In this document: positions 1 to 64,000 of the stretch, piece after piece
How positions within the stretch are numbered: the stretch's first letter is position 1
Layout of the letters: each line of letters begins with the position of its first letter
The notes under the pieces: model-generated
What the model saw: only the letters and a program-made list of their open reading frames with translations
Told to the model about the DNA's origin: nothing
Database searches by the model: none
Origin: a virus
DNA length: 64,000 nucleotides
Virus record (IMG/VR): IMGVR_UViG_3300015360_000025
Strand: one strand, 5' to 3'
Made by a program: the position numbers and the translations under genes

Positions 1-425
1 AATGTACATAGGCCGATAACCCTATGATATGATTAAGCAATCGGGCATTGGATATACCAGGTGCAGTGGTGCATACAGGCCGCTTCTGTGATAGAGGCAA
101 CAAATGTACATAGGCCGATAACCCTATGATATGATTAAGCAATCGGGCATAAGGAAATCAAGGTTTAGAACTCTTCAAGACTCTTCATGCCCATTGCCGG
201 CGAGCCATCGATGTAAAGGACATTGCCAGGAAATCAAGGTTTAGAACTCTTCAAGACTCTTCATGCCCATTGCCGGCGAGCCATCGATGTAAAGGACATT
301 GCCATTCATGATGGTTTTTAATGTACATAGGCCGATAACCCTATGATATGATTAAGCAATCGGGCATTGGATATACCAGGTGCAGTGGTGCATACAGGTC
401 GAGTGGGTTCATAAGGAAATCAAGG
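1..425. repeat. Mosaic direct repeats (units A and B)
   Basis: Unit A (aatgtacataggcc...) at 1-79 and 320-398, 48-bp partial at 103-150; 76-bp unit B in exact tandem at 152-227 and 228-303; cataaggaaatcaagg at 148-163 and 410-425. Confidence 0.95.
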
Positions 426-873
426 GGTTAGGAGGCCGCTTAGATCGCTCTCGAGATTCGAGGCCACTTTTTTCAAAAGGTCGTCATCTCCGTAACCATT
501 GGTAACTATTGGTCCTATTCGTTTTGCCGTCGTCATGGCATGATCATGATATCACCGCTACGGAGGTTACTTGCGTAAACCATTGATAACATTGGCTTTC
601 ATTTTTCTCTTCTCTGTCTCTTGCAAAAAGTGACTGTCCTGACGCCGGGTGGTCCACTCAACTATCTACGGATGCCGTTGTCGGAGTCCCTCCGAGGCCC
701 CACGATAGGACGAAACCACACGGCCATGGAGAACTGCCTCCGGCGTATCTTGTGAGCTCCGATCCCATCGTGCGACCAGGGGCCGCGTAAGTTTACTTAA
801 AACAGTCAGAGTTGGGTCGGAAGCCATAATTAGTATAAATTCCGCAATGAGATTTTGATTCGAGGAGAGACAC

Positions 874-1923
874 GTGGCAACCCTTCCAGCACTGGTAAAG
901 ACGTATAGTTGCCGAGCAAATGTACCATTCCAGGGTAACGCGACAGCGAAGGAGCTCGCTCAGAGCATGATCTGGAGCCTCAAGGAGAACCTGACAGGTA
1001 CCTTGACTGGTGGGTCCACTAGTGGGGCCCGTCACGCTAACTCCCTTTGGACTGTCAAGAGCAGCACCAACGGAGGCGGCGTTGGGGCACTCAACGACGG
1101 CATTGACCGTTGGACCGCTCACACATCTCTCGTGTGGGCGGCGAGCGCGAGCCCGCACTCGTGGATCATTCTGGAGAACGCGACTCTCGGTTACCAAATC
1201 TGCATCGACTGCTCGAGCGCCACGACCTCGGTCATCGGTATCACTGTGACTGAAATCGGCGCTCCCTACATCGGAGGCAGCTTCTCTGGTGCGCGTCCGA
1301 TCTCAACCGCGGGCGGCGGGTTAACCCCCGGTGAGTTCGCAATGGGGACCACCGGGACCGGGGTCGGGGCAACATTCACGTTCATCTCTGACGTTGTAGT
1401 GCTCAACTTCAACTGGACCCACTTCATCACCGAGGTCGATGGGAGCTTCCACTTCCTCTCGTCACGCACCGGCTTCGACATCTTCACGACTTGGATGTCC
1501 TTGAAGAAGACCGTCAATAACACGGTGACTGACACACGCAACATCTTCATCGGCGGTGAGTCATCGAACGGTGGACGTGGCGTGCCGACGACGGCGATGC
1601 TCAGTACCTTCACAGGTCAGCACGGTCTCAGGCCCAACGGATCCCACCCCGGAACCTCCGGAGGCGCTCAGCAAGCTGGCAACTTTGCCAACACTTCGTA
1701 CCCAAGCAACTCCGGAATTGATGCCCTCTCAGGTAACTACCTCGCCTTCCCGGTCGGTGTGATATGTGTCGGGACTCAAGTGGCGTACCGTGGTGAAATA
1801 CCAGATCTGTACTCAGTTGGTCTGGCGACAGTGGGGGCGTCCATTCCTTCGGTCGCAGCACAAGAGCGGGTCATTGCGGGAAACTTCATCATCCCGTTTC
1901 CTGGCGTTGCTCCGACGATCTAA
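874..1923 (+). CDS. Hypothetical G/S/T-rich protein, possibly virion-associated
   Basis: 349-aa ORF, GTG start with GAGGAG SD; no recognised motif. Confidence 0.75.
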   Translation: MATLPALVKTYSCRANVPFQGNATAKELAQSMIWSLKENLTGTLTGGSTSGARHANSLWTVKSSTNGGGVGALNDGIDRWTAHTSLVWAASASPHSWIILENATLGYQICIDCSSATTSVIGITVTEIGAPYIGGSFSGARPISTAGGGLTPGEFAMGTTGTGVGATFTFISDVVVLNFNWTHFITEVDGSFHFLSSRTGFDIFTTWMSLKKTVNNTVTDTRNIFIGGESSNGGRGVPTTAMLSTFTGQHGLRPNGSHPGTSGGAQQAGNFANTSYPSNSGIDALSGNYLAFPVGVICVGTQVAYRGEIPDLYSVGLATVGASIPSVAAQERVIAGNFIIPFPGVAPTI

Positions 1924-1935
1924 CGGAGAATAGAC

Positions 1936-2589
1936 ATGGCTGTCTTTGCAACCGATCACCCAGCTGGGTCTTCCACCATTACACTCGATAGTGGTGTCGG
2001 TTTCCCGGTAACGGGCGGTAAGATACTTGCTGGCACTTTTCCGACTCTGGAAAAACTATCCTACATTTCCAGATCTGGAAATGTTCTAACATTGAGCGGC
2101 CGGACTGCGTTCGCTTACCAAGATGCTACGCCGGGACCGGCTGACACTGTTAGCCTCGTCACGCTGAGTAGTTCAGACTTTGACTTCTTCAGTTCGACAC
2201 CGTTCACAGTGCCTCGTGCTTTAGTTCAAATCAAAGTGTCTAATATCGTTGTCGTCGGCTGTCAAGTTAGCCTTGCTCTTCCAGGGACCCCGCCGGTCAT
2301 CAACAACTTCTTCCCGGCTGTCGGTTCTTCCATCCAACCAGAGACAATAATCAATTTTGACATCGTCGATCTAGACAACTTTGCTCGGATCATGATCGTG
2401 GCTGCCTACGTCTCTGGAAGACTGGACGTCATCCATGATGGTGATGCGTTCGCCCCTTTCTACGCCGGTTCCACACGAACACCGATTTCCGGTGGATTCA
2501 CCTATTCATTCATCCGTTCGGGCGGATGGAGCGAGGACCCGACGATCACACCATACGCCGTCGACTCTTTCGGGACAGAGAACCTCTGA
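1936..2589 (+). CDS. Hypothetical beta-rich protein
   Basis: 217-aa ORF with GGAG SD, follows previous gene. Confidence 0.75.
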   Translation: MAVFATDHPAGSSTITLDSGVGFPVTGGKILAGTFPTLEKLSYISRSGNVLTLSGRTAFAYQDATPGPADTVSLVTLSSSDFDFFSSTPFTVPRALVQIKVSNIVVVGCQVSLALPGTPPVINNFFPAVGSSIQPETIINFDIVDLDNFARIMIVAAYVSGRLDVIHDGDAFAPFYAGSTRTPISGGFTYSFIRSGGWSEDPTITPYAVDSFGTENL

Positions 2590-2656
2590 ATTGTCATTTA
2601 TGACGGTTGTGTTGTATAATGAACCATCTTTGTAGAACAACCACTGGAGACACGAG

Positions 2657-2896
2657 ATGATCCGAAAGATTAAGACTGACCTGCCACGACTCACCGAGGT
2701 AACCCGATTTTTCGATTGTACTGAACACACTTGCCGATGTGGGAAGCGACGAGTGTTTGGAAAGGTCTTGTGCGATCATTGCGTCGACAGGAAAAGGGTC
2801 CAGAATGCTTGTTCTGAGATGCGATTCCTGTTCAAGGAACACCGCACTCACTTCGCCTCTGTCCTCTACAGTTTGCTGAAGACCGTGCTTCTATGA
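2657..2896 (+). CDS. Small Cys-rich hypothetical protein
   Basis: CxxHxCxC and CxxC motifs; GGAG SD. Confidence 0.6.
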   Translation: MIRKIKTDLPRLTEVTRFFDCTEHTCRCGKRRVFGKVLCDHCVDRKRVQNACSEMRFLFKEHRTHFASVLYSLLKTVLL

Positions 2897-3134
2897 TGAC
2901 CTATGTCGTCATCTATCTCGTCATTGGATTTTGTTTCATGCTTTACGAAGGTGGACGATCTCTTGATCCGATTGAGTATTACCCTGATCACAGTCTCCAA
3001 TACAGGATCTTCTTGACACTATCGCCGGGATCTTCTGGCCCCTTTACCTGTACGTTCTCATCCGCTGTGATATCCTCGACCTGGATTCGCCGCGAACTGC
3101 GGAAACGTCTGCAAGTTCGGTGACCGGAACGTGA
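2893..3134 (+). pseudogene. Small membrane protein, probable frameshift near 3018
   Basis: Hydrophobic N-terminus continues as GIFWPLYLYVLIR only in a shifted frame ending TGA at 3132-3134. Confidence 0.45.
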
Positions 3135-3490
3135 AAGACAAAAACTGGGACGAGATCCAACGGAAGATCGCGCGACTTGGCGATGCCTCCACACAGGACT
3201 ACTGTGTGTATTGTGGAGAGAGTCCTGAATCTGGGAGCCACATCTTCGATCACACGTATGTGGACCCACGGCCAGGCGTCATAGTCCAGCAAACACAAAA
3301 GTGGAACGACAAGGCTCACCTGCAACTTCTCACCAAGGAAGATGTGGCCGAATCGTTCGGCAGAGCTCGTAAAGCTGACGTGATCTTCAAAATCACTCGT
3401 ACACGCGACACGTTCGAACTTGTTTGTCTCAGTGTCGTATTCATCGCCTGTCTCGCCGCGATCCTCACATTTCTTGTCTTTTACCCATGA
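3131..3490 (+). CDS. Hypothetical protein with C-terminal TM helix
   Basis: CxxC motif; hydrophobic C-terminus. Confidence 0.65.
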   Translation: MKDKNWDEIQRKIARLGDASTQDYCVYCGESPESGSHIFDHTYVDPRPGVIVQQTQKWNDKAHLQLLTKEDVAESFGRARKADVIFKITRTRDTFELVCLSVVFIACLAAILTFLVFYP

Positions 3491-3734
3491 ATCAAGACAC
3501 GTTCATCTGCGTCGACTGTGGACAACCGACGGTCGGTCCAACGGTCCTCTCTGCAACTGTTACTGGGAAGGGAAGAGGAAGATTGTCGTATTGCCCAGGG
3601 CGAAGGCGCCCCCGATCATTTACGAGACATGCGGCTACCAGTGCAACTGTGGTGACGGATGTGTCCTTGACGCGCGCCACCGACCCGTGTCGAATTGCCG
3701 CTGCGAACTCCTTGGGTGCCCGGCCGAGTCATGA
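3487..3734 (+). pseudogene. Cys-rich protein, probable frameshift near 3526
   Basis: MNQDTFICVDCGQP in one frame; Cys-rich continuation (PLCNCYWE...CGYQCNC) in another, ending at the next gene. Confidence 0.45.
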
Positions 3735-3988
3735 CGAACCAAGAAGTGCAGATACGTCTCGAAATGGCACGCCACGTTATGCGTGGTGCAATGGAGTCAT
3801 TCATAGATCTACCTGTGACTCCTGAAACGATGGCGGCAATGAAGAGATCTGTCATATTGGCACTGACTCAGGCCGACATGAGCGGGACGAGACCGTATAT
3901 TACCGATCTTGTTGAAGTCATGGTAGAATGTGATCCTGATGACCCTACCGTGATGATCGTGGGGTTCAAACGAAAGGTGAAAACATGA
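3695..3988 (+). CDS. Hypothetical protein
   Basis: ORF track; start probably the ATG at 3731. Confidence 0.6.
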   Translation: MPLRTPWVPGRVMTNQEVQIRLEMARHVMRGAMESFIDLPVTPETMAAMKRSVILALTQADMSGTRPYITDLVEVMVECDPDDPTVMIVGFKRKVKT

Positions 3989-4347
3989 AGGAAGACAGAC
4001 CTGTCATCGTCAACGAATCGTTCCTACGAAAACTCCACAGACAGATGATTGTCGGCTGGATCCTTGCGGTCGCGGCGCTTATATCCACGATCACACTTGA
4101 GATTCTCTCACGTCGCAGTTTCAGCCAAGCTCGGGTGGAGGTCGCCAAACTCCAGACAAACATGTCGTTTATCACGGCGGAACAACGGAAGGTTACGGAG
4201 TCGTTTGTTATCGCTTGGCAGAACCAACAATCGACAGCTGATCTACTCGTCTCGTGGGGTGGCTACGTAAAGGAACGCGGAGTGCTTTCCAAATACAATT
4301 CAGAAAATCGTCCAGCGGAGTTCGTCGGTGTACGAGCAGCCAAGTAA
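3985..4347 (+). CDS. Hypothetical membrane-anchored protein
   Basis: One TM segment followed by coiled-coil; ATGA overlap with upstream gene. Confidence 0.65.
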   Translation: MKEDRPVIVNESFLRKLHRQMIVGWILAVAALISTITLEILSRRSFSQARVEVAKLQTNMSFITAEQRKVTESFVIAWQNQQSTADLLVSWGGYVKERGVLSKYNSENRPAEFVGVRAAK

Positions 4348-4581
4348 ATACGAAAAGCGCGTCCACTCTGGCTGGTGTCTCTGTGGACACCACATGAACC
4401 ACCACCACATATCGTGTGTCGTAAATCCACAGAGTGGACCCGCGCTCGCTGGGGAATGGCGCCTGCAGGGAACGTGCCTGGCTTACGGACACAACGGGCG
4501 TGAGGGAAGAGATGAACGTGGCAAACCTCACTGCTTTCACTACGTCGACAGAGACGATCCAAGCGAGGAACGGAGAAAAGA

Positions 4582-5049
4582 ATGGCAGGGAACAAGACGG
4601 AAACCAAGACATCTGTCGTAGGCAAGCTTGAGGGTTTTTTCGAGACTGGAACTGAGGGAGTCTGCTGGGCCGTCTACGAAGATGGCAAAACAGGCTACGA
4701 GGGTCTCCATTTCATCGAGACGGGACAACACCTCAAGGTTTGGGATCCGACCAATGGACGTTCCGTGTTTGATGAACTGATCTGTCTGGATACGAAGATT
4801 GGGAGACGTCTCCTCACTGATTTCCATCCCGGCGCCATGAAAGGGATACGACAGCAATGCGCGCTCGGGATGTGGGTGCACGGTATCCAATCTGGGTGGG
4901 ATCCTGACGAGTGGGCTAAACTCTTCTTCCGCGCGGTAGGAGAAATCGTATTTAGAGCAGAGCTCACGCTTGTCCCGCCTCGTGACAAGCGTGTTAAGAT
5001 GGAGAAATCACGGCCACCACCTACCAAGTACAGAAGAAAGAGACCCTAG
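4582..5049 (+). CDS. Hypothetical protein
   Basis: 155-aa ORF with GGAG SD. Confidence 0.7.
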   Translation: MAGNKTETKTSVVGKLEGFFETGTEGVCWAVYEDGKTGYEGLHFIETGQHLKVWDPTNGRSVFDELICLDTKIGRRLLTDFHPGAMKGIRQQCALGMWVHGIQSGWDPDEWAKLFFRAVGEIVFRAELTLVPPRDKRVKMEKSRPPPTKYRRKRP

Positions 5050-5051
5050 AT

Positions 5052-5417
5052 ATGTCTGACGTAATCACGAAAATCGATGACCGGACCGAGCATCGTCAGG
5101 TGACCCTTCGCCTTCGGGAAGGTGGGCTCAAGGAAATTCTTACGGGACTCGGACCAGACGGATTTTGTCAATCGGGCTCAGGTCGTATCGTCCGTTTAAA
5201 CGATGGACTCTTCTTTGAATTCTGTTTCAACGTCGGTAAATACAGAACACGTGTCCTTGCAATGTCAGTCGCGATCGACATTCCATTGACCGAAAACGAG
5301 TTGAAGTTTGTTCCACCCGAAGAGAAGGATGAAGATGAGATTACACCTGATGTTGATCCTGTTGTCGCTGACGTCGTGTCGGAACAGCGTGAAGCTGAAT
5401 CCGATCCTGCCGTGTGA
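5052..5417 (+). CDS. Hypothetical protein, acidic tail
   Basis: 121-aa ORF, packed operon-like. Confidence 0.6.
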   Translation: MSDVITKIDDRTEHRQVTLRLREGGLKEILTGLGPDGFCQSGSGRIVRLNDGLFFEFCFNVGKYRTRVLAMSVAIDIPLTENELKFVPPEEKDEDEITPDVDPVVADVVSEQREAESDPAV

Positions 5418-6351
5418 ACCGCAGAAAGAAGTCTGCGACGGACGGGACAACGACTGTGATGAATTGGTGGACGAGAATCTCTCAGAGGCATGCTCAAGCA
5501 TCTGTGGTTCCGGGAAGAGCATATGCACCAAAGGCGAGTGGACAGAGTGTAGCGCTCAAAAACCAAAGACGGAAGTTTGCAACGGAAAAGACGACGACTG
5601 CAACGGTCAGGTAGATGAGGGACTGGAAGTAAAGCCTTGCTACCCTCGTAGCAATCTGGAGTTGCTTAATGGTGTCTGTAGGTTTGGTGTAGAGAGATGC
5701 ACAGGAGGAGCGTACGTGTGCGTCGGTTGGATCGGACCAAAGGCAGAAGAGTGTAACGGGCTGGATGATGACTGCGACGGTGACGTCGACGAGGGGAAAG
5801 GTTCCCCGTTAGATCTGGTCTTCGTCATCGATTACTCCGGGTCGATGACGCAGACCATCTCATCCCTACAGGCTGCGACCGTCACGTGGGCCACCAAGTA
5901 CGCCACCCGGGTCGACTTGAAATTCGCGTTGGTTGGTATCCCGACGGATGCCATTGGTGATGACGGGCACGTCAAACTCATGTCAGACCTCGGTACGTCG
6001 GCGTCATTTGTGACCGAGCTGAACAAGCACCCACATGCATCTGGCGGAGGACAGGAAGCTTCTATCGACGCTGTGTATCAGCTTTCACAGCTTTCGAACC
6101 CCATAGGACTTCACTGGACTCCAGGCGCACGCCACGCCATCGTCATGTACACGGATGAGGAACCCCAAAGTTACCTTACCCCAGTCATCACATCGCAGCA
6201 GGCCCAAGATGAGGCGCTGCGCAATGGGGTAAGACTCTTCATCTTCTCGTCCAGTACTTCATGGGCTGGCTGGTCACCACGACCGTTCTACCAAGGCACG
6301 GCACTTGAGAACGAATTAGACAAGGTCATCGCCGAAGGGAGCTGCAAATGA
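5308..6351 (+). CDS. Lipoprotein with MopE-like putative metal-binding repeats and vWA domain
   Basis: Lipobox LSLTSC; three C(D/N)GxDxDCxxxVDE repeats; MIDAS DYSGS; YTDE motif. Confidence 0.8.
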   Translation: MFHPKRRMKMRLHLMLILLSLTSCRNSVKLNPILPCEPQKEVCDGRDNDCDELVDENLSEACSSICGSGKSICTKGEWTECSAQKPKTEVCNGKDDDCNGQVDEGLEVKPCYPRSNLELLNGVCRFGVERCTGGAYVCVGWIGPKAEECNGLDDDCDGDVDEGKGSPLDLVFVIDYSGSMTQTISSLQAATVTWATKYATRVDLKFALVGIPTDAIGDDGHVKLMSDLGTSASFVTELNKHPHASGGGQEASIDAVYQLSQLSNPIGLHWTPGARHAIVMYTDEEPQSYLTPVITSQQAQDEALRNGVRLFIFSSSTSWAGWSPRPFYQGTALENELDKVIAEGSCK

Positions 6352-6578
6352 AGAAGAAACAACCAGATGGGATGTTCTTGGAACTGGACGGTGAGGTGAA
6401 CATCATCACCAGGACGAAAGGGAAGGAGAAGCGGGAAGTCATTGATGGAGAGACCGTCCTCAAGTCTATCCTCTACATCATGGAGAGCGCTATCGACAAC
6501 CTGGTGAAGAATCCCACGACAAAGGCGGAGATCAAGAAGTCGAAGAAGATCACCCGTTACGCTGGTCGTACGCTGTGA
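6348..6578 (+). CDS. Hypothetical protein
   Basis: ATGA-coupled 76-aa ORF. Confidence 0.65.
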   Translation: MKKKQPDGMFLELDGEVNIITRTKGKEKREVIDGETVLKSILYIMESAIDNLVKNPTTKAEIKKSKKITRYAGRTL

Positions 6579-6886
6579 CCCGGTACCCGCCATACTTCAA
6601 GGACGCCATCGTTTCCATGAGAGAGCTCATGGAGATGCACCCATACGAGTGTTTCTGTGGGGCGGGTCTCACCACGGCCAATGACTGCGTCTACTGCCAG
6701 ACGTACGAGCGAACCGCTGAGCTCCTGGAGAAATGCGGGTTTCCATTGTCCTTCAGGCGTGGTAAAATGGAAACAAAGGAGACGCAAAATGGAAAACCTG
6801 TTGAGACTGTTGGGAATGATGACGACGATGAGTCCACAGCTGCTGGTAAAGATGGAGCTGTTGGTTCTCTCCCGAATTGCTCGTGA
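6575..6886 (+). CDS. Hypothetical protein with CxC...CxxC
   Basis: GTGA-coupled ORF. Confidence 0.55.
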   Translation: MTRYPPYFKDAIVSMRELMEMHPYECFCGAGLTTANDCVYCQTYERTAELLEKCGFPLSFRRGKMETKETQNGKPVETVGNDDDDESTAAGKDGAVGSLPNCS

Positions 6887-7034
6887 GCTGGACAATTCCG
6901 CCACTCGCATCGAGGCGATCAGGAACTGCTTCCCGAGCGGCACGAGCATCCATACCAGGGTGGTGAACGCCAGTATGCAGGTGAAGGTGGCCGCCGGCAA
7001 CCTCAAGATCATGGAAATCCCCGTGAGGCTCTAA
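6789..7034 (+). CDS. Hypothetical protein
   Basis: ATG at 6789 within track ORF 6657-7034; abuts next gene. Confidence 0.5.
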   Translation: MENLLRLLGMMTTMSPQLLVKMELLVLSRIARELDNSATRIEAIRNCFPSGTSIHTRVVNASMQVKVAAGNLKIMEIPVRL

Positions 7035-7475
7035 ATGCAAGAGAAAATCTACGACCTGGATGAGTACCAGAAAGAGGCGATGAGGACCTCACCCCGTGTC
7101 CAGCGAGCCTACCGGATCCCAGAGACCATCCACGACGCCCTCCGTGACTTCGTCGGTGATGGTGATGGAGCAGACCAGGAGGTACTCAACCCGCTCCTGG
7201 ACAACATGGACCAGATGATTTGGACCCTCGGTCTCACGGGAGAAGCCGGAGAGTTCGCCGACATGATGAAGAAACACCATGGTCATGGACATGATCTCGA
7301 CGAGAAGAAGGCGGCCAAGGAGCTAGGAGACGTTCTTTGGTATCTCAGTGTCCTAGCGGACTCCATCGGCTACAAACTCTCGGACATTGCCAGCATGAAC
7401 GTGGCCAAGCTACGGGAACGGTATCCAAACGGATTCTCGATCGAGGAGTCAAAGGACAAGAGGGACATACGATGA
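7035..7475 (+). CDS. MazG-like nucleoside triphosphate pyrophosphohydrolase
   Basis: LGLTGEAGEFADMMKK...KELGDVLWYL...NVAKLRERYP all-alpha NTP-PPase signature. Confidence 0.9.
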   Translation: MQEKIYDLDEYQKEAMRTSPRVQRAYRIPETIHDALRDFVGDGDGADQEVLNPLLDNMDQMIWTLGLTGEAGEFADMMKKHHGHGHDLDEKKAAKELGDVLWYLSVLADSIGYKLSDIASMNVAKLRERYPNGFSIEESKDKRDIR

Positions 7476-7774
7476 ACCCCGACGACCCCCGCTTGAAGCT
7501 ACTCGAGGGGCTCAGCCGTGAGCAACTCATCGGAGTGGTGATGGCATTCAACCACTGCTATGGTCACCTCGAGAAGAAGCTCTGGGGAGGAACGTACATG
7601 ACGTGTCTCCATTGCGCTGCGGTGGAGCGTGACAACGCTCTCTCCGAACTCGAATTGGCGGTGGACGACGCCGATGGAATCAAGAACGAGATGAGGTGCG
7701 CCTACTACGACTTCGACTACGACGTGGACCGGGTGGTGAGGAAGGTGAAGGCGAAAGTAAAAGAACGGCGGTAG
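7472..7774 (+). CDS. Hypothetical protein
   Basis: ATG at 7472 in track ORF 7337-7774; CxxC. Confidence 0.6.
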   Translation: MNPDDPRLKLLEGLSREQLIGVVMAFNHCYGHLEKKLWGGTYMTCLHCAAVERDNALSELELAVDDADGIKNEMRCAYYDFDYDVDRVVRKVKAKVKERR

Positions 7775-7898
7775 AGGACGTAGATGGCCTACGTCTGGAA
7801 GAAGAAACCGTTTTGGTTTCTTCCAGAAGACGTAAGGCCAAAACGAGTATCCTCAGGTCGGTTGGACTCTGGCGAACTACTTAGAACAGGAGATAGAA

Positions 7899-8237
7899 AT
7901 GTCATTCGGATCCAGAATCGCCGGCACGTTAGGCACTTACGTGGTTCCATTCTTTACATCGCCGATGATCGGTCTCCTCTGTTTCAGCATGGGAAATAGG
8001 AACGGTGCCAATTACCAATACGACCAAGACCAGGTCATGTTGGAAGTTTGTGTCGGAGATGTGCTAAAGCTCAAGGATGAAGTCAGACAGCTCCAGACTC
8101 TGGATGCCGGCCTCACTCCTGATAAAAAGTGTAGCAAGGTCTGCGAAGCAATAAGCATGGCTTCTGACGGCTTCATCACGGAGCATGTCTTCTTTCAGGG
8201 CTCCAACCGGCGAATTCGTCTGCTTCGTAATACCTGA
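7899..8237 (+). CDS. Hypothetical protein
   Basis: 112-aa ORF with SD. Confidence 0.55.
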   Translation: MSFGSRIAGTLGTYVVPFFTSPMIGLLCFSMGNRNGANYQYDQDQVMLEVCVGDVLKLKDEVRQLQTLDAGLTPDKKCSKVCEAISMASDGFITEHVFFQGSNRRIRLLRNT

Positions 8238-8240
8238 TCT

Positions 8241-8462
8241 ATGATATTGCTGACTCCGCCATTCCTATTCATTCCAACAAGGAACTACATCTTGGCAAAC
8301 CTTAAAGACGATCCTCCGAAAAAAAAGAGAGCACCTCCAATCTTCAAGAAGAAAAAGAAGAATCTTGAAGACGAACTCAACGAATCGCTTGAAGCGACTG
8401 AGAGGGCCATCGACAAAGATGAACCATTTCAGTTTAGCTTTCCATTCACAGACATCTTCTAA
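8241..8462 (+). CDS. Hypothetical Lys-rich protein
   Basis: 73-aa ORF. Confidence 0.5.
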   Translation: MILLTPPFLFIPTRNYILANLKDDPPKKKRAPPIFKKKKKNLEDELNESLEATERAIDKDEPFQFSFPFTDIF

Positions 8463-8478
8463 AATATAGGGGAGGAGC

Positions 8479-8697
8479 ATGAACTTGTCCGTCACTAGAA
8501 ATAGCGGTTCTATCGTAGAAGATGATCCCGATCTCGCGGTAGAGGTAGAAGATGGAAGCGACATTCTTCAGTACTGTCCAGGAGGCTGCAAGAAGAAAGT
8601 TCTCTTCTTCGGTTTCGATGCCAATTCAGATTGGGGCGACCAGTTAAAAGATGCGATGTGTCTCGAGTGTAGGACCAAACTCGTGAAGGGGATGTGA
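8479..8697 (+). CDS. Small putative Zn-binding protein
   Basis: CxxxC...CxxC; GGAGG SD. Confidence 0.65.
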   Translation: MNLSVTRNSGSIVEDDPDLAVEVEDGSDILQYCPGGCKKKVLFFGFDANSDWGDQLKDAMCLECRTKLVKGM

Positions 8698-8698
8698 C

Positions 8699-9025
8699 AT
8701 GGACGTTAAGAAGATGATCGTACAGGAGAAGCGGGAACGGACGGTCGATCTCATCGCAGGTGGTCTTTGGGCCGTGTGTCTTATCACCGCCATCATGGCA
8801 AGCATTCCTATCCTTATTGCCGCTGGCGGACTCGGATTGGGTATGCGAATCAGGTCGGTCATCGACAGGGGTCGTGTCATCATCTACATGGATGCGATCT
8901 CGAAGCACGAGGCTGTGGTCGAGTACCTTCTCTCCAAAATCGATGGTACCATACAGCCTGGTTCACAGGATGGCATCATGGACCTCGAGCAACTTCGAGC
9001 AACCCCTAAAAAGGATAGATCATGA
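8699..9025 (+). CDS. Membrane protein (two TM helices)
   Basis: Two hydrophobic segments. Confidence 0.65.
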   Translation: MDVKKMIVQEKRERTVDLIAGGLWAVCLITAIMASIPILIAAGGLGLGMRIRSVIDRGRVIIYMDAISKHEAVVEYLLSKIDGTIQPGSQDGIMDLEQLRATPKKDRS

Positions 9026-9279
9026 ACGACGAAAACGACGAAGAAACCAGAGAGAATACTATGCAGGAGAAGGAGCAGAAACGCAAGGGAAATCTGGCCC
9101 TGGCCACTCTCGATGCTCAGTGCCAGGTAAATGGTGCTGCGTGCATTCGTTTCGAGGATGGACAAATGTTCATGTTCTCTCGTAAGACCATCGAGACCCT
9201 TTGTGAGAAGATGGACGCTGACAATCAGGACCGTTCAATCATCTTCGTGAAAACCGGACCGATCCTCCGCGAGAACTGA
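9022..9279 (+). CDS. Hypothetical protein
   Basis: SD AAGGA; ATGA overlap. Confidence 0.6.
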   Translation: MNDENDEETRENTMQEKEQKRKGNLALATLDAQCQVNGAACIRFEDGQMFMFSRKTIETLCEKMDADNQDRSIIFVKTGPILREN

Positions 9280-9280
9280 C

Positions 9281-9466
9281 ATGTCCTTTGTCTGGGTCCT
9301 TTGTTGTAAATCATGTCACGTGACTTTCCCACCGTCTGAAGAGGAATGGGATGAAGAAATCACGTGCCCGTACTGCAAGACCATCGACTTTATCGAACAT
9401 GAAGAATACGATGGACCCGTAAAACCGTTCCTTCAAATCGTTCGTGAACCACCAAAGGCCTCATGA
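9281..9466 (+). CDS. Zinc-ribbon protein
   Basis: CxxC...CPYC. Confidence 0.65.
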   Translation: MSFVWVLCCKSCHVTFPPSEEEWDEEITCPYCKTIDFIEHEEYDGPVKPFLQIVREPPKAS

Positions 9467-9789
9467 CCAGAAAACTTGTCATTGTCGATTGCACTTCTGA
9501 AGATACGACAACGGGTTTAATCTATCAGAAAGAAAAGCTATCCGAAGAATTTGGTAGGAACCTGGATACTGTCGCAAAGGCTCGTCTCTGGCTGACAAAT
9601 CCTTTTAACTGGCACGAAGGGAGTATTACCATCGTCAAATGGAACGGTCTCATTCCGTCACTTAGTCGCCACCACGGACAACGTCTGACATTAGAAACAT
9701 GGGATGATGGACTCCCGATGTGTATCGTGCGTCAACAGTACGATCTCAGGAATGGAAAAAGAGAGCCGGAAGAGGAAAACGCTGAGTGA
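9463..9789 (+). CDS. Hypothetical protein
   Basis: ATGA-coupled 108-aa ORF. Confidence 0.6.
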   Translation: MTRKLVIVDCTSEDTTTGLIYQKEKLSEEFGRNLDTVAKARLWLTNPFNWHEGSITIVKWNGLIPSLSRHHGQRLTLETWDDGLPMCIVRQQYDLRNGKREPEEENAE

Positions 9790-9940
9790 TGTCCTTCTCC
9801 ATCGCCGACAAACTGAATGCAATCGATTCATATACACTCGGAGAGTTTGTGAAACAGTTGTCCATCGGAATCATAGGAGGAGTCGTCTTTATCATGGGAC
9901 TTCTTTTCTTGGTGCTCTGGTCAGACATAAGGAATAGAAA

Positions 9941-10219
9941 GTGACATTTTTCAAAAAATTTTTTGGTACGCTTGTAGAATCGAATCCAGATTACGTCGAG
10001 CAGGAAGTAGAAAAGATCAGCAGGGAGCGTGATGAAGCGCTCGACGAATTGCAGTTGATTAGAGATGAGTACGAGATACTCAAACGTGAGCTTCTTCGTA
10101 TGATTGAAGCCCAGGAAGGATTGAACGTCGCTACGGCAAAACTTATTGAGGAGAACCATGCCCTCAAAGCTATGGCGCGCATTAACGCTTCTTTCTACAA
10201 TGGTGGGATGATGCAATGA
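9941..10219 (+). CDS. Coiled-coil hypothetical protein
   Basis: Heptad-rich E/L pattern. Confidence 0.65.
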   Translation: MTFFKKFFGTLVESNPDYVEQEVEKISRERDEALDELQLIRDEYEILKRELLRMIEAQEGLNVATAKLIEENHALKAMARINASFYNGGMMQ

Positions 10220-10458
10220 GTGGTGCCGATCAGTGGTTGATGAATTTTCATGAGCTGACCCGGATACGGGCTGAACATTTGGCCCGGGCTGAGATGGACA
10301 AGGGTGAGCTCGAGGCGGCCATGATGTTGCTTGGATCCAAGACCCTCACCATGTTTCCCGGGGACATCCCGGAAGGGGCCGAAATCCCGGACGTGATTAT
10401 CAGACTCCTGGAAGAACTACACGGACGTCGTGAGAAGGAGAAAGTCAATGTTCTGTAA
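10216..10458 (+). CDS. Hypothetical protein
   Basis: ATGA-coupled 80-aa ORF. Confidence 0.6.
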   Translation: MSGADQWLMNFHELTRIRAEHLARAEMDKGELEAAMMLLGSKTLTMFPGDIPEGAEIPDVIIRLLEELHGRREKEKVNVL

Positions 10459-10927
10459 AGATTGTAAAGAAGATGCCGCCGCCTCGTTGCTCGAACAGAA
10501 GCTTAGTCTCTGTCTTCCGTGTATCGAGATCAGAGCTGTGAAGTACGAGGAACTCAAGGAAGAGAATGCCACGACGTGCGAGTCGAATGAGAACCTTAAG
10601 CAGGCCCTGAATGACTCGGAAGCGAAAGTGGATAAAATCGGGCACATGATGCACGCGGAACTCGCGGGGCAGAGCTCGGCGCAAAGCGGATTGGGAGAAG
10701 ATCAGAATCCATTCTTGGCCGAAGACCAGAGACACATCATGTGGTTATCCGGTTGGACCGCTGTCGACACGAGACGGAAGGCGCTGCAGGCTCATGCTGT
10801 CATGACATGGGCCGGTGGGGTACTCACGGCAGTCAACGAATTGGCGAAGGGCTATGGCCAGGAGGAGATCGCGTCGAAGTTGGATGTCGTCATCTCAAAA
10901 TTTGGACAGTTCGTACAAACGGAGTGA
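10430..10927 (+). CDS. Zn-finger / coiled-coil protein with RMF-like motif
   Basis: CxxC...CxxC; AG...G...NPF...QR..WLSGW resembles the ribosome modulation factor core. Confidence 0.6.
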   Translation: MRRRKSMFCKDCKEDAAASLLEQKLSLCLPCIEIRAVKYEELKEENATTCESNENLKQALNDSEAKVDKIGHMMHAELAGQSSAQSGLGEDQNPFLAEDQRHIMWLSGWTAVDTRRKALQAHAVMTWAGGVLTAVNELAKGYGQEEIASKLDVVISKFGQFVQTE

Positions 10928-10930
10928 CGT

Positions 10931-11614
10931 GTGGATCTAGGCGAATGGATCGAACACATCTTCGAGAAGGTCGTCGAACACTTCTCGTCCCCTCCCCCGC
11001 CAGAGCCAATTGTAGTCGCTCCTCCACCTGTGCCACCGGTAGTCGAGGAGAAGCCCATGCCAGTACCAGAGATTCCGAAACCAACGGGGCTGTCTGACGA
11101 GCAGTTGAAGAAGATCATGCCGCTGCTGTCTGTCGCTAAGCGCACCTTGTACCTGCCGCTTCTCAATGCGGCCATGGAAGAGTTCCTTATCGACTCCCCA
11201 CTCAGGATCGCAGCCTTCGTCGCTCAGTTATCCCACGAGAGTGCACAGCTTCGGTACTTCGAAGAGATCGCATCTGGTGCAGCTTACGAGGGACGCAAGG
11301 ATTTAGGTAACGTCTTTCCTGGAGATGGAAAACTTTACAAGGGTCGTGGACCGATCCAGCTCACAGGTCGTTCGAACTATCGAGACGCGGGTAAAGATCT
11401 TGGTTTGGAGTTGGAAGCAAATCCTATCCTTGCGGCCGCACCAGAAGTAGGATTCCGGACGGCTGGTTGGTTCTGGAAACGAAAAGCTTTGAATGCTCTT
11501 GCTGATGCCGGAGAATTCAAGGCCATCACCAAAAAGGTGAACGGTGGCTACAACGGACTTGAAGATCGCATTAAGTATTATACTGTTGCCAAGGGCGTGC
11601 TGGGGATCACATGA
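10931..11614 (+). CDS. Glycoside hydrolase family 19 endolysin
   Basis: AAFVAQLSHES, EEIASG.AYEGR, YKGRGPIQLTGRSNY, INGG-like VNGGYNGL motifs; Pro-rich N-terminus. Confidence 0.92.
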   Translation: MDLGEWIEHIFEKVVEHFSSPPPPEPIVVAPPPVPPVVEEKPMPVPEIPKPTGLSDEQLKKIMPLLSVAKRTLYLPLLNAAMEEFLIDSPLRIAAFVAQLSHESAQLRYFEEIASGAAYEGRKDLGNVFPGDGKLYKGRGPIQLTGRSNYRDAGKDLGLELEANPILAAAPEVGFRTAGWFWKRKALNALADAGEFKAITKKVNGGYNGLEDRIKYYTVAKGVLGIT

Positions 11615-12123
11615 CTGCGCGTAAGATAGTCCGTTATCCACACAGGTTCCTCACATGGCCAACATACGCTTGGGACTTCAATCACGAGGGTCCTTCAAGC
11701 GAAATTCACGAGATGCGTGCAATCCTCGTAGAATCTCTCAACAACGTCGCGAATGGTCTGGCGCTTGCCGGCAATCAGGTGGGGATTATGCATCGCATGT
11801 TCCTCATCAAGCCATCGTTGGCTGAAGAATATTGCATCCCGGACCTGATCGTCAACCCTGTCCTCCGGCAATTCGATGAAGGTTTGACGACAGAGCAGGA
11901 AGGTTGTCTTTCTTTCCCCGGGATCTTCTTAGATATTCCACGCTGGGGAGCTATTGTGGCAGAATTCAAAGACATCGATGGACACGACCACAAAGTTATA
12001 CTTGAAGACATTGGAGCCCGTTGTTTTCAACACGAAGTGGAGCACTTAGATGGCAAAGTGTTCATCGATAAGATCGATCGCATCAAACGTTTCCAGATCA
12101 TTGGTAAGATGAGAAAAGGATAA
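11611..12123 (+). CDS. def: Peptide deformylase
   Basis: GLALAGNQVG, EGCLS, HEVEH motifs all intact. Confidence 0.95.
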   Translation: MTARKIVRYPHRFLTWPTYAWDFNHEGPSSEIHEMRAILVESLNNVANGLALAGNQVGIMHRMFLIKPSLAEEYCIPDLIVNPVLRQFDEGLTTEQEGCLSFPGIFLDIPRWGAIVAEFKDIDGHDHKVILEDIGARCFQHEVEHLDGKVFIDKIDRIKRFQIIGKMRKG

Positions 12124-12155
12124 AATGATTGACGCTGCCAAAATAAGGTGTATCC

Positions 12156-12668
12156 ATGAATCAGTTGTTTCGCATCATGACGAACAATGGATGGAGAGTT
12201 TTCCCGTCAACTATCGTCACACCGTACCTGCTGCAGATCCAAGCTGGAGACCAACCACACGAAGTGGCTGACAGCGCTCTGGTCGACATGCCTGGGATGA
12301 TTATGGCCGATCGTACTTACCAGATGATCGAGCTCGAAGGGCTCGACCTGGAGATACCGACGACTGACTTCTCCATCATGTACGAACAGCTTAAGCATGC
12401 AGGTGAAGAATTTCTTCCAGGTGGCTCTTCTGTCTTCAAGTTGAGAGGGTGGTTGTGTGGTCTGGTACTCACACTCGAGCTGCGCAATGTCCTCCTGCAG
12501 AAGATGTCCGAGGTTCTTCCGGCAGTGAAGCTTATCTCTCAGAAAGAAAACGATGAATTCGTCCGACGTCTCGACATCGTCAACAAGAATTCTCCGGTGA
12601 AGGTCATCTCGTCCAGGGCCTTGATGGTCAAACAGAAGAAAGACGGAGACAAAGAGAAACCCAATTGA
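12156..12668 (+). CDS. Hypothetical protein
   Basis: 170-aa ORF; TTGACG-like -35 about 27 nt upstream. Confidence 0.7.
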   Translation: MNQLFRIMTNNGWRVFPSTIVTPYLLQIQAGDQPHEVADSALVDMPGMIMADRTYQMIELEGLDLEIPTTDFSIMYEQLKHAGEEFLPGGSSVFKLRGWLCGLVLTLELRNVLLQKMSEVLPAVKLISQKENDEFVRRLDIVNKNSPVKVISSRALMVKQKKDGDKEKPN

Positions 12669-12692
12669 TCTACTATGGCTACTTAGTAGAGG

Positions 12693-12980
12693 ATGTCTAA
12701 GACAAAGAACTCAAAATCTACGTCCATTGGATCAAATGAAATTACCACGACGGAGATGGTCAGGATCTACAAACGGATCCACAAGATACTATCTCAGCGA
12801 GTACGAGAGTCTAAGAAGGAAAAAGGAAGAGACAGAAAGCTCCTCAAGAAGTACGTTGATTCCACGAAGGACTTGTACGCCTACGTAAGGATTATGGACG
12901 TCTGCAAGAGTCTATCGAGAGACGTCAACGATCTTAAAGAAGTATTGGATACGCTCGTCAACAAGGGGAAACCGAATTGA
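12693..12980 (+). CDS. Basic hypothetical protein
   Basis: 95-aa ORF with GAGG SD. Confidence 0.65.
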   Translation: MSKTKNSKSTSIGSNEITTTEMVRIYKRIHKILSQRVRESKKEKGRDRKLLKKYVDSTKDLYAYVRIMDVCKSLSRDVNDLKEVLDTLVNKGKPN

Positions 12981-13446
12981 AGAAGGAGCTCAGGGTAGCG
13001 ATCGTCGGAAGCCGTAGGCGTGCAAGCCTACGAGACCGGAAAAATCGTCTTCGACCTGGTAGAGCAACTCGTCGCTTCCAACCCTGATCGTGATGTTGTG
13101 CTTGTCTCGGGTGCCTGCCGCCTAGGAGCCGACAATTTCGCAGCGGAAGCGTCCAAGCTCTACAATATCACGATCAAGGAATTCCCGGTGCCGCCTGGTG
13201 AGTACACCCAGCGTTGGCAGTACTCACCAGGCGGCGTTCGCCAGGAACAAGCTCGTGGCAGAAGACGCAGACGTTGGATTCGCTCTCGTGGCATCAGACA
13301 GGAAGGGAGGGACAGAGGATACTGTCCACCACTTCCACGACCTCAAGAAGAGAATCTTTCTGGTCGATGGCATGGGACGAACCTACCTATCCTTAATGGA
13401 GGAGAGGAACGTTTGTGACGTCACGAAGGACCCCGACAAGACTTGA
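12977..13446 (+). pseudogene. SLOG-family (DUF2493/YspA-like) protein with two frameshifts
   Basis: VAIVGSR, VSGAC..GAD and FARNKLVAE..D...GGT segments lie in three successive frames; shifts near 13040-13044 (A5 run) and 13224. Confidence 0.75.
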
Positions 13447-13777
13447 GTTACACCGTCTAAAGTATCACTGGACGGGGAAGAAGTCTGCGCTCCTTACGTA
13501 CGTTCAATTGGATATAGAAGAACGGCGACAGATTTCCGAGGTCGTCTTCAACTCCATATATCTAGACAATGGCGATCCATATTCAACCTACGCTCGAGTG
13601 TTTTCAGAGTGGGGTGTGGCATGTCCCCATCCACAACATAAGCGGTATTATTCCGGTGACACCAGCTCAGTCGTGGCACTTCGAGATCACCGTTGGTATT
13701 GGTGTGACTGTTGCGGTTGCAGCTGCATGAACGAGGATTTTGACCCTCGCGTACCTCTAAAAAAGATAGCCAGGTGA
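13415..13777 (+). CDS. Hypothetical Cys-rich protein
   Basis: CPHP and CDCCGCSC motifs. Confidence 0.6.
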   Translation: MTSRRTPTRLELHRLKYHWTGKKSALLTYVQLDIEERRQISEVVFNSIYLDNGDPYSTYARVFSEWGVACPHPQHKRYYSGDTSSVVALRDHRWYWCDCCGCSCMNEDFDPRVPLKKIAR

Positions 13778-13780
13778 CGC

Positions 13781-14179
13781 ATGGCGTACAGTAAGAAGGT
13801 CCTAGAACACTACGAGAATCCGAAGAATGTCGGTAGTCTAGACAAAGAGGATCATAGTGTCGGGACCGGGCTTGTCGGTGCTCCAGCCTGTGGCGACGTG
13901 ATGCGGCTTCAGCTAAGGATCTCTGAGGATGGGATCATAGAAGACGCGCGCTTCAAGACATTCGGCTGTGGATCGGCCATCGCCGCCTCTTCCCTGGTGA
14001 CAGAGTGGGTGAAGGGGAAGAGCATCGAACAAGCCCAGGAGATCACTAATATTTCTATCGCCAGAGAGCTCTCCCTTCCTCCGGTGAAGATCCATTGCTC
14101 TGTATTGGCCGAGGATGCGATCAAGGCTGCGATCGCCGATTTCAAGAAGAAGATGTCCTCTAGGGTTCCTGCAACCTAG
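13781..14179 (+). CDS. iscU: Fe-S cluster scaffold IscU
   Basis: YENPKNVG, APACGD, KTFGCGSAIASS-like, LPPVKIHCS. Confidence 0.97.
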   Translation: MAYSKKVLEHYENPKNVGSLDKEDHSVGTGLVGAPACGDVMRLQLRISEDGIIEDARFKTFGCGSAIAASSLVTEWVKGKSIEQAQEITNISIARELSLPPVKIHCSVLAEDAIKAAIADFKKKMSSRVPAT

Positions 14180-14314
14180 TTAGAAGAAAGGAGCCTTTGA
14201 TTCTTCAGGTTCTCTCAGCATCACCTGAACTTTTCCTGTACTTCGGAAAAGTCTCGTGATAAGATTTGAGCACAATCGCAGTAGAGCAGCTATATAACTT
14301 CAGGAGATACGGAA

Positions 14315-14441
14315 CGTGTTAACCTCATGCCGAAAATATCTCGTGGGAAGCTCCCGTCAAGATCGGAACGCCAGCATTATGCTCGCCTCCAATCCGGAAG
14401 GTTCGAAGCTCCCCGAGCAGCATGAGGGGTTTACCAACACG
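14315..14441 (+). ncRNA. Rod-like structured RNA (6S-like candidate)
   Basis: Nested pairings cgtgtt/aacacg, cctcatgc/gcatgagg, ctcg/cgag, agct/agct, gga/tcc, agca/tgct; non-coding. Confidence 0.5.
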
Positions 14442-14499
14442 ACCTATCTCTGGTAAGCCCCTTCCAAATACAATAGAGACAGGTCGAAATGATGATCCT

Positions 14500-14571
14500 T
14501 GGGGGATCGTCTAACGGTGAAGACCGCGGCCTTTGACTCCGTGTATGTGGGTTCGACTCCTACTCCCCCAG
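14500..14571 (+). tRNA. tRNA-Gln(TTG)
   Basis: TGGGGGA/TCCCCCA acceptor; loop CT-TTG-AC; TTCGA. Confidence 0.9.
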
Positions 14572-14591
14572 CTTGATAAGGAAGTGATACC

Positions 14592-15074
14592 ATGTTAGAG
14601 AAGACTTGGAAGACGATGGAAGGTGCTCCGATCGTTGATCTGGTCGGTACTCTACGCCATATACTAGCCGAGGGTGACCGTGAGGTCCACATCGGTTCCG
14701 ACTCGCAGCAAGCCGGGAAGTTCACGGAGCTGGTGACGGTGATCGTCGTGTTGCACAAGGGGAAGGGTGGACGGGCTTTTTACATCCGGGAGAAGTTGAC
14801 TCGGATCAAGTCGTTGAGGGAGCGACTGATGAGAGAGGTTTGGATGAGTGTCAACGTCGGACTTGAGCTCAACTCTCATGTCCCTGAGACAGTCGGGTTG
14901 ACTGTACACATCGACGCGAACCCAAACCTGAAGTTCAAGTCGTCCAGCCACGTGAAGGAGCTGACCGCGATGGTCGCCAGCCAGGGATTCAGGACGTTGC
15001 TGAAACCTGACAGTTGGTGCGCGTCCCACGCGGCCGACCACGTGGTGAAGCACAAGATCATAGGAGCAATGTAA
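14592..15074 (+). CDS. YkuK/DUF458-like RNase H-fold protein
   Basis: HIGSDSQ, RLMREVWMS, HIDAN, KPDSWCASHAADH. Confidence 0.8.
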   Translation: MLEKTWKTMEGAPIVDLVGTLRHILAEGDREVHIGSDSQQAGKFTELVTVIVVLHKGKGGRAFYIREKLTRIKSLRERLMREVWMSVNVGLELNSHVPETVGLTVHIDANPNLKFKSSSHVKELTAMVASQGFRTLLKPDSWCASHAADHVVKHKIIGAM

Positions 15075-15079
15075 GAGAA

Positions 15080-15441
15080 ATGTTGAAAGACTCTAGCGTA
15101 GAAAATAGAAGACGTTATGCTAGAGAATACAGAAACAAAAACATTGAAAAAGCCCGTAGTTCTCTTCTTGAACAGAAAATAAAATACGAAATGAAATCCG
15201 TAAGTTCAAAGAAGAAAAAGGTTGTCAGGATTGTAGAATAAAATACAGGTATCGGGTTCTCGATTTTGATCATCGATCAGGAGAAGTAAAAGATAAAGGA
15301 ATTTCAAGATTAATGATTTCTCTTGACAGAGAAAAAATTTTTACAGAGATAGCAAAATGTGACGTGGTTTGTTCTAATTGTCATCGAGAACGTACGCAGA
15401 GAAGAATTCTGGAAGAGTCCGCTGATTTGGTCGGCAAGTAG
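15080..15441 (+). pseudogene. HNH endonuclease, -1 frameshift near 15172-15190
   Basis: GCQDC...VLDFDH...CDVVCSNCHR in a frame with no start; the ATG-bearing N-terminus is in another frame. Confidence 0.8.
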
Positions 15442-15495
15442 TTTTGAAAGCTACTGGGGTGAGAAATCACAGGGGTTCGAATCCTCACTCTTCCG
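15411..15495 (+). tRNA. tRNA-Ser(TGA)
   Basis: GGAAGAG/CTCTTCC, G73, long variable arm, TT-TGA-AA. Confidence 0.85.
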
Positions 15496-15507
15496 CTGTA
15501 GTGACAT

Positions 15508-15591
15508 GGATTGTGAGGCGTGATGGTCGCGCAGCCGCTTGGAAAGCGGTTTGGTCCTTCGGGGCTAAAGGTTCGATTCCTTCACTCTCCG
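15508..15591 (+). tRNA. tRNA-Ser(GGA)
   Basis: gccgc-TT-GGA-AA-gcggt, long variable arm, G73; two acceptor mismatches. Confidence 0.8.
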
Positions 15592-15592
15592 C

Positions 15593-15674
15593 AGATGGTT
15601 TCGCTGATGGCAGCAAACCGGTTTCGAACGCCGGGACATTGGAAACGATGGGGGTTCGATTCCTCAACCATCTG
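15593..15674 (+). tRNA. tRNA-Ser(CGA)
   Basis: AGATGGT/ACCATCT; ccggt-TT-CGA-AC-gccgg; long variable arm. Confidence 0.8.
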
Positions 15675-15709
15675 TAGAAAAGTAGTCGACGAGCATACAT
15701 AGAATTCAC

Positions 15710-15778
15710 GGGCTGGGCACTGGGGTGCAGGGATGCTTTGCAAGCAACCCGCGATGAGTTCGATTCTCATTCGGTCCA
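15710..15778 (+). tRNA. tRNA-Ala(TGC), atypical D-arm
   Basis: G3.U70, A73, tgc-TT-TGC-AA-gca. Confidence 0.75.
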
Positions 15779-15833
15779 CAGTATCTTTGACAATTGAATA
15801 GCTGACGGGGGAATCATCAATTCCCCTTTGTAT

Positions 15834-15908
15834 GGCGGCCAGGGTGTAACTGGTAAGCACATGGGGCTGTGAACCCCAGGGAACGAGTTCGATTCTCGTT
15901 GGCCGCCC
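15834..15908 (+). tRNA. tRNA-His(GTG)
   Basis: Encoded G-1:C73 eight-bp acceptor; CT-GTG-AA. Confidence 0.9.
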
Positions 15909-15909
15909 A

Positions 15910-16080
15910 GAAGTCTGTACGACTTCATAGAGAGCGCGGAGACATGGGTTCAAATCCCATACTCACCTTCGTAAGATGGTGGGTTCGTCTAGAGGTCCAG
16001 GATACCGTGCGTTTTATTCAGCCGGAGTCACGGGTTCGATTCCCGTAATGAGAAAGTACGTTGGCCGAGACCCATCACAC
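15910..16080 (+). ncRNA. Circularly permuted tRNA-like RNA (YrlA-type Y RNA candidate)
   Basis: T-arm and 3' acceptor strand precede the 5' acceptor strand and D-arm; closing stem cgcgg/ccgtg. Confidence 0.65.
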
Positions 16081-16169
16081 GACATGTCGCGACATGAAAC
16101 GATGATGATACGCCCGCCGAGATCGAGTATCATGTAGAGGTAGTGGCAACCTCACCGGCATTTTTGTTT

Positions 16170-16243
16170 GGGTTTATAGCTCAATTGCGTAGAGCCACGG
16201 CCTTTTAAGCCGCCCGATCTCGGTTCGAGTCCGAGTGGACCCA
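16170..16243 (+). tRNA. tRNA-Lys(TTT)
   Basis: Cloverleaf, CT-TTT-AA. Confidence 0.9.
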
Positions 16244-16256
16244 CTGTAGTATCCAT

Positions 16257-16340
16257 GGATGGGATGGTCGAGTGGACGGCCAGCCGCCTGTAAAGCGGCC
16301 GCCCTGCGGGGCATGGTGGGTTCGAACCCCACCCCATCCA
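16257..16340 (+). tRNA. tRNA-Tyr(GTA)
   Basis: GGATGGG/CCCATCC, long variable arm, CT-GTA-AA. Confidence 0.9.
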
Positions 16341-16350
16341 CTTGTACTAT

Positions 16351-16423
16351 CCACGTATAGCCCAACGGTAGAGGCACGGCACTTAAAACGCTTTCAGTGT
16401 GGGTTCGAGTCCCACTACGTGGA
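16351..16423 (+). tRNA. tRNA-Leu(TAA), short variable region
   Basis: CCACGTA/TACGTGG; CT-TAA-AA; weak anticodon stem. Confidence 0.7.
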
Positions 16424-16428
16424 CACAT

Positions 16429-16502
16429 ACCGCGGTAGCCCAATGGTAGGAGGCACCAGCTTTAAACACTGTTCAGTGAGGGTTCGAGTCCCTCTCGCGG
16501 TA
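16429..16502 (+). tRNA. tRNA-Leu(TAA), short variable region
   Basis: ACCGCGG/TCGCGGT; TT-TAA-AC. Confidence 0.7.
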
Positions 16503-16515
16503 CAGAAAATTTCAT

Positions 16516-16586
16516 ACGCCCTTCGTCTAGTGGTAGGGCCCACGGCCGATTACCGTGAGATTGGGGTTCGATTCCCCCAGGGCGTA
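16516..16586 (+). tRNA. tRNA-Ile(GAT)-like, atypical anticodon loop
   Basis: CACGG/CCGTG stem around CC-GAT-TA (C33, U37). Confidence 0.65.
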
Positions 16587-16737
16587 CTGGGGAGTGAAGG
16601 CTGAGAGTGTTCGATGCGACCTTCGGGACAAAGCGACCTATTCGCCTTCCTCCTCAACCAGCGAAGCTGGGCGGTGACTATGCTTCCAGGACATGAGGGC
16701 CTGGCGCATCCTGGTGAAGACCTAGGTCACCTGTTTT

Positions 16738-16808
16738 ACGGATTTCGTCCAATGGTAGGACGGCAGCCTCCAAAACTGCCTATGAAGGTTCGATTCCTTC
16801 AGTCCGTG
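16738..16808 (+). tRNA. tRNA-Trp(CCA)
   Basis: Cloverleaf, CT-CCA-AA, G73. Confidence 0.9.
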
Positions 16809-16865
16809 CTCTTGCAAGACTCACGTGAGCTCTGGGCCGGTGTATGCCGGGAATCTCACAACCAT

Positions 16866-16937
16866 GGTCTTTTAGCTCAGCGGAAGAGCAGCCCTCTTAC
16901 ACGGGGAAGGTCGGGGGTTCAATCCCCTCAAGGACTA
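16866..16937 (+). tRNA. tRNA-Val(TAC)
   Basis: Cloverleaf, CT-TAC-AC. Confidence 0.9.
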
Positions 16938-16954
16938 CTGTAGCAGAAGCAAAA

Positions 16955-17027
16955 CGGGAAATGTTGAAGTCTGGTATCATCCGCGCGTCGGAAGCGCGTG
17001 TCCCCGGTTCAAATCCGGGTTTCCCGA
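16955..17027 (+). tRNA. tRNA-Pro(CGG)
   Basis: CGGGAAA/TTTCCCG; CGCGC-GT-CGG-AA-GCGCG. Confidence 0.8.
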
Positions 17028-17032
17028 CTTAT

Positions 17033-17104
17033 CTAGATGTAGCTCAGAGGCAGAGTACTCGGCTTGGAACCGAGGGGCCGGGATTTCGAAATTCCCCATC
17101 TAGA
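17033..17104 (+). tRNA. tRNA-Pro(TGG)
   Basis: CTAGATG/CATCTAG; CT-TGG-AA. Confidence 0.9.
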
Positions 17105-17220
17105 CTTTAAGCATGCTCATGACATGCTAAAACGGGTAGCGACCCCTCGTTAGTTGATCGCTTCTGGCCAGATGATTGTCTGGACACGTGGTCCACTCGT
17201 GAAATTATGGGGATGTCTTG

Positions 17221-17290
17221 CGGCCATGGTATAGTGGTAACACACGAACTTGCCAAGTTCGAGCGATGGGTTCGATTCCCATTGGCCGCT
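17221..17290 (+). tRNA. tRNA-Gly(GCC)
   Basis: GCGGCCA/TGGCCGC, U73, TT-GCC-AA. Confidence 0.9.
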
Positions 17291-17291
17291 C

Positions 17292-17368
17292 TGCGGGAGG
17301 GAGGTATAGATCTGAGTCAGTCTCATAAGCTGAAACGCAAGAGGTGCAAGTCCTCATTACCGCATCCA
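17292..17368 (+). tRNA. Atypical tRNA with CAT anticodon, copy 1
   Basis: tcagt-CT-CAT-AA-gctga; mini D-loop; T-loop TGCAAGT; encoded CCA. Confidence 0.7.
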
Positions 17369-17475
17369 TAGAAGAGCAAACCATATGTCTCGGTGTGATG
17401 ACTGAGACTCCCGGCGAACTCTTCGAAGCGCCGTAGTACAACTCAGGACATCACTCCCAGGGTTGCGGCGCGACT

Positions 17476-17548
17476 GCTCTTATAGTGAAACTGGATATCA
17501 TGTGCCCCTCCGAAGGGTGCGATGCAAGTTCGAATCTTGCTAAGAGCG
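17476..17548 (+). tRNA. tRNA-Arg(CCG)
   Basis: GCTCTTA/TAAGAGC; CT-CCG-AA. Confidence 0.85.
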
Positions 17549-17640
17549 CTGAGGGAACGGAATGGAGAACCCGCGTTGCACCGATGTGTGCATTCCCGTA
17601 GCTTCTTTTACTACGTCAACCCTCTTTTTGTTTTGTATAA

Positions 17641-17713
17641 GCTCTTGAAGTTCAATTGGAAGAACACCCGGCTTCGAACCGGGAGAATGAGGGTTCGAGT
17701 CCCTCCGAGAGTA
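17641..17713 (+). tRNA. tRNA-Arg(TCG)
   Basis: CCCGG-CT-TCG-AA-CCGGG. Confidence 0.88.
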
Positions 17714-17727
17714 CTGTAATTTTGTTT

Positions 17728-17802
17728 GTCCTTGTAGCTCAGTTGGATTAGAGCATTGCCCTGCGAAGGCAAAGGTCGTGAGTTCGAGTCTCACCATGGA
17801 CA
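17728..17802 (+). tRNA. tRNA-Arg(GCG)
   Basis: TTGCC-CT-GCG-AA-GGCAA; canonical D/T arms. Confidence 0.9.
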
Positions 17803-17803
17803 T

Positions 17804-17880
17804 TGCGGGAGGCAGGTATAGATCTGAACTAGTCTCATAAGCTAGAATGCAAGAGGTGCAAGTCCTCATTACCGCAACCA
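17804..17880 (+). tRNA. Atypical tRNA with CAT anticodon, copy 2
   Basis: ctagt-CT-CAT-AA-gctag; same mini D-loop and TGCAAGT T-loop; ACCA end. Confidence 0.7.
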
Positions 17881-17901
17881 ATATGATGCATATTTACTTG
17901 T

Positions 17902-18441
17902 ATGAACTGTGAAGCGTGCAACAGTTATTTGACAGCAAAATACGGTAGTGGAAGATTCTGCTGCGAAAAGTGTGCACGATGTTTTGCTACTTTGGCAAAA
18001 CGAAATGAGATAAATGAAAAGGTTTCTCTCACTCTTACTGGCAGGGGTAAAATAAATCTTTGTAGGATATGCAACGCAAAGATTTTACTTAACGAAAAAG
18101 GAACGAGACGTCATTGCGGAAAATGCGCGCCCCTGCACGGATCTAAAATCAGTTTTGAAGATTTGCTAAAAGACAGTTCTCGAAGAAAACGATTAGTAGT
18201 TGAGAACGGCCATTTTTGCTGGTCGTGTAAACTCACGCTGTGGCAAGATCAACAAATTCCGCTAACCATCGATCATATCGATGGAAACTCTGACAACAAC
18301 AACAACAAACGAGAGAATCTTAGAATTCTATGTTGGAATTGTCACGCTTTGACTCCTTCTTTTGGTGGAAGAAATGCAAAGAAATTTCCTAATGCAAAAA
18401 GAAGAGCTTTGTACAAAAGACTTTATCTAAATTCAAAATAA
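17902..18441 (+). CDS. Free-standing HNH homing endonuclease
   Basis: CWSC...LTIDHIDGN...NLRILCWNCH; N-terminal Zn fingers; AT-richer than neighbours. Confidence 0.9.
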   Translation: MNCEACNSYLTAKYGSGRFCCEKCARCFATLAKRNEINEKVSLTLTGRGKINLCRICNAKILLNEKGTRRHCGKCAPLHGSKISFEDLLKDSSRRKRLVVENGHFCWSCKLTLWQDQQIPLTIDHIDGNSDNNNNKRENLRILCWNCHALTPSFGGRNAKKFPNAKRRALYKRLYLNSK

Positions 18442-18444
18442 TAC

Positions 18445-18517
18445 GCCGATGTACCCCAACGGTAGAGGGAGCTGGTCGAGAACCCGTACAGTGGAGGTTC
18501 GAGTCCTCTCATCGGCA
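18445..18517 (+). tRNA. tRNA-Leu(GAG)-like, short variable region
   Basis: GCCGATG/CATCGGC; loop TC-GAG-AA (C33). Confidence 0.65.
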
Positions 18518-18525
18518 CTGATTAT

Positions 18526-18600
18526 AGACGCGTAGCCTAATTGGGTAGCGGCCTTCGTCTTAGGACAGAAATTTTGTGGGTTCGAATCCCAACGTGTCTA
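18526..18600 (+). tRNA. tRNA-Leu(TAG), short variable region
   Basis: AGACGCG/CGTGTCT; CT-TAG-GA; imperfect anticodon stem. Confidence 0.65.
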
Positions 18601-18660
18601 TTAAAACATGAAACGTGGACCATATGGTCAGGAGCGCGTCTTAAAAATAAACAAAGGAAT

Positions 18661-18734
18661 GCTCACGTATCCCAATTGGTAGAGGACATCGATTTAGACT
18701 CGATGTGTTAGCGGTTCGACCCCGCTCGTGAGTA
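18661..18734 (+). tRNA. tRNA-Leu(TAG), short variable region
   Basis: GCTCACG/CGTGAGT; ATCGA-TT-TAG-AC-TCGAT. Confidence 0.8.
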
Positions 18735-18743
18735 CTAGCACAT

Positions 18744-18815
18744 AGGCACATACCTCAACGGTTAGAGGAGGCACCTTATAAGTGCCCCACGATGGTTCGA
18801 CTCCATCTGTGCCTA
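18744..18815 (+). tRNA. tRNA-Ile(TAT)
   Basis: AGGCACA/TGTGCCT; GGCAC-CT-TAT-AA-GTGCC. Confidence 0.9.
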
Positions 18816-18826
18816 CAGATTTTCAT

Positions 18827-18898
18827 GAGTTGCAAGCTTTAATGGTGAAGCACTCGCCTCTTAAGCGAGAGAACGGGGATCGTTACCCCGGCGATTCA
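18827..18898 (+). tRNA. tRNA-Lys(CTT)
   Basis: CTCGC-CT-CTT-AA-GCGAG; T-loop ATCGTTA. Confidence 0.8.
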
Positions 18899-18902
18899 TA
18901 AT

Positions 18903-18975
18903 GCCTCGTAGATCAGCTGGTGCTGATACTCCCCTGTCACGGGAACCGCGATGGGTTCAATTCCCATACGGGGCG
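18903..18975 (+). tRNA. tRNA-Asp(GTC)
   Basis: CT-GTC-AC, G73; extended D stem. Confidence 0.85.
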
Positions 18976-18980
18976 CTGTT

Positions 18981-19055
18981 GTATCTCAAGCTAACCTGGT
19001 GAAAGCGACAGGCTGTTAACCTGTGTCAAGCAGGGTTCGATCCCCTGGAGATACG
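18981..19055 (+). tRNA. tRNA-Asn(GTT)
   Basis: ACAGG-CT-GTT-AA-CCTGT, G73. Confidence 0.88.
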
Positions 19056-19058
19056 CAT

Positions 19059-19130
19059 GGCCCCATCGTCTACTGGCTAGGACGTCTGCCTTTCAAGCAG
19101 ATAAAGACGGATCGAAACCGTCTGGTGTCA
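19059..19130 (+). tRNA. tRNA-Glu(TTC)
   Basis: TCTGC-CT-TTC-AA-GCAGA; T-loop ATCGAAA. Confidence 0.85.
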
Positions 19131-19183
19131 CTGGGAGTTTATCATAGCTTGTCGTTCTCCCCCATCAAAAACGACGAGCACAT

Positions 19184-19256
19184 GCCTCTTAAGCTAATCT
19201 GGTGAAAGCGCCTGTCTGAAGAGCAGGAGAGCTCGGATCGAAACCGAGAGGGGGCA
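19184..19256 (+). tRNA. tRNA-Phe(GAA)
   Basis: CCTGT-CT-GAA-GA-GCAGG; T-loop ATCGAAA. Confidence 0.85.
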
Positions 19257-19338
19257 CATTAGATGTGAGGCTCGAAAGAGCGGAGCGTATGCCGGCGGCG
19301 GGAAGATCTACACAAACATCACATCACCGCTGCATCAT

Positions 19339-19411
19339 GGCCTCATCGTCTACAGGGCTAGGACACCTGGTTCTCAACTGGGAAAACGGAGTTCGATCCT
19401 CCGTGAGGCTA
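19339..19411 (+). tRNA. tRNA-Glu(CTC)
   Basis: GGCCTCA/TGAGGCT; TT-CTC-AA. Confidence 0.88.
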
Positions 19412-19416
19412 CAATC

Positions 19417-19488
19417 GGGTTCGTATTTCAAACGGGAGAATTTTGGGATGGCATTCCAACGATAAGGGTTCGATTCCCTTCGAATCCA
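19417..19488 (+). tRNA. tRNA-Ala(GGC), atypical
   Basis: G3.U70, A73; ttggg-AT-GGC-AT-tccaa. Confidence 0.65.
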
Positions 19489-19508
19489 CAGTGTGATAGG
19501 ATAGCAAA

Positions 19509-19949
19509 ATGAGAATCCTCGTACTTGATGACGATGACGAGCGACACGCCTACTTCCGACGCCAGTTGATCGGAAACGACGTGGTCCACGTCCACACCTA
19601 CTCAGAGTGTCTCGACGCACTCCTTGGGCAGGAAATTTTTGAGGTGGTATTCCTGGACCATGACCTCAACGGCAACGGATACCAATCCTTGGTGTCGGAG
19701 CGACCCGGACACCAGGAACGGGCGATGACGCGGTACAGTCGGAAAGGCGAGCTCGACGGAAGGGACGTCGCCGAAGACATGGTTAAACTTCTCCCAGAAG
19801 AGAAGAGACCGTACCAGACGATCGTCCACAGTTGGAATCCGGACGGCGCAAAAGAGATGATTGCCATCCTCAAGGATGGGGGTTTCAAGAATATTCTACG
19901 GTGGGAATTCAACCCCAATGTAGATTTGAAGTTCAACTCAAGGGGCTGA
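19509..19949 (+). CDS. Stand-alone receiver-fold protein (cyclic-phosphate-processing REC-like)
   Basis: ILVLDDD, VFLDHDL, G.DVA, IVHSWNP.GA; no output domain. Confidence 0.75.
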   Translation: MRILVLDDDDERHAYFRRQLIGNDVVHVHTYSECLDALLGQEIFEVVFLDHDLNGNGYQSLVSERPGHQERAMTRYSRKGELDGRDVAEDMVKLLPEEKRPYQTIVHSWNPDGAKEMIAILKDGGFKNILRWEFNPNVDLKFNSRG

Positions 19950-20312
19950 CCTGGTCTCGACGGGGGAACAGAAGAAGTAGATGCGAGCCGTGGTTGGTCT
20001 GCATACCACGTAAAAAGTAGACCAAAACAACAACAGCCAAGTCCAACGACATGGTTCCCGCCTGGATGATCGCCGCGCAAGCTGCGAGCGCCCCGGCCTT
20101 CGCCTAAACAGCGAAAAGGGATGTCTTCCGGCAAGGATGCCCGAGTAACCGGAAGGCACAACACTAGGGCAAAAACTTTCAAAGGCGGGCCGTCACCCGG
20201 AGAGAGTTTGCAAAGAGACGGAGTTTGACCCACGTCCAGGGGTAATGGACTATGCTCGTAGTATCTGCATCGGAAGATCTTTCGGACGTGGGTTCGATTC
20301 CCACCAGCTCCA
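19942..20312 (+). ncRNA. ssrA: tmRNA
   Basis: GGGGCTG/CAGCTCC-A acceptor with G3.U70; GGTTCGATTCC T-arm; tag ORF 20036-20107. Confidence 0.95.
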
Positions 20313-20346
20313 AGAATCAAAAGTGCCATGACGACATAGTTACATC

Positions 20347-20730
20347 GTGGCACGAGCAAGTAGAAGACGATTTCATTACGTCTACAAAACGATTCGATTG
20401 ATTGACGGATCGTTTTACACAGGGATGCACAGCACCGATAACTTGGACGATGGCTACCTGTGATCAGGGACACGAATCACTCGGTCGATTCGAAAGCACG
20501 GAACCCATCAACATCGAAGAGAAATTCTTTACGAACTACCAGACAGAGTTAGTCTCTGCAAAAAAGAAAAAGAAGTTGTTGCCAGCTTCCGTGGAGATCC
20601 TCTCTGCATGAATTTGAATGAGGGCGGAGATGGTGGGTGGGATTTCGTCAATGAAAATGGTTTGAACGCGACTCGACCCAATCATCCCGAAACCTGTAAA
20701 ATAAGCTCCCGTATACCCTTCGCCTTCTAA
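20347..20730 (+). pseudogene. GIY-YIG (Seg-like) endonuclease with in-frame TGA at 20461
   Basis: MARASRRRFHYVYKT..FYTGMHSTDNLDDGYL*SG...REIL...DPLCMNLNEGG. Confidence 0.8.
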
Positions 20731-20781
20731 GCGAGTGAAAGGTTAATCGGATACATGCGGGTTCGAATCCCTCCGGGAGCA
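20705..20781 (+). tRNA. tRNA-Arg(TCT)-like lacking a normal D-arm
   Basis: GCTCCCG/CGGGAGC; TTCGC-CT-TCT-AA-GCGAG; T-arm GGTTCGAATCC. Confidence 0.7.
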
Positions 20782-20803
20782 TTTCGTTGTACTATTTACT
20801 GAC

Positions 20804-21283
20804 ATGAAATACCAGAAGCATCCTTACTCTTGCGGTGCTGCGGCGGTGGTCAACGTATTACGATGCTTTGGAAAGAATGCTTCGGAGATGGCTGTCAGGG
20901 CGTTCTCTAACACTTCGGCAGAAAAAGGTACGGACGAACACGGGATCATCGCTGGTCTCCGTGGATTCGGTTTCGATGGGGAAGCATTTGACATCAAAAA
21001 CTTCGATGAGGCATTTGGAGAGGTTGAATCTGAAATCAGAGAGGGATATCCGGTCATCCTGTGTACGTGGTCAATGCAGCATTGGGTCACGGTTATAGGA
21101 TCATTCGGACGAGACCCCGGAAACGGAACTAGATTTGTTGTGGCTGATCCTTCCAATTCAGACAGGAACACTGCTGAAAACGGCGTAAAGATCTTTACGA
21201 AGAAGCAATTGAAAAAGTCTTGGCGATCCAGAGACGGTAAGTACTTCGGAATCGTGTGTTTCAAGAAACGAATGCCTTCGTAG
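20804..21283 (+). CDS. C39-like cysteine peptidase domain protein
   Basis: Q...SCGAA, GT, HWVTV...ADP. Confidence 0.8.
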   Translation: MKYQKHPYSCGAAAVVNVLRCFGKNASEMAVRAFSNTSAEKGTDEHGIIAGLRGFGFDGEAFDIKNFDEAFGEVESEIREGYPVILCTWSMQHWVTVIGSFGRDPGNGTRFVVADPSNSDRNTAENGVKIFTKKQLKKSWRSRDGKYFGIVCFKKRMPS

Positions 21284-21346
21284 TATAACTGGATAGAACG
21301 GATCTCTCCTAAAGATCAGGCCTGGGTTCGAGTCCCGGCGAGGGCA
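21274..21346 (+). tRNA. tRNA-Arg(CCT)
   Basis: GATCT-CT-CCT-AA-AGATC. Confidence 0.88.
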
Positions 21347-21362
21347 CAAAGGAAGGTGGCAA

Positions 21363-22214
21363 ATGCGACGTAAAGACAAGATCGTGCTGAAGAGGGAAGG
21401 TATCTTCGGAGAATCCTGGAGCAAAAGGGTCGAGGACTATGTCATCTCCGGCATCAGGGCTGGTGGACGGAAGGAGGGAGAGTTCCTCTGGCAGAACCGT
21501 AACGTCGACCTCAAGGTCGAGGGTGATGTCACACTCTTAGACCTGATCAAGATCTTGGCCAAGATGAACGTGGAAGAACTTCACGCCCTGAGCCAGCTGG
21601 CGAACGCTAATCTCGCCCCATACCTGATAGATTTTGCCAACAATCCGACTCCCATCCCAGACACGGACAAGTTCGGAAAACTCACTCACATCGAAGTGTA
21701 CAAGACGGTCGAGTTCGACAACCACGAGTCCGGAGACAATCTATACGACTTCACTGTTTCCACCAGCGCGCACGGTATCGGTGAGGTGTGGGAAGACGTC
21801 ATGAAGGAAGTCACGTCCGGTACGACTAAGCTCGAGGATGCGAAGGCCTGCAATTCTTACGCCATCGAGTTCACTCCGTGGCAGCAGATGTTGGACATTC
21901 CTATCCGGATTCGACCAGAAACATACTACACGGAGATGATCTGGAAGAAGTGCAAGCCTCGAGCCCTGGAATTCGGTATCATAGGCTCCAAGAGAAAAGT
22001 CAAGATGGGTATGATGGAACGTGATCTGGTCGAACGAAAGAACGACAAGAAAGTCAGAAGCACGATGACCCTCGCTGAGTTCTTTACCGGTCTCTTCAAC
22101 GAGCTCTGTTACTTCGGAGCTCCAACGAGTCGGGATTCACAGATGAATGTCATCAAGGGGCGCATGAACAACGTGGAGAAGTTGCGTACAAAGGGAAAGA
22201 AGAAAAAGAAGTAA
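21363..22214 (+). CDS. Hypothetical protein
   Basis: 283-aa ORF with GGAGG-like SD. Confidence 0.8.
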   Translation: MRRKDKIVLKREGIFGESWSKRVEDYVISGIRAGGRKEGEFLWQNRNVDLKVEGDVTLLDLIKILAKMNVEELHALSQLANANLAPYLIDFANNPTPIPDTDKFGKLTHIEVYKTVEFDNHESGDNLYDFTVSTSAHGIGEVWEDVMKEVTSGTTKLEDAKACNSYAIEFTPWQQMLDIPIRIRPETYYTEMIWKKCKPRALEFGIIGSKRKVKMGMMERDLVERKNDKKVRSTMTLAEFFTGLFNELCYFGAPTSRDSQMNVIKGRMNNVEKLRTKGKKKKK

Positions 22215-22219
22215 TACAT

Positions 22220-22292
22220 GGCTCTTTCGTCCAACTGGCTAGGACACTCGACTCTGACTCGAGAAATGAAGGTTCGAATCCTTCGAGGGCTG
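22220..22292 (+). tRNA. tRNA-Gln(CTG)
   Basis: CTCGA-CT-CTG-AC-TCGAG. Confidence 0.88.
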
Positions 22293-22305
22293 CAAAGGAG
22301 AACAC

Positions 22306-22626
22306 ATGAAACCAATCATCTGGAAGGCGTACTTAGAATGTGCTTGCTCGACAAAAGCACATCTTATCTGTATCGAGTATGACGAAGATCTCGGTCTTAC
22401 GATTTCAACCCAACTGAACCAGTGGCGTGGTTTTTTCAAGCGTCTAATTGAAGGCTTCAAGTATGTGTTCTTTAAGCCGCATTGTGGCTCTTGGGACACG
22501 TGTATGATAAAACCTGAGGATGTCGTCAAGGTGCAAGAATGGTTGAATCACGCTCTTATCCACGGTCCAGGTCTTATCCACGGTCCAGGTTCTGATCATG
22601 AGGTAACGTTCCTTCTTCCCAAATAG
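22306..22626 (+). CDS. Hypothetical protein with 18-bp tandem duplication near 3' end
   Basis: CxCxxxxH; tcttatccacggtccagg twice at 22554-22589. Confidence 0.7.
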   Translation: MKPIIWKAYLECACSTKAHLICIEYDEDLGLTISTQLNQWRGFFKRLIEGFKYVFFKPHCGSWDTCMIKPEDVVKVQEWLNHALIHGPGLIHGPGSDHEVTFLLPK

Positions 22627-22656
22627 GAGTCCAGGGTTCGATTCCCGGTGGCCGCT
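22580..22656 (+). pseudogene. Degenerate tRNA-Gly(CCC)
   Basis: TT-CCC-AA loop, GGTTCGATTCC, 3' strand TGGCCGC-T as in Gly(GCC); no matching 5' strand. Confidence 0.5.
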
Positions 22657-23274
22657 ATATTTATAGACATGAAAACATCCCAAAAAATTCTTGTCTTCTT
22701 TGCGAAGATCGGATCAACATTATATCTCGGTCTCGGAATCTATTTGTTGTGGTCCACGATTCACAGGATCACCTCCGATCGACAGTGGAGGAAGGTAGTC
22801 TTAGACAAATTCACCACTATAGAGGCAGCTTCCAAAAAGATGACGAGCTTCGTTTGGATCGCTGACGGCGCCTCCGAACTCTTCGATGCCGTGTGCACCC
22901 CTCAGAAGGTCCAAGCAGTTGGATTCGACGGCTCTTCTCCTCATGGAAACGACTGTGATGAAGAGGGCATTTATCTCGCCAACACGCTTCAGGTTCCAGG
23001 TATCACTCCGTACTTCTTCACCGTGACCTGGTACGAACCGGAGACTGGAAAGTTCGCCGGTCACAACGTATGTCTTCTTGAATCTGTCGAAGGGTTTAGA
23101 TACATGGACTACGGAATGCCAAGCAGATATCTCTGGAGCATTAAGGAAGTAGCTGAGCTCGTCATCAAAGACTATGCCGGATGGGATACAACGGGTCATG
23201 GTACACAACCGGCAGTGCTCATCACCGCGCTTGTTTCTAGTCCTAAGATGAGGCCGATCAAGATTCTGCTGTAA
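22648..23274 (+). CDS. Membrane-anchored transglutaminase-like (Cys-His-Asp) protein
   Basis: N-terminal TM; DCDEEG, GHNVC, YMDY; start probably ATG 22668. Confidence 0.55.
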   Translation: MAAIFIDMKTSQKILVFFAKIGSTLYLGLGIYLLWSTIHRITSDRQWRKVVLDKFTTIEAASKKMTSFVWIADGASELFDAVCTPQKVQAVGFDGSSPHGNDCDEEGIYLANTLQVPGITPYFFTVTWYEPETGKFAGHNVCLLESVEGFRYMDYGMPSRYLWSIKEVAELVIKDYAGWDTTGHGTQPAVLITALVSSPKMRPIKILL

Positions 23275-23281
23275 GTAGAAT

Positions 23282-23352
23282 GCGGGTATAGCTCAATGGT
23301 AGAGTTACAGCCTTCCAAGTTGAAGACGAGGGTTCGATTCCCTCTACCCGCT
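23282..23352 (+). tRNA. tRNA-Gly(TCC)
   Basis: GCGGGTA/TACCCGC, U73, CT-TCC-AA. Confidence 0.92.
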
Positions 23353-23359
23353 CAACATA

Positions 23360-23386
23360 GTTTACAGTAGGTTGTTTACTGTAAAC
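23360..23386. other. Inverted repeat between tRNA-Gly and tRNA-Thr
   Basis: gtttacagta / tactgtaaac 10-bp perfect stem. Confidence 0.6.
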
Positions 23387-23394
23387 GCCTGAAT

Positions 23395-23465
23395 GCCCCT
23401 ATAGTTCAATGGCAGAACTCTAGTTTTGTAAACCTGAAATCCCAGTTCGATTCTGGGTGGGGGCT
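23395..23465 (+). tRNA. tRNA-Thr(TGT)
   Basis: GCCCCTA/TGGGGGC; TT-TGT-AA. Confidence 0.85.
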
Positions 23466-23558
23466 CTCGATGCTGTCGGAGTGAAACAGTTTGGAAGCCA
23501 TGGATACACTCATACTATTGTTTTAGTGATCTCTGATCACATTCGGGAGGTCTGAGCT

Positions 23559-24059
23559 ATGGCTCAAATTGCACCACACGGACTCAAAGGCGTTAAGGCG
23601 GCATTCGGTGATTTCGAGTACCACGAAATGTCCGGCGGAAACATAGACATCGATGATGCCTGGGAAAAAGACAATCTGGTCATCATGAAGAACGTCGCTG
23701 GATCTGGAAGAAATATCCAAGTCCACAAGCTGATCGCCGCCGAGTTTGAGGAAGCATTGAAGGAAGCTATGGTGGTAGCACCGACATACAAGGTTCGGAT
23801 GCTCGGTGGTCATTGTGGGCGTCACATGATGCATAACCAAAAGAATCCACTTTCCATTCACTCATGGGGGATCGCCTTCGATGTCAACTGGGACAAGAAT
23901 CTGGTGGTCGCCGCTAATGCTAGCCTGATGGTTAAGGCGGCTGGATGTGACCTTCCAAAAGAATTCGTAGATGCTTTCAAGAAGAGAGGTTGGGAGTGGG
24001 GAGGTGATTGGAAGTCCGTCAAGGACTACATGCACTTTCAATTCGCGACCGGCTGCTGA
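23559..24059 (+). CDS. M15-family metallopeptidase (cell-wall hydrolase)
   Basis: R...SIHSWGIAFDVN...WGGDW..KDYMHFQ. Confidence 0.9.
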   Translation: MAQIAPHGLKGVKAAFGDFEYHEMSGGNIDIDDAWEKDNLVIMKNVAGSGRNIQVHKLIAAEFEEALKEAMVVAPTYKVRMLGGHCGRHMMHNQKNPLSIHSWGIAFDVNWDKNLVVAANASLMVKAAGCDLPKEFVDAFKKRGWEWGGDWKSVKDYMHFQFATGC

Positions 24060-24216
24060 TATTTTATGAAGCGATGCAAAACTGTGTCATAGAGATTCCT
24101 GACAACCAGGCCCACTTGGTTTTGGCATGGAATTTGCATATAAGTTTGGTATGGTTAAGAGTGAAGTCCTCATCAGGATTAAAGATGAGCAGTTCCGACA
24201 GTAAGTTCAATTTCCT

Positions 24217-24286
24217 GGCTCTTTTGGTCGTGGCGGCCAACCGATCTGCAAAATCGGCGGAGAGGGTTCAATTCCCTCAGGAGCTT
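24217..24286 (+). tRNA. tRNA-Cys(GCA)
   Basis: CCGAT-CT-GCA-AA-ATCGG, U73, short D-loop. Confidence 0.8.
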
Positions 24287-24377
24287 TTTCCTAAAATTGT
24301 TTGGTCGCTCTGTCGCAAGAATCCCCTAGTTACCATGCGGACTCCGCATAGAGCATAGACAATATAGTCTTTAAGTA

Positions 24378-24498
24378 ATACAGTCTCTTCTATAGTCTCT
24401 AGGCTATACAGTCTCTTCTATAGTCTCTAGGCTATACAGTCTCTTCTATAGTCTCTAGGCTATACAGTCTCTTCTATAGTCTCTAGGCTATACAGTCT
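24378..24498. repeat. 28-bp perfect tandem repeat, 4.3 copies
   Basis: atacagtctcttctatagtctctaggct at 24378, 24406, 24434, 24462 plus partial at 24490. Confidence 0.97.
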
Positions 24499-24539
24499 TG
24501 TAGTAGGAACTCTATATAGGCTAAAGGAGATTAACCAAA

Positions 24540-24965
24540 ATGGCTACTAAGCAAGAACTCGAAGTACAAGTCGCAGAATTGCAGAAGCAACTGGCTGATC
24601 AAACTCCACATGATGTCGACTTGCTTCAAGCAGAGATCGAAAATCTGAAGACTGAGCGGGAGCTTCTGGTGGCTGCGATTGCCGACAAGGACGAGGCTAA
24701 CAAGACCAAAATCGACACTCTCATCAGCGAGTTCGAACAGACCCGACAGGAAGATGAAGCTGTCTACCAGGGAAAGCTTTCCAATCTCAAAGCAGAGATG
24801 ACTGCGACTTCCGTTAAATCTGCGATCGCTGGCAACAATCAGGTCGTTGTCGATGGGAAAACCCGCGAGATCCTTTTCAAGGACAGCGTTCTTGAATTGG
24901 TCGATGCTTGGCGAAAGAAGTTCGTCGACGAGACCGATCTGGCAGTCGTTATCCGGAAGGTCTGA
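24540..24965 (+). CDS. Coiled-coil hypothetical protein
   Basis: AAGGAG SD; heptad pattern. Confidence 0.8.
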   Translation: MATKQELEVQVAELQKQLADQTPHDVDLLQAEIENLKTERELLVAAIADKDEANKTKIDTLISEFEQTRQEDEAVYQGKLSNLKAEMTATSVKSAIAGNNQVVVDGKTREILFKDSVLELVDAWRKKFVDETDLAVVIRKV

Positions 24966-24977
24966 TCCGGAGAATCC

Positions 24978-25817
24978 TTGAAGGATCGAATCTCATTCAG
25001 TGAGTGGATGCTATACCGCAACGGCTGTCAATGGCGGTGGAAGCTCGATTACCTGGACAAGCTCGGTGGTAAGGCGTACGGTGTTTACATGGACTTTGGT
25101 ACTTGCGTACACGGAGCCATCGAAAAGCATAGGACCAGAAAGGACCCGATCTCTTTGAATGAAGCCAAGGATTTCTTCGAGAAGAGTTTCAAGGATACAT
25201 TTGAGAAGAACAAGACAAAGTATCGAGAGCGTGAACGGACGCTAGATATCGAAGATTTCGTCCTGGCTGGCAAACGGATCTTGGATCACTTGGTCCAGTG
25301 CATCGAGTTGACATCGGCCGATGTCGTGTACAACGAGCACGAACTCCTACTTCCCATGGATAGATCTGACTCCATTCAGATCAACTTCAAGGGATTCATC
25401 GACATGGTCATCAAGACCAAGGACAAGCTTGGGAAGACGATCCTGTACATCGTCGACTTCAAGACGTGCTCCTGGGGGTGGGACGGTGACAAGCGACAAG
25501 ATCGTGATCTTCATTCCCAACTTTTTCTGTATAAACACTTCCTCTGCAAGAAGTTCAACTTGGATCCTAAACAGGTCAGGACAGCCTTCGTGTTGCTTAA
25601 GCGTCGTCCTTCCAAGAATACTTGTGCCGTGGAGTTCTTCCCCGTCAGCGCAGGTCCTGTCAGTGTCCAGCGGGCACTTGACAACCTGAATTCAGACCTA
25701 ACTGATATGAACGAGCGGTTGGAGACGAATACTCTTGCGAAGAATCGTAAGCAATGTACTAACGAGTACGGAGACGTTTGTCCCTACTACAAAACCGAAC
25801 ACTGCCATGGTGAATGA
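24978..25817 (+). CDS. PD-(D/E)XK (RecB-like) nuclease
   Basis: FGTCVH, E...KGFIDMV...IVDFKT, QLFLY; Cys cluster C...C...CPYY..C. Confidence 0.85.
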   Translation: MKDRISFSEWMLYRNGCQWRWKLDYLDKLGGKAYGVYMDFGTCVHGAIEKHRTRKDPISLNEAKDFFEKSFKDTFEKNKTKYRERERTLDIEDFVLAGKRILDHLVQCIELTSADVVYNEHELLLPMDRSDSIQINFKGFIDMVIKTKDKLGKTILYIVDFKTCSWGWDGDKRQDRDLHSQLFLYKHFLCKKFNLDPKQVRTAFVLLKRRPSKNTCAVEFFPVSAGPVSVQRALDNLNSDLTDMNERLETNTLAKNRKQCTNEYGDVCPYYKTEHCHGE

Positions 25818-27147
25818 GATGACAGAGAAGAAAAAGATCATGATGTTGTGTGACCACCCTCTCGTCCCAAGCGGTGTTGGTACCCAGGCGCGGTACCTGA
25901 TAGAAGGTCTGCTCGCCACTGGCAAGTACAAGTTCCACGTCTTTGGTGGCGCCATGAAACACCCTGACTACAGGGAACAGAGGGTATCCCCTGACAAGTT
26001 CGGTGATGATGGTTGGATCATCGTCCCTGTCGATGGATACGGGGACAAAGAACGACTCCGTGCAGCCATTGCGAAGGAGAAGCCTGATCTACTTCTTCTC
26101 TTCACTGATCCGCGACAGTTTGTGTGGGTCTGGGAGATGGAGGATGAGATCCGTCCCATCTGCCCGATCGCTTACTGGCATGTCTGGGACAACGATCCCA
26201 CACCGAAGTACAACAAGGTCTTCTATGATTCGACAGACCTCTTGGTCCCCCTGTCTCTCAAGACGTACGGGATCCTTCAAGACATGAAACACCCAAACTT
26301 CAAGTACATTCCGCACGCCGTCTCATCAGAGCTCTTCAAACCTCTGGACGAGGTGGAATGTCAGAAGTTCAAGCGTGGTCGTTTTGGTCCTCACGCCGAT
26401 AAGAAATTCATCGTCTTCTGGAACAATCGCAATGCCAGGCGGAAGATGACAGGAGACGTGGTCGCCGTTTTCGCCAAGTTTGCCGAAAAGGTCGGTAAGG
26501 AGAATGTGGCCCTCGCGATGCACACAGTCGTGAATGATCAGGAAGGACAAAACATCGTAGAGGTTGCAAGGTGCTTTGACATCGAAAAGAATCTGATTAT
26601 CTCAGAGGAACGCTGTCCACCAGATGTTTTGAATGGTTTCTACAATGCATGTGATATCACCATGAACATTGCCAATAACGAGGGGTTTGGCCTCTCGACT
26701 CTTGAATCCCTGATGGCCGGGTCTCCAGTGTTGCTCCAGATGACGGGTGGTCTCCAGTTCCAGATTGGAAACTGGTGGGACGGAGTGAAGGACTTCACCG
26801 ATCAGGACAAGCTGACTGAGATGGCTAAGAGGTTGTACAAGTCAAAGGGTGCCAACTTCTATGGTATTCCAGTCTTTCCTGCCTCACGATCTTGTACTGG
26901 ATCACAACCGATTCCGTATATTTACGACGACCGTGTCTCGCACGAAGATGTTGTCAAGGGACTTATCCAACTTTACGAGATGGGACGTGAAAAACGACGT
27001 GAACTTGGGAAGGCTGGCAGTGTTTGGGCGGAGAAAACTTTCAACATGGCTAAGATGATCTCTGATTGGGACAGCGTGTTGTCGGAAGAGATAAGTAGGT
27101 CAGAGGCACGCAAGACCCGGTCGTCACTTCGGGTCGTCGGAATCTGA
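25735..27147 (+). CDS. GT-B (GT4-like) glycosyltransferase
   Basis: SGVGTQ, NRNARRK, EGFGLSTLESLMAG; true start probably about 25807. Confidence 0.9.
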   Translation: MRRIVSNVLTSTETFVPTTKPNTAMVNEMTEKKKIMMLCDHPLVPSGVGTQARYLIEGLLATGKYKFHVFGGAMKHPDYREQRVSPDKFGDDGWIIVPVDGYGDKERLRAAIAKEKPDLLLLFTDPRQFVWVWEMEDEIRPICPIAYWHVWDNDPTPKYNKVFYDSTDLLVPLSLKTYGILQDMKHPNFKYIPHAVSSELFKPLDEVECQKFKRGRFGPHADKKFIVFWNNRNARRKMTGDVVAVFAKFAEKVGKENVALAMHTVVNDQEGQNIVEVARCFDIEKNLIISEERCPPDVLNGFYNACDITMNIANNEGFGLSTLESLMAGSPVLLQMTGGLQFQIGNWWDGVKDFTDQDKLTEMAKRLYKSKGANFYGIPVFPASRSCTGSQPIPYIYDDRVSHEDVVKGLIQLYEMGREKRRELGKAGSVWAEKTFNMAKMISDWDSVLSEEISRSEARKTRSSLRVVGI

Positions 27148-27156
27148 GGATAACAT

Positions 27157-28098
27157 ATGCCAGGAATTGCTGTCTTAGGTGGTGCGGGTTTCATCGGATC
27201 AAACCTCGTCGATGAACTGCTCGTTCAGGGTCACGAGGTGACTGTACTCGACAACTTCTCAGAAGGCAGACTGGAGAATCTCGAGAGGTGGAGGGGAAAT
27301 CCGAAGCTTGAGGTCGTAAGGGGCGACATCAGGGAGTTCTCCCAGGTTCGACGGGCTGTTGACCACAAGGAGTGGGTCTTCCACCTTGCTGCCATGAGTC
27401 GCATTCAACCATCCATCACGGATCCACTGCTAGCTTTCAGCCAGAACGTCATGGGAACAGCGAATGTACTGGAAGCGTGTAGGCAGGGCGGAGTGAAGCG
27501 GGTCGTCTACTCCGCGTCCTCCTCAGCTTATGGTCTAAAAAATCCACTCCCAAATAGGGAGGACATGCCGACAGATTGTCTCAACCCGTACTCACTTTCC
27601 AAGAAGAACGGTGAAGAGCTAATGGACCTGTACGGAAAATTGTACGGTCTTTCTACAGTCTCTCTCAGGTACTTCAACGTTTACGGACCTCGTCACCAGG
27701 AAGAGGGAAATTACGCGACAGTGATTGCGATCTTCCGTCGACAGAAGAGGATGGGACAGAAGTTGACCATTGTTGGAGACGGCGAACAACGTCGTGACTT
27801 CACGTTCGTCGGTGATGTTGTCCGGGCCAACATGCTAGCGGCCATGAATAGGGACGTCACTGGGATCGTGAATATAGGTACGTGTCAGAACCACAGTATC
27901 AACGATCTTGCCAAGATGATTGGTGGCGAGACGACCTTTATCCCGGCACGACAGGCAGAGGCAAGGGAAACGTTGGCCGATAACACCCGAGCTCGTACGG
28001 TCCTGGGATGGACGCCACAAGTAGAACTGGCCAGTGGATTGGCTGTAGTTGAAGCCTACGAGAAAAGAAATCCACCAGGACTGATCACGCTCGTCTGA
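27157..28098 (+). CDS. NAD-dependent nucleotide-sugar epimerase/dehydratase
   Basis: GGAGFIG, SSSAYG, YSLSK, RYFNVYGP. Confidence 0.95.
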   Translation: MPGIAVLGGAGFIGSNLVDELLVQGHEVTVLDNFSEGRLENLERWRGNPKLEVVRGDIREFSQVRRAVDHKEWVFHLAAMSRIQPSITDPLLAFSQNVMGTANVLEACRQGGVKRVVYSASSSAYGLKNPLPNREDMPTDCLNPYSLSKKNGEELMDLYGKLYGLSTVSLRYFNVYGPRHQEEGNYATVIAIFRRQKRMGQKLTIVGDGEQRRDFTFVGDVVRANMLAAMNRDVTGIVNIGTCQNHSINDLAKMIGGETTFIPARQAEARETLADNTRARTVLGWTPQVELASGLAVVEAYEKRNPPGLITLV

Positions 28099-28109
28099 CT
28101 GGAGAGACA

Positions 28110-31100
28110 ATGCAGAAGCTTCTTTTTTGGGGACCCGTACTCACTGCTTCTGGGTACGGTGAACATGCTCGTCAACTCCTTCGATGTATTCTTGACTCCG
28201 GGAAGTTCGATGTCAGTGTATGTGGAGTGAAGTGGGGTCACTGCTCCTTTCTGACTGGTGGCGACGAATTCATCGACAAGATTCGGGCGTTGGTACAGAA
28301 GTACGAGGTTGAGAAATCGAGTAACCAACAATATGATGTCTCAATACAGGTAACGATCCCGAATGAGTTCCAGAAGCTTGGACGTGTAAACATCGGTGTC
28401 ACAGCCGGTATCGAGGTCGATCGGGTCTCTCCCGAATGGATCAAGAAGGCCAACGAAGTCTGTGACCTGGTTGTTGTTCCATCCAAGCACTCAGCCCAGA
28501 CGTTTGGGAGCGTTATCTACAAGGACCAGAGTGGCCAGGAGCTACGGCTCCAGAAACCGTTATTGATCGCCGCCGAAGGGTTTGACGCAGCTATTTTCAA
28601 TACCACGCCGGACGAGAACGACGGACTGGGAGTGGATCTCGAAGCCGACTTCAATTTTCTCTCAGTCGGACTTGGTCTTGACAAGGGGATGGAGGAGGAT
28701 CGCAAAAATATCAGCGGTCTCGTCAAGTGGTTCTGCCAGACGTTCGCAGGCGATGAGCGTGTCGGTCTTGTTCTCAAGACGAACATGGTTAACAGCTCTC
28801 TCATGGATTTCGAGACGGCCAAGAGTCGGATCTCTCAGATTAAGGCATCCACCGGTTGTGGACCTTTTCCGAGGATCAAACTCATTCACGGGCGTCTTTC
28901 CAAGAAGGAATTGGCAAATCTGTACCGTCATCCGAAGGTCAAGGCGTACGTTACCACGACCCACGGTGAAGGCTTTGGTCTCCCGACGATTGAGGCTGCA
29001 GCCTGTGGTCTTCCTGTGATCGCCACCAATTGGTCTGGTCACCTTGACTTTCTCCACTCTCCTGATGGAAAGAGAAAGTTCGTCCCTCTTGAATTCGACC
29101 TGAAGGAGATCCCTAAATCTTCCGTCTGGCCGGGAGTGATGGAACAGGGAACCCGGTGGGCTTGCGTCAAGGAAGAAGATTTCCAGAATAAGATGAAGAA
29201 GGTATTTCTTAGCATCGAGAAGCCTAAGGAATGGGCTACAGAGCTCGCAGCTCAATTGGCTGAGTCTCACGACGAGAGAAAGCTAGGAATTCAGTTCGTT
29301 TCCGCGATTGAACAGTTCCTGCGGGAGACTTCGAATGGTCCTAACTCCCAAAAGGTGAACGACCCGTGTGAGGTCAAGAGACGTCTACGAGAGCAGCTTC
29401 AGATTCCAGATGGAAAGAAGACACTCCTGTTCACGATGCCGATGTCGGCTGGCGACGTTTTCATGGCGACCGCAGTGGTCGATTCTCTCAACAAGAAGTT
29501 TCCAGAGCATCTGATCCTATTCGCCACTGATCCGAAGTATGCTTCCATCCTGAAGGACAACCTGAAGATCTTCAAGATCATTCACTTTGATAATTGGATG
29601 ACGAACATCACCTTCTGTGAATCTGTGTTCGATGAAGTCTACACTCCGAACCTCGCGATCCAAACAGTTCAATCAAACTGGGTGCATGGTGGAAAGGGAC
29701 GTCTACTCGGTTATGAGATGGCCGCCCAGTGTCAGGTCGAGTTCGGCGACTACTTCATCAAGACTGAGCCGCTCTTCGAACCACTTCCGACGGAGAAGTA
29801 CGTCGTCTTCCACCCGGGATCTGGAAAGGGTCAGTGGGAAGCTCGGAACTATCGTCACTGGCGGAAGGTCATCAGGAATCTCAAGAAGTCCGTCGACATC
29901 ACGATTGTCCAGGTCGGTCTCGAGGACGATCCTGCCTACGAGGGGTGCGTCGACCTGAGAGGTAAGACGACATACAACCAGTTAGCTATGGTGGTCCAGA
30001 ACGCATCGTGCGTCCTCGGGATCGACTCTGTAACCATGCACATGGCTGCAGCCTTCGGAACTCCCCACGTGGCCCTGTTTGGAAGTTCGTACTCTACCTC
30101 GACAGGGCCGGTCATTAAGATCAAGAAAGACAAGCCGTGGAGTTGCCTGCTCGAGACGACTAATCGGATGGGATGTGAGAAGGCATGCTACAAGTACCAG
30201 TGTGTTGTAGATCGTGAAAGCCCGTGTGTCAACGAGATCGATCCCAAGATGGTCGTCTCCTACGCGCTAGAAATGCTTTCACAGAACGTGACTCAGCTAT
30301 CACCTGAGGCTGTGAAGTGGGACGACTGCCATCCGAAGATCGCCGGATACACCCACGTCTTCAATGCGGAGACCCACGGGTTCCCATATGTCGAATCGAT
30401 CAGTTCTATGTTGGGGTTCTGCGACGAGGTGATCGTTGTCGATGGCGGATCGACCGATGGGACTCTCGAGAAGATCAAGGCGCTCGGAAACGACAAGATC
30501 AAGATCTTCGACCGGGTATGGGACTGGAACGAGCCGGGCATGGACGGTATGCAGAAGGCGTTCGGCCGGGCCATGGCCACAGTCGGTCCCGACGACTTCC
30601 TCTGGCAGCAGGATGCTGACGAGGTGGTCCACGAGGAAGACTACGAGAAGGTCCGGAAGATGGCCGAGAGATTCCCAACGGGAGTCGACCTGGTCCACCT
30701 GCCGGTCGTGGAGCTCTGGGGAGTCAAGGACAACGTCCGGATCGATAGACACTCGTGGAAGTGGCGCATGAGCCGGAATAACTTCAGAGTTACACACGGC
30801 ATCAACGGCCCAGCGCGAGTGTTCGACGAGAAGACTGGACGGACCTACGCCAAGAAAGGTCAGAGCGACGGTTGTGAATACGTCGATATCATGACCAACG
30901 ACCACATTCCGCACAAGGGCTTTTATTCTCAGGAGCTCGAGAATCTTCGGCAGACGAACCCAGATGAGTACGGGAAAAACATGAACCGGATCTTCAAGGA
31001 AATGCCGTCCATCTTCCACTACTCATGGGCCAACCTGCCACGGAAGATCAGAAATTTCAAGGCATTCTGGAACAAGTGCTGGTCCAACCTGTACAATGAT

Positions 31101-31367
31101 CCGAACCCAATTGATCGCTTCCCTGATGTACAAACGGATGATGACGTGATAAAAAAGGCGAAGGAGCTCTTCACCCGCGGTGGTGAGCATGGACAAGCCA
31201 AGACATTCCTCCTCGAGAGGACCAATCCCTCCTCGATGACCGAATGGCTAAATAGGATGGGGAAGGAGTACGAAAATGCCGCTCGTGGACCTATTCATAA
31301 CGACGAAGGATCGGCCGCATCTTCTCAGGAAGTCCTTGGAATCCCTGGTCCAGTGCACGGACGGTAA
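28110..31367 (+). CDS. Tri-domain glycosyltransferase (GT4 + GT9 + GT2)
   Basis: EGFGLPTIEAAACG; SAGDVFMAT...HPGSG...GIDSVTMHMAAAFGTP; DEVIVVDGGSTDGT...DADE. Confidence 0.9.
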   Translation: MQKLLFWGPVLTASGYGEHARQLLRCILDSGKFDVSVCGVKWGHCSFLTGGDEFIDKIRALVQKYEVEKSSNQQYDVSIQVTIPNEFQKLGRVNIGVTAGIEVDRVSPEWIKKANEVCDLVVVPSKHSAQTFGSVIYKDQSGQELRLQKPLLIAAEGFDAAIFNTTPDENDGLGVDLEADFNFLSVGLGLDKGMEEDRKNISGLVKWFCQTFAGDERVGLVLKTNMVNSSLMDFETAKSRISQIKASTGCGPFPRIKLIHGRLSKKELANLYRHPKVKAYVTTTHGEGFGLPTIEAAACGLPVIATNWSGHLDFLHSPDGKRKFVPLEFDLKEIPKSSVWPGVMEQGTRWACVKEEDFQNKMKKVFLSIEKPKEWATELAAQLAESHDERKLGIQFVSAIEQFLRETSNGPNSQKVNDPCEVKRRLREQLQIPDGKKTLLFTMPMSAGDVFMATAVVDSLNKKFPEHLILFATDPKYASILKDNLKIFKIIHFDNWMTNITFCESVFDEVYTPNLAIQTVQSNWVHGGKGRLLGYEMAAQCQVEFGDYFIKTEPLFEPLPTEKYVVFHPGSGKGQWEARNYRHWRKVIRNLKKSVDITIVQVGLEDDPAYEGCVDLRGKTTYNQLAMVVQNASCVLGIDSVTMHMAAAFGTPHVALFGSSYSTSTGPVIKIKKDKPWSCLLETTNRMGCEKACYKYQCVVDRESPCVNEIDPKMVVSYALEMLSQNVTQLSPEAVKWDDCHPKIAGYTHVFNAETHGFPYVESISSMLGFCDEVIVVDGGSTDGTLEKIKALGNDKIKIFDRVWDWNEPGMDGMQKAFGRAMATVGPDDFLWQQDADEVVHEEDYEKVRKMAERFPTGVDLVHLPVVELWGVKDNVRIDRHSWKWRMSRNNFRVTHGINGPARVFDEKTGRTYAKKGQSDGCEYVDIMTNDHIPHKGFYSQELENLRQTNPDEYGKNMNRIFKEMPSIFHYSWANLPRKIRNFKAFWNKCWSNLYNDPNPIDRFPDVQTDDDVIKKAKELFTRGGEHGQAKTFLLERTNPSSMTEWLNRMGKEYENAARGPIHNDEGSAASSQEVLGIPGPVHGR

Positions 31368-32007
31368 TCTATTCCGTCTGACGATCGTCGCTGACGGTCA
31401 TCACAACGCGACCAGCGAAGTCCTCAGAGAATTTGAACAGCTGTGGGATCATAAGATTGAGCATGCCATCTGCCAAGGTCTTGGACCCTCGATCAATCAG
31501 GCCCTCGCATATATCAATGCAAATAAACCATGGGACATAACTCCGTCACCTCTGACCGTTTACGTTCAGGATGATGTGCAGTACTCCAGGGGATGGCTGG
31601 AGAAACTTTCCCAGAAGTTTCTCCAGCTCGAACGACCGTTGAACCTCGGATTTGCTTCGGGGATCGAATGCATTGAGCATCCTGTCAAGAAAGACATCGG
31701 TAACGGGATGGTTACCAAAGATTGGATCAGGGCCACTTGTATGATGGCCCGTCACGATTATTGGATGTCCATGTGGCCAATTCCCAGGATCGATCCTGAG
31801 ACGGGGCGAGAGCGCGGTCGTCCTCACGATGGCCTGGGAAGTTCGGTCGATTGGTGGTTCATCAGAAATGCTGTCAACTCTGTTTGTAAGACTAGTCGGA
31901 CGAATCTCGTCATTCCAGGTTTACTCCAACATATTGGTTACAAGGAATCGACGTGGTTGAAGAGAGATCTCCCCGAGTCTAATTCTGACAAGGAGAAGAT
32001 GAAATGA
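31276..32007 (+). CDS. GT2-like glycosyltransferase
   Basis: ITTKDRP.LL..SL, IVADG, VQDD; AAGGAG SD. Confidence 0.75.
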   Translation: MPLVDLFITTKDRPHLLRKSLESLVQCTDGNLFRLTIVADGHHNATSEVLREFEQLWDHKIEHAICQGLGPSINQALAYINANKPWDITPSPLTVYVQDDVQYSRGWLEKLSQKFLQLERPLNLGFASGIECIEHPVKKDIGNGMVTKDWIRATCMMARHDYWMSMWPIPRIDPETGRERGRPHDGLGSSVDWWFIRNAVNSVCKTSRTNLVIPGLLQHIGYKESTWLKRDLPESNSDKEKMK

Positions 32008-33035
32008 GACAGATCATTTTGATCTCGTATACTTCTCTGAATGCGGGTGGTGGCGTTCCACGTTGGAACCGTGACTTTGTTGCAGGATTTCCTGGAACTA
32101 AACACTATTCATGGGATGACATCCCGAAAGCTCCATTGGGCGTCCAGAACGAATGGGATGGAGCCTTTGCTCTCAACATGTGGTTGCATCTGACAAAGAA
32201 GGTGTCAAAGGACGACATCATCATCTCTGATGGCTTTTGGGGAGAACGACTGAGCGACCTGGGTTACAACGTCATTTCGATCGCTCATGGCATCTGGAGC
32301 CACCTGACCAAAGACGATGTAGACGCTGGGAAGGATCCTGAGTTTCCTTTCCACAATGCCGTCCAGGTAAAGCACCGTCATGATCATCTGGCCCGTGGTG
32401 GGAAGATCGTCGCTGTCTCCAGGTTCATCCAGGAGCAGATGAAGCTCCAGTGGGGTTTTGAATCGAGTGTGATCAACAACGCCATCGATCTCGACAAGTG
32501 GAAAAGGCCGGTAGCTCGGATGCCGAACTGGACAGACTCGCGTCTGGTCATCCACGGGGTCACGACTGCCAACAAGGGTTTCGATCACATCGAAGCTGTT
32601 AAGAAGGCTCTACCAAACGACGACGTCTGGCTTCTGGATGAGGCTGCCGAAAAGCTCGAACTATCAAAGGTCGACGCCCTCGCTAATGCCGATCTTGTCG
32701 TCCAACCATCTGCGTACGAGGGCAACAGCTATTTTGTACTAGAGACTATGGCATGCGACGTCCCTATCGTAGCATACAACGTTGGTCTTCTTCACTCTAT
32801 CTCAGTGATAGCAAAGGAGAATGGAATCGAAGCGTGTGTTGGGGCGATCATTGACAGGAAGTATCGTCGACCAGAAGAAACGGCAAAAGTTGCTAGCTTT
32901 ATCCTGGACTCCGTCTGTCGTGATCGGAGTACGTATAACCCGAGGCAGGTATCCGAGCTGTTCTCGGTGAAAAGATTCCACGAGCAGTGGCGAGAGTACC
33001 TGGAGGACTATGAGCGTAATATTACGAGTCGATGA
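32004..33035 (+). CDS. GT4-like glycosyltransferase
   Basis: GGGV, AVSRF, NNAID, KGFD, PSAYEG...LETMACDVP. Confidence 0.88.
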   Translation: MRQIILISYTSLNAGGGVPRWNRDFVAGFPGTKHYSWDDIPKAPLGVQNEWDGAFALNMWLHLTKKVSKDDIIISDGFWGERLSDLGYNVISIAHGIWSHLTKDDVDAGKDPEFPFHNAVQVKHRHDHLARGGKIVAVSRFIQEQMKLQWGFESSVINNAIDLDKWKRPVARMPNWTDSRLVIHGVTTANKGFDHIEAVKKALPNDDVWLLDEAAEKLELSKVDALANADLVVQPSAYEGNSYFVLETMACDVPIVAYNVGLLHSISVIAKENGIEACVGAIIDRKYRRPEETAKVASFILDSVCRDRSTYNPRQVSELFSVKRFHEQWREYLEDYERNITSR

Positions 33036-33660
33036 CTTCCCAGGTACGAAGCCTGAAGAATTCTGGAAACACAATCTGGATAACTTCAAGCTGTTCGATG
33101 CGGTGTTGGAGAAGTACGTCGATGAATATGTCCTTGGTGTAATCCCGAAATACACGACAGAAGAGATGATTCGTTACCTGGAGCAGAATGACAAGATCAG
33201 GGTCGCCCTCCACGGTGTGGAACACAATGAACGGTTTCCCAATGAATTCAGACCGTGGGAGACCACCGAACAGATCTTCAACAAACTTGTATCTGCCAGA
33301 CAACCTTTCCAGAAGTGTAACGGCGCGCTCGATGTGGTTGACTACATCCCTCCGCACAACGTCATAGACATGAAGACAGTCGATGCTCTGAAGTTGGCTG
33401 GATTCAAGAGAATTTATGGAGGGCCCGGATCTGATGAACACGTAATCTGGCATGCCAAGGACGTGGGATTGAAGTTCGACTACAGCCAGTGGCCGTACTG
33501 GTATGGACGTTCAGATGAACTACTGAACCGAGACAAGGCTCATCTCATGATCAACAGCAATCCTGATCGTGTCGTGACATTGCATTGGCCGTGGGAATGG
33601 AACATCGGACTTGATAACCTCGAAAGGTTCCTCGAGGAGATCAAGGGAGTACTACGTTGA
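33010..33660 (+). CDS. Polysaccharide deacetylase-like (NodB/DUF2334) protein
   Basis: LRVDD, ALHGVEH, YIPPHN, TLH. Confidence 0.75.
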   Translation: MSVILRVDDFPGTKPEEFWKHNLDNFKLFDAVLEKYVDEYVLGVIPKYTTEEMIRYLEQNDKIRVALHGVEHNERFPNEFRPWETTEQIFNKLVSARQPFQKCNGALDVVDYIPPHNVIDMKTVDALKLAGFKRIYGGPGSDEHVIWHAKDVGLKFDYSQWPYWYGRSDELLNRDKAHLMINSNPDRVVTLHWPWEWNIGLDNLERFLEEIKGVLR

Positions 33661-34694
33661 AAAAAACTCTCTTCATAGATGCCAGAAAGGGCGGAGACTT
33701 CACTCTGGACGCGGTCTGGGCTGGGTTGGTAGATCGCAATGGCTTTGAGAACATGATAGACTGGCCACCCTCCGAGAAGCACAGAGAGGGTATCCCGACG
33801 GTGACTGGAGATGTAGAACGCGATTACGGTGCAGAGCGGAGGTCCCTGTGCTACACGTCAGACCACGGACGGCTCCGCAACTACGATGCTCCGCAGATCA
33901 ACGAACTCATCAAGTCTGGACAGATTGAGAGGATCTTCATCGATGAACGAGAAGAATCGTACGTCCTCTACCTCCAACTGGTAGCCCGCTACTACGACAT
34001 CCCGGTCGTGGTTGTGGCCGGTCACGATCGATTCTTGAACACTATCCCGCAGCTTCACAAGTACTATGACAAGAACCTAGAGAAGATTTTTATGGACAAT
34101 TGGCGTCCCGAATACAATTCGTCTTCTGGTGTTTGCCCGATGTCATATGCCACAAATTTTGATCATCTATGGGATGTGTCAGAGAGGGATTCACTGCTGA
34201 ATGATAAGGTGTACGACATCTGCTTCACGGGTTATAATAGCCACGGAGATAGAGGGAAGATCATCGACCACCTTGTCGAGAAGTACGGGGAGAAGGGTAA
34301 CTGCCTCTTCGTAGAGAAGAGACCCAACACGATGGAATGTTTCTTACCAAAGCGGGAGTACTTCAAGAAGATCGCCAAGTCCAGAGTCTGTCTCAATCTC
34401 AGGGGCGCGGCCGAGTGTGGGAAGGCCCTGAGGTTCTATGAGATTCCCTATGTTGGTTCGTACATGCTCTCCCAGAGGGACCAGGCAAACCAAGTCATGC
34501 CTTTCATCTCTCGTATCCACTGCGACTACTTCACGAACATCGAAGAGATGGACGCGATGATCAAATGGGCCTTGGATAATCCAGTCGAACGGGAAGAGAT
34601 CGCACGTTGGGGTTATAGGTACGCGATGGAACACCACACTGCCCGGGCTCGTGTCGATCACATGTACTACAACCTTCGGAATGACTGGGACTGA
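33657..34694 (+). CDS. CgeB-like GT-B glycosyltransferase
   Basis: YDICFTG...R, LRFYEIP..G...L, R...EHHT..AR. Confidence 0.75.
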   Translation: MKKTLFIDARKGGDFTLDAVWAGLVDRNGFENMIDWPPSEKHREGIPTVTGDVERDYGAERRSLCYTSDHGRLRNYDAPQINELIKSGQIERIFIDEREESYVLYLQLVARYYDIPVVVVAGHDRFLNTIPQLHKYYDKNLEKIFMDNWRPEYNSSSGVCPMSYATNFDHLWDVSERDSLLNDKVYDICFTGYNSHGDRGKIIDHLVEKYGEKGNCLFVEKRPNTMECFLPKREYFKKIAKSRVCLNLRGAAECGKALRFYEIPYVGSYMLSQRDQANQVMPFISRIHCDYFTNIEEMDAMIKWALDNPVEREEIARWGYRYAMEHHTARARVDHMYYNLRNDWD

Positions 34695-34695
34695 A

Positions 34696-34965
34696 ATGAA
34701 GACTGTACATGTCATCGGCAACAGCCATGCGTGGTACTTTGCGGGAGCAGAGGTCGGAGTAGACGTCGAAGAAATTCTCCAGAAAGACGATCCTCGACGA
34801 CATCCGTTGATGATGTCTCTGGGAAGTGAGATAGTCGACGCTCGTGGATTTATCAAAGAAGAGTACCAGAAATATCCTGGATCACGTGTTGATGTTCACG
34901 CGGCTCCTGCTAAGGTACAATTAATCGTTCTTGAAAAACTAAAGGTGATACTTGGACAAAGCTGA
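34696..34965 (+). CDS. Short hypothetical protein (SGNH-like N-terminus, possibly truncated)
   Basis: VHVIGNSH start only. Confidence 0.45.
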   Translation: MKTVHVIGNSHAWYFAGAEVGVDVEEILQKDDPRRHPLMMSLGSEIVDARGFIKEEYQKYPGSRVDVHAAPAKVQLIVLEKLKVILGQS

Positions 34966-35755
34966 TCTCTACAACCAGATGGCTGATCGGAAGTTCAAAC
35001 CGAAGGATCTCGAGCCATACGCTGGCGACAACGGTCGAGTGAACAAGGCTTTTGCTCTCTATAAGAGCGGAAAGTTGAAGTCAGGTGGAACGCATGTAGA
35101 CGTCGGAGGAGGGATAGGAGATCTTGGCTTTGCACTCCGTCAGGAGAGGCTCTTCGAGAAGACGCTCACTGTAGATATATCTGCCAAAAATCTACAGGCT
35201 GCCAGTAAGAAGGGAAACTTCGTGATGCTGGCAGACGTGGATAAAAGTGGATTTTCGTCAAACGTGTCTGATCCCGACAACTTCGGTGGTCCACCAGAAT
35301 GGACGAACGACAGCTTTGGGATGAACAGTAACAATCGGATTGATGCGATTTCTGCCCTGGACTTCATCGAACACATCATCGATCCAGGATCTTTCGCATA
35401 TCACTGTGCGTATATGCTCAAATCTGGAGGAGAGGTATTCATCAACACTCCAAACATCCAGTATTGGCGGCACATCGAAAAGTTGATATTCGATGGTCGG
35501 TTTCCTCATACATCTGGAGATCGTGAGGTATACCACGGTGGTCACCTCGCCTTCTTTACGTATCTCGATCTTTGCGAGATCTTCGGTAATGCGGGATTTG
35601 AAAAGTTCGAACAGATCAAGGACGTGGAAGGATACTGCAATCCGTCATCACTTTTCATCGGAAACATTCTGAAACCACAGAATCAACAGCAGTATACAGA
35701 GATGTGCATGAGGATGGGAAACCCAAACTTACTCTTTAAGGCGACCAAGCCTTGA
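34952..35755 (+). CDS. Class I SAM-dependent methyltransferase
   Basis: VDVGGGIG, VDIS, DFIEHIIDP, LKSGG...TPN. Confidence 0.9.
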   Translation: MDKADLYNQMADRKFKPKDLEPYAGDNGRVNKAFALYKSGKLKSGGTHVDVGGGIGDLGFALRQERLFEKTLTVDISAKNLQAASKKGNFVMLADVDKSGFSSNVSDPDNFGGPPEWTNDSFGMNSNNRIDAISALDFIEHIIDPGSFAYHCAYMLKSGGEVFINTPNIQYWRHIEKLIFDGRFPHTSGDREVYHGGHLAFFTYLDLCEIFGNAGFEKFEQIKDVEGYCNPSSLFIGNILKPQNQQQYTEMCMRMGNPNLLFKATKP

Positions 35756-35876
35756 GTTGGCCAAAAGGTAAATCGTGGAATGAGGCTCGTCGAAAAGCTT
35801 TCGTATACCGTCCTCTTGGAAATCACACGGTACAGACAGCTTCGAGACTTCTCTCTTATCTCTCCGAGAGTTCGAA

Positions 35877-36803
35877 ATGAGGATACTCTACGGACGTTGC
35901 TTTGGGATCGGAAATTGTGTGATGGCCGTACCCGCCATCAAGGCTCTCCAGTGGAAGCCAGACACGATCGTAGACATCCTCGTTGGGGACACGTCCGATG
36001 ACGTCGGAGCCATCCAAGTGTTGTCCAAGGTGGTACAAGGTCCTGGGAAACTTTGTGTGAACAGCGCCCTCGAGCATGACTACGACGTGGCTGTGATGGC
36101 CATTCCATTTGATGGTCGCTGGCTCAACGGCGTTCACTTTCGAGCCAAGGAAGTCATGGACGGTCGGACCCGACCAGATCCGAAGACGACTGGACTCGTC
36201 TCGTGGAATGATCACGAGTCTGAGTATCAGATGGAGAACGCTAGAAAGCTCGGTTACCTTGGATCGACCCCGTCGTCTCGTTTCCTCCCGTTCACCGGAG
36301 AGGCACTTCCGAATAGGATCTATATCGGAATGGGATACAAAAAAGATCAGTTGGGTTTCTGGAAGAGCAAACACTGGGGAAACGAGAACTACGCCGCACT
36401 CATCACCGGTCTTCTTAAGAACCTCCCTGAGGACTGGAAGATCGTGACGACAGGCGATGTAGGTGATCTCCAGCTTTCCATCGCCCCAGTGGCTCGGATG
36501 GTGAACGACAAGAGGTTTGAGTTCAAGCTTTCCGCCAATTTAGATGAAGCATTCCGAGTAGTCGCCTCCTGCGGGCTATACGTGGGGAACGACACCGGGA
36601 TGATGCATGTCGCCGCCTCCTGTGGGAGGAACGTCGTCGCAATGTTCTTTCTCGAGAACTCTATCGTGAAGAGTCGACCGCTTCTCTCCAGTCAATCAGA
36701 TCGCCCCCTTCAGGAATGCCTCGTACTTGACGGCACCATAGACCGTGCCAAGATTACTCCACAATACGTGCAGACGGCCGTCGAGGTGACACTCTGTGGT
36801 TGA
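35877..36803 (+). CDS. GT9 (heptosyltransferase-like) glycosyltransferase
   Basis: GIGNCVMAVPAIKAL, KHWG, YVGNDTGMMHVAAS. Confidence 0.88.
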   Translation: MRILYGRCFGIGNCVMAVPAIKALQWKPDTIVDILVGDTSDDVGAIQVLSKVVQGPGKLCVNSALEHDYDVAVMAIPFDGRWLNGVHFRAKEVMDGRTRPDPKTTGLVSWNDHESEYQMENARKLGYLGSTPSSRFLPFTGEALPNRIYIGMGYKKDQLGFWKSKHWGNENYAALITGLLKNLPEDWKIVTTGDVGDLQLSIAPVARMVNDKRFEFKLSANLDEAFRVVASCGLYVGNDTGMMHVAASCGRNVVAMFFLENSIVKSRPLLSSQSDRPLQECLVLDGTIDRAKITPQYVQTAVEVTLCG

Positions 36804-37437
36804 GAAAGAACTGATCAAGGCTTTCAAGTTGATGGCATTAAGAAACGACGTCTTGCAGGACACACACGGGAACCTGTCTGTTTTGGCCAGCGATCAGATC
36901 TACATCAAACCCAGCGGAGTCCCATACGATGAGATCGATATCTGGTCAATCTGCAGGTTCCAGCTTCTCGAGAATGGATCAACGGTCAGCTCCAAGAACA
37001 ATGGATACAAGCCTTCCGTCGATCTGATCCACCATGCTTCTATCTACAAGAACAACCCGCATATCAAGTCCATTTGCCACACACATTCACCGTATGCGGT
37101 CGCCCATGCGATCTGTGGCCTGCCGATTGATTGCCTTTGCACAGAGCACGCTGACTACTTTGGTTGGAGAGTTCCGTGCTTGAGTTACAAAGATCTCGAC
37201 AGTTGGGGATCTGATGTGCGAATACTCGACGGAGCTCGAGCCGTCTTGCTGGAACATCACGGTGCCCTCACGTTCTCAGATGAGCCTGTGAAAGCGGTCA
37301 ATCTTGCGATCCAGTTGGAGAACGTAGCGCGGAAGAATCATCTTGCGATGACTCTCTATCCGAAGCTTCGGATGATGGCATACAATGAATCTCAGAAGTG
37401 GCATGAGAGGTACAATAATGTCTACGGACAACGGTAG
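36796..37437 (+). CDS. Class II aldolase / AraD-like sugar-phosphate epimerase
   Basis: GNLS, IKPSG, KPSVD..H, HTHS, LLEHHG. Confidence 0.9.
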   Translation: MVEKELIKAFKLMALRNDVLQDTHGNLSVLASDQIYIKPSGVPYDEIDIWSICRFQLLENGSTVSSKNNGYKPSVDLIHHASIYKNNPHIKSICHTHSPYAVAHAICGLPIDCLCTEHADYFGWRVPCLSYKDLDSWGSDVRILDGARAVLLEHHGALTFSDEPVKAVNLAIQLENVARKNHLAMTLYPKLRMMAYNESQKWHERYNNVYGQR

Positions 37438-37870
37438 GAAGATTTTAATCTCGTCTGATCACAACGGGAATGCCGCCCGTGCGTACATTATCAAGTTCCT
37501 TAGGGCTGACGGTTACGATGTCCAGGATCTTGGCCCGAACTACGATCAGAAGGTCGATTACCCAGAAATGGCTGCCGACCTTTGCCACGCGCTGGAGAAG
37601 ATTTACGGTGCGCGGGGCATCCTTCTATGCGGTACGGGCACTGGGATGTTGATCGCAGCCAATCGGTTTCCGCATATCCGCGCAGGATTGGCGACTGACC
37701 GAGCGACCGCCGAACTGATGCGCCAACACAACGATTGCAACGTTTTAGTTCTTGGACAGTGGCGCACCCCGTTGGGGCAGATGGACGAACTCATCAGGAC
37801 ATTCTTGACCACGCCGTTTGAAGAAGGTCGTCACATCGATCGGGTCGAATCTCTCGGTAGACTTCCATGA
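37385..37870 (+). CDS. rpiB: Ribose-5-phosphate isomerase B family
   Basis: SDHNG, DYP, CGTGTG, ANR, HNDCNVL, FEEGRH; start probably about 37418. Confidence 0.93.
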   Translation: MNLRSGMRGTIMSTDNGRKILISSDHNGNAARAYIIKFLRADGYDVQDLGPNYDQKVDYPEMAADLCHALEKIYGARGILLCGTGTGMLIAANRFPHIRAGLATDRATAELMRQHNDCNVLVLGQWRTPLGQMDELIRTFLTTPFEEGRHIDRVESLGRLP

Positions 37871-38808
37871 ATGTATTGGTCATCGGGGACGTCGTCATCG
37901 ATCGGTACACACACGGCAATCGTCGGGGGATTTCCGCAGAGACCCCAACGATCGTAGCCAACTTCATCAAGGAAGACGTCTTCGTTGGTGGAGCTGGGTT
38001 GGTTACGCGGAACCTTCTACGTCTGGGAAACACGGTGACCCTCCTCACTGTTGGAAACTGCGAAGAACTCCATCCACTCATGTTGAGGTCAGCCGATCCT
38101 ATTGATAGATTCGAATCCGCAAGATTGAGTGTCATTATGACAAATAAGAACGGGTGGAAGGTTTCCGAAAAACATCGGTACTATGTCGAGCAGTACAAGC
38201 TTCTGCAATACGATCTGATCAATCCTGGAAAGTGGACTCCACATGAAGAGGACCGTTACGCCGAACAAATCATGTACCAACTTGTAGCTTTGAGTTACGA
38301 TGCGGTTGTGATATGCGACAATAGACACGGCGTGATGATCGAACATTTCGCCAGCAAAATCATCGAACGTTGCCATGTCCAGAACAAACCGGTGTACGTA
38401 GACTCCCAGGTCTCTCAGGCAGAATCAAACCATCACTGGTACAAGGGTGCCAGTTTTATCTTCATGAATGAGATAGAAGCCGATTGCGCGGCGAAGAAGA
38501 TTAAGAAACTCAAGAAGGGTGATGCCCAGCTCAACCAGCTGTCGAAGTTTCTCAAGGCAAGCATCGTTTACAAAAGAGGGGAACGTGGGGCCATCACTGT
38601 CTGCCAAGACGGGAAGACGATCGTGTCAGAAGGTTTTGAAGTAAACGCTGTCGATACGTGCGGTGCTGGTGACGCTTTCCTCGCAGCTTTCGTTCATCAC
38701 GGGAACGACCTGGAAGCTGCGAACCGGTGGGCTGCGTTGTCAACTACTTATAAGGGGACCATCGTCCCTAGGACTGAAGACTTGCATCTTCGAAAGGTGA
38801 CGCGATGA
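37867..38808 (+). CDS. PfkB sugar kinase, HldE/RfaE domain I-like
   Basis: IGDVVIDRY, GGAG, DTCGAGDAF. Confidence 0.88.
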   Translation: MNVLVIGDVVIDRYTHGNRRGISAETPTIVANFIKEDVFVGGAGLVTRNLLRLGNTVTLLTVGNCEELHPLMLRSADPIDRFESARLSVIMTNKNGWKVSEKHRYYVEQYKLLQYDLINPGKWTPHEEDRYAEQIMYQLVALSYDAVVICDNRHGVMIEHFASKIIERCHVQNKPVYVDSQVSQAESNHHWYKGASFIFMNEIEADCAAKKIKKLKKGDAQLNQLSKFLKASIVYKRGERGAITVCQDGKTIVSEGFEVNAVDTCGAGDAFLAAFVHHGNDLEAANRWAALSTTYKGTIVPRTEDLHLRKVTR

Positions 38809-39476
38809 AATTGTTACTTGACACGGCAAACATCGATCAGATCCGTCTGTTCATGCAGAGCACTATGCTGGCTGGGGTGACCACCAATCCGTCCCTCATG
38901 GCGAAGGAATCTAAGGGAGATTACGTAGAGAAACTCAAGACGATCGCTGAAGCTGTCCAAAATCAGTTGAGCGCCAGGCACCTAAGCGTTGAGGTGACTA
39001 CACTTGATCCGAATGTGATGATCGTGGAAGCCCAAACTCTCAATGATGCTCTCGGAAGAAATGGAGTTGATGTTCACATCAAGATTCCAGTGATGATGGA
39101 GACCATGAGAGTGATATCCACGCTCAGGCGAAAAGACGTTAAGGTAAATGCCACCGCTTGTATGACCGCATTCCAAGCCAAAATGGCGATGGACGCTGGA
39201 GCAAATATCGTCTCGTTCTTTTATAACAGGATCAAGGATGAAAATGAGAGTCCAGATAGTGTGCTTACGCTCTTCAATCAGATTAGAGTCAATCTAGAAC
39301 AGACGAAGATAATTTGCGGTAGCATAAGAGAACCAGACGATGTTCGGCGCTGTTTTCTTCAGGGAGCTGATTATGTAACCGTCAGCCCAGCCATTCTACA
39401 GAAGATGATCGAGCATCCTCAGACTACCAAAGCTATCGCCCAATTCCAGAAGGATATCGACTCATGGCTCAGTTAA
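38805..39476 (+). CDS. tal: Transaldolase (short TalC/FSA type)
   Basis: LDTAN, GVTTNPSL, IKIP, VNAT, GS.R, T. Confidence 0.9.
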   Translation: MKLLLDTANIDQIRLFMQSTMLAGVTTNPSLMAKESKGDYVEKLKTIAEAVQNQLSARHLSVEVTTLDPNVMIVEAQTLNDALGRNGVDVHIKIPVMMETMRVISTLRRKDVKVNATACMTAFQAKMAMDAGANIVSFFYNRIKDENESPDSVLTLFNQIRVNLEQTKIICGSIREPDDVRRCFLQGADYVTVSPAILQKMIEHPQTTKAIAQFQKDIDSWLS

Positions 39477-39835
39477 CTAAGATTCCAATGGGTGGGCAGT
39501 TTCGTATGCTCCGAGGATGGGGGTATGAAACGTGGATTGAGAATCTCCCAGAGTACTGTGGAAAGATTCTGCATGTCTACAAGGGACTGCGCGGGTCCCT
39601 ACACTTTCATATGAATAAGATGGAAACTATGTACCTCCAGTCTGGAAAGGTTCAGCTTCGTTTTGTAGACCCGGAGAAGGGTACCGACTATACGATCGAC
39701 CTGAATCCTGGTGATTCGATTCTGATACCACGCGGGCAGGTTCATCAGATCATTGGAATTGAAGAGAGTGATCTCTTTGAGTTTAGCACCGTGCATGAAG
39801 AGTCAGACTCTCATCGAGTTCAGAAGGGGGACTGA
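39464..39835 (+). CDS. Cupin sugar(-phosphate) isomerase-like protein
   Basis: WG.E.W, SLHFH..K.ET, H, FEFST.H..SDS.R. Confidence 0.85.
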   Translation: MAQLTKIPMGGQFRMLRGWGYETWIENLPEYCGKILHVYKGLRGSLHFHMNKMETMYLQSGKVQLRFVDPEKGTDYTIDLNPGDSILIPRGQVHQIIGIEESDLFEFSTVHEESDSHRVQKGD

Positions 39836-40722
39836 TGCGTTGGAACATTGTCGGGGCATTCATCCGGAATAATCCCTTTGGGACAGAGATCGCTTTTCGG
39901 AAGGGTCTCGAGAGGATCGGAGAGACTGTGACGGCGGTGGACCCAGGTTACCCCAACCAACAGTTTGATGAAGCTCCAGACGTCACCTTGGTGTTCAAGT
40001 GGGTGGACACGGGACCGTATCGCGATAAAATCGTCTCTCTACCTGGGAAAAAGGTCCTCTACCAGGTTGATGATCTCCGTTTTCCGCACATTAAACAGAT
40101 GATGCTCGAGATGAGATCGGTGTGTAACAATGCGCTGACTTTCGATCAAGATGGAGCAAACCTTGCTCTTGAGTACGGGTACGATTCGGGGCAACGTCTA
40201 TTGTTGACTGCCGATAATCTCCTTTACCGTCATATCACCGGAATGCAGAAGGATATCGATGTTAGTTTTGTTGGAAGTCTGTCGAATGGTCCGAATCATG
40301 CCAGCCGCATGAGGATGATTCAACTTGTTAAGGGAATCCCTGGCCTGCGAGTAGTGATCGCCAGCGAGCTCTTCGACATCGGAAAACTCTGTGAGATCTA
40401 CAATCGTTCCAAGGTTGTCCTGAATCACGCGACAGATGTTGGTCAACCTTTCGGTCATGGGTTTGGGTATCAGTGTCGACACTTCGAAGCCGGGTTCACC
40501 AAGACTTGCATCCTTTCGAACAAGATTGACAACGACGAGACATTGGGATTCATACCGTTCTTTTCGAATGAGTTGGAGCTCGTTGAACGTCTTAAGACAC
40601 TTCTTAACGAACAGAAGCGCAGGGAGTTATATGCACAGTTGACTTACGATCAGCTCTATAAATCACACCTTCCAGAACACCGCGCCAAAGAGATGATCGA
40701 GTTTGTACGGAGTGTCCGGTGA
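39835..40722 (+). CDS. CgeB-like GT-B glycosyltransferase
   Basis: DIDVSFVGS...R, YNRSKVVLNH, RHFE. Confidence 0.75.
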   Translation: MRWNIVGAFIRNNPFGTEIAFRKGLERIGETVTAVDPGYPNQQFDEAPDVTLVFKWVDTGPYRDKIVSLPGKKVLYQVDDLRFPHIKQMMLEMRSVCNNALTFDQDGANLALEYGYDSGQRLLLTADNLLYRHITGMQKDIDVSFVGSLSNGPNHASRMRMIQLVKGIPGLRVVIASELFDIGKLCEIYNRSKVVLNHATDVGQPFGHGFGYQCRHFEAGFTKTCILSNKIDNDETLGFIPFFSNELELVERLKTLLNEQKRRELYAQLTYDQLYKSHLPEHRAKEMIEFVRSVR

Positions 40723-41312
40723 AGATCAATCTTGGGTGCGGGCCCGATTTGAAAGATGGCCACGTGAACGTCGACTTCAGGGATCTTCCAGGAGTGACGA
40801 AAGTAGATCTCTCCATATTTCCGTGGCCATGGGCTGACGATTCCGCTGATCAGATCTTGATGTTGGATTTTCTGGAACACTTCCCGTACAGGAAGACGAC
40901 TACTATCCTTCGTGAGTGTTGGCGTGTCCTGAAGATGGGTGGGAACCTCGAAGTCCAGGTTCCAGACCTCGAACATTGCGCGCGCGCTGCAGCAATGACA
41001 GGACCATTCCTGTGTAACAGGTGTGGATGGCAGTATCCGATGCACGACCTTCGGGCAGACTTCTTCATCTGCAAGCAGTGTAAGCAACCGTGGACAGAGT
41101 GTGCCCAAGCTGCCATCCACCGTTTGTACGGTGGTCAGGACTACGAAGGAAATTGGCATCACACAGCCTTCACGACTCTCCAGCTGAACAGGTTGTTGCA
41201 GGGGCACGGGTTCGAAGACATCCGCGAGCTGGAGCACGAGCACCAGTACAAGAATTGGAATTTCAAGTTTTCTGCCACAAAGATGAAAGACCTGTGGGGT
41301 GATGAACCGTGA
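40719..41312 (+). CDS. Methyltransferase type 11 with Zn-ribbon insert
   Basis: INLGCG, NVD, LEHF, RVLK.GG...VPD; CxxC...CxxC insert. Confidence 0.85.
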   Translation: MKINLGCGPDLKDGHVNVDFRDLPGVTKVDLSIFPWPWADDSADQILMLDFLEHFPYRKTTTILRECWRVLKMGGNLEVQVPDLEHCARAAAMTGPFLCNRCGWQYPMHDLRADFFICKQCKQPWTECAQAAIHRLYGGQDYEGNWHHTAFTTLQLNRLLQGHGFEDIRELEHEHQYKNWNFKFSATKMKDLWGDEP

Positions 41313-42268
41313 ACGACTGGAAAGGAAAGAACGTCCTTGTCACAGGGGCCGCCGGTTTCATCGGTGGCTGCGTAGCTCGTGAGCTTCTTGATCAAGAGGC
41401 TATTGTGACGTGTCTCATCAGGACGAAGGGAAAGAATCCGAATCTCCTGGGGGCGAAGATATTCGAAGGGGATGTGGCGGACTACGCCTTGATGTGTGAG
41501 ATCATCTCTTCGGGAGAAATTGAGTACGTCTTTCATCTGGCGGCAAACGCCATCGTCAGGGTCGGGGCTCGGGATCCGATGAACACATACCGAATCAACG
41601 TGATGGGTACGGTCGCCCTCCTTGAGGCAGTCCGTACGGTTGGCCGATGCAAGAAGGTAGTCGTGGCTTCGAGTGACAAAGCCTACGGTGATCACGATAT
41701 CCTTCCGTACAAGGAGGACATGGCACTCCAACCGAAGAACACGTACGATACTTCCAAGGCTTGCGCAGACATGATCGCGCGCTCGTATGCCCACAACTAC
41801 GATCTTCCGATCGTCGTCACACGTTGCAGCAACGTCTATGGTCCTCGGGATCCTAATATGTCGAGGATCATCCCCAACACGATCAATCGAATTCTGGAAG
41901 GCAAGAAGCCGCAGCTTTATTCGGACGTCAGCGTCATGGAGAGAGAGTTTATCTTCATCGACGACGTGGTCGTTGCCAACTTGGCCCTCGCTCTATCTGG
42001 TCCAGAGACAAACGGGGAGGCATTCAACGTCGGTAGGAACCACGCTCACATGGTTTCGACCGTGGTCGAACAGATCTCCAAGATGATGGGCTTCGAAGAC
42101 GGAGTCGAGATCGTTCCTCGCGAGCCCTCCTTCAAGGAAATCCAGAAGCAGTACATCAGCGCTCGAAAGCTCGAAGAGGCGACCGAATGGAGCGCGCGGG
42201 TCCAACTCATCGACGGTCTGAGGAAGACGATCGACTGGTATAAGGTATTCGGGAGAAGTGACCGATGA
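41309..42268 (+). CDS. NAD-dependent nucleotide-sugar dehydratase/epimerase
   Basis: GAAGFIG, SSDKAYG, YDTSK, RCSNVYGP. Confidence 0.93.
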   Translation: MNDWKGKNVLVTGAAGFIGGCVARELLDQEAIVTCLIRTKGKNPNLLGAKIFEGDVADYALMCEIISSGEIEYVFHLAANAIVRVGARDPMNTYRINVMGTVALLEAVRTVGRCKKVVVASSDKAYGDHDILPYKEDMALQPKNTYDTSKACADMIARSYAHNYDLPIVVTRCSNVYGPRDPNMSRIIPNTINRILEGKKPQLYSDVSVMEREFIFIDDVVVANLALALSGPETNGEAFNVGRNHAHMVSTVVEQISKMMGFEDGVEIVPREPSFKEIQKQYISARKLEEATEWSARVQLIDGLRKTIDWYKVFGRSDR

Positions 42269-43302
42269 GAGTTGCCTTCGTCGGGGTCAAGCGTAAGTAC
42301 CAAGAGTTGGCGCCTGAGTACAAAGACTTCTTCAATCAGTATCATCTGGAGCTTCCGTACTACTACGCTCGACATGGACAGAATCATGTCACGATCACGA
42401 CCGTCGATCATGATTCTCCTCCCATCCGTTTTGCCCGAGATTATTCCGATTTCCTGGAATGCCAGACGGAAGAGAAGTACAAGATCGAAGGTCGTAGATA
42501 CGATGTCGTCGTGCACTGGCGTAAGTGGTTCCCCGAGTTACGTAAAGAAGGTACCATCAATCTTCTCAACTGTCAGGATCACTCGTTCAGTCAAGAATGG
42601 AAAGACAGTGTCCGTCAAGCGATGAACGCTGGTCAGCTGCATGGAATACTCTGTTTTCCGACCTGGCACAAGCAGAATATCCACGAAGAGACTGGCATCC
42701 CGCTCGATAGGCTTTTCGATGGAGTCACCCTGGGAGTAGACACTGAAGTTTATAAACCAGCTCTCGTTAAAGATCCATTCCAGATGCTGTGGGCATCCGA
42801 TCCTGGGCGCGGTCTAACTCAAGCGATGTGTCTCGCTGCCGAACTCTTCCAGAGAGACAAGCGGTTTAGACTTCACGTCTGTGTTCCAGACTACGTCAAG
42901 ATGAACTCTTCTCCTTTCAACCACCCAGCGATCGCCTGGCATGGGTGCGTCCCGAATGGTCCGAAGCTCTGGGAGCTCTTCAACAGTTCCGGGATCCTCC
43001 CGTACACTTCTTGCTTCAAAGAGCCGTCTTCCCGGGCCCATCGGCAGGCCCAGGCGGCAGGGTGCCTGGTTCTCTACCCTCCTGGTATGGGAACACCCTC
43101 CGAACTCATCCAGCATGAACGGACGGGCATCGTGGAGCCAATCGGTCAATGGACGGAACGGATTCGAAACTTTGCCGTCCACAGAGAACGTACTGAGATC
43201 GGACCGCAGGCCCGTGAGTTTGCGATCACGGAAAACTGGGAAGTGCAGGCGCAGAACTTCAATCGTCTCATCGAAAAGATCAAGGGAGAACAAAATGATT
43301 GA
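42265..43302 (+). CDS. GT4-like glycosyltransferase
   Basis: WASDPGRGL, FKEPS...AQAAG. Confidence 0.75.
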   Translation: MRVAFVGVKRKYQELAPEYKDFFNQYHLELPYYYARHGQNHVTITTVDHDSPPIRFARDYSDFLECQTEEKYKIEGRRYDVVVHWRKWFPELRKEGTINLLNCQDHSFSQEWKDSVRQAMNAGQLHGILCFPTWHKQNIHEETGIPLDRLFDGVTLGVDTEVYKPALVKDPFQMLWASDPGRGLTQAMCLAAELFQRDKRFRLHVCVPDYVKMNSSPFNHPAIAWHGCVPNGPKLWELFNSSGILPYTSCFKEPSSRAHRQAQAAGCLVLYPPGMGTPSELIQHERTGIVEPIGQWTERIRNFAVHRERTEIGPQAREFAITENWEVQAQNFNRLIEKIKGEQND

Positions 43303-43931
43303 CATCAACGCGAAATCATATTTATCGTGTGAAGACGCGTTATGCGCTGTACCTTATTCTTGATCCATGTTCTGGTATGCCGCGATACGTTGGAATGACA
43401 ACGCGCGGGTTTCATCGGAGAACGAGTGAACATCTAAAAGCAATTCACGACAAGCGATTTAAGACACATCTTTATTTCTGGCTGAGAGTTCTTCATAGCA
43501 AAGGATTGAAACCTTTCTTCGAACTTGTCCGTTGCTTTGAGGAAAGTACTCGAGGGGAAGAAGCTCTTTGTGACGCAGAGATTGATTTTATTTCTCTTCG
43601 TTCTGCGGGAGCGGACTTAACAAATACTGCTCGTGGTGGAAAGGGTAAATCGAGTAACGGTAGAGTGCCTTGGAATAAAGGAAAGTCGGGTGTGTCAGCA
43701 GAGACAAGTGAAAAGATGCGGTCTGAAAAAGTTGGGAAAGTCTCCCCGCGGAAAGGTGTCATTCTCTCTTCGGAAACAAAAGAAAAATTGAGAGTTTCTC
43801 ATCTCGGAAAAGCTGCTTCACCAGAGACAAAAGAAAAGATGAGTTTGACCCATAGGTTAATTTGGAAAAGGAGAAAAAATGCCAGTAGATATCAACTCGA
43901 CGGACTTCATGCAGACATTCAAACTGGCTGA
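43299..43931 (+). CDS. GIY-YIG homing endonuclease with NUMOD3-like repeats
   Basis: LYLI...RYVG..R..EH...E...LTN..GG; PWNKGK, S.ETKEK repeats. Confidence 0.85.
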   Translation: MTSTRNHIYRVKTRYALYLILDPCSGMPRYVGMTTRGFHRRTSEHLKAIHDKRFKTHLYFWLRVLHSKGLKPFFELVRCFEESTRGEEALCDAEIDFISLRSAGADLTNTARGGKGKSSNGRVPWNKGKSGVSAETSEKMRSEKVGKVSPRKGVILSSETKEKLRVSHLGKAASPETKEKMSLTHRLIWKRRKNASRYQLDGLHADIQTG

Positions 43932-44802
43932 CGCCACTGTCGGGGTGGTCGGTCATGGATTCGTGGGACAGGCGGTCGCAGAATTCTTCAAGGGAACGTG
44001 CGGAAACATCGTCATCAACGACAAGGCGAAACCGGAACTGGCGACCCTGAAGGAGGTCGTGACCCGGTCCGAACTGATCTTCGTCTGCGTCCCGACCCCG
44101 ATGCGGAAGGACGGATCATGCTACACAGGGTTCGTGGAAGAGGTGATCGCGAACATCAAGACCACCGCCCAGGAGATCAAGAGGAATTTCGATTCCTTCG
44201 TGGTCGTGGTCAAGAGCACGGTCTACCCGGGATTCATCGAAGATATGCAGAGCAAGCATCTCCCGATGAGGCTGACCTTCTCTCCCGAGTTCATTACGGA
44301 GAAGAATAGCGTCGAAGACTTCAAGAAAACAAACAGGATCATCGTAGGTGGGGATGAGGACGACGCGATGATTGTCCTGAAATACTTTCACGATGTTGAT
44401 CCAAAAAGGATCGAGGATGGTCGACGCGTCCTTCTTCAGTGCAATCCAACAACGGCCGAGATGGTAAAACTCTATGCCAACGGGATTTTGACCGCGAAGG
44501 TCATTTTCTCGAACGAGGTCTACCAGATCTGTCAGAAGCTTGGAGTTGACTTCGAAGAGGTCAGGGCAATATCAGTCCTGGATACTCGAATCGGAACGGG
44601 GCATACTCTTGTCCCTGGCCCAGACGGCCAACTGGGATACGGTGGTCACTGCTTCCCCAAAGACATCCAGAACCTCAGAGCTACAGCTCGGGTGTGCGAA
44701 GTTCCGGAGAAGCTATTTACCGCGATGATCGATCGCAATGAAGAGCTGAGAGAGAAGAAGGACTGGCTAGATATGAAAGAACGGGCTGTCACGGAGAACT
44801 GA
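43879..44802 (+). CDS. UDP-glucose/GDP-mannose dehydrogenase family (no C-terminal domain)
   Basis: VVGHGFVG, CVPTP, KST, PEF, GGHCFPKD. Confidence 0.92.
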   Translation: MPVDINSTDFMQTFKLADATVGVVGHGFVGQAVAEFFKGTCGNIVINDKAKPELATLKEVVTRSELIFVCVPTPMRKDGSCYTGFVEEVIANIKTTAQEIKRNFDSFVVVVKSTVYPGFIEDMQSKHLPMRLTFSPEFITEKNSVEDFKKTNRIIVGGDEDDAMIVLKYFHDVDPKRIEDGRRVLLQCNPTTAEMVKLYANGILTAKVIFSNEVYQICQKLGVDFEEVRAISVLDTRIGTGHTLVPGPDGQLGYGGHCFPKDIQNLRATARVCEVPEKLFTAMIDRNEELREKKDWLDMKERAVTEN

Positions 44803-45134
44803 TGCCTACGCTTGTCATGGACATGGATGGGACAATCTGCGAGCAGATGCATGGCGATGGGTATTTTATCGCCAGACCCATTCAATTCGTGATCGATAAA
44901 ATGAGATCATACAAACTCAAGGGATGGGATATTGTAATCCACACCGCCCGTGGCATGGGACGTTATGATGGAAACATCGCTCGCATCGAGTTTGAGTTTC
45001 GTTACAAGACGGAGAAGTGGTTACGAGATCACGGCGTCCCATATGATAAGCTGATCTTCGGGAAGCCTGCCGGAGACATCTACGTGGATGACAAGGGGAT
45101 AGTACCTGATGACTTTGCGACCAGAGACGCTTGA
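44802..45134 (+). CDS. HAD-family phosphatase (capsule-biosynthesis EcbF-like)
   Basis: DMDGT, TAR, GKP..D.YVDDK. Confidence 0.88.
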   Translation: MPTLVMDMDGTICEQMHGDGYFIARPIQFVIDKMRSYKLKGWDIVIHTARGMGRYDGNIARIEFEFRYKTEKWLRDHGVPYDKLIFGKPAGDIYVDDKGIVPDDFATRDA

Positions 45135-45609
45135 AAGTGAATCCTACAAAGAGCTTTGCGAATCGATTCGTGCTGAGGGTCGCAAGAAATATGGTTCCCA
45201 GGGGTACTCTCGAGTGGTCTTCGCTAATGGCGTCTTTGATCTTCTTCATTTGGGTCACCTTTCTCTCCTGAACGAGTGTCGAATCTTGGCTGGTCCAAAT
45301 GGCGCCGTTGTCGTCGGAGTGAATTCTGATGCGTCTGTGAAGAGGATCAAAGGTCCCAACAGACCCATCCTGGACGAGGTCACCCGGTGTTCCACTTTGA
45401 TCTTCATGAAGCCGGTGGATCACGTCTTGACATTCGATGAAGACACCCCACTCGAACTGGTGGAAGTTCTCCGTCCTGACGTTATCGTCAAGGGATCTGA
45501 ATACAGAAACAAGAAGGTCGTCGGTTCACACTTGGCTGTCGTGACGTACGTCGATAGTAAGGAAGGCATCTCGACGACCCAGCTGATCGAGAGGATCCGC
45601 AATGGATGA
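45109..45609 (+). CDS. Nucleotidyltransferase, HldE/RfaE domain II-like
   Basis: NGVFDLLHLGH, VGVNSD.SVKRIKG..RP, KGSEY, STT. Confidence 0.93.
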   Translation: MTLRPETLESESYKELCESIRAEGRKKYGSQGYSRVVFANGVFDLLHLGHLSLLNECRILAGPNGAVVVGVNSDASVKRIKGPNRPILDEVTRCSTLIFMKPVDHVLTFDEDTPLELVEVLRPDVIVKGSEYRNKKVVGSHLAVVTYVDSKEGISTTQLIERIRNG

Positions 45610-46516
45610 ACCAAAAAAGATACTCGTGGTTGGTGATGTGATGATCGACAAGTACATCTTCGCCATGACTTCTCGTCAAGCTCCAGAGGCGCCAATACCG
45701 GTGTGGGACGAGGTGGCATATGAGCTCCGTCTCGGTGGAGCGGCCAACGTCGCTAACAACCTGAAGGCTCTGGGCGGGGATGAGGTCGAAGTCTATCTGG
45801 CGGGTATCGTTGGTTTGATCGACAAGAAGATGATCTCCCGGGCAGGCATCAACACAATCTTGTGCGCCGGCAATGAGTCGATGTACAAGACCAGGTACAT
45901 CGACTCACACAGCAAGAAGCACATGTTCCGTGTCGACAATATTCGGACATTCTCTCCAGAGTCTAAGACACATTTTCTCCGTTGCCTACAACACTTTCTC
46001 AGGGGTCACGTGTTCGATGCGGTCATCTTCTCCGACTACGATAAAGAGACCATCAATCTTGACGTGATGGAGATCGTCATCCCCACTTCCAAATTGACTG
46101 TTGTAGACTCGAAGCGGACAGATCTTTCCATGTACAAGGGTGCGCAATTGCTCAAGATCAATGAATACGAGTATGCGACACAACTTTCTCGTGGTCCGTA
46201 TCTCAACGTCGAGAGTCTGTTCGACTACGTTGTCGTAACCCATGGCTCAAAGGGCGCTGAGCTACGGCAGCATGAAGTGACAAAGAGTGATGAGAGACGA
46301 TACATGGTCCATAGCGAAAACTTCGCCGTCGACCCTGTGAATGTTCAAGACGTGACTGGATGTGGTGACACCCACACGGCAGCCATGACGTTTTCTTTAT
46401 TGAAAAACCAGGACGTCCGCTTGGCTGTTCGATTCGCCAATGCTTGCTCTAGGAATGTCGTACAGAAGTTTGGCACCAGCGTAAGTGATGTCAGCTTGGC
46501 TAGCATTGGTGTATAA
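45602..46516 (+). CDS. PfkB sugar kinase, HldE/RfaE domain I-like (second copy)
   Basis: GDVMIDKY, PEAPIPV, LGGAANVA.NL, SDYDK, DVTGCGDT. Confidence 0.92.
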   Translation: MDEPKKILVVGDVMIDKYIFAMTSRQAPEAPIPVWDEVAYELRLGGAANVANNLKALGGDEVEVYLAGIVGLIDKKMISRAGINTILCAGNESMYKTRYIDSHSKKHMFRVDNIRTFSPESKTHFLRCLQHFLRGHVFDAVIFSDYDKETINLDVMEIVIPTSKLTVVDSKRTDLSMYKGAQLLKINEYEYATQLSRGPYLNVESLFDYVVVTHGSKGAELRQHEVTKSDERRYMVHSENFAVDPVNVQDVTGCGDTHTAAMTFSLLKNQDVRLAVRFANACSRNVVQKFGTSVSDVSLASIGV

Positions 46517-46707
46517 TGGGAATACATGAGGGGATTATGAAACTTAGCGAAGACGTTTTGGTAGAGATCATCGACATCGTACGCCAGGGGATTGCCGAAG
46601 GAAAGGACATCTCTGAACTCTTGAGAAAGATGGAGCTCGGCGTGGAACCCGACAGCGAGCTCGGTCCAGACGACAAGATCTTTCTCGAAAAGAATCGAGC
46701 GTACTGA
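46516..46707 (+). CDS. Small hypothetical protein
   Basis: 63-aa ORF; likely start ATG 46537. Confidence 0.6.
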   Translation: MGIHEGIMKLSEDVLVEIIDIVRQGIAEGKDISELLRKMELGVEPDSELGPDDKIFLEKNRAY

Positions 46708-46934
46708 TGCCGACGTACGTGTACGAATGCTTGAGCTGTCAGACTCGACTGGAGGTTGTCCAGAAGTTTGACGATCCGGCGCCGATGTGTGAAAGATGCG
46801 AGTCACACTCGACTGAGTGTCCTGACGGATGCTCCAACGTTCCGTATATGGAGAGGGTCATCGTCCCCGGGACATTCATTCTGAAGGGACGTGGCTGGGC
46901 CAAAGACGGATATTCTGTAGGGAAGAAGAAATGA
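46707..46934 (+). CDS. FmdB-family zinc-ribbon protein
   Basis: MPTYVYEC..C...F.LKG.GWAKDGY. Confidence 0.9.
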   Translation: MPTYVYECLSCQTRLEVVQKFDDPAPMCERCESHSTECPDGCSNVPYMERVIVPGTFILKGRGWAKDGYSVGKKK

Positions 46935-47269
46935 TCGGAATCATCATAGGAATCCTGTTGTTCTTGTCACTTGTGGCGAACGGCGTCATGATCTACATCT
47001 GCTGGAAGTTTGCCAGGCGACTCTTTCAGTTCGATGATCTCTTCGTCATGTTGACAGACGACATCGACGTTAATGCGCGCTACCTTGAGAAGCTGACCAA
47101 TACTCCGCTTCTGGAGAACTCTCCCGAGATAGTCACGGCACACAACAACATGAAGATAGTCGGACAGCGCTTGGACGAGTTCATCGTACGCATGGAAGAG
47201 ATCACGGGCCGCGAGCTGCGGAAAAAAGACGGACTGGAAGTTGGCAAGAATCCACCAGTTATCAGCTAA
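46931..47269 (+). CDS. Membrane-anchored hypothetical protein
   Basis: ATG 46931 in track ORF 46829-47269; N-terminal TM. Confidence 0.7.
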   Translation: MIGIIIGILLFLSLVANGVMIYICWKFARRLFQFDDLFVMLTDDIDVNARYLEKLTNTPLLENSPEIVTAHNNMKIVGQRLDEFIVRMEEITGRELRKKDGLEVGKNPPVIS

Positions 47270-47278
47270 AGGGGAAAA

Positions 47279-47953
47279 ATGGCTCAATACTTTACAAAAG
47301 ATACAGACAAGGCTCTCGCGGCATTCCTGGCAACTGATGAGGTCGCCGACAAACATGAGATTTTTGACAAGAAGATCAGACCGGCTTTCGAGAAACTTGT
47401 CGAGAATCTCATCTTCGTTTACGGATTCTACACCATTGATGACGTGGAGACACTGAAGCGAGAGGGTTTGTCTAACCTGTACGAGATGATCCCGAAGTTC
47501 GATCCAAACAAGGGGACCAAGGGATTTTCTTACTTCAATGTGGTTGCCAAGAACTGGTTTGTCCAGAAAACCCGAGAGCGGAACAGAAAGCACAGAATTG
47601 AAAGCGAGCTTCACACCGACTTGGACAACGAGTCTGCACAGAGCGATCCGAACTTCTCCATCAGTCCGCACGAAGATCTCCTCGAAGACAAGGAACAGTG
47701 GATCAAGTTCTACGAGGCGATGGAATCGTGGAGAGACCAACTGCCGAAGAAATCCGAACGGCAGGTCCTGGAAGCTGTCATCTTCCTCATGAGAAATCCT
47801 GACCTCGTCACTATTTATAACAAGAAGGCAGTATACCTCTATCTTAGAGAGTTGACAAACCTGAATACAAAACAGGTCGTCGTCAATCTGAAAAAGATCA
47901 AGGCCTTGTACAACGAGTGGCAGGAGAAGTACTGTTCAACAGGGGAATCGTGA
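47279..47953 (+). CDS. Sigma70-region-2-like phage transcription factor
   Basis: LVENLI..Y...E.L..L.....KFDPNKG.K.FSYF. Confidence 0.6.
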   Translation: MAQYFTKDTDKALAAFLATDEVADKHEIFDKKIRPAFEKLVENLIFVYGFYTIDDVETLKREGLSNLYEMIPKFDPNKGTKGFSYFNVVAKNWFVQKTRERNRKHRIESELHTDLDNESAQSDPNFSISPHEDLLEDKEQWIKFYEAMESWRDQLPKKSERQVLEAVIFLMRNPDLVTIYNKKAVYLYLRELTNLNTKQVVVNLKKIKALYNEWQEKYCSTGES

Positions 47954-48274
47954 TTGGGAAAACGGACAGACGATCTCTTCCAAGAGATTCTGAAGAATGT
48001 CAGGAACGATCGTGAGAAGCTCACGAAGGTCCGAGATAACATCATCAGTGGGATGAACGGTATCGAGTTACAGATCGAACCGTTGGCAATGCTCGGCATC
48101 GCCGAGGCTGTTGGAAAACTATCGGACGTCTTGACTAAGCAAAACGCGCAACTGGTCGAATTGACAAAGGTGAGTGTCAAGGAAGACGCCCCCGAAGAGG
48201 ATGCCGACGCAGATCGCGACAGCCTCTACGACGAGATCGAGTCTTCAGGATCGACCGATGAGAAGGTCAACTGA
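47954..48274 (+). CDS. Hypothetical helical protein
   Basis: 106-aa ORF, acidic tail. Confidence 0.7.
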   Translation: MGKRTDDLFQEILKNVRNDREKLTKVRDNIISGMNGIELQIEPLAMLGIAEAVGKLSDVLTKQNAQLVELTKVSVKEDAPEEDADADRDSLYDEIESSGSTDEKVN

Positions 48275-48285
48275 GGAATCGGTGA

Positions 48286-48900
48286 ATGGGAATCGACTCC
48301 TTCACAAGAGACAATTTTCGTAGACCAGAGCGTGCCCTCCAGGAGTTCATCCGGAAGGGCACGCAGGGAATGTTTGTCGAACGTGACGAGCACACACCCT
48401 TCTTGTATCGAGCCCTTGTCATCGGGGTCGACGTCGAAGGTGGAAAACTCGAGAATCCAGACGCTTCTGGTGGTGGGTTATCACACAACGTCAATGGCAA
48501 GAAGTTTGACGTGCCGCCGCGCTCAGGACCGAAGAACCCACAGAACAGCATTAAGGCTCGTATCTTGTCTGACGGGCTCGACAAGTTCGCCAAGGACGAA
48601 GACCTCCGTGTGTTTTGGCCGTTCTTTCCGGAGAACATGTCGGTGCCCATCAAGCCGGGCGAGCACGTGTACGTAATATTCGAGGATTCGCAGATGCAAC
48701 ACGGTCTGTGGATCTCCAAGATCCCGGGACACCAGGGTGTTAACTACGCGCCGGGCAAGGACTACTACAAGCCGACCCAAGGTGGTCTATCCAAGAAGTT
48801 CAACGACACTGCTGCCGTTTCGAGCGAAGAGAAGAAGTTCGACAAAGACACGGACGCAGCTGAAACAAAACCTGGTAACAAGTTGAGTTCGCTCTTCTGA
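48286..48900 (+). CDS. Baseplate spike OB-fold-like protein
   Basis: VIGVD...KARI...WPFF...PIKPGEHVYVIFE pattern; baseplate context. Confidence 0.5.
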   Translation: MGIDSFTRDNFRRPERALQEFIRKGTQGMFVERDEHTPFLYRALVIGVDVEGGKLENPDASGGGLSHNVNGKKFDVPPRSGPKNPQNSIKARILSDGLDKFAKDEDLRVFWPFFPENMSVPIKPGEHVYVIFEDSQMQHGLWISKIPGHQGVNYAPGKDYYKPTQGGLSKKFNDTAAVSSEEKKFDKDTDAAETKPGNKLSSLF

Positions 48901-48909
48901 GGTCACTCC

Positions 48910-49698
48910 ATGGCCGCCGACGTCGTCGTTGAGGCAGTCCCCAAGTTTACACGTCGCTACGGTGATTATGTGTTTGAGGGATCCAACAACACCATCTTCA
49001 TCATGGGAACAGATCGTGCCAAGGCTGGTCCGGCCGGTCTTGGCGATGGAAATGGTCACGTCGGTGCGGCCAACAAAGGCGCCGGCACAGCCACTATCCA
49101 CATCATCGCAGGGCGCAATGGAAAAGATCCAGACATGAAGGACGACTCGTCCTTCCTATACCTCAGCAAAAAAACGAAGGCCGACACCAACCTTGCCATC
49201 ACTGGAGTGGCTGGAGTGTCGACTGACGACAAGCCAAGCGCAATCTTGAAGTCTGACGTCATCCGGATCATTGGTCGCAAGGATCTCAAGATCTGCGTGA
49301 ATGACGATGAGAAGCACTACATGTTCATGAATGGATCGAAGTTTAAGGTCGAGTTCAACACAAATGCGACCATCGAGATCGTCGACAAGAAGATCACGGT
49401 TAAGATGGGAAGTGATACGATAGTGATGGACGATAAGAAAGCAGTCGTTACTATTGACAAGACGATCCTGACAATGGACGGTAAGAAAGTGAAGATAGAT
49501 TCTCCAAAGATACATTTGACTGGTGGTTGCGAAGAACCGTGGGATACTCTTTTCGATAAAATAGATACGTTTTGTACTGGGCATAATCACATGTCTGCAG
49601 TTGGTCCAACGACTCCAGTTCCGGCCGGTCCTACTGCGAAAATGGCTGCCGATGTTAAGACTGCCAAAGGTGGTTGGGATACAAAGGTTAAGAGCTGA
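48910..49698 (+). CDS. Baseplate spike (gpV/gp5 beta-helix-like) protein
   Basis: Repetitive beta-strand segment and terminal HNH..VGPT apex motif. Confidence 0.55.
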   Translation: MAADVVVEAVPKFTRRYGDYVFEGSNNTIFIMGTDRAKAGPAGLGDGNGHVGAANKGAGTATIHIIAGRNGKDPDMKDDSSFLYLSKKTKADTNLAITGVAGVSTDDKPSAILKSDVIRIIGRKDLKICVNDDEKHYMFMNGSKFKVEFNTNATIEIVDKKITVKMGSDTIVMDDKKAVVTIDKTILTMDGKKVKIDSPKIHLTGGCEEPWDTLFDKIDTFCTGHNHMSAVGPTTPVPAGPTAKMAADVKTAKGGWDTKVKS

Positions 49699-50240
49699 TG
49701 CCGTTAAGTAAATCTTCTCTAAAATCAGCCTTGAAAGCCGCTTTCGAGAAACAATTAACTGCCACATCTGGTCCAACCCTTGTTCCGAATATCACTCCCG
49801 CCCTAGCTGCAGATTTGGGGAAAGCATATCACGATTATGCTTCCGATGCTAAGATCGGCGCAGCGAAGTTGTCCAGCAAAGGAACAGCTTCAGCTGTTGC
49901 TGGTGCTTTGACTGGAAATGATTACTTCGACGGATGGGAAGCTGGTACTAAAGCTTGGTGGGACGCCGCATCGGCCGATAGTGGAAACGGCGTGTACATC
50001 ACTGGTGCGAAACCAAAATCGGCAGGGCTCTTAGGAGTTAAGGCCGATATTAGGAAGCTTCTTCCGAAGCCAGCGGGAGATCTTGAAGATCCTCCTGCGA
50101 CTGAGCTCGATGATTTTTGCGGAAAGCTTGCTGACGTCTTAAATAAGTTTACGACCAAGATAGAAGTTCCTACTGACGATGATAACTCGGCAAAGTCTTC
50201 CGGTCCAACTCCGACATCTCCTGTACCGAAGGTCAGCTGA
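49698..50240 (+). CDS. Hypothetical baseplate-region protein
   Basis: TGATG coupling; context. Confidence 0.65.
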   Translation: MPLSKSSLKSALKAAFEKQLTATSGPTLVPNITPALAADLGKAYHDYASDAKIGAAKLSSKGTASAVAGALTGNDYFDGWEAGTKAWWDAASADSGNGVYITGAKPKSAGLLGVKADIRKLLPKPAGDLEDPPATELDDFCGKLADVLNKFTTKIEVPTDDDNSAKSSGPTPTSPVPKVS

Positions 50241-50294
50241 TATCCATTCGGTAAGAATCTAAGAGGTTGTCCTACTTATACGAGAGGACGACCC

Positions 50295-50690
50295 ATGGGC
50301 ATTGGTTTCACACTTCCATTTTCTAAGTCGACAACTGAGGTCGGGTACTTCGAGACTACCTCGAGCGATATCGCCGCGGTCAAGGAAAACCTGAAGTCTC
50401 TCCTCCTCACGAACTGGGGAGAGAGAGTCAACCACTACTACTTTGGTTGTAATTTCAAGGAGTTTCTTTTCGAGAACATCCATCCCGCCGAACTGAAATC
50501 GAGGATTGGTGAACGTGTCTTGAGCCAGGTAGAGACCTGGTTGCCGTTTCTGGCGATAGAGACTTTGAACGTCAACCTCACGGAAGACGACTCAAACCTC
50601 CCGGAGAATGCCGTAGGTATACGGATCGACTTTAAATTGGTCTCCAAGCCTGATCTTTCAAGTCGTCTTGAGATAGTCGTAGCACAATGA
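50295..50690 (+). CDS. Baseplate wedge gp25/GPW-like protein
   Basis: IKxNL..LLLT..GER....FGC.....LFE...I...V..WLP.L.I pattern. Confidence 0.88.
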   Translation: MGIGFTLPFSKSTTEVGYFETTSSDIAAVKENLKSLLLTNWGERVNHYYFGCNFKEFLFENIHPAELKSRIGERVLSQVETWLPFLAIETLNVNLTEDDSNLPENAVGIRIDFKLVSKPDLSSRLEIVVAQ

Positions 50691-50702
50691 TGGAGAACTG
50701 AG

Positions 50703-52556
50703 ATGTCAATCGACTTCAAAGAACGTACGATCAAGTACGTAAACAAAGACTTCCAGAGCATCAAGCGCGACCTGATGAACTTCACTCAGGCCCACCACAG
50801 CGGTGTGTTCCAGGACTTCAATGAATCATCACCTGGCATGGCCCTTCTGGAACTCGTGGCATACGTCGGAGACGTCCTCTCATTCTATCAGGATCAGCAG
50901 TTCGAGGAACTTCGTCATGAGTCTGCTCGGCAGATAGAGAACGTCACTTCATTTGCAAAGGCTCTCGGATATAGACCATCCGGGAAGAGATCTGCTCGTG
51001 GAATTGTTTCGATCTTTGCCGAGGTCCCAGCATCAAACGTTGGAGGAGCCAGAGTTCCAGACGATGCATACTCTCCGATCATGAGGAGAGGCTCAAAACT
51101 TCAGGGACCTGCCGGGAACATTTTCGAAACGTTATCAGACGTGATCTTTAGCGCATCTGCTCCGTCTGACAATACTGATAGCAACCGGATGGTGACTGGA
51201 TCTCAATTTGACGACACCACTGGACTTCCGACGCACTTTGCTCTACGCAAAGATGTGGAAGTCATTGCTGGTGAAACAAAGACTGAGACGTTTACGATCG
51301 ACCAGTTCGAAGCTTTCCGCACGATCGAGCTTACCGAAGAGGACGTCATCGAGGTACTTTCCGTCGTCGACAGTGATGGAAACGAGTGGCTGCAGGTTGA
51401 CTACCTCACACAGGAAGTGATCTTCAACGCTTCCAATAACGACGGCTCTGACAGTCGCGTCGTACCCTACGTCCTAAAGCTCAAGGCGGTACCAAGACGC
51501 TTCATTATAGATCGTGAACCTACGAATAACAAGACGTCCTTGATCTTCGGTTCTGGCGACGGCGTGAACTTTGACGATGAGTTGATCCCGAACATCGCAG
51601 ACTTCGCGCTGCCAATCTCTGGACGTCAAGCATTCTCTTCGTTCAACATCGATCCACAGAACTTTTTGAAGACAAGAACGCTCGGGCTTAGCCCGTTTAG
51701 CACGACACTGACCATCACCTACCGAGTTGGTGGCGGAATTCAAACAAACGTTCCACCAGGTTCAATCAAGTCCGTCAGTGAAGCGATACTAGAGTTCACG
51801 TCGACAAACGTCGATCCTATCAGAAAGTCTGACGTCGTTGGATCTATAGAATGCCTGAACGTCAAGAAGACGGAAGGTGGAGCTCCGGAGGAGTCAATCT
51901 CTGAGATTAAGGCGAACAGTTCAGCTTTCTTTGCAGCTCAGGATCGCGTCGTCACCCGCGAAGACTACCTTGCTCGTCTCTTCTCGATGCCGTCCAAGTT
52001 TGGAAAGGTCGAGAAAGCTTTCGTCCGCAAAGACGTCGTCAACGACACGGCGCTGGACATCCACGTCCTCTCGAAAGATGAATTCGGTCACATGGCCCAA
52101 GCCACTGCGACACTTATCAACAACATCAAGCGGTATCTCGCCAAATATAGGATGCTGACAGACGGGGTGAACATCCTCCAGACTGACATCATAAACATCA
52201 AGGTAAACTTCGGAGTCGTGATCTCTCCCAAGTACAACAGGAATGAAGTCATAGCCAAGTGTCTTAGCGTCCTCAAGGACAATTTGGAAATCGATATGAT
52301 GCAGATCGGACAACCTATTGTGATCTCAGATCTCATCAGTCAGTTACAGAACGTTGTCGGCGTCATTTCTGTTTACGACATCCAAATCAAGAATGTCTTC
52401 GGAATACTTGGAGGACTTGACTACACAGACAATGTTGGGAACTCCGTTCGCTTCGACGTCCAGTCTTGGACGCAGAACGGTATCCTCTACTGTCCAGAGA
52501 ACGCGATTTTCGAAGTGAAGTATCCGATGAAGGACATCAATGGAGAATCGAAATGA
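50703..52556 (+). CDS. Baseplate wedge gp6/J-like protein
   Basis: YVNKDF, DFNESS.G, LAY.GD, FG.G, GGA..ES..EIK, QDRVVT..DY. Confidence 0.88.
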   Translation: MSIDFKERTIKYVNKDFQSIKRDLMNFTQAHHSGVFQDFNESSPGMALLELVAYVGDVLSFYQDQQFEELRHESARQIENVTSFAKALGYRPSGKRSARGIVSIFAEVPASNVGGARVPDDAYSPIMRRGSKLQGPAGNIFETLSDVIFSASAPSDNTDSNRMVTGSQFDDTTGLPTHFALRKDVEVIAGETKTETFTIDQFEAFRTIELTEEDVIEVLSVVDSDGNEWLQVDYLTQEVIFNASNNDGSDSRVVPYVLKLKAVPRRFIIDREPTNNKTSLIFGSGDGVNFDDELIPNIADFALPISGRQAFSSFNIDPQNFLKTRTLGLSPFSTTLTITYRVGGGIQTNVPPGSIKSVSEAILEFTSTNVDPIRKSDVVGSIECLNVKKTEGGAPEESISEIKANSSAFFAAQDRVVTREDYLARLFSMPSKFGKVEKAFVRKDVVNDTALDIHVLSKDEFGHMAQATATLINNIKRYLAKYRMLTDGVNILQTDIINIKVNFGVVISPKYNRNEVIAKCLSVLKDNLEIDMMQIGQPIVISDLISQLQNVVGVISVYDIQIKNVFGILGGLDYTDNVGNSVRFDVQSWTQNGILYCPENAIFEVKYPMKDINGESK

Positions 52557-52740
52557 ACGGGATCATTTATCACGCTTTCGATACGAGCACTGGATGACAG
52601 TTCTGAATGCTACTCCCGAAACTAGATTAAACATGTCTCGAGCTGCCTCTTTGCGGAAAGCTTCTCTTGAAACAAAAATGAAAATGTCATCTTCACAAAA
52701 AGCAAGAAGAGAGCGCGAGCAAATCGGAGAACGACTCTAA
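52553..52740 (+). pseudogene. Internally deleted GIY-YIG/NUMOD remnant
   Basis: MNGIIYHAFDTSTG* then, in another frame, PETRLNMS...SLETKMKMSSSQK. Confidence 0.6.
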
Positions 52741-54080
52741 TGTTCTATAGGATCTTCTCATCCAAAGATACGTTCATCACGAACGAACGACTAAACGGTG
52801 GAACTCCGCTCACGTCTTCCAACTGTGGCGCATCTGAGATCCTGCATGTTCATAAGCAGGCTGGGTTTGACCTCACGGCAAGCTTTGCCCATGCCATTAC
52901 AGAATTTGATCTCGCGGAACTCGTCGATGTAACTGGCTCTGCCACGAGTATCGCATACTGGCTTAAGCTGACAGATACACAGCACGACCAGACTCTTCCT
53001 TCCAGTTTTGATCTCGAAGTTCAAGCGCTATCTCAGGATTGGGACGAAGGTCGTGGACGTGACGTCGATTTCTTCTCTGACAAGGGTTTCGCAAACTGGG
53101 ATAAGGCCAAGTCGAATTCTTTCTGGTCAGTTCCAGGCGCTTCAGGATCTGGACCGATCATCTCGACTCACTTCGATACGGGCCATGAAAATCTGGATGT
53201 CGATGTTACATCAATTGTCCAAGAGTGGTTGAGTGGTAACATCACCAACAATGGATTCCTTGTGAAGATCTCTTCGTCACTCGAGGCCGATGATAAAGAT
53301 TACTACGTCAAGATGTTTCATGGTCGGTCGACTCACTTTCTTGACAAGCGTCCGTTCCTAGAGGCGAGGTGGAACGATGCCGCCAGCGACGATCGAAACA
53401 ACTTTTTCTTCGGTATCTCCGGTAGTCTCTTTCTGAACCACGTTGTCCATGGACAACTCGTGAACATTCCTGAAGTCGGGACTGGACAGATTGGTGTTAG
53501 AGTAGTTGATGCTTCCGGTACCGTCGGGATCTTCACGGGGTCGCACTATCTTCCAGGGCAGTACAGTGTTACCTTCGCATTGCCAAGTGCGAGCTTCTCC
53601 GGTTCTCTCTTCCGTGACATCTGGTTCGATCTGGCGACGACCCCGCGTTGGTACATGACTGGATCGTTCGGGATCGCAAATGACCTGAACTCCACAAACG
53701 TTCAGACGAAGAGGTATTTCGTCAATGTTACGAACCTCAAAGATGTGTACGACCTGGACGAGTCACCGCGGCTAGACCTGTTCGTCAGACCAAACGATTA
53801 CAACCCAGCCCGAGTGCTCACCGCTTCACTGGATGCCAACGGGACCGTGGTGACCAGGGGATACTACCGGATCGTAAACGATCGCACCGATGAGGTCGTT
53901 GTGCCCTTCGGCACGGGTTCCCTTCAATACACAAAGATGTCCTACGATCAGAAGGGAAACTACTTCAAACTTTTCATGAAGTCTCTGTCTTTGGGGAACG
54001 TGTACCGAATCATGTTCCTTCTCGATGTAGATGGACAGAGGCAATACATAGATCAAGGTTTCAAGTTTCGCGTGATCTAA
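52740..54080 (+). CDS. Putative virion structural protein
   Basis: SKDTFIT, LSQDWDEG.G, NNGFL, P.LEARW (DNRLRE-like); baseplate context. Confidence 0.65.
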   Translation: MFYRIFSSKDTFITNERLNGGTPLTSSNCGASEILHVHKQAGFDLTASFAHAITEFDLAELVDVTGSATSIAYWLKLTDTQHDQTLPSSFDLEVQALSQDWDEGRGRDVDFFSDKGFANWDKAKSNSFWSVPGASGSGPIISTHFDTGHENLDVDVTSIVQEWLSGNITNNGFLVKISSSLEADDKDYYVKMFHGRSTHFLDKRPFLEARWNDAASDDRNNFFFGISGSLFLNHVVHGQLVNIPEVGTGQIGVRVVDASGTVGIFTGSHYLPGQYSVTFALPSASFSGSLFRDIWFDLATTPRWYMTGSFGIANDLNSTNVQTKRYFVNVTNLKDVYDLDESPRLDLFVRPNDYNPARVLTASLDANGTVVTRGYYRIVNDRTDEVVVPFGTGSLQYTKMSYDQKGNYFKLFMKSLSLGNVYRIMFLLDVDGQRQYIDQGFKFRVI

Positions 54081-54293
54081 TGAAACAATACGGGATTATC
54101 TATCATGCGCTTTGTATTAAGAATGGCAAAACCTATGTGGGCCAGACTATCAAATCACTCGATTGTCGGAAGGCAGCTCATCTCAAACCAACTGGAGGCT
54201 GCGCATATTGAGAGTCTAAAAAAATCACACCAGGGACTTTCCTGGAAAAAAGATCAGATCTCCGGCAAACTGATTTGGTCTAGGGTGGTGTGA
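54080..54293 (+). pseudogene. Internally deleted GIY-YIG remnant
   Basis: MKQYGIIYHALCIKNGKTYVGQT...RKAAH then stop; unrelated C-terminal fragment in another frame. Confidence 0.7.
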
Positions 54294-54481
54294 TGGACTC
54301 AGAGGAATTTCGTTTTGGCAAGAAGACAGAGTACGAGCTCGAACTGGCTCGTCTCCTTGCTGAGATAGGACAGCGACGCCGCCTGAAGCTTAGAATCACG
54401 AAACACGAAGAGAAGTACGAAGAGTTGGTGGAAGAGTACGTGAGATTCTGCGGATCGGAGGAGGGAGATGGCCAAGAATAA
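54290..54481 (+). CDS. Small coiled-coil hypothetical protein
   Basis: 63-aa ORF coupled to both neighbours. Confidence 0.5.
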   Translation: MMDSEEFRFGKKTEYELELARLLAEIGQRRRLKLRITKHEEKYEELVEEYVRFCGSEEGDGQE

Positions 54482-57404
54482 GCTCTTCTCTCTCTTCGAT
54501 GAGAAGTTGTCACATCCTAACGAGCTGGTGTCCAGCCCGTCGCAGAACCTTGATTCGATCGGGAACGGTGTCGAGAGCTCTGATACTCTGCTTCGTAAGA
54601 TCCAGCAGTTCGAGATCGTACGACCCAAGGTCGACTACTCAGATTTTGCGAACTTCGTATTCTTCAATTCGGCCCTTGACTACTTCAATATCACCGGCGA
54701 GAAGCTGCTGAACGAGTACCCTGTAGGAGGATCTAGCGAGAATCTGGAGTTCTTCCTGAATTCTCTGGACGATTACCAGCGAGATGTTGTCAGAGTATGG
54801 CCTAAGAGTCAAGGACACTTGAGGTTCCAGCCAACTTCTGGGTTTGCCTATATTGCCGTAGACGACGTGGGAAAGGATGCTGGTGTCTCACGCACGTCGA
54901 TCATGAGTCCAGGTACTGGTTCTATCTCTATAGAATTCTGGGCCGTGTCTCCTCCGATATTAACTGGATCGAACAACGTTATGGTCGTCGCCCAGAAGGT
55001 GACCGGTTCTGGTGACGGATTCTCCGTTTTCTACTCTGGGTCAAATGCCTTTTTCACTATAAAATCAGGATCATCGACTGATTCGATTTCAGCTCCGCTT
55101 TCCCCGAACTCTCTACAGTACTTCTGCTTTGTATATGATCGTGGCGCAGCCAGTCCTATCGTGAAGTCATTCACCGGCAGCGTTGGTGAATTTCCAGTAC
55201 TGGTGTCATCTGTGACAGGATCAATCATGGGGTCCGTTGATGCTGGTACGAGTCGCTTCAACATAGGGTCAGGTTCTCTTTCTTCAAAGGTTGTTCGTCC
55301 GTTTACAGGTTCTCTAGACGACGTTCGTTTCTGGCGTGCCGCTCGATCACTTGTTGATATAAGTTCAAGTTTTAACGCTCGTATCTACGCACAGGATGGA
55401 CTATACGGTCTGTGGCGTTTCAATGAATCTGGATCTGTTCCATCTGGCGACGAGCGAACAATTGTCCAAGATCACTCAGGCTTCAAGCTCAATGGTCGGA
55501 TTAAGAATTATTACACTGCGATACGTGGTTCAGGATCGATCCTACCTTACGACTCGTCAGATCTGATCCTTTCATTGAACGCTCCAGAAGTAGCTGTATA
55601 CATTGAGACGCAACAATTGTCTGGGACACTTTACGATAGATACAATGACAACGGAATCACGCGACTTCTACCAGAGCAATTCTTCCTGTTAGAAGAATTC
55701 AAGAACACTGACGTCCTGAAGAATTTCCTATACGTCCTTGGCAGATACTTCGATTCAATTAAGGTCCGCATTGACCAGTTCGCGCATATTTTGCGTAGCA
55801 ACTACGGTCAATTCAACCAGACACCAGATGCACTCCTCCAAGACATCGCAAAATTCTTTGGATGGGAATTCACAGGAAACTTCCTCAATTCTGACGTCAT
55901 CCAGTACATCATCGGTAAGCAGGTACTTGCTAATACTGAGAGTAACAAACAACTTGATGTGAAGTTGTTTGAGATCAAGAATGAGTTCTGGAAGCGCACG
56001 CTCATAAACCTGATGCACCTATACAAGACGAAGGGGACCAGGGAGAGCGTGGAGTCGTTGCTACGAATCTACGGTGTGAACAAGAACTTTATCAGATTGA
56101 AGGAGTACGGATCCAAGCCAAATGCGGGCATCAGTACGTTCCGCATTTCTTCGGAGAAATCAGTACCCGCCATCACGTTCGGCAGTGGTAGTGCCATATC
56201 GACCAACAAAGTGACGTCAAAAGAGTTCAGAGGTCCAGTGAGGACGATAGAGACTCGGCTAAGATTTCCGACTGATCTCTCAGTCGAGATGACAGCCAGT
56301 CTTCTAACCGGCTCTATCTGGTCGATGAATACGGCGTCAGACGGATCTATGAAGCAGCGGTTGTACTTCACGAAGTCGTCTGTTTCTTCGACCACTGGAA
56401 GCCTCATCTATACAGGTTCCGAAGGAAACGTCGTCCTCGCGTCAGTTCCGATCTTCGACAACAAATGGTACAATGTCGTCGTCCTTAAAGACTATCTCTC
56501 ATCTTCAGTGAGGATTGACGTACGAAAAATCGATCAGGGAGAGGTCACGTATCACTCGACATCCAGCCTGTTTACGCCACTCACATCAGATTCCAGTTCA
56601 GTCTACAAACTTCTGCTTGGATCTACAGGATCGTTACCTAGCCAACAGTGGATGCAGGAAGTCAGAGTGTGGACCGAGCCTCTCAGTGAAACGGAATTGA
56701 ACGATCACGTCTTGAATTTCCAGAGCTACGGAACAGAAGAGATCAACGGACTCACTGAACTTACCTTGCACTGGAGACTCAACGAGAACGTGGAAGCTGG
56801 ACTGACCGGTCAACTCTACAATCTGATCTTTGATTTTTCGGGACAAAATGTCACCGGTTCCGGTGAGGGATTCATCCCAGACATAACCCCGTATAAGAAA
56901 TTCCTGAATGAATTCAACTACATTGCCTCGCCGGAGTATGGCTGGAATGAAGAGAAGATCCGAAGTCTGGAGACTTCTACGGTGCTGCCCGCTGATGCAT
57001 TCGTCGACAACCCACTGATCGGTCTAGAATTCAACCTGACCGATGCACTCAATGAAGACATCTCCCAGATTTTGGCCACGATGGATGGCTTCAATGAATC
57101 TATGGGAGCTTCAGTGAACCTATACCGGGACAGCTATCAAGATCTTGATGTTCTCAGAGAGAACTATTTCAAGAGATTGAATGGATCGATCAACTTCCGG
57201 GTCTTCGCTGACCTCTTGGAGTTCTTTGATCGTTCCTTCATCGATCTTATACGAAGGCTCATTCCAGCGAGGGCCACATTCCTCGGTGACGAGTTCGTGG
57301 TCGAGAGCCATATGCTAGAACGTCCGAAGCTTCAGTGGAACTATCGGAGACGTGAAAGAGAGTTTCAGCCAGAAGGCGTGATCAAAGTCTTCATTAGATC
57401 CTAA
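54468..57404 (+). CDS. Large baseplate/tail protein with LamG-like domains
   Basis: SIEFW, F.GSLDDVRFW, LWRF.E; WYNV, EVRVW, HWRL.E; YKTKGTRES..LL..YG. Confidence 0.75.
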   Translation: MAKNKLFSLFDEKLSHPNELVSSPSQNLDSIGNGVESSDTLLRKIQQFEIVRPKVDYSDFANFVFFNSALDYFNITGEKLLNEYPVGGSSENLEFFLNSLDDYQRDVVRVWPKSQGHLRFQPTSGFAYIAVDDVGKDAGVSRTSIMSPGTGSISIEFWAVSPPILTGSNNVMVVAQKVTGSGDGFSVFYSGSNAFFTIKSGSSTDSISAPLSPNSLQYFCFVYDRGAASPIVKSFTGSVGEFPVLVSSVTGSIMGSVDAGTSRFNIGSGSLSSKVVRPFTGSLDDVRFWRAARSLVDISSSFNARIYAQDGLYGLWRFNESGSVPSGDERTIVQDHSGFKLNGRIKNYYTAIRGSGSILPYDSSDLILSLNAPEVAVYIETQQLSGTLYDRYNDNGITRLLPEQFFLLEEFKNTDVLKNFLYVLGRYFDSIKVRIDQFAHILRSNYGQFNQTPDALLQDIAKFFGWEFTGNFLNSDVIQYIIGKQVLANTESNKQLDVKLFEIKNEFWKRTLINLMHLYKTKGTRESVESLLRIYGVNKNFIRLKEYGSKPNAGISTFRISSEKSVPAITFGSGSAISTNKVTSKEFRGPVRTIETRLRFPTDLSVEMTASLLTGSIWSMNTASDGSMKQRLYFTKSSVSSTTGSLIYTGSEGNVVLASVPIFDNKWYNVVVLKDYLSSSVRIDVRKIDQGEVTYHSTSSLFTPLTSDSSSVYKLLLGSTGSLPSQQWMQEVRVWTEPLSETELNDHVLNFQSYGTEEINGLTELTLHWRLNENVEAGLTGQLYNLIFDFSGQNVTGSGEGFIPDITPYKKFLNEFNYIASPEYGWNEEKIRSLETSTVLPADAFVDNPLIGLEFNLTDALNEDISQILATMDGFNESMGASVNLYRDSYQDLDVLRENYFKRLNGSINFRVFADLLEFFDRSFIDLIRRLIPARATFLGDEFVVESHMLERPKLQWNYRRREREFQPEGVIKVFIRS

Positions 57405-57425
57405 TTAAGGAGCGAGGAACAAGAG

Positions 57426-59267
57426 ATGGCTGACTTCATTATCACAGGTGGTACCAATTCCGGGACTTTGAACTTCCCGAAGACGGATCGTCACGCCACT
57501 CCACCCGGGACCGATCCTACCAAGATCATCTCTGGTTCGGAGTGGAACTCGTTGTGCCAAGCAGCTGTCGACATCCGGACGAATATCATCTCCGGATCTA
57601 TCTTCGGCTTCGGGACACGATACGCCAATGCCGGTTCTATTCCGAGCATTCCGGGCCACAGCAAGGCCACCGGCGATTACTTCTGGATCGATACTGATGC
57701 AGAGTTGAACTTCCACAAGAGAGACAATACTGACCATCAGATGGTCACGAAGGATGTCTTCAATAGGATCGGCCTAAACGTTTTGGTCGCCTCTGGAACT
57801 GTGCACGCATATAGTGACGGCACAGATGCCAGGATGTTGATCCTCCAGCAGGCGAACGTCTCCTCGATAAAGAACACGGCCGAATTCTTCCGAGAAGTAA
57901 CTAACCACAAGATCCGCATCGGACAGTTCCAGAATGCCACGGATGGTTGGGTCCCAGCGAATGCGATGATCGTTGAAGTGTTCGACGGTTCGACAACTCG
58001 TAACGTCATGCATGCCGACGTAGGTGGCACCCGAATCACCCTGGGTCACACCACATCCTCCCCACAGTTGAGGGTTGGGATCAACACCATCACCCCGCTC
58101 AAACGTCTGGATATCAACGGTGACCTTCGAGTCGCCCAGACCTCTTCCTTCGAAGATTCCGTCTACGTCACCGGTGCGTTGGGAGTCACTGGATCTTCAG
58201 ACGTCATCGGACCGCTATCGGCATCAAGCGTAAGCGCCGGTGGAGCAAGACTTCAACCGCTTAACAACATCATCAACGGAAATTTCCAATTCTGGCAGCG
58301 TGGTGTCACTCCCGTCGTCCAGAATACGTCAAGTCCAACGAGGACCTTCCATTCTGATCGTTGGTACTCTTACACACTAAAGTTTGGCGCTCCTGATACG
58401 CAGTTCACGACTTCCAAACAGACCTCGAGTCTTCCCAACGACTATTGCGTTCGCATCAAGTGCGACACTTCTTCGGGAATCTTCACGGACAATTGGGGAC
58501 TCATCGTACAAGAGGTTGACCGAGATCTTGTAAAACTCATGCGCGGGAAGCGTGTCACTCTGACCGCCAAGCTGCGGACAGGATCTTCCTTCAGTGATTT
58601 CATTACCGCGTATATCGTTGAGAACACCGGATCTTCGACTCAGAATCTGACGACATTTGGCGGCAGCAACGAGTTAAGTGCCAATTTCATTTCTACTGGT
58701 CTGACGACGTCATTCAAGAAGTTCTCCGTCACTTCGGCCAATCCCGTGTCGTCGATCGCGAATGGAGTAGCTATCTATTTCGGTTACGTTATCCAGGGTG
58801 GCCATCCTGGAACTGCTGATGACTACATTGATGTTTCCGAGGTCATGCTTACGATCGGAGAGTCGGTCCCCGAATTGTACGAGATGACTGGACAATCAGA
58901 AGCCGGAGAATTTAATCTCTGTCAGAGATACTACGAGAAATCGTACGAACAAGATACCGCTCCCGGAACGAGTACTAGTTCTGGTTACCACGTCACTAAC
59001 GTGCTCGCCATTACTGCTAACGACACTGATGCATGGTTCGTTGGTGCAAATCCTCGCTTTTTGGCAGATAAGCGCGTCGCCCCAACAGTATCTCTTTGGG
59101 ACACCGACGGATCATCTGGGCAATGGCAGCTCGGCGGTGACTATCTCTCTACTTCCGCCATCGCACTTAGCACTAAGGGATTCGTTATTGCGAATAATAC
59201 GGGAGGTCCTGTGACCCCAACAGCAGGATATGCCTTTGGTCAGTGGATCGCTGACGCGGAGATTTGA
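57426..59267 (+). CDS. Tail fibre-like protein
   Basis: VGINTITP..LDING.L, NIINGNFQFWQRG, E..LCQRYYEK phage fibre motifs. Confidence 0.75.
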   Translation: MADFIITGGTNSGTLNFPKTDRHATPPGTDPTKIISGSEWNSLCQAAVDIRTNIISGSIFGFGTRYANAGSIPSIPGHSKATGDYFWIDTDAELNFHKRDNTDHQMVTKDVFNRIGLNVLVASGTVHAYSDGTDARMLILQQANVSSIKNTAEFFREVTNHKIRIGQFQNATDGWVPANAMIVEVFDGSTTRNVMHADVGGTRITLGHTTSSPQLRVGINTITPLKRLDINGDLRVAQTSSFEDSVYVTGALGVTGSSDVIGPLSASSVSAGGARLQPLNNIINGNFQFWQRGVTPVVQNTSSPTRTFHSDRWYSYTLKFGAPDTQFTTSKQTSSLPNDYCVRIKCDTSSGIFTDNWGLIVQEVDRDLVKLMRGKRVTLTAKLRTGSSFSDFITAYIVENTGSSTQNLTTFGGSNELSANFISTGLTTSFKKFSVTSANPVSSIANGVAIYFGYVIQGGHPGTADDYIDVSEVMLTIGESVPELYEMTGQSEAGEFNLCQRYYEKSYEQDTAPGTSTSSGYHVTNVLAITANDTDAWFVGANPRFLADKRVAPTVSLWDTDGSSGQWQLGGDYLSTSAIALSTKGFVIANNTGGPVTPTAGYAFGQWIADAEI

Positions 59268-59512
59268 CGATGGCCAATAAGAGAGTCTACTACGCAGTCA
59301 TAGTCTCAGGGTCGACGGTCTGTCTTGTCGATACGTTCATGTCTGGGAATATCCCGTTGGCGGCGAATAACAAGGATTATCAGCAGTATCTACTTTTGTC
59401 CGCATCTAATAGGGCGATCGCAGTGGTAGATGAGGGATCGATTCCGAGCGGAACGATCAACAGTCCAGAAGTCTATTCCGACTTCACTGTTCCAGTGACA
59501 TCTTCGCTCTAA
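59264..59512 (+). CDS. Small tail-fibre-associated protein
   Basis: IP....NKDYQQYL motif typical of small fibre-adjacent phage proteins. Confidence 0.55.
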   Translation: MTMANKRVYYAVIVSGSTVCLVDTFMSGNIPLAANNKDYQQYLLLSASNRAIAVVDEGSIPSGTINSPEVYSDFTVPVTSSL

Positions 59513-59552
59513 ATGCGATCGACATAAGCGGTTCGGAGAACCTGTAAATCTG

Positions 59553-61106
59553 ATGCCTGCTTCATACTCTTGGAATCTCGTTTCTGCCCCTCTATCAGGA
59601 TCTCCTCCGAACGTCGGGACGTTTGTACCTCAAACCCCATCTGGTATTGATCAACGTCGGAAACAGTTCGAAAGAGGAATCAAGTTCGCCAATGTTCCTG
59701 GCGGACGAGCAGATTTCGTAGTTCATGGCGGACCACGTGTCCATCATGTGAATAGTCTCCTGAATGTCTACCATGGACCTGGAGATGTAATCGTCGAAGA
59801 TGGTCGATACAGCGGTGTCGTGAAGTTCAGGTTCAGAGATTACCGTCGTTTCAAGATGCCTGATAGCATCAATAATCTTGAATTTCGGTCATCTGACAGA
59901 TTTACCAATCCGGTCTTTCCGTTTACTGGACAATACTCTGCTGACCATATTTTCTTCACAGTCGCCTCTGGGTCTGTTTCTTTCCAGGGATCGATGAATG
60001 TGGGGAGATCTCGATATGTCTCTGGTCGTCTTCTCACTGATCTGGCGATAGTGGCAGGTGGTTGGCTCTCGAACGGAATCACAGGAAGCGCTCTCAATTC
60101 AGCGCAGACTTTCTTCTCCGGGACTGGTCTGTGGACGACCATAGCTACGATGCCGTTTTTCAAGAGTCAAGCGGCGGGAGTAGTTCTTTCAGGATCTGGA
60201 GACTTTGTTGTCTTCGGTGGGACGACTTCTAGCTTCTGGGATGCTGCTGAAGGTGCACGTGCCTGTCGGTACATAAGCGCAAGTGGCACATGGATTCCTA
60301 CTGCCAACTCCGCCTCCGTGTCACGGCGTGACTTTGAAGTGGTTCAGATCCCAGATGGAAGGGTATTCCTACCGGGCGGCTTAGGACCATCCTTCACCGG
60401 AAGTGAGTTTTACAATCCAGCGACCAACACTTTCTCTGGAACTTCAGCTCTTCCACTCCCACCACTCAATCGGGAATCTTTTACCACGACGCTTTTGAGT
60501 GACGGAACCGTACTTGTCTGCGGCGGTCGTGATCCAGTAGATCTGGAGCCTTCAAGACATGCATTTAGATTCTATCCGACGATCCAGAGCTGGTCCATTG
60601 AACCATCGATGTCTGTCGGTAGAGCAGCTCATCAGGCAACGTTCATCGATGGACAAGTCGTCGTCATGGGAGGATTTACTTCTGCGGCGACTGCTTCATT
60701 TCCATTCGGATTCCCGGGCCCAATCGGTGGGACTGGAGATGACTTCGGAGCTAACGCTGACGTGGAGATGTATGATCCGAACTTAGGAACATGGCGGACC
60801 ACTGCCCCGATGCCAGTGCCACGAGCTAGGTTTTCGACGTTCGGATATATCAAGGACGGTGGTCGGATCATTGTTTTCGGTGGGTATGGAAACGCTGAAG
60901 ATCCAATCGAGCAGGTTGATTTGTACGCATTCGAAAATGATGATTGGACGACTGTCACTCCATTGCCATCTGGAGTTTTCGATATAGACGTTGTTCAACT
61001 CAATTCTGTCGGTCAGACAACCCTTGATTTCAAGATACTAATTCCAGGAGGAGCTCTCTCAGGTTCGACATTCAGCGGTTCTCAACTGTACAGAACTTCT
61101 GGATGA
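59553..61106 (+). CDS. Kelch-repeat beta-propeller protein
   Basis: About six GG...Y/F...W repeats (VFGG, LPGG, VCGG, VMGG, VFGG, IPGG). Confidence 0.88.
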   Translation: MPASYSWNLVSAPLSGSPPNVGTFVPQTPSGIDQRRKQFERGIKFANVPGGRADFVVHGGPRVHHVNSLLNVYHGPGDVIVEDGRYSGVVKFRFRDYRRFKMPDSINNLEFRSSDRFTNPVFPFTGQYSADHIFFTVASGSVSFQGSMNVGRSRYVSGRLLTDLAIVAGGWLSNGITGSALNSAQTFFSGTGLWTTIATMPFFKSQAAGVVLSGSGDFVVFGGTTSSFWDAAEGARACRYISASGTWIPTANSASVSRRDFEVVQIPDGRVFLPGGLGPSFTGSEFYNPATNTFSGTSALPLPPLNRESFTTTLLSDGTVLVCGGRDPVDLEPSRHAFRFYPTIQSWSIEPSMSVGRAAHQATFIDGQVVVMGGFTSAATASFPFGFPGPIGGTGDDFGANADVEMYDPNLGTWRTTAPMPVPRARFSTFGYIKDGGRIIVFGGYGNAEDPIEQVDLYAFENDDWTTVTPLPSGVFDIDVVQLNSVGQTTLDFKILIPGGALSGSTFSGSQLYRTSG

Positions 61107-61121
61107 ACCTACTTACTACAA

Positions 61122-64000
61122 ATGGCTGACAACTTCGGTGTATACAATCTGACTGGACGTGTTGAGTCCGTCATATCGAGTTCTCTCGAGACGGCGTTGC
61201 AACCGGTGTCTGGGAATATCAACATCCGTCGGTTGCCAGAAAGACATCTTCGAGATTTGGCAGAATTTGATCTACAAGACGAATCGTTCGCGAAAATCAA
61301 AAATTCGTTTGTCATCGCCGAGCTGTCGTCCTCTCAACATGAAGTGACGTCTAGGAATGCCTTCCTAAGTGGAACGGAACAACTTGAGTTCACCGATGTT
61401 CCAGCAACTGGTTCCGTATATTACTCCAAGACTAACAGATTTCGGCAGTTGACGTACAAATTGTCGGCTTCTGCTAATCTTCCGATTGTCCCAGGAAATA
61501 CTCGTGACCCAAGCACTATTGAGAACGTTTCTCGCGGAACATTCCACCCAGTTTCTGGTTCGTACAGGAACAATAGTTACTTCGATCCCGCTGTTTTTAC
61601 GATTGATGTTCCCGAATATGGGAAGATCCGTGACATCAAGGTGTGGGTCGAACTCGTCCATGATCATCGTGGCGGAACGGGTCAGTGTCTGACGGCGTCC
61701 AGTCCTTTCTACGGTGGTGGCTCCGGGACGTTAGAGGACGATCTAAAACACGGACTTCAAGGACTTCAGATTGCTCTTCGCAGTCCTAACACAAACTTCA
61801 AATACTCCCATCCTCTTTGGAATGATCCTACGACGTTTGGTTTCGAAAAACGTCCAGACTCTGTCGTAGACGGCCGTTTCAAGGGAGTCCCAGATCTACT
61901 TAAGAATTCATATCTTCTGTGGGGCGGTCACTCTTTGGAGAGTGATCTTGGTATTACTCTTGGTTCGCTGACGTCTTCTTCGCCATCCGAATATACACTG
62001 GGCATCGTTGTGACTGGGTCATTCGACAATCAGATTACGTATCCATCCATGCAAGTCGACAAAGATGATCAGCCAGTGATCATCTTCGACATGCCCTTTG
62101 AAGGAAAGATGAAGATCCGTCGGTCATATTTCGACGGTGTCAATCCTCTTCTCTTTGCGGAAGAGGTAGTCACTTCGACATTCAACGTTGCGGGTATGAC
62201 ACTACTTTTAGGGTCAGACAAGAGGACCCCGCATATCCTCTTTGCAGAGAATGGGAATACAAGTCTTCGTTACATTCGGTCAAGTCCGACCGGCTGGGTC
62301 GGACCAGACGTCGTGACCGCGTGTACTAACCAGTTGGCTCACGACTTTGCTATAGATTCCAACAACAAGGTCATGATTTTCAGTCGTGGTAATGATTTCA
62401 TTCCAAGTATCTTTGTCTCTTCTTCGGTCGCAGGCTGGGAGAGAAATAAAGTCGGAAAAAACTCAGCGTATTTCTTTTTCCACTCTATCCAAGTAGATTC
62501 AAACGATGTATTCCACTTCTCTTATCTAGATCATGACGATGCTGGAGATTGGGTCTTCTACGGTACGACAGGTTCGGCAGGATTGACAATCGAGAAGGCT
62601 ACCATTGTTGATTTCACACTATCGGCAAATCCGTTTCTCGCTTTGGCGTTAAATTCGCGTGGTGTACCAACGATCGCCATCGGCGCAAACGAGAGCGGAA
62701 TACGACTTATTACGTCTGGTACCACCGGGTGGTCTTCAAAGGTTCACTTCGACAATATTCTCTTTTCTCCCAAGTTTTTTCCGAAAAACGCAGTATTCGA
62801 TAGTAACGACGATCTTCACATCATCACAGACATGTACAAGTACAGAGGGGTGAATAATTTCGATCTCGGAATTGTAAGATCGAGTTCGAACGGGATGTCT
62901 CTTGAACCTGTCGTGGATAGAACTGTCAATACGGGTAACGGCGGATATCCTGATCGATCTGTCGACTTTGATTCGGTCGGTAATCTTCATATCATGCACA
63001 ATGAGGCCTCCGGCTTAGGGGTTTTTGGAAGCATCCATCATTTGAAGAAAAATTTTCACAACTACAACGATGCTGCGTACTATGAGTATGATACCGACAT
63101 CGATATGCGCACTGTTTTTACGGATTCATCTCGAGTGTCGAATCCTAGGCATCTTGAGGACAACTACGAAAGTTCCACGTCCATCTCGCCTGGTCCATCG
63201 TCCATTCAGGTGGAGCGAGTTAGGAAAGAAGGTTCATACCCTAGCCCCACGTCGGCATCCGTCAAATTGTTCAACTACGGGTATCTAGACACCCCGTATT
63301 TCCAGAGTGCGTGGATGAGTGGCGCCAACTTTCCGTGGATGTTAGATTCTCGTGTTCCGCCAGGAAATTTTCAGGGACGCAACTTTAGCGCGACCTCGTC
63401 TTTGAACATCCCAATTCCTCCAGGCTGGTTGTCAGGACCAGCATACACTCCCACGGCCGGGGAATTCCCGACCAGCGGCTCTCAGATTGGTCCCGCTAAC
63501 ATCAAGCCCGTGTATCCACTGCTGGATGATATCTTTGCAGAGAATGTCGTACGGCAGTCTTCTTTGACGTCCACCCCAGCACCTGATTCGTTCTCCAAGA
63601 AAATCGTAGGGTTTAGACCAGGGTTGAGAGGGACCGAGATCAATGGGAAATGGCAACTGCTGATCGGGAATAACGCTGACTACATTACCGGAAACATGAC
63701 TGGGAGTCTACGTGGCGGGTATTGGTTTAGACAATTCAGGATCGAATTTCTCGTTGATCAGGGAGAAGATGACCAGTACAAGTCGATGCCAAGTCGAGCA
63801 TTCAAGTACAAGAAGCCAGGATACGTGACTGGTGGCGCAGGACGACGTCTCTTCCACATCGTGTCTGGTAGTGCTGCTTGGGACATAGGCGTCAATAACA
63901 TTTTTACGGTCCAACGAGATGAATACGGTAGAAGCGTAGGGATTACCAGCGTGACCGGGTCTACCCAGTTCGCCGTTTTCTCTCAATTGACTGGTGTCCT
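61122..64000 (+). CDS. Large virion-type protein (P-domain-like plus beta-propeller), 3' end beyond window
   Basis: ATG 61122; no + strand alternative in the track and frame read open at start and end; GKIRDIKVWVEL.H...LRSP; xDSxxxxHI propeller blades; GKWQLLI. Confidence 0.75.
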   Translation, partial: MADNFGVYNLTGRVESVISSSLETALQPVSGNINIRRLPERHLRDLAEFDLQDESFAKIKNSFVIAELSSSQHEVTSRNAFLSGTEQLEFTDVPATGSVYYSKTNRFRQLTYKLSASANLPIVPGNTRDPSTIENVSRGTFHPVSGSYRNNSYFDPAVFTIDVPEYGKIRDIKVWVELVHDHRGGTGQCLTASSPFYGGGSGTLEDDLKHGLQGLQIALRSPNTNFKYSHPLWNDPTTFGFEKRPDSVVDGRFKGVPDLLKNSYLLWGGHSLESDLGITLGSLTSSSPSEYTLGIVVTGSFDNQITYPSMQVDKDDQPVIIFDMPFEGKMKIRRSYFDGVNPLLFAEEVVTSTFNVAGMTLLLGSDKRTPHILFAENGNTSLRYIRSSPTGWVGPDVVTACTNQLAHDFAIDSNNKVMIFSRGNDFIPSIFVSSSVAGWERNKVGKNSAYFFFHSIQVDSNDVFHFSYLDHDDAGDWVFYGTTGSAGLTIEKATIVDFTLSANPFLALALNSRGVPTIAIGANESGIRLITSGTTGWSSKVHFDNILFSPKFFPKNAVFDSNDDLHIITDMYKYRGVNNFDLGIVRSSSNGMSLEPVVDRTVNTGNGGYPDRSVDFDSVGNLHIMHNEASGLGVFGSIHHLKKNFHNYNDAAYYEYDTDIDMRTVFTDSSRVSNPRHLEDNYESSTSISPGPSSIQVERVRKEGSYPSPTSASVKLFNYGYLDTPYFQSAWMSGANFPWMLDSRVPPGNFQGRNFSATSSLNIPIPPGWLSGPAYTPTAGEFPTSGSQIGPANIKPVYPLLDDIFAENVVRQSSLTSTPAPDSFSKKIVGFRPGLRGTEINGKWQLLIGNNADYITGNMTGSLRGGYWFRQFRIEFLVDQGEDDQYKSMPSRAFKYKKPGYVTGGAGRRLFHIVSGSAAWDIGVNNIFTVQRDEYGRSVGITSVTGSTQFAVFSQLTGV

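Follow-up and report, generated by a model that had tools for sequence, protein, structure and literature searches.

A soluble nucleotide-sugar and glycosyltransferase island in an uncultured T4-like phage, with virion proteins as possible acceptors

The window analysed here, a stretch of 64,000 nucleotides, comes from an uncultured T4-like phage of ~187 kb and carries an island of 23 co-oriented genes at positions 25735-46516 (a ~21-kb block). Ten glycosyltransferase (GT) domains, two methyltransferases and one DUF2334 deacetylase-like protein were identified in the island using Pfam and NCBIfam, the tenth GT domain via ESM Atlas. The island also encodes two SDRs, a truncated NDP-sugar dehydrogenase, an HldE-type kinase/phosphatase/nucleotidyltransferase set, a cupin and a further block of AraD-like, RpiB, second-kinase and transaldolase genes. 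The features of the island and its surroundings are listed below.

24978..25817, +, PD-(D/E)XK nuclease, upstream backbone anchor (Pfam PDDEXK_1, E 4e-13)
25804..27147, +, GT470, soluble GT4-type GT-B glycosyltransferase, 447 aa (Pfam Glycos_transf_1); the longest ORF starts at 25735
27157..28098, +, SDR NDP-sugar epimerase, GalE/TviC/HldD-like (Pfam Epimerase, E 2e-59; every NCBIfam score below cut-off; homologues in 20 loci)
28110..31367, +, 1085-aa GT4+GT9+GT2 fusion transferase (Pfam Glycos_transf_1, Glyco_transf_9, Glycos_transf_2)
31276..32007, +, GT2 (GT-A) glycosyltransferase (Pfam Glycos_transf_2), kept in seven sub-lineage loci
32004..33035, +, GT4 glycosyltransferase (Pfam Glyco_trans_1_4 and Glycos_transf_1)
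33010..33660, +, DUF2334 deacetylase-like protein (Pfam DUF2334, E 1.6e-8)
33657..34694, +, CgeB-type (Glyco_trans_1_2) glycosyltransferase (Pfam E 8e-11)
34952..35755, +, SAM-dependent methyltransferase (Methyltransf_23, Pfam E 3e-15), candidate sugar O-methylase
35877..36803, +, free-standing GT9, heptosyltransferase fold (Pfam Glyco_transf_9, 42 bits, cut-off 22)
36796..37437, +, AraD-like class II aldolase/epimerase (Pfam Aldolase_II, E 4e-36; best NCBIfam match L-ribulose-5-P 4-epimerase, under cut-off)
37385..37870, +, RpiB-type sugar-phosphate isomerase (NF004051, 146 bits, cut-off 135)
37867..38808, +, second PfkB kinase, HldE-domain-I-like (TIGR02198, 118 bits, cut-off 345)
38805..39476, +, TalC/FSA-type transaldolase (Pfam TAL_FSA, E 7e-41)
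39464..39835, +, metal-binding cupin (invariant H47, H49, E54, H94)
39835..40722, +, second CgeB-type glycosyltransferase (Pfam Glyco_trans_1_2, E 2e-10)
40719..41312, +, second SAM methyltransferase (Pfam Methyltransf_11)
41309..42268, +, SDR, NDP-sugar 4,6-dehydratase-like (Pfam Epimerase, E 6e-53; TIGR01181, 166 bits, cut-off 365)
42265..43302, +, GT-B/GT4-type glycosyltransferase, tenth GT domain, 345 aa (ESM Atlas)
43299..43931, +, NUMOD3 (GIY-YIG-like) homing endonuclease (Pfam NUMOD3)
43879..44802, +, NDP-sugar dehydrogenase-like protein, two domains (Pfam UDPG_MGDP_dh_N and central domain only)
44802..45134, +, BcbF/EcbF-type HAD phosphatase (TIGR01689, 88 bits, cut-off 162)
45109..45609, +, HldE-domain-II-type sugar-1-phosphate nucleotidyltransferase (TIGR02199, 135 bits, cut-off 181.5)
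45602..46516, +, main PfkB kinase, HldE-domain-I-like (TIGR02198, 171 bits, cut-off 345)
47279..47953, +, gp55-like late sigma factor, downstream backbone anchor (phrog_234)
50295-50690, gp25-like baseplate gene
50703-52556, gp6-like baseplate gene
52740..63998, +, five baseplate-distal/fibre proteins (one LamG, one Kelch, three without family; Pfam LamG_3, Kelch)

All the gene types listed in an earlier sequence-only reading of this DNA were recovered in their places with Pfam and NCBIfam. Its heptose/pentose nucleotide-sugar pathway holds, but at family level only, since the equivalog-level NCBIfam scores of the cluster enzymes are all under the curated cut-offs. Its count of about nine GT domains rises to ten, as ESM Atlas places ORF 42265-43302, which has no Pfam match, among the GT-B/GT4-type transferases (feature score 0.99, TM 0.81-0.85 to GT1/GT4 clusters); this ORF is retained in G001, G002 and L082. 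The supposed UDP-sugar dehydrogenase, with homologues in 38 loci, does belong to the dehydrogenase family but lacks the C-terminal UDP-binding domain. HldE domain I is the best match for both PfkB kinases, the second of which has 351 homologues, many sharing contigs with GT9, and the nucleotidyltransferase carries the G-I-S-T-T motif with no Arg among the ten preceding residues. The cupin matches D-lyxose, mannose-6-P and glucose-6-P isomerases weakly. The NUMOD3 endonuclease is absent from the equivalent position in G001, G002 and L082, and is a selfish insertion outside the pathway.

No 19-residue window in any cluster protein exceeds a Kyte-Doolittle value of 1.62, and membrane segments are therefore absent throughout. 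Neither the cluster nor the genomes of five relatives encode an initiating transferase, flippase, polymerase or ligase; the five genomes have no members of the Wzx, Wzy/WaaL, WbaP and WecA families. Both observations bear out the sequence-only reading. No T4-type late promoter was found ahead of the cluster. The complete gene order recurs in a 202,787-bp contig from farmland soil, at ~46% amino-acid identity; the arrangement is therefore not due to chance, and the cluster is under selection as a unit.

A backbone consisting, in order, of the PD-(D/E)XK nuclease, GT470 (447 aa), GT400 (~400 aa) and the gp55 late sigma factor is common to 69 related viral contigs, to Mel-JY01 (cyanobacterial host) and to immuto (Flavobacterium host). 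A homologue of the nuclease, which is not itself a glycan gene, lies directly 5' of GT470 in 62 of the 71 loci, and gp55 lies within ~1.5 kb 3' of the GT pair in 60. GT470 has 69 IMG/VR homologues (38-69% identity, 65 invariant columns), while GT400, here the N-terminal ~400 aa of the fusion, stands alone as a gene in about 60 relatives. In the sub-lineage to which this phage belongs, the backbone has taken up ~19 kb of sugar genes by insertion, and GT400 has been joined to GT9 and GT2 domains. The 1085-aa protein comprises GT400 (residues ~1-405), GT9 (~440-725; Glyco_transf_9 at 49 bits against a Pfam cut-off of 22) and GT2 (~750-1000); L003-L008, L068, L082 and L084 are the only loci with the fusion at full length. 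The heptose module is an add-on of the sub-lineage, and contact with the acceptor is most likely made by the lineage-wide GT pair rather than by the heptosyltransferases. Retention of this pair across phages of different host phyla favours an acceptor specified by the phage, and the fusion of GT400 to GT9 and GT2 ties heptose transfer to the acceptor of the conserved pair. Other sugar modules occupy the same backbone, such as WecE aminotransferases with an acetyltransferase in immuto and a compact cupin-HAD-nucleotidyltransferase-kinase block in L070 (the cupin is also kept in G001 and G002), a variation typical of surface glycans on which diversifying selection acts. The location of the cluster beside virion genes, noted earlier, is true of this genome, where the baseplate genes begin ~3.8 kb 3' of it, but is not conserved, the two being ~75 kb apart in Mel-JY01.

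The free-standing GT9 has 239 homologues, the majority on contigs of ~180-207 kb. Its AF2 model (pLDDT 91.8) resembles WaaC 2h1h (Foldseek E 1e-13, TM 0.70) and WaaF, whereas TibC appears at Foldseek rank 27 (TM 0.47) and gave no match in the profile search at E values up to 10. The enzyme is WaaC/WaaF-like and not TibC-like, and the analogy with TibC and AAH drawn earlier fails the very structural comparison proposed along with it. This resemblance to the LPS type counts against virion proteins as acceptors.

Five phages with both conserved GTs were examined, and in each of them the ordered tripeptide [ST]-G-S is over-represented 4-8-fold, an excess confined to virion proteins; as these phages belong to one lineage, the association of the tag with the GT pair counts phylogenetically as one observation. 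The tail genes of the window contain 36 occurrences against 4.4 expected and its non-virion genes 3 against 5.6; the head and tail genes of G002 contain 101 (24.9 expected) and its remaining genes 16 (15.6 expected). Similar excesses were observed in the G006 tail (45 against 12), Mel-JY01 (45 against 6.4) and immuto (61 against 13.7), and in four of the five phages TGS and SGS head the list of over-represented tripeptides. Controls showed no enrichment, in T4 (1 against 7.0 and 6 against 4.5) or in XacN1 (9 against 5.7). The five baseplate-distal/fibre proteins at 52740-63998 are candidate acceptors with 44 sites, 5-17 per ORF where 0.6-1.7 are expected; TGS occurs in them 25 times against 2.4 (z about 15), with permuted tripeptides at expectation. 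The sites are spread over unrelated folds (LamG, Kelch, sheath and others), use diverse codons and are gained and lost between orthologues at a maintained density. Their context is hydrophobic-turn-hydrophobic, so the tag could be a lineage-specific structural turn. The strict motif is inconsistent in major capsid protein orthologues (0-4 sites, about 0.65 expected), and LR756508 has a GT470 homologue, yet an excess of just 1.9-fold in its baseplate region.

Confinement of the tag to virion proteins supports these as the acceptor. This part of the earlier proposal gains from the tag, found here and in four relatives sharing the GT pair, and loses the TibC/AAH analogy and conserved adjacency. 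The former argument from missing membrane segments to a cytoplasmic acceptor does not follow, since lipid-anchored acceptors are the substrates of WaaC, WaaF, WaaG and most O-antigen GTs, which are likewise soluble or peripheral enzymes. With about an even chance of being correct, the best reading is an autonomous, wholly soluble cytoplasmic O-glycosylation of the exposed virion proteins of the phage, primed by the conserved GT pair. The steps are predicted from family membership, and the acceptor is likewise a prediction. The transaldolase, a candidate supplier of sedoheptulose-7-P, would together with the RpiB and AraD-like enzymes provide more of this or a related ketose phosphate. The metal cupin, a candidate aldose-ketose isomerase, may take over the step normally performed by GmhA, which is missing. 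An HldE-type PfkB kinase would phosphorylate C1, the BcbF-type HAD phosphatase (a candidate GmhB substitute) would take off the distal phosphate and the HldE-type nucleotidyltransferase would form an NDP-heptose, probably ADP-heptose; the SDRs and the dehydrogenase-like protein may yield further modified NDP-sugars. GT470, a candidate acceptor-priming enzyme, would act with the GT400 domain of the fusion to place the first sugars on Ser/Thr of an exposed hydrophobic-hydrophobic-[ST]-G-S-hydrophobic motif in proteins of the baseplate, fibres, sheath and perhaps the head. The other two domains of the fusion, GT9 and GT2, would extend the glycan together with six more GTs, and the two methyltransferases and the DUF2334 protein would tailor it.

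Alternatively, soluble GTs at the inner membrane face might modify lipid-linked acceptors of the host (lipid A-core or undecaprenyl-PP-sugar), host flippases and ligases exporting the altered glycan; the surface of the infected cell would then be altered, for example blocking adsorption of progeny or competing phages. Soluble GTs are normal in LPS and O-antigen assembly, O-antigen chains can be capped by methyltransferases, and the GT9 is nearest in fold and profile to the LPS heptosyltransferases. Published annotations of comparable cyanophage clusters also presume host surface modification (PMC12801897). Envelope remodelling is nevertheless unlikely: the priming pair is kept in cyanobacterial, Flavobacterium and soil phages, whose hosts differ in their envelope acceptors, the export and initiation functions named above are encoded neither in the cluster nor in the five relatives' genomes, and the virion-restricted tag is left unexplained.

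Hypermodification of phage DNA, in which the conserved pair and some of the added GTs would glycosylate 5-hydroxymethyl- or 5-hydroxy-cytosine with heptose among the sugars, appears quite improbable. Phage gene clusters placing mono- and di-heptose on 5hmC have been described (bioRxiv 10.1101/2023.12.21.572611), the isomerase-kinase-phosphatase-nucleotidyltransferase logic is common to the phage UDP-arabinose route, and a divergent thymidylate-synthase-family gene occurs in 8 of the 10 relatives searched. The PDB matches of the GT470 model (AF2, pLDDT 91.8) are led by the chlorovirus NY-2A GT 3oy2, with MshA, BshA and sucrose-phosphate synthase (SPS) next; these last three are also the top matches reported for proven DNA arabinosyltransferases (PMC13326640), and because of this the modelled fold cannot name the acceptor. 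Against modified DNA, known DNA glycans have at most three sugars, which the ten GT domains, two methyltransferases and deacetylase-like protein far exceed; Mel-JY01, which carries the GT pair and additional GTs, lacks a thymidylate-synthase-family gene; in G002 a module apart from the cluster serves DNA modification (thymidylate-synthase-like, dNMP-kinase-like, RGP mutase) and has its own T4 beta-GT-like enzyme; and the virion tag is again unexplained.

A soluble or storage glycoconjugate, or mere nucleotide-heptoses with a metabolic or signalling role during infection, the tag being an unrelated structural habit of the beta-rich virion proteins of the lineage, is very unlikely: viral NDP-heptose enzymes without a known acceptor have been reported (PMC11461863), cyanophages carry HldE-type genes without GT9 genes and the flanks of the tag are hydrophobic as in beta-turns, but a conserved operon-like block that packs in ten transferase domains, with fusions among them, implies that a defined polymer is built on a defined acceptor, permuted tripeptides are unenriched and the beta-rich fibres of T4 lack the excess.

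Among known systems, T4 has its alpha-gt flanked by a recombination nuclease gene and by gene 55, as the GT pair is placed here, a likeness in favour of DNA as the acceptor. Against it, none of the cluster GTs matches the T4 alpha-/beta-GT Pfam families. The closest viral structural kin of GT470 are GTs from chloroviruses, giant viruses and archaeal viruses, not the T4 alpha- or beta-GT, which favours the virion reading.

The window represents a portion of an uncultured T4-like phage. Encoded in it are a late sigma factor of the gp55 type, baseplate proteins of the gp25 and gp6 types, and fibre proteins; the protein database contains an identical sequence as part of a contig of 187,020 bp. Among isolates, Microcystis phage Mel-JY01 (190 kb) and the Flavobacterium phage immuto group (160 kb) are closest, with amino acid identities of about 33-37%; a megablast search of the 21-kb block against isolate phages returned no match. 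The block (25735-46516) comprises 23 co-oriented, tightly packed ORFs. The features on which the analysis turns are as follows:

25804-27147, GT470, a 447-aa glycosyltransferase (GT) conserved across the lineage
28110-31367, 1085-aa protein whose first domain, of about 400 aa, is GT400
35877-36803, free-standing GT9
37867-38808, second kinase
39464-39835, cupin (123 aa)
42265-43302, 345-aa GT-B/GT4-like ORF
43299-43931, NUMOD3 (GIY-YIG-like) homing endonuclease, an insertion that separates the GT4-like and the dehydrogenase-like pathway genes
43879-44802, NDP-sugar dehydrogenase-like protein with NAD-binding and central domains only, without the C-terminal UDP-binding domain
45602-46516, main kinase
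52740-63998, five tail/fibre proteins, the candidate acceptors

All the gene classes named by the sequence-only reading, from the transaldolase and HldE-type kinases to the methyltransferases and GTs, were recovered with Pfam and NCBIfam. Its description of a GT-rich block stands, while its count of about nine has to be raised to ten GT domains, since the ORF at 42265-43302, which has no Pfam match, is a further GT-B/GT4 transferase (ESM Atlas 0.99; TM up to 0.85 to such transferases). The supposed UDP-sugar dehydrogenase is indeed dehydrogenase-like but lacks the C-terminal nucleotide-sugar-binding domain; a protein of this length is kept in 38 of the 69 related loci and it is therefore considered a distinct two-domain subfamily. 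The adjoining NUMOD3 ORF overlaps both of its neighbours by a few codons and is not found at the corresponding position in the relatives G001, G002 and L082. HldE domains I and II, HldD, AraD and WaaC/F/Q are best matches that all lie below the NCBI curated equivalog cut-offs, and these sequence-based assignments are made at the family level only. The absence of an obvious transmembrane segment was borne out, as the 19-mers of every cluster protein stay at or below a Kyte-Doolittle value of 1.62. Three small ORFs lie between the cluster and gp55 (46516-47269), one acidic, one Zn-ribbon-like (Cys-x2-Cys ... Cys-x2-Cys) and one encoding a 146-aa protein, in which the region's sole strong membrane segment lies (Kyte-Doolittle 2.48) and which has a homologue in G001. 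The window's two matches to the T4-type late promoter TATAAATA are on the minus strand and do not precede the cluster; scans for sigma-70 promoters and terminators gave no more matches than in shuffled sequence and no common motif was found in the intergenic regions.

A scan of IMG/VR with GT470 yielded 69 loci, on which all the window proteins were mapped. A common backbone emerges, in the order PD-(D/E)XK nuclease, GT470, the GT of about 400 aa, about 0.4 kb of small ORFs and gp55. The majority of the relatives carry the GT pair (GT470 and GT400) alone, often with the two-domain dehydrogenase and at least one SDR upstream of the nuclease. The sub-lineage of the window (L003-L008, L068, L082, L084) has about 19 kb added between the second GT and gp55, and the second GT is fused to GT9 and GT2 domains. 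The full order, including the AraD-like/RpiB/PfkB/transaldolase/cupin run, is also present on a 202,787-bp farmland-soil contig at about 46% identity, and the complete gene order occurs on a 13.6-kb contig as well. The near-complete genomes G001 and G002 retain the cupin, nucleotidyltransferase and kinase and are without only the second SDR and the AraD-like/RpiB/second-kinase/transaldolase block; this precursor-supply block is therefore a removable add-on. Other modules occupy the backbone elsewhere: WecE-type aminotransferases, an acetyltransferase and further GTs in immuto; GT-A and GT-B genes and a methyltransferase in Mel-JY01; and a contiguous cupin/HAD/nucleotidyltransferase/kinase block with an adjoining SDR in L070. 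The block is a selected, widespread unit and the observation is real; in the literature searched, no paper was found on the backbone, the domain fusion, a cupin in place of GmhA or the tag described below. In Mel-JY01 the GT470 homologue is annotated as two ORFs of 191 and 303 aa (13489-14980), owing to a frameshift, a sequencing error or a genuine split, and a 1226-aa 'methyltransferase FkbM' and a 639-aa 'cytidylyltransferase-like' protein beside structural and terminase genes (4750-13162) may mark a second glycan-related site.

The tail proteins of these phages carry a recurrent tripeptide, [ST]-G-S. The five proteins at 52740-63998 contain 56 occurrences of the slightly broader [ST]-[GA]-S against 9.7 +/- 3.1 in composition-preserving shuffles, with TGS found 25 times against 2.4 expected (z about 15) and SGS 19 times against 3.6, while the permuted tripeptides GSS, SSG, [GA]S[ST] and TGT (0 observed) do not exceed expectation in the same proteins. 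Of the window's roughly 60 plus-strand ORFs, these five hold nearly all the [ST]-G-S sites, 5-17 apiece, and no other ORF has more than one; the five are unrelated in fold (LamG, a Kelch beta-propeller and three without a family). The genome-wide count in G002 gives 101 against 24.9 expected for the head and tail region and 16 against 15.6 for the remainder, the enriched ORFs including the major head protein, the sheath and a 1402-aa protein. The excess extends to the tail region of G006, a 369-kb relative with the minimal GT pair only (45 against 12 expected), to Mel-JY01 (45 against 6.4) and to immuto (61 against 13.7). TGS and SGS are the two most over-represented tripeptides in four of five tail-gene sets, SGS being fourth in immuto, and neither is prominent in T4, XacN1 or LR756508. 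The T4 structural genes have 1 tag against 7.0 expected and its long-fibre genes 6 against 4.5; the other two are imperfect negative controls, LR756508 having a GT470 homologue with no adjoining GT400 and a tag excess of only 1.9-fold, and XacN1 a GT9 gene beside baseplate genes. All the tag-positive phages belong to one lineage.

The codons of the motif are diverse and both serine codon families are used; selection therefore acts on the protein. The flanks are hydrophobic at -2, -1 and +3. Orthologues that are about 40-50% identical have less than half of their tag sites in common and maintain the density of sites, and the orthologues of the major capsid protein carry the strict tag inconsistently. 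Some other observations were made in the tail genes. The annotated GT9 gene of the Xanthomonas jumbo phage XacN1 (214560-215228) directly follows the gene of a 3313-aa protein associated with the baseplate and has a carbamoyltransferase in its vicinity; in immuto, a repeat-derived Y-S-H-A-E motif is found in the tail-spike region (96965-100775), HAE occurring 10 times against 0.2 expected; and short ORFs with GIY-YIG-like N-termini in tail-gene gaps of the window (52556-52740 and 54080-54468) are probably homing-endonuclease remnants.

Both GT9 domains score above the Pfam PF01075 threshold (49.2 and 42.4 bits against a cut-off of 22), while at the equivalog level of WaaC/WaaF/WaaQ they reach 19-52 bits against cut-offs of 135-569, and the N-terminal acceptor domain of the GT9 has no sequence match. 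The AF2 model of the free-standing GT9 (pLDDT 91.8) confirms the family by its match to WaaC (2h1h; Foldseek E 1e-13, TM 0.70). The mechanism proposed earlier was that of TibC/AAH (BAHT), enzymes with a GT9-related GT-B fold that heptosylate Ser in the cytoplasm on a cytoplasm-made protein. This analogy fails for the free-standing GT9: a profile of 38 sequences finds WaaF (E 3e-10) and a Veillonella GT9 and does not find TibC up to E 10, and in the fold comparison TibC ranks 27th (TM 0.47). The enzyme is therefore not a BAHT member, and the TibC-type candidate was rejected in favour of a WaaC/WaaF-like enzyme. The best PDB match of the GT470 model (pLDDT 91.8) is a chlorovirus NY-2A GT (3oy2), followed by MshA, BshA and sucrose-phosphate synthase, and chlorovirus-type entries lead its BFVD matches. 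Proven DNA arabinosyltransferases are reported to have those same bacterial enzymes as their top structural matches (PMC13326640), so the fold cannot name the acceptor of GT470 and this line of evidence was dropped as uninformative.

The kinase, HAD phosphatase, nucleotidyltransferase and two GT9 domains form what is, as predicted from their families, the signature of a beta-anomer NDP-heptose route. The PfkB proteins have TIGR02198 (HldE domain I) as their best NCBIfam match (171 and 118 bits against a cut-off of 345), and the nucleotidyltransferase, with a GxSTT motif, has TIGR02199 (HldE domain II; 135 bits against 181.5). GmhA (SIS family) has no match among the 23 cluster ORFs in Pfam or NCBIfam. 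The HAD protein resembles the BcbF/EcbF capsule phosphatases (TIGR01689, 88 bits against 162) and matches no GmhB model in NCBIfam. The cupin, the best-conserved protein of the block (52-74% identity, 74 homologues), appears from its sequence to be the sole candidate for the isomerase step: it has an invariant HxH...E...H metal site and weak similarity to D-lyxose, mannose-6-P and glucose-6-P isomerases. Generic metal cupins such as oxalate decarboxylases dominate its profile matches in the PDB, and the matches to sugar isomerases reach no better than E 1e-4 to 1e-3; an isomerase role is therefore suggested mainly by gene context, and its putative substitution for GmhA chiefly by its adjacency to the HAD/nucleotidyltransferase/kinase genes in L070. 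The nucleotidyltransferase reads G-I-S-T-T with no Arg in the ten preceding residues, which, by the rule for nucleotide choice summarised in PMC11461863 and applied in an approximate register, hints at ADP rather than CDP or UDP. The same logic of isomerase, anomeric kinase, distal phosphatase and nucleotidyltransferase yields UDP-arabinofuranose in RB69-type phages (PMC13326640), and the second kinase, which adjoins RpiB, may for this reason activate a pentose rather than a second heptose; it has 351 homologues in the protein database and, by pattern scan, no close relatives in IMG/VR.

The bacterial ADP-L-glycero-beta-D-manno-heptose pathway (GmhA, HldE, GmhB, HldD; GT9 enzymes WaaC/WaaF/WaaQ) shares with the block a PfkB kinase and a cytidylyltransferase-like nucleotidyltransferase, which in the phage have HldE domains I and II as their best, sub-threshold matches, as well as SDRs matching HldD at the family level and two GT9 domains, one with a WaaC-like fold. 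The phage set differs in having a cupin as the sole candidate isomerase in place of a SIS-type GmhA, a BcbF-type phosphatase instead of GmhB, separate kinase and nucleotidyltransferase genes, two kinases and no lipid A context.

The best-supported mechanism, judged from these sequence patterns and held at roughly even confidence, is a cytoplasmic O-glycosylation of exposed virion proteins at [ST]-G-S. The restriction of the tag excess to virion proteins lends it indirect support. The conserved GT pair would prime the acceptor, and in the sub-lineage of the window the glycan would be extended with heptose and other modified, methylated sugars from the GmhA-less pathway. The conservation of the pair across hosts of different phyla, with the sugars varying, fits a phage-specified acceptor bearing a surface-exposed, diversifying glycan, and the fusion of GT400 to GT9 and GT2 domains, taken at sequence level, would tie heptose addition to the acceptor of the pair.

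Remodelling of the host envelope by the cluster is the first alternative and is considered unlikely. The GTs of the LPS core and O-antigen are soluble or peripheral enzymes, and the earlier argument from the lack of membrane segments to a cytoplasmic acceptor is therefore weak. The accompanying claim that flippase, polymerase and ligase are missing was upheld: the cluster has no membrane segments, the Wzx, Wzy/WaaL, WbaP and WecA families (PF01943, PF02397, PF00953, PF04932) are absent from five relatives' genomes (three 91-100% complete by CheckV and two isolates), on which the whole-genome statements on the phage rest. Wzx/Wzy- or ABC-dependent surface polysaccharide loci are marked by an initiating polyprenyl-P transferase, a flippase, and a polymerase or ligase.

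Glycans on the phage DNA are a somewhat more doubtful alternative. No cluster GT matches T4-Gluco-transf (PF09198) or AGT (PF11440) in Pfam, and the T4 DNA glucosyltransferases are not among the top 50 PDB or BFVD matches of GT470. G002 has a separate DNA-modification module about 90 kb away:

G002 116000-135000, thymidylate-synthase-like gene, phrog_652, DNA polymerase, plant-type RGP (UDP-arabinopyranose mutase family), dNMP-kinase-like gene and a 445-aa T4 beta-GT-like protein

Mel-JY01 retains both conserved GTs and has no thymidylate-synthase-family gene. It is the sole such case among ten relatives searched, immuto giving a strong and the eight others a divergent match, and as an argument against a DNA acceptor the missing gene is therefore weak; a tblastn search with the G002 protein did not separate hydroxymethylase from thymidylate synthase. 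The T4 alpha-gt gene lies between gene 55 (late sigma factor) and the nuclease gene 47 (T4 36624-40157), neighbours of the same kinds as those of the GT pair and in the opposite order relative to transcription, which could reflect a shared plastic region or coincidence.

A soluble product of the cluster, or a motif unrelated to it, is improbable. The hydrophobic flanks of the tag are also compatible with a beta-turn.

Virion O-glycosylation may extend well beyond the sub-lineage, and a broader proposal, more tentative than the mechanism itself, is that a widespread T4-like environmental phage lineage possesses a general cytoplasmic O-glycosylation of its own particle, in which a sequon, a priming pair and hypervariable extension modules generate virion 'serotypes'. 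The lineage spans 160-370 kb, with hosts including cyanobacteria, Flavobacterium and soil bacteria. The sequon would read hydrophobic-hydrophobic-[ST]-G-S-hydrophobic and lie in exposed proteins of the tail, the baseplate, the sheath and perhaps the head, and the extension modules would be O-antigen-like, here a GmhA-independent, cupin-based NDP-heptose pathway with fused heptosyltransferases. To our knowledge, phage-encoded virion glycosylation has been chemically shown so far only in actinobacteriophages, besides the giant viruses of eukaryotes. If the proposal holds, a large and abundant group of soil and water T4-like phages decorates its particles, at a simple sequon, with glycans that it makes itself and that are specific to each clade, which would bear on adsorption, particle stability and escape from recognition by hosts or grazers. 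It would also provide a compact, soluble, sequon-directed O-glycosylation toolkit and an all-soluble NDP-heptose route without GmhA, and a testable explanation for many unexplained 'LPS-like' clusters of large phages. The question can be addressed directly in the cultured relatives Mel-JY01 and immuto.

Among the known systems, the cyanomyoviruses have comparable gene content, with 13 GTs in an 'LPS / cell-wall' cluster of S-SCSM2R and similar clusters in P-SSM2 and S-SCSM1 (PMC12801897), and HldE-like genes in S-CAM1, S-T4 and P-SSM2. Like the present phage, these are T4-like and rich in GTs, and they carry NDP-sugar epimerases and HldE-type genes, but their GT families and gene order are different and GT9 is absent; the backbone itself occurs in the isolate collection only in Mel-JY01 and immuto.

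Phage DNA hypermodification, including that by the T4 alpha- and beta-GT, shares soluble GT-B enzymes with MshA/BshA-like folds, the isomerase/kinase/HAD phosphatase/nucleotidyltransferase route and the neighbours of alpha-gt. Arabinosyl-5-hydroxycytosine occurs in RB69 and DLP3 (PMC13326640), and hexose, HexNAc, heptose and Kdo are found on 5hmC (bioRxiv 10.1101/2023.12.21.572611), making heptose a known DNA sugar. The present block, in contrast, is far larger and includes methyltransferases, the DNA module of G002 is separate, and the GT pair is present in Mel-JY01 without a thymidylate-synthase gene.

Chloroviruses (PBCV-1, NY-2A) and giant viruses, as outlined in PMC9614988, PMC5408694 and PMC10117803, glycosylate their capsids or fibrils autonomously, for example with A064R, and resemble the present phages in virus-encoded soluble multi-domain GTs, methyltransferases, rare-sugar pathways and clade-specific sugar sets. 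They differ as eukaryotic viruses, PBCV-1 using N-linked atypical sequons, and the sequence identity is only 15-23%. We know of no heptose in their glycans.

A functional parallel is provided by the mycobacteriophages Che8, Corndog and Myrna, whose virion O-glycosylation (Freeman et al. 2023, as summarised in PMC12619734) employs phage-encoded soluble GTs that place glycans on their own capsid and tail proteins in the host cytoplasm. Those phages are siphoviruses infecting actinobacteria, with a few GTs and with glycans attached in C-terminal regions, whereas the putative system here belongs to a lineage of T4-like myoviruses, combines ten GT domains with nucleotide-sugar pathways of its own and has its tripeptide tag dispersed. 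Since HldE-type genes and large GT clusters are already annotated in T4-like isolates and virion glycosylation is established in actinobacteriophages, the block is best regarded as a variant of the known phage glycan systems rather than a new category.
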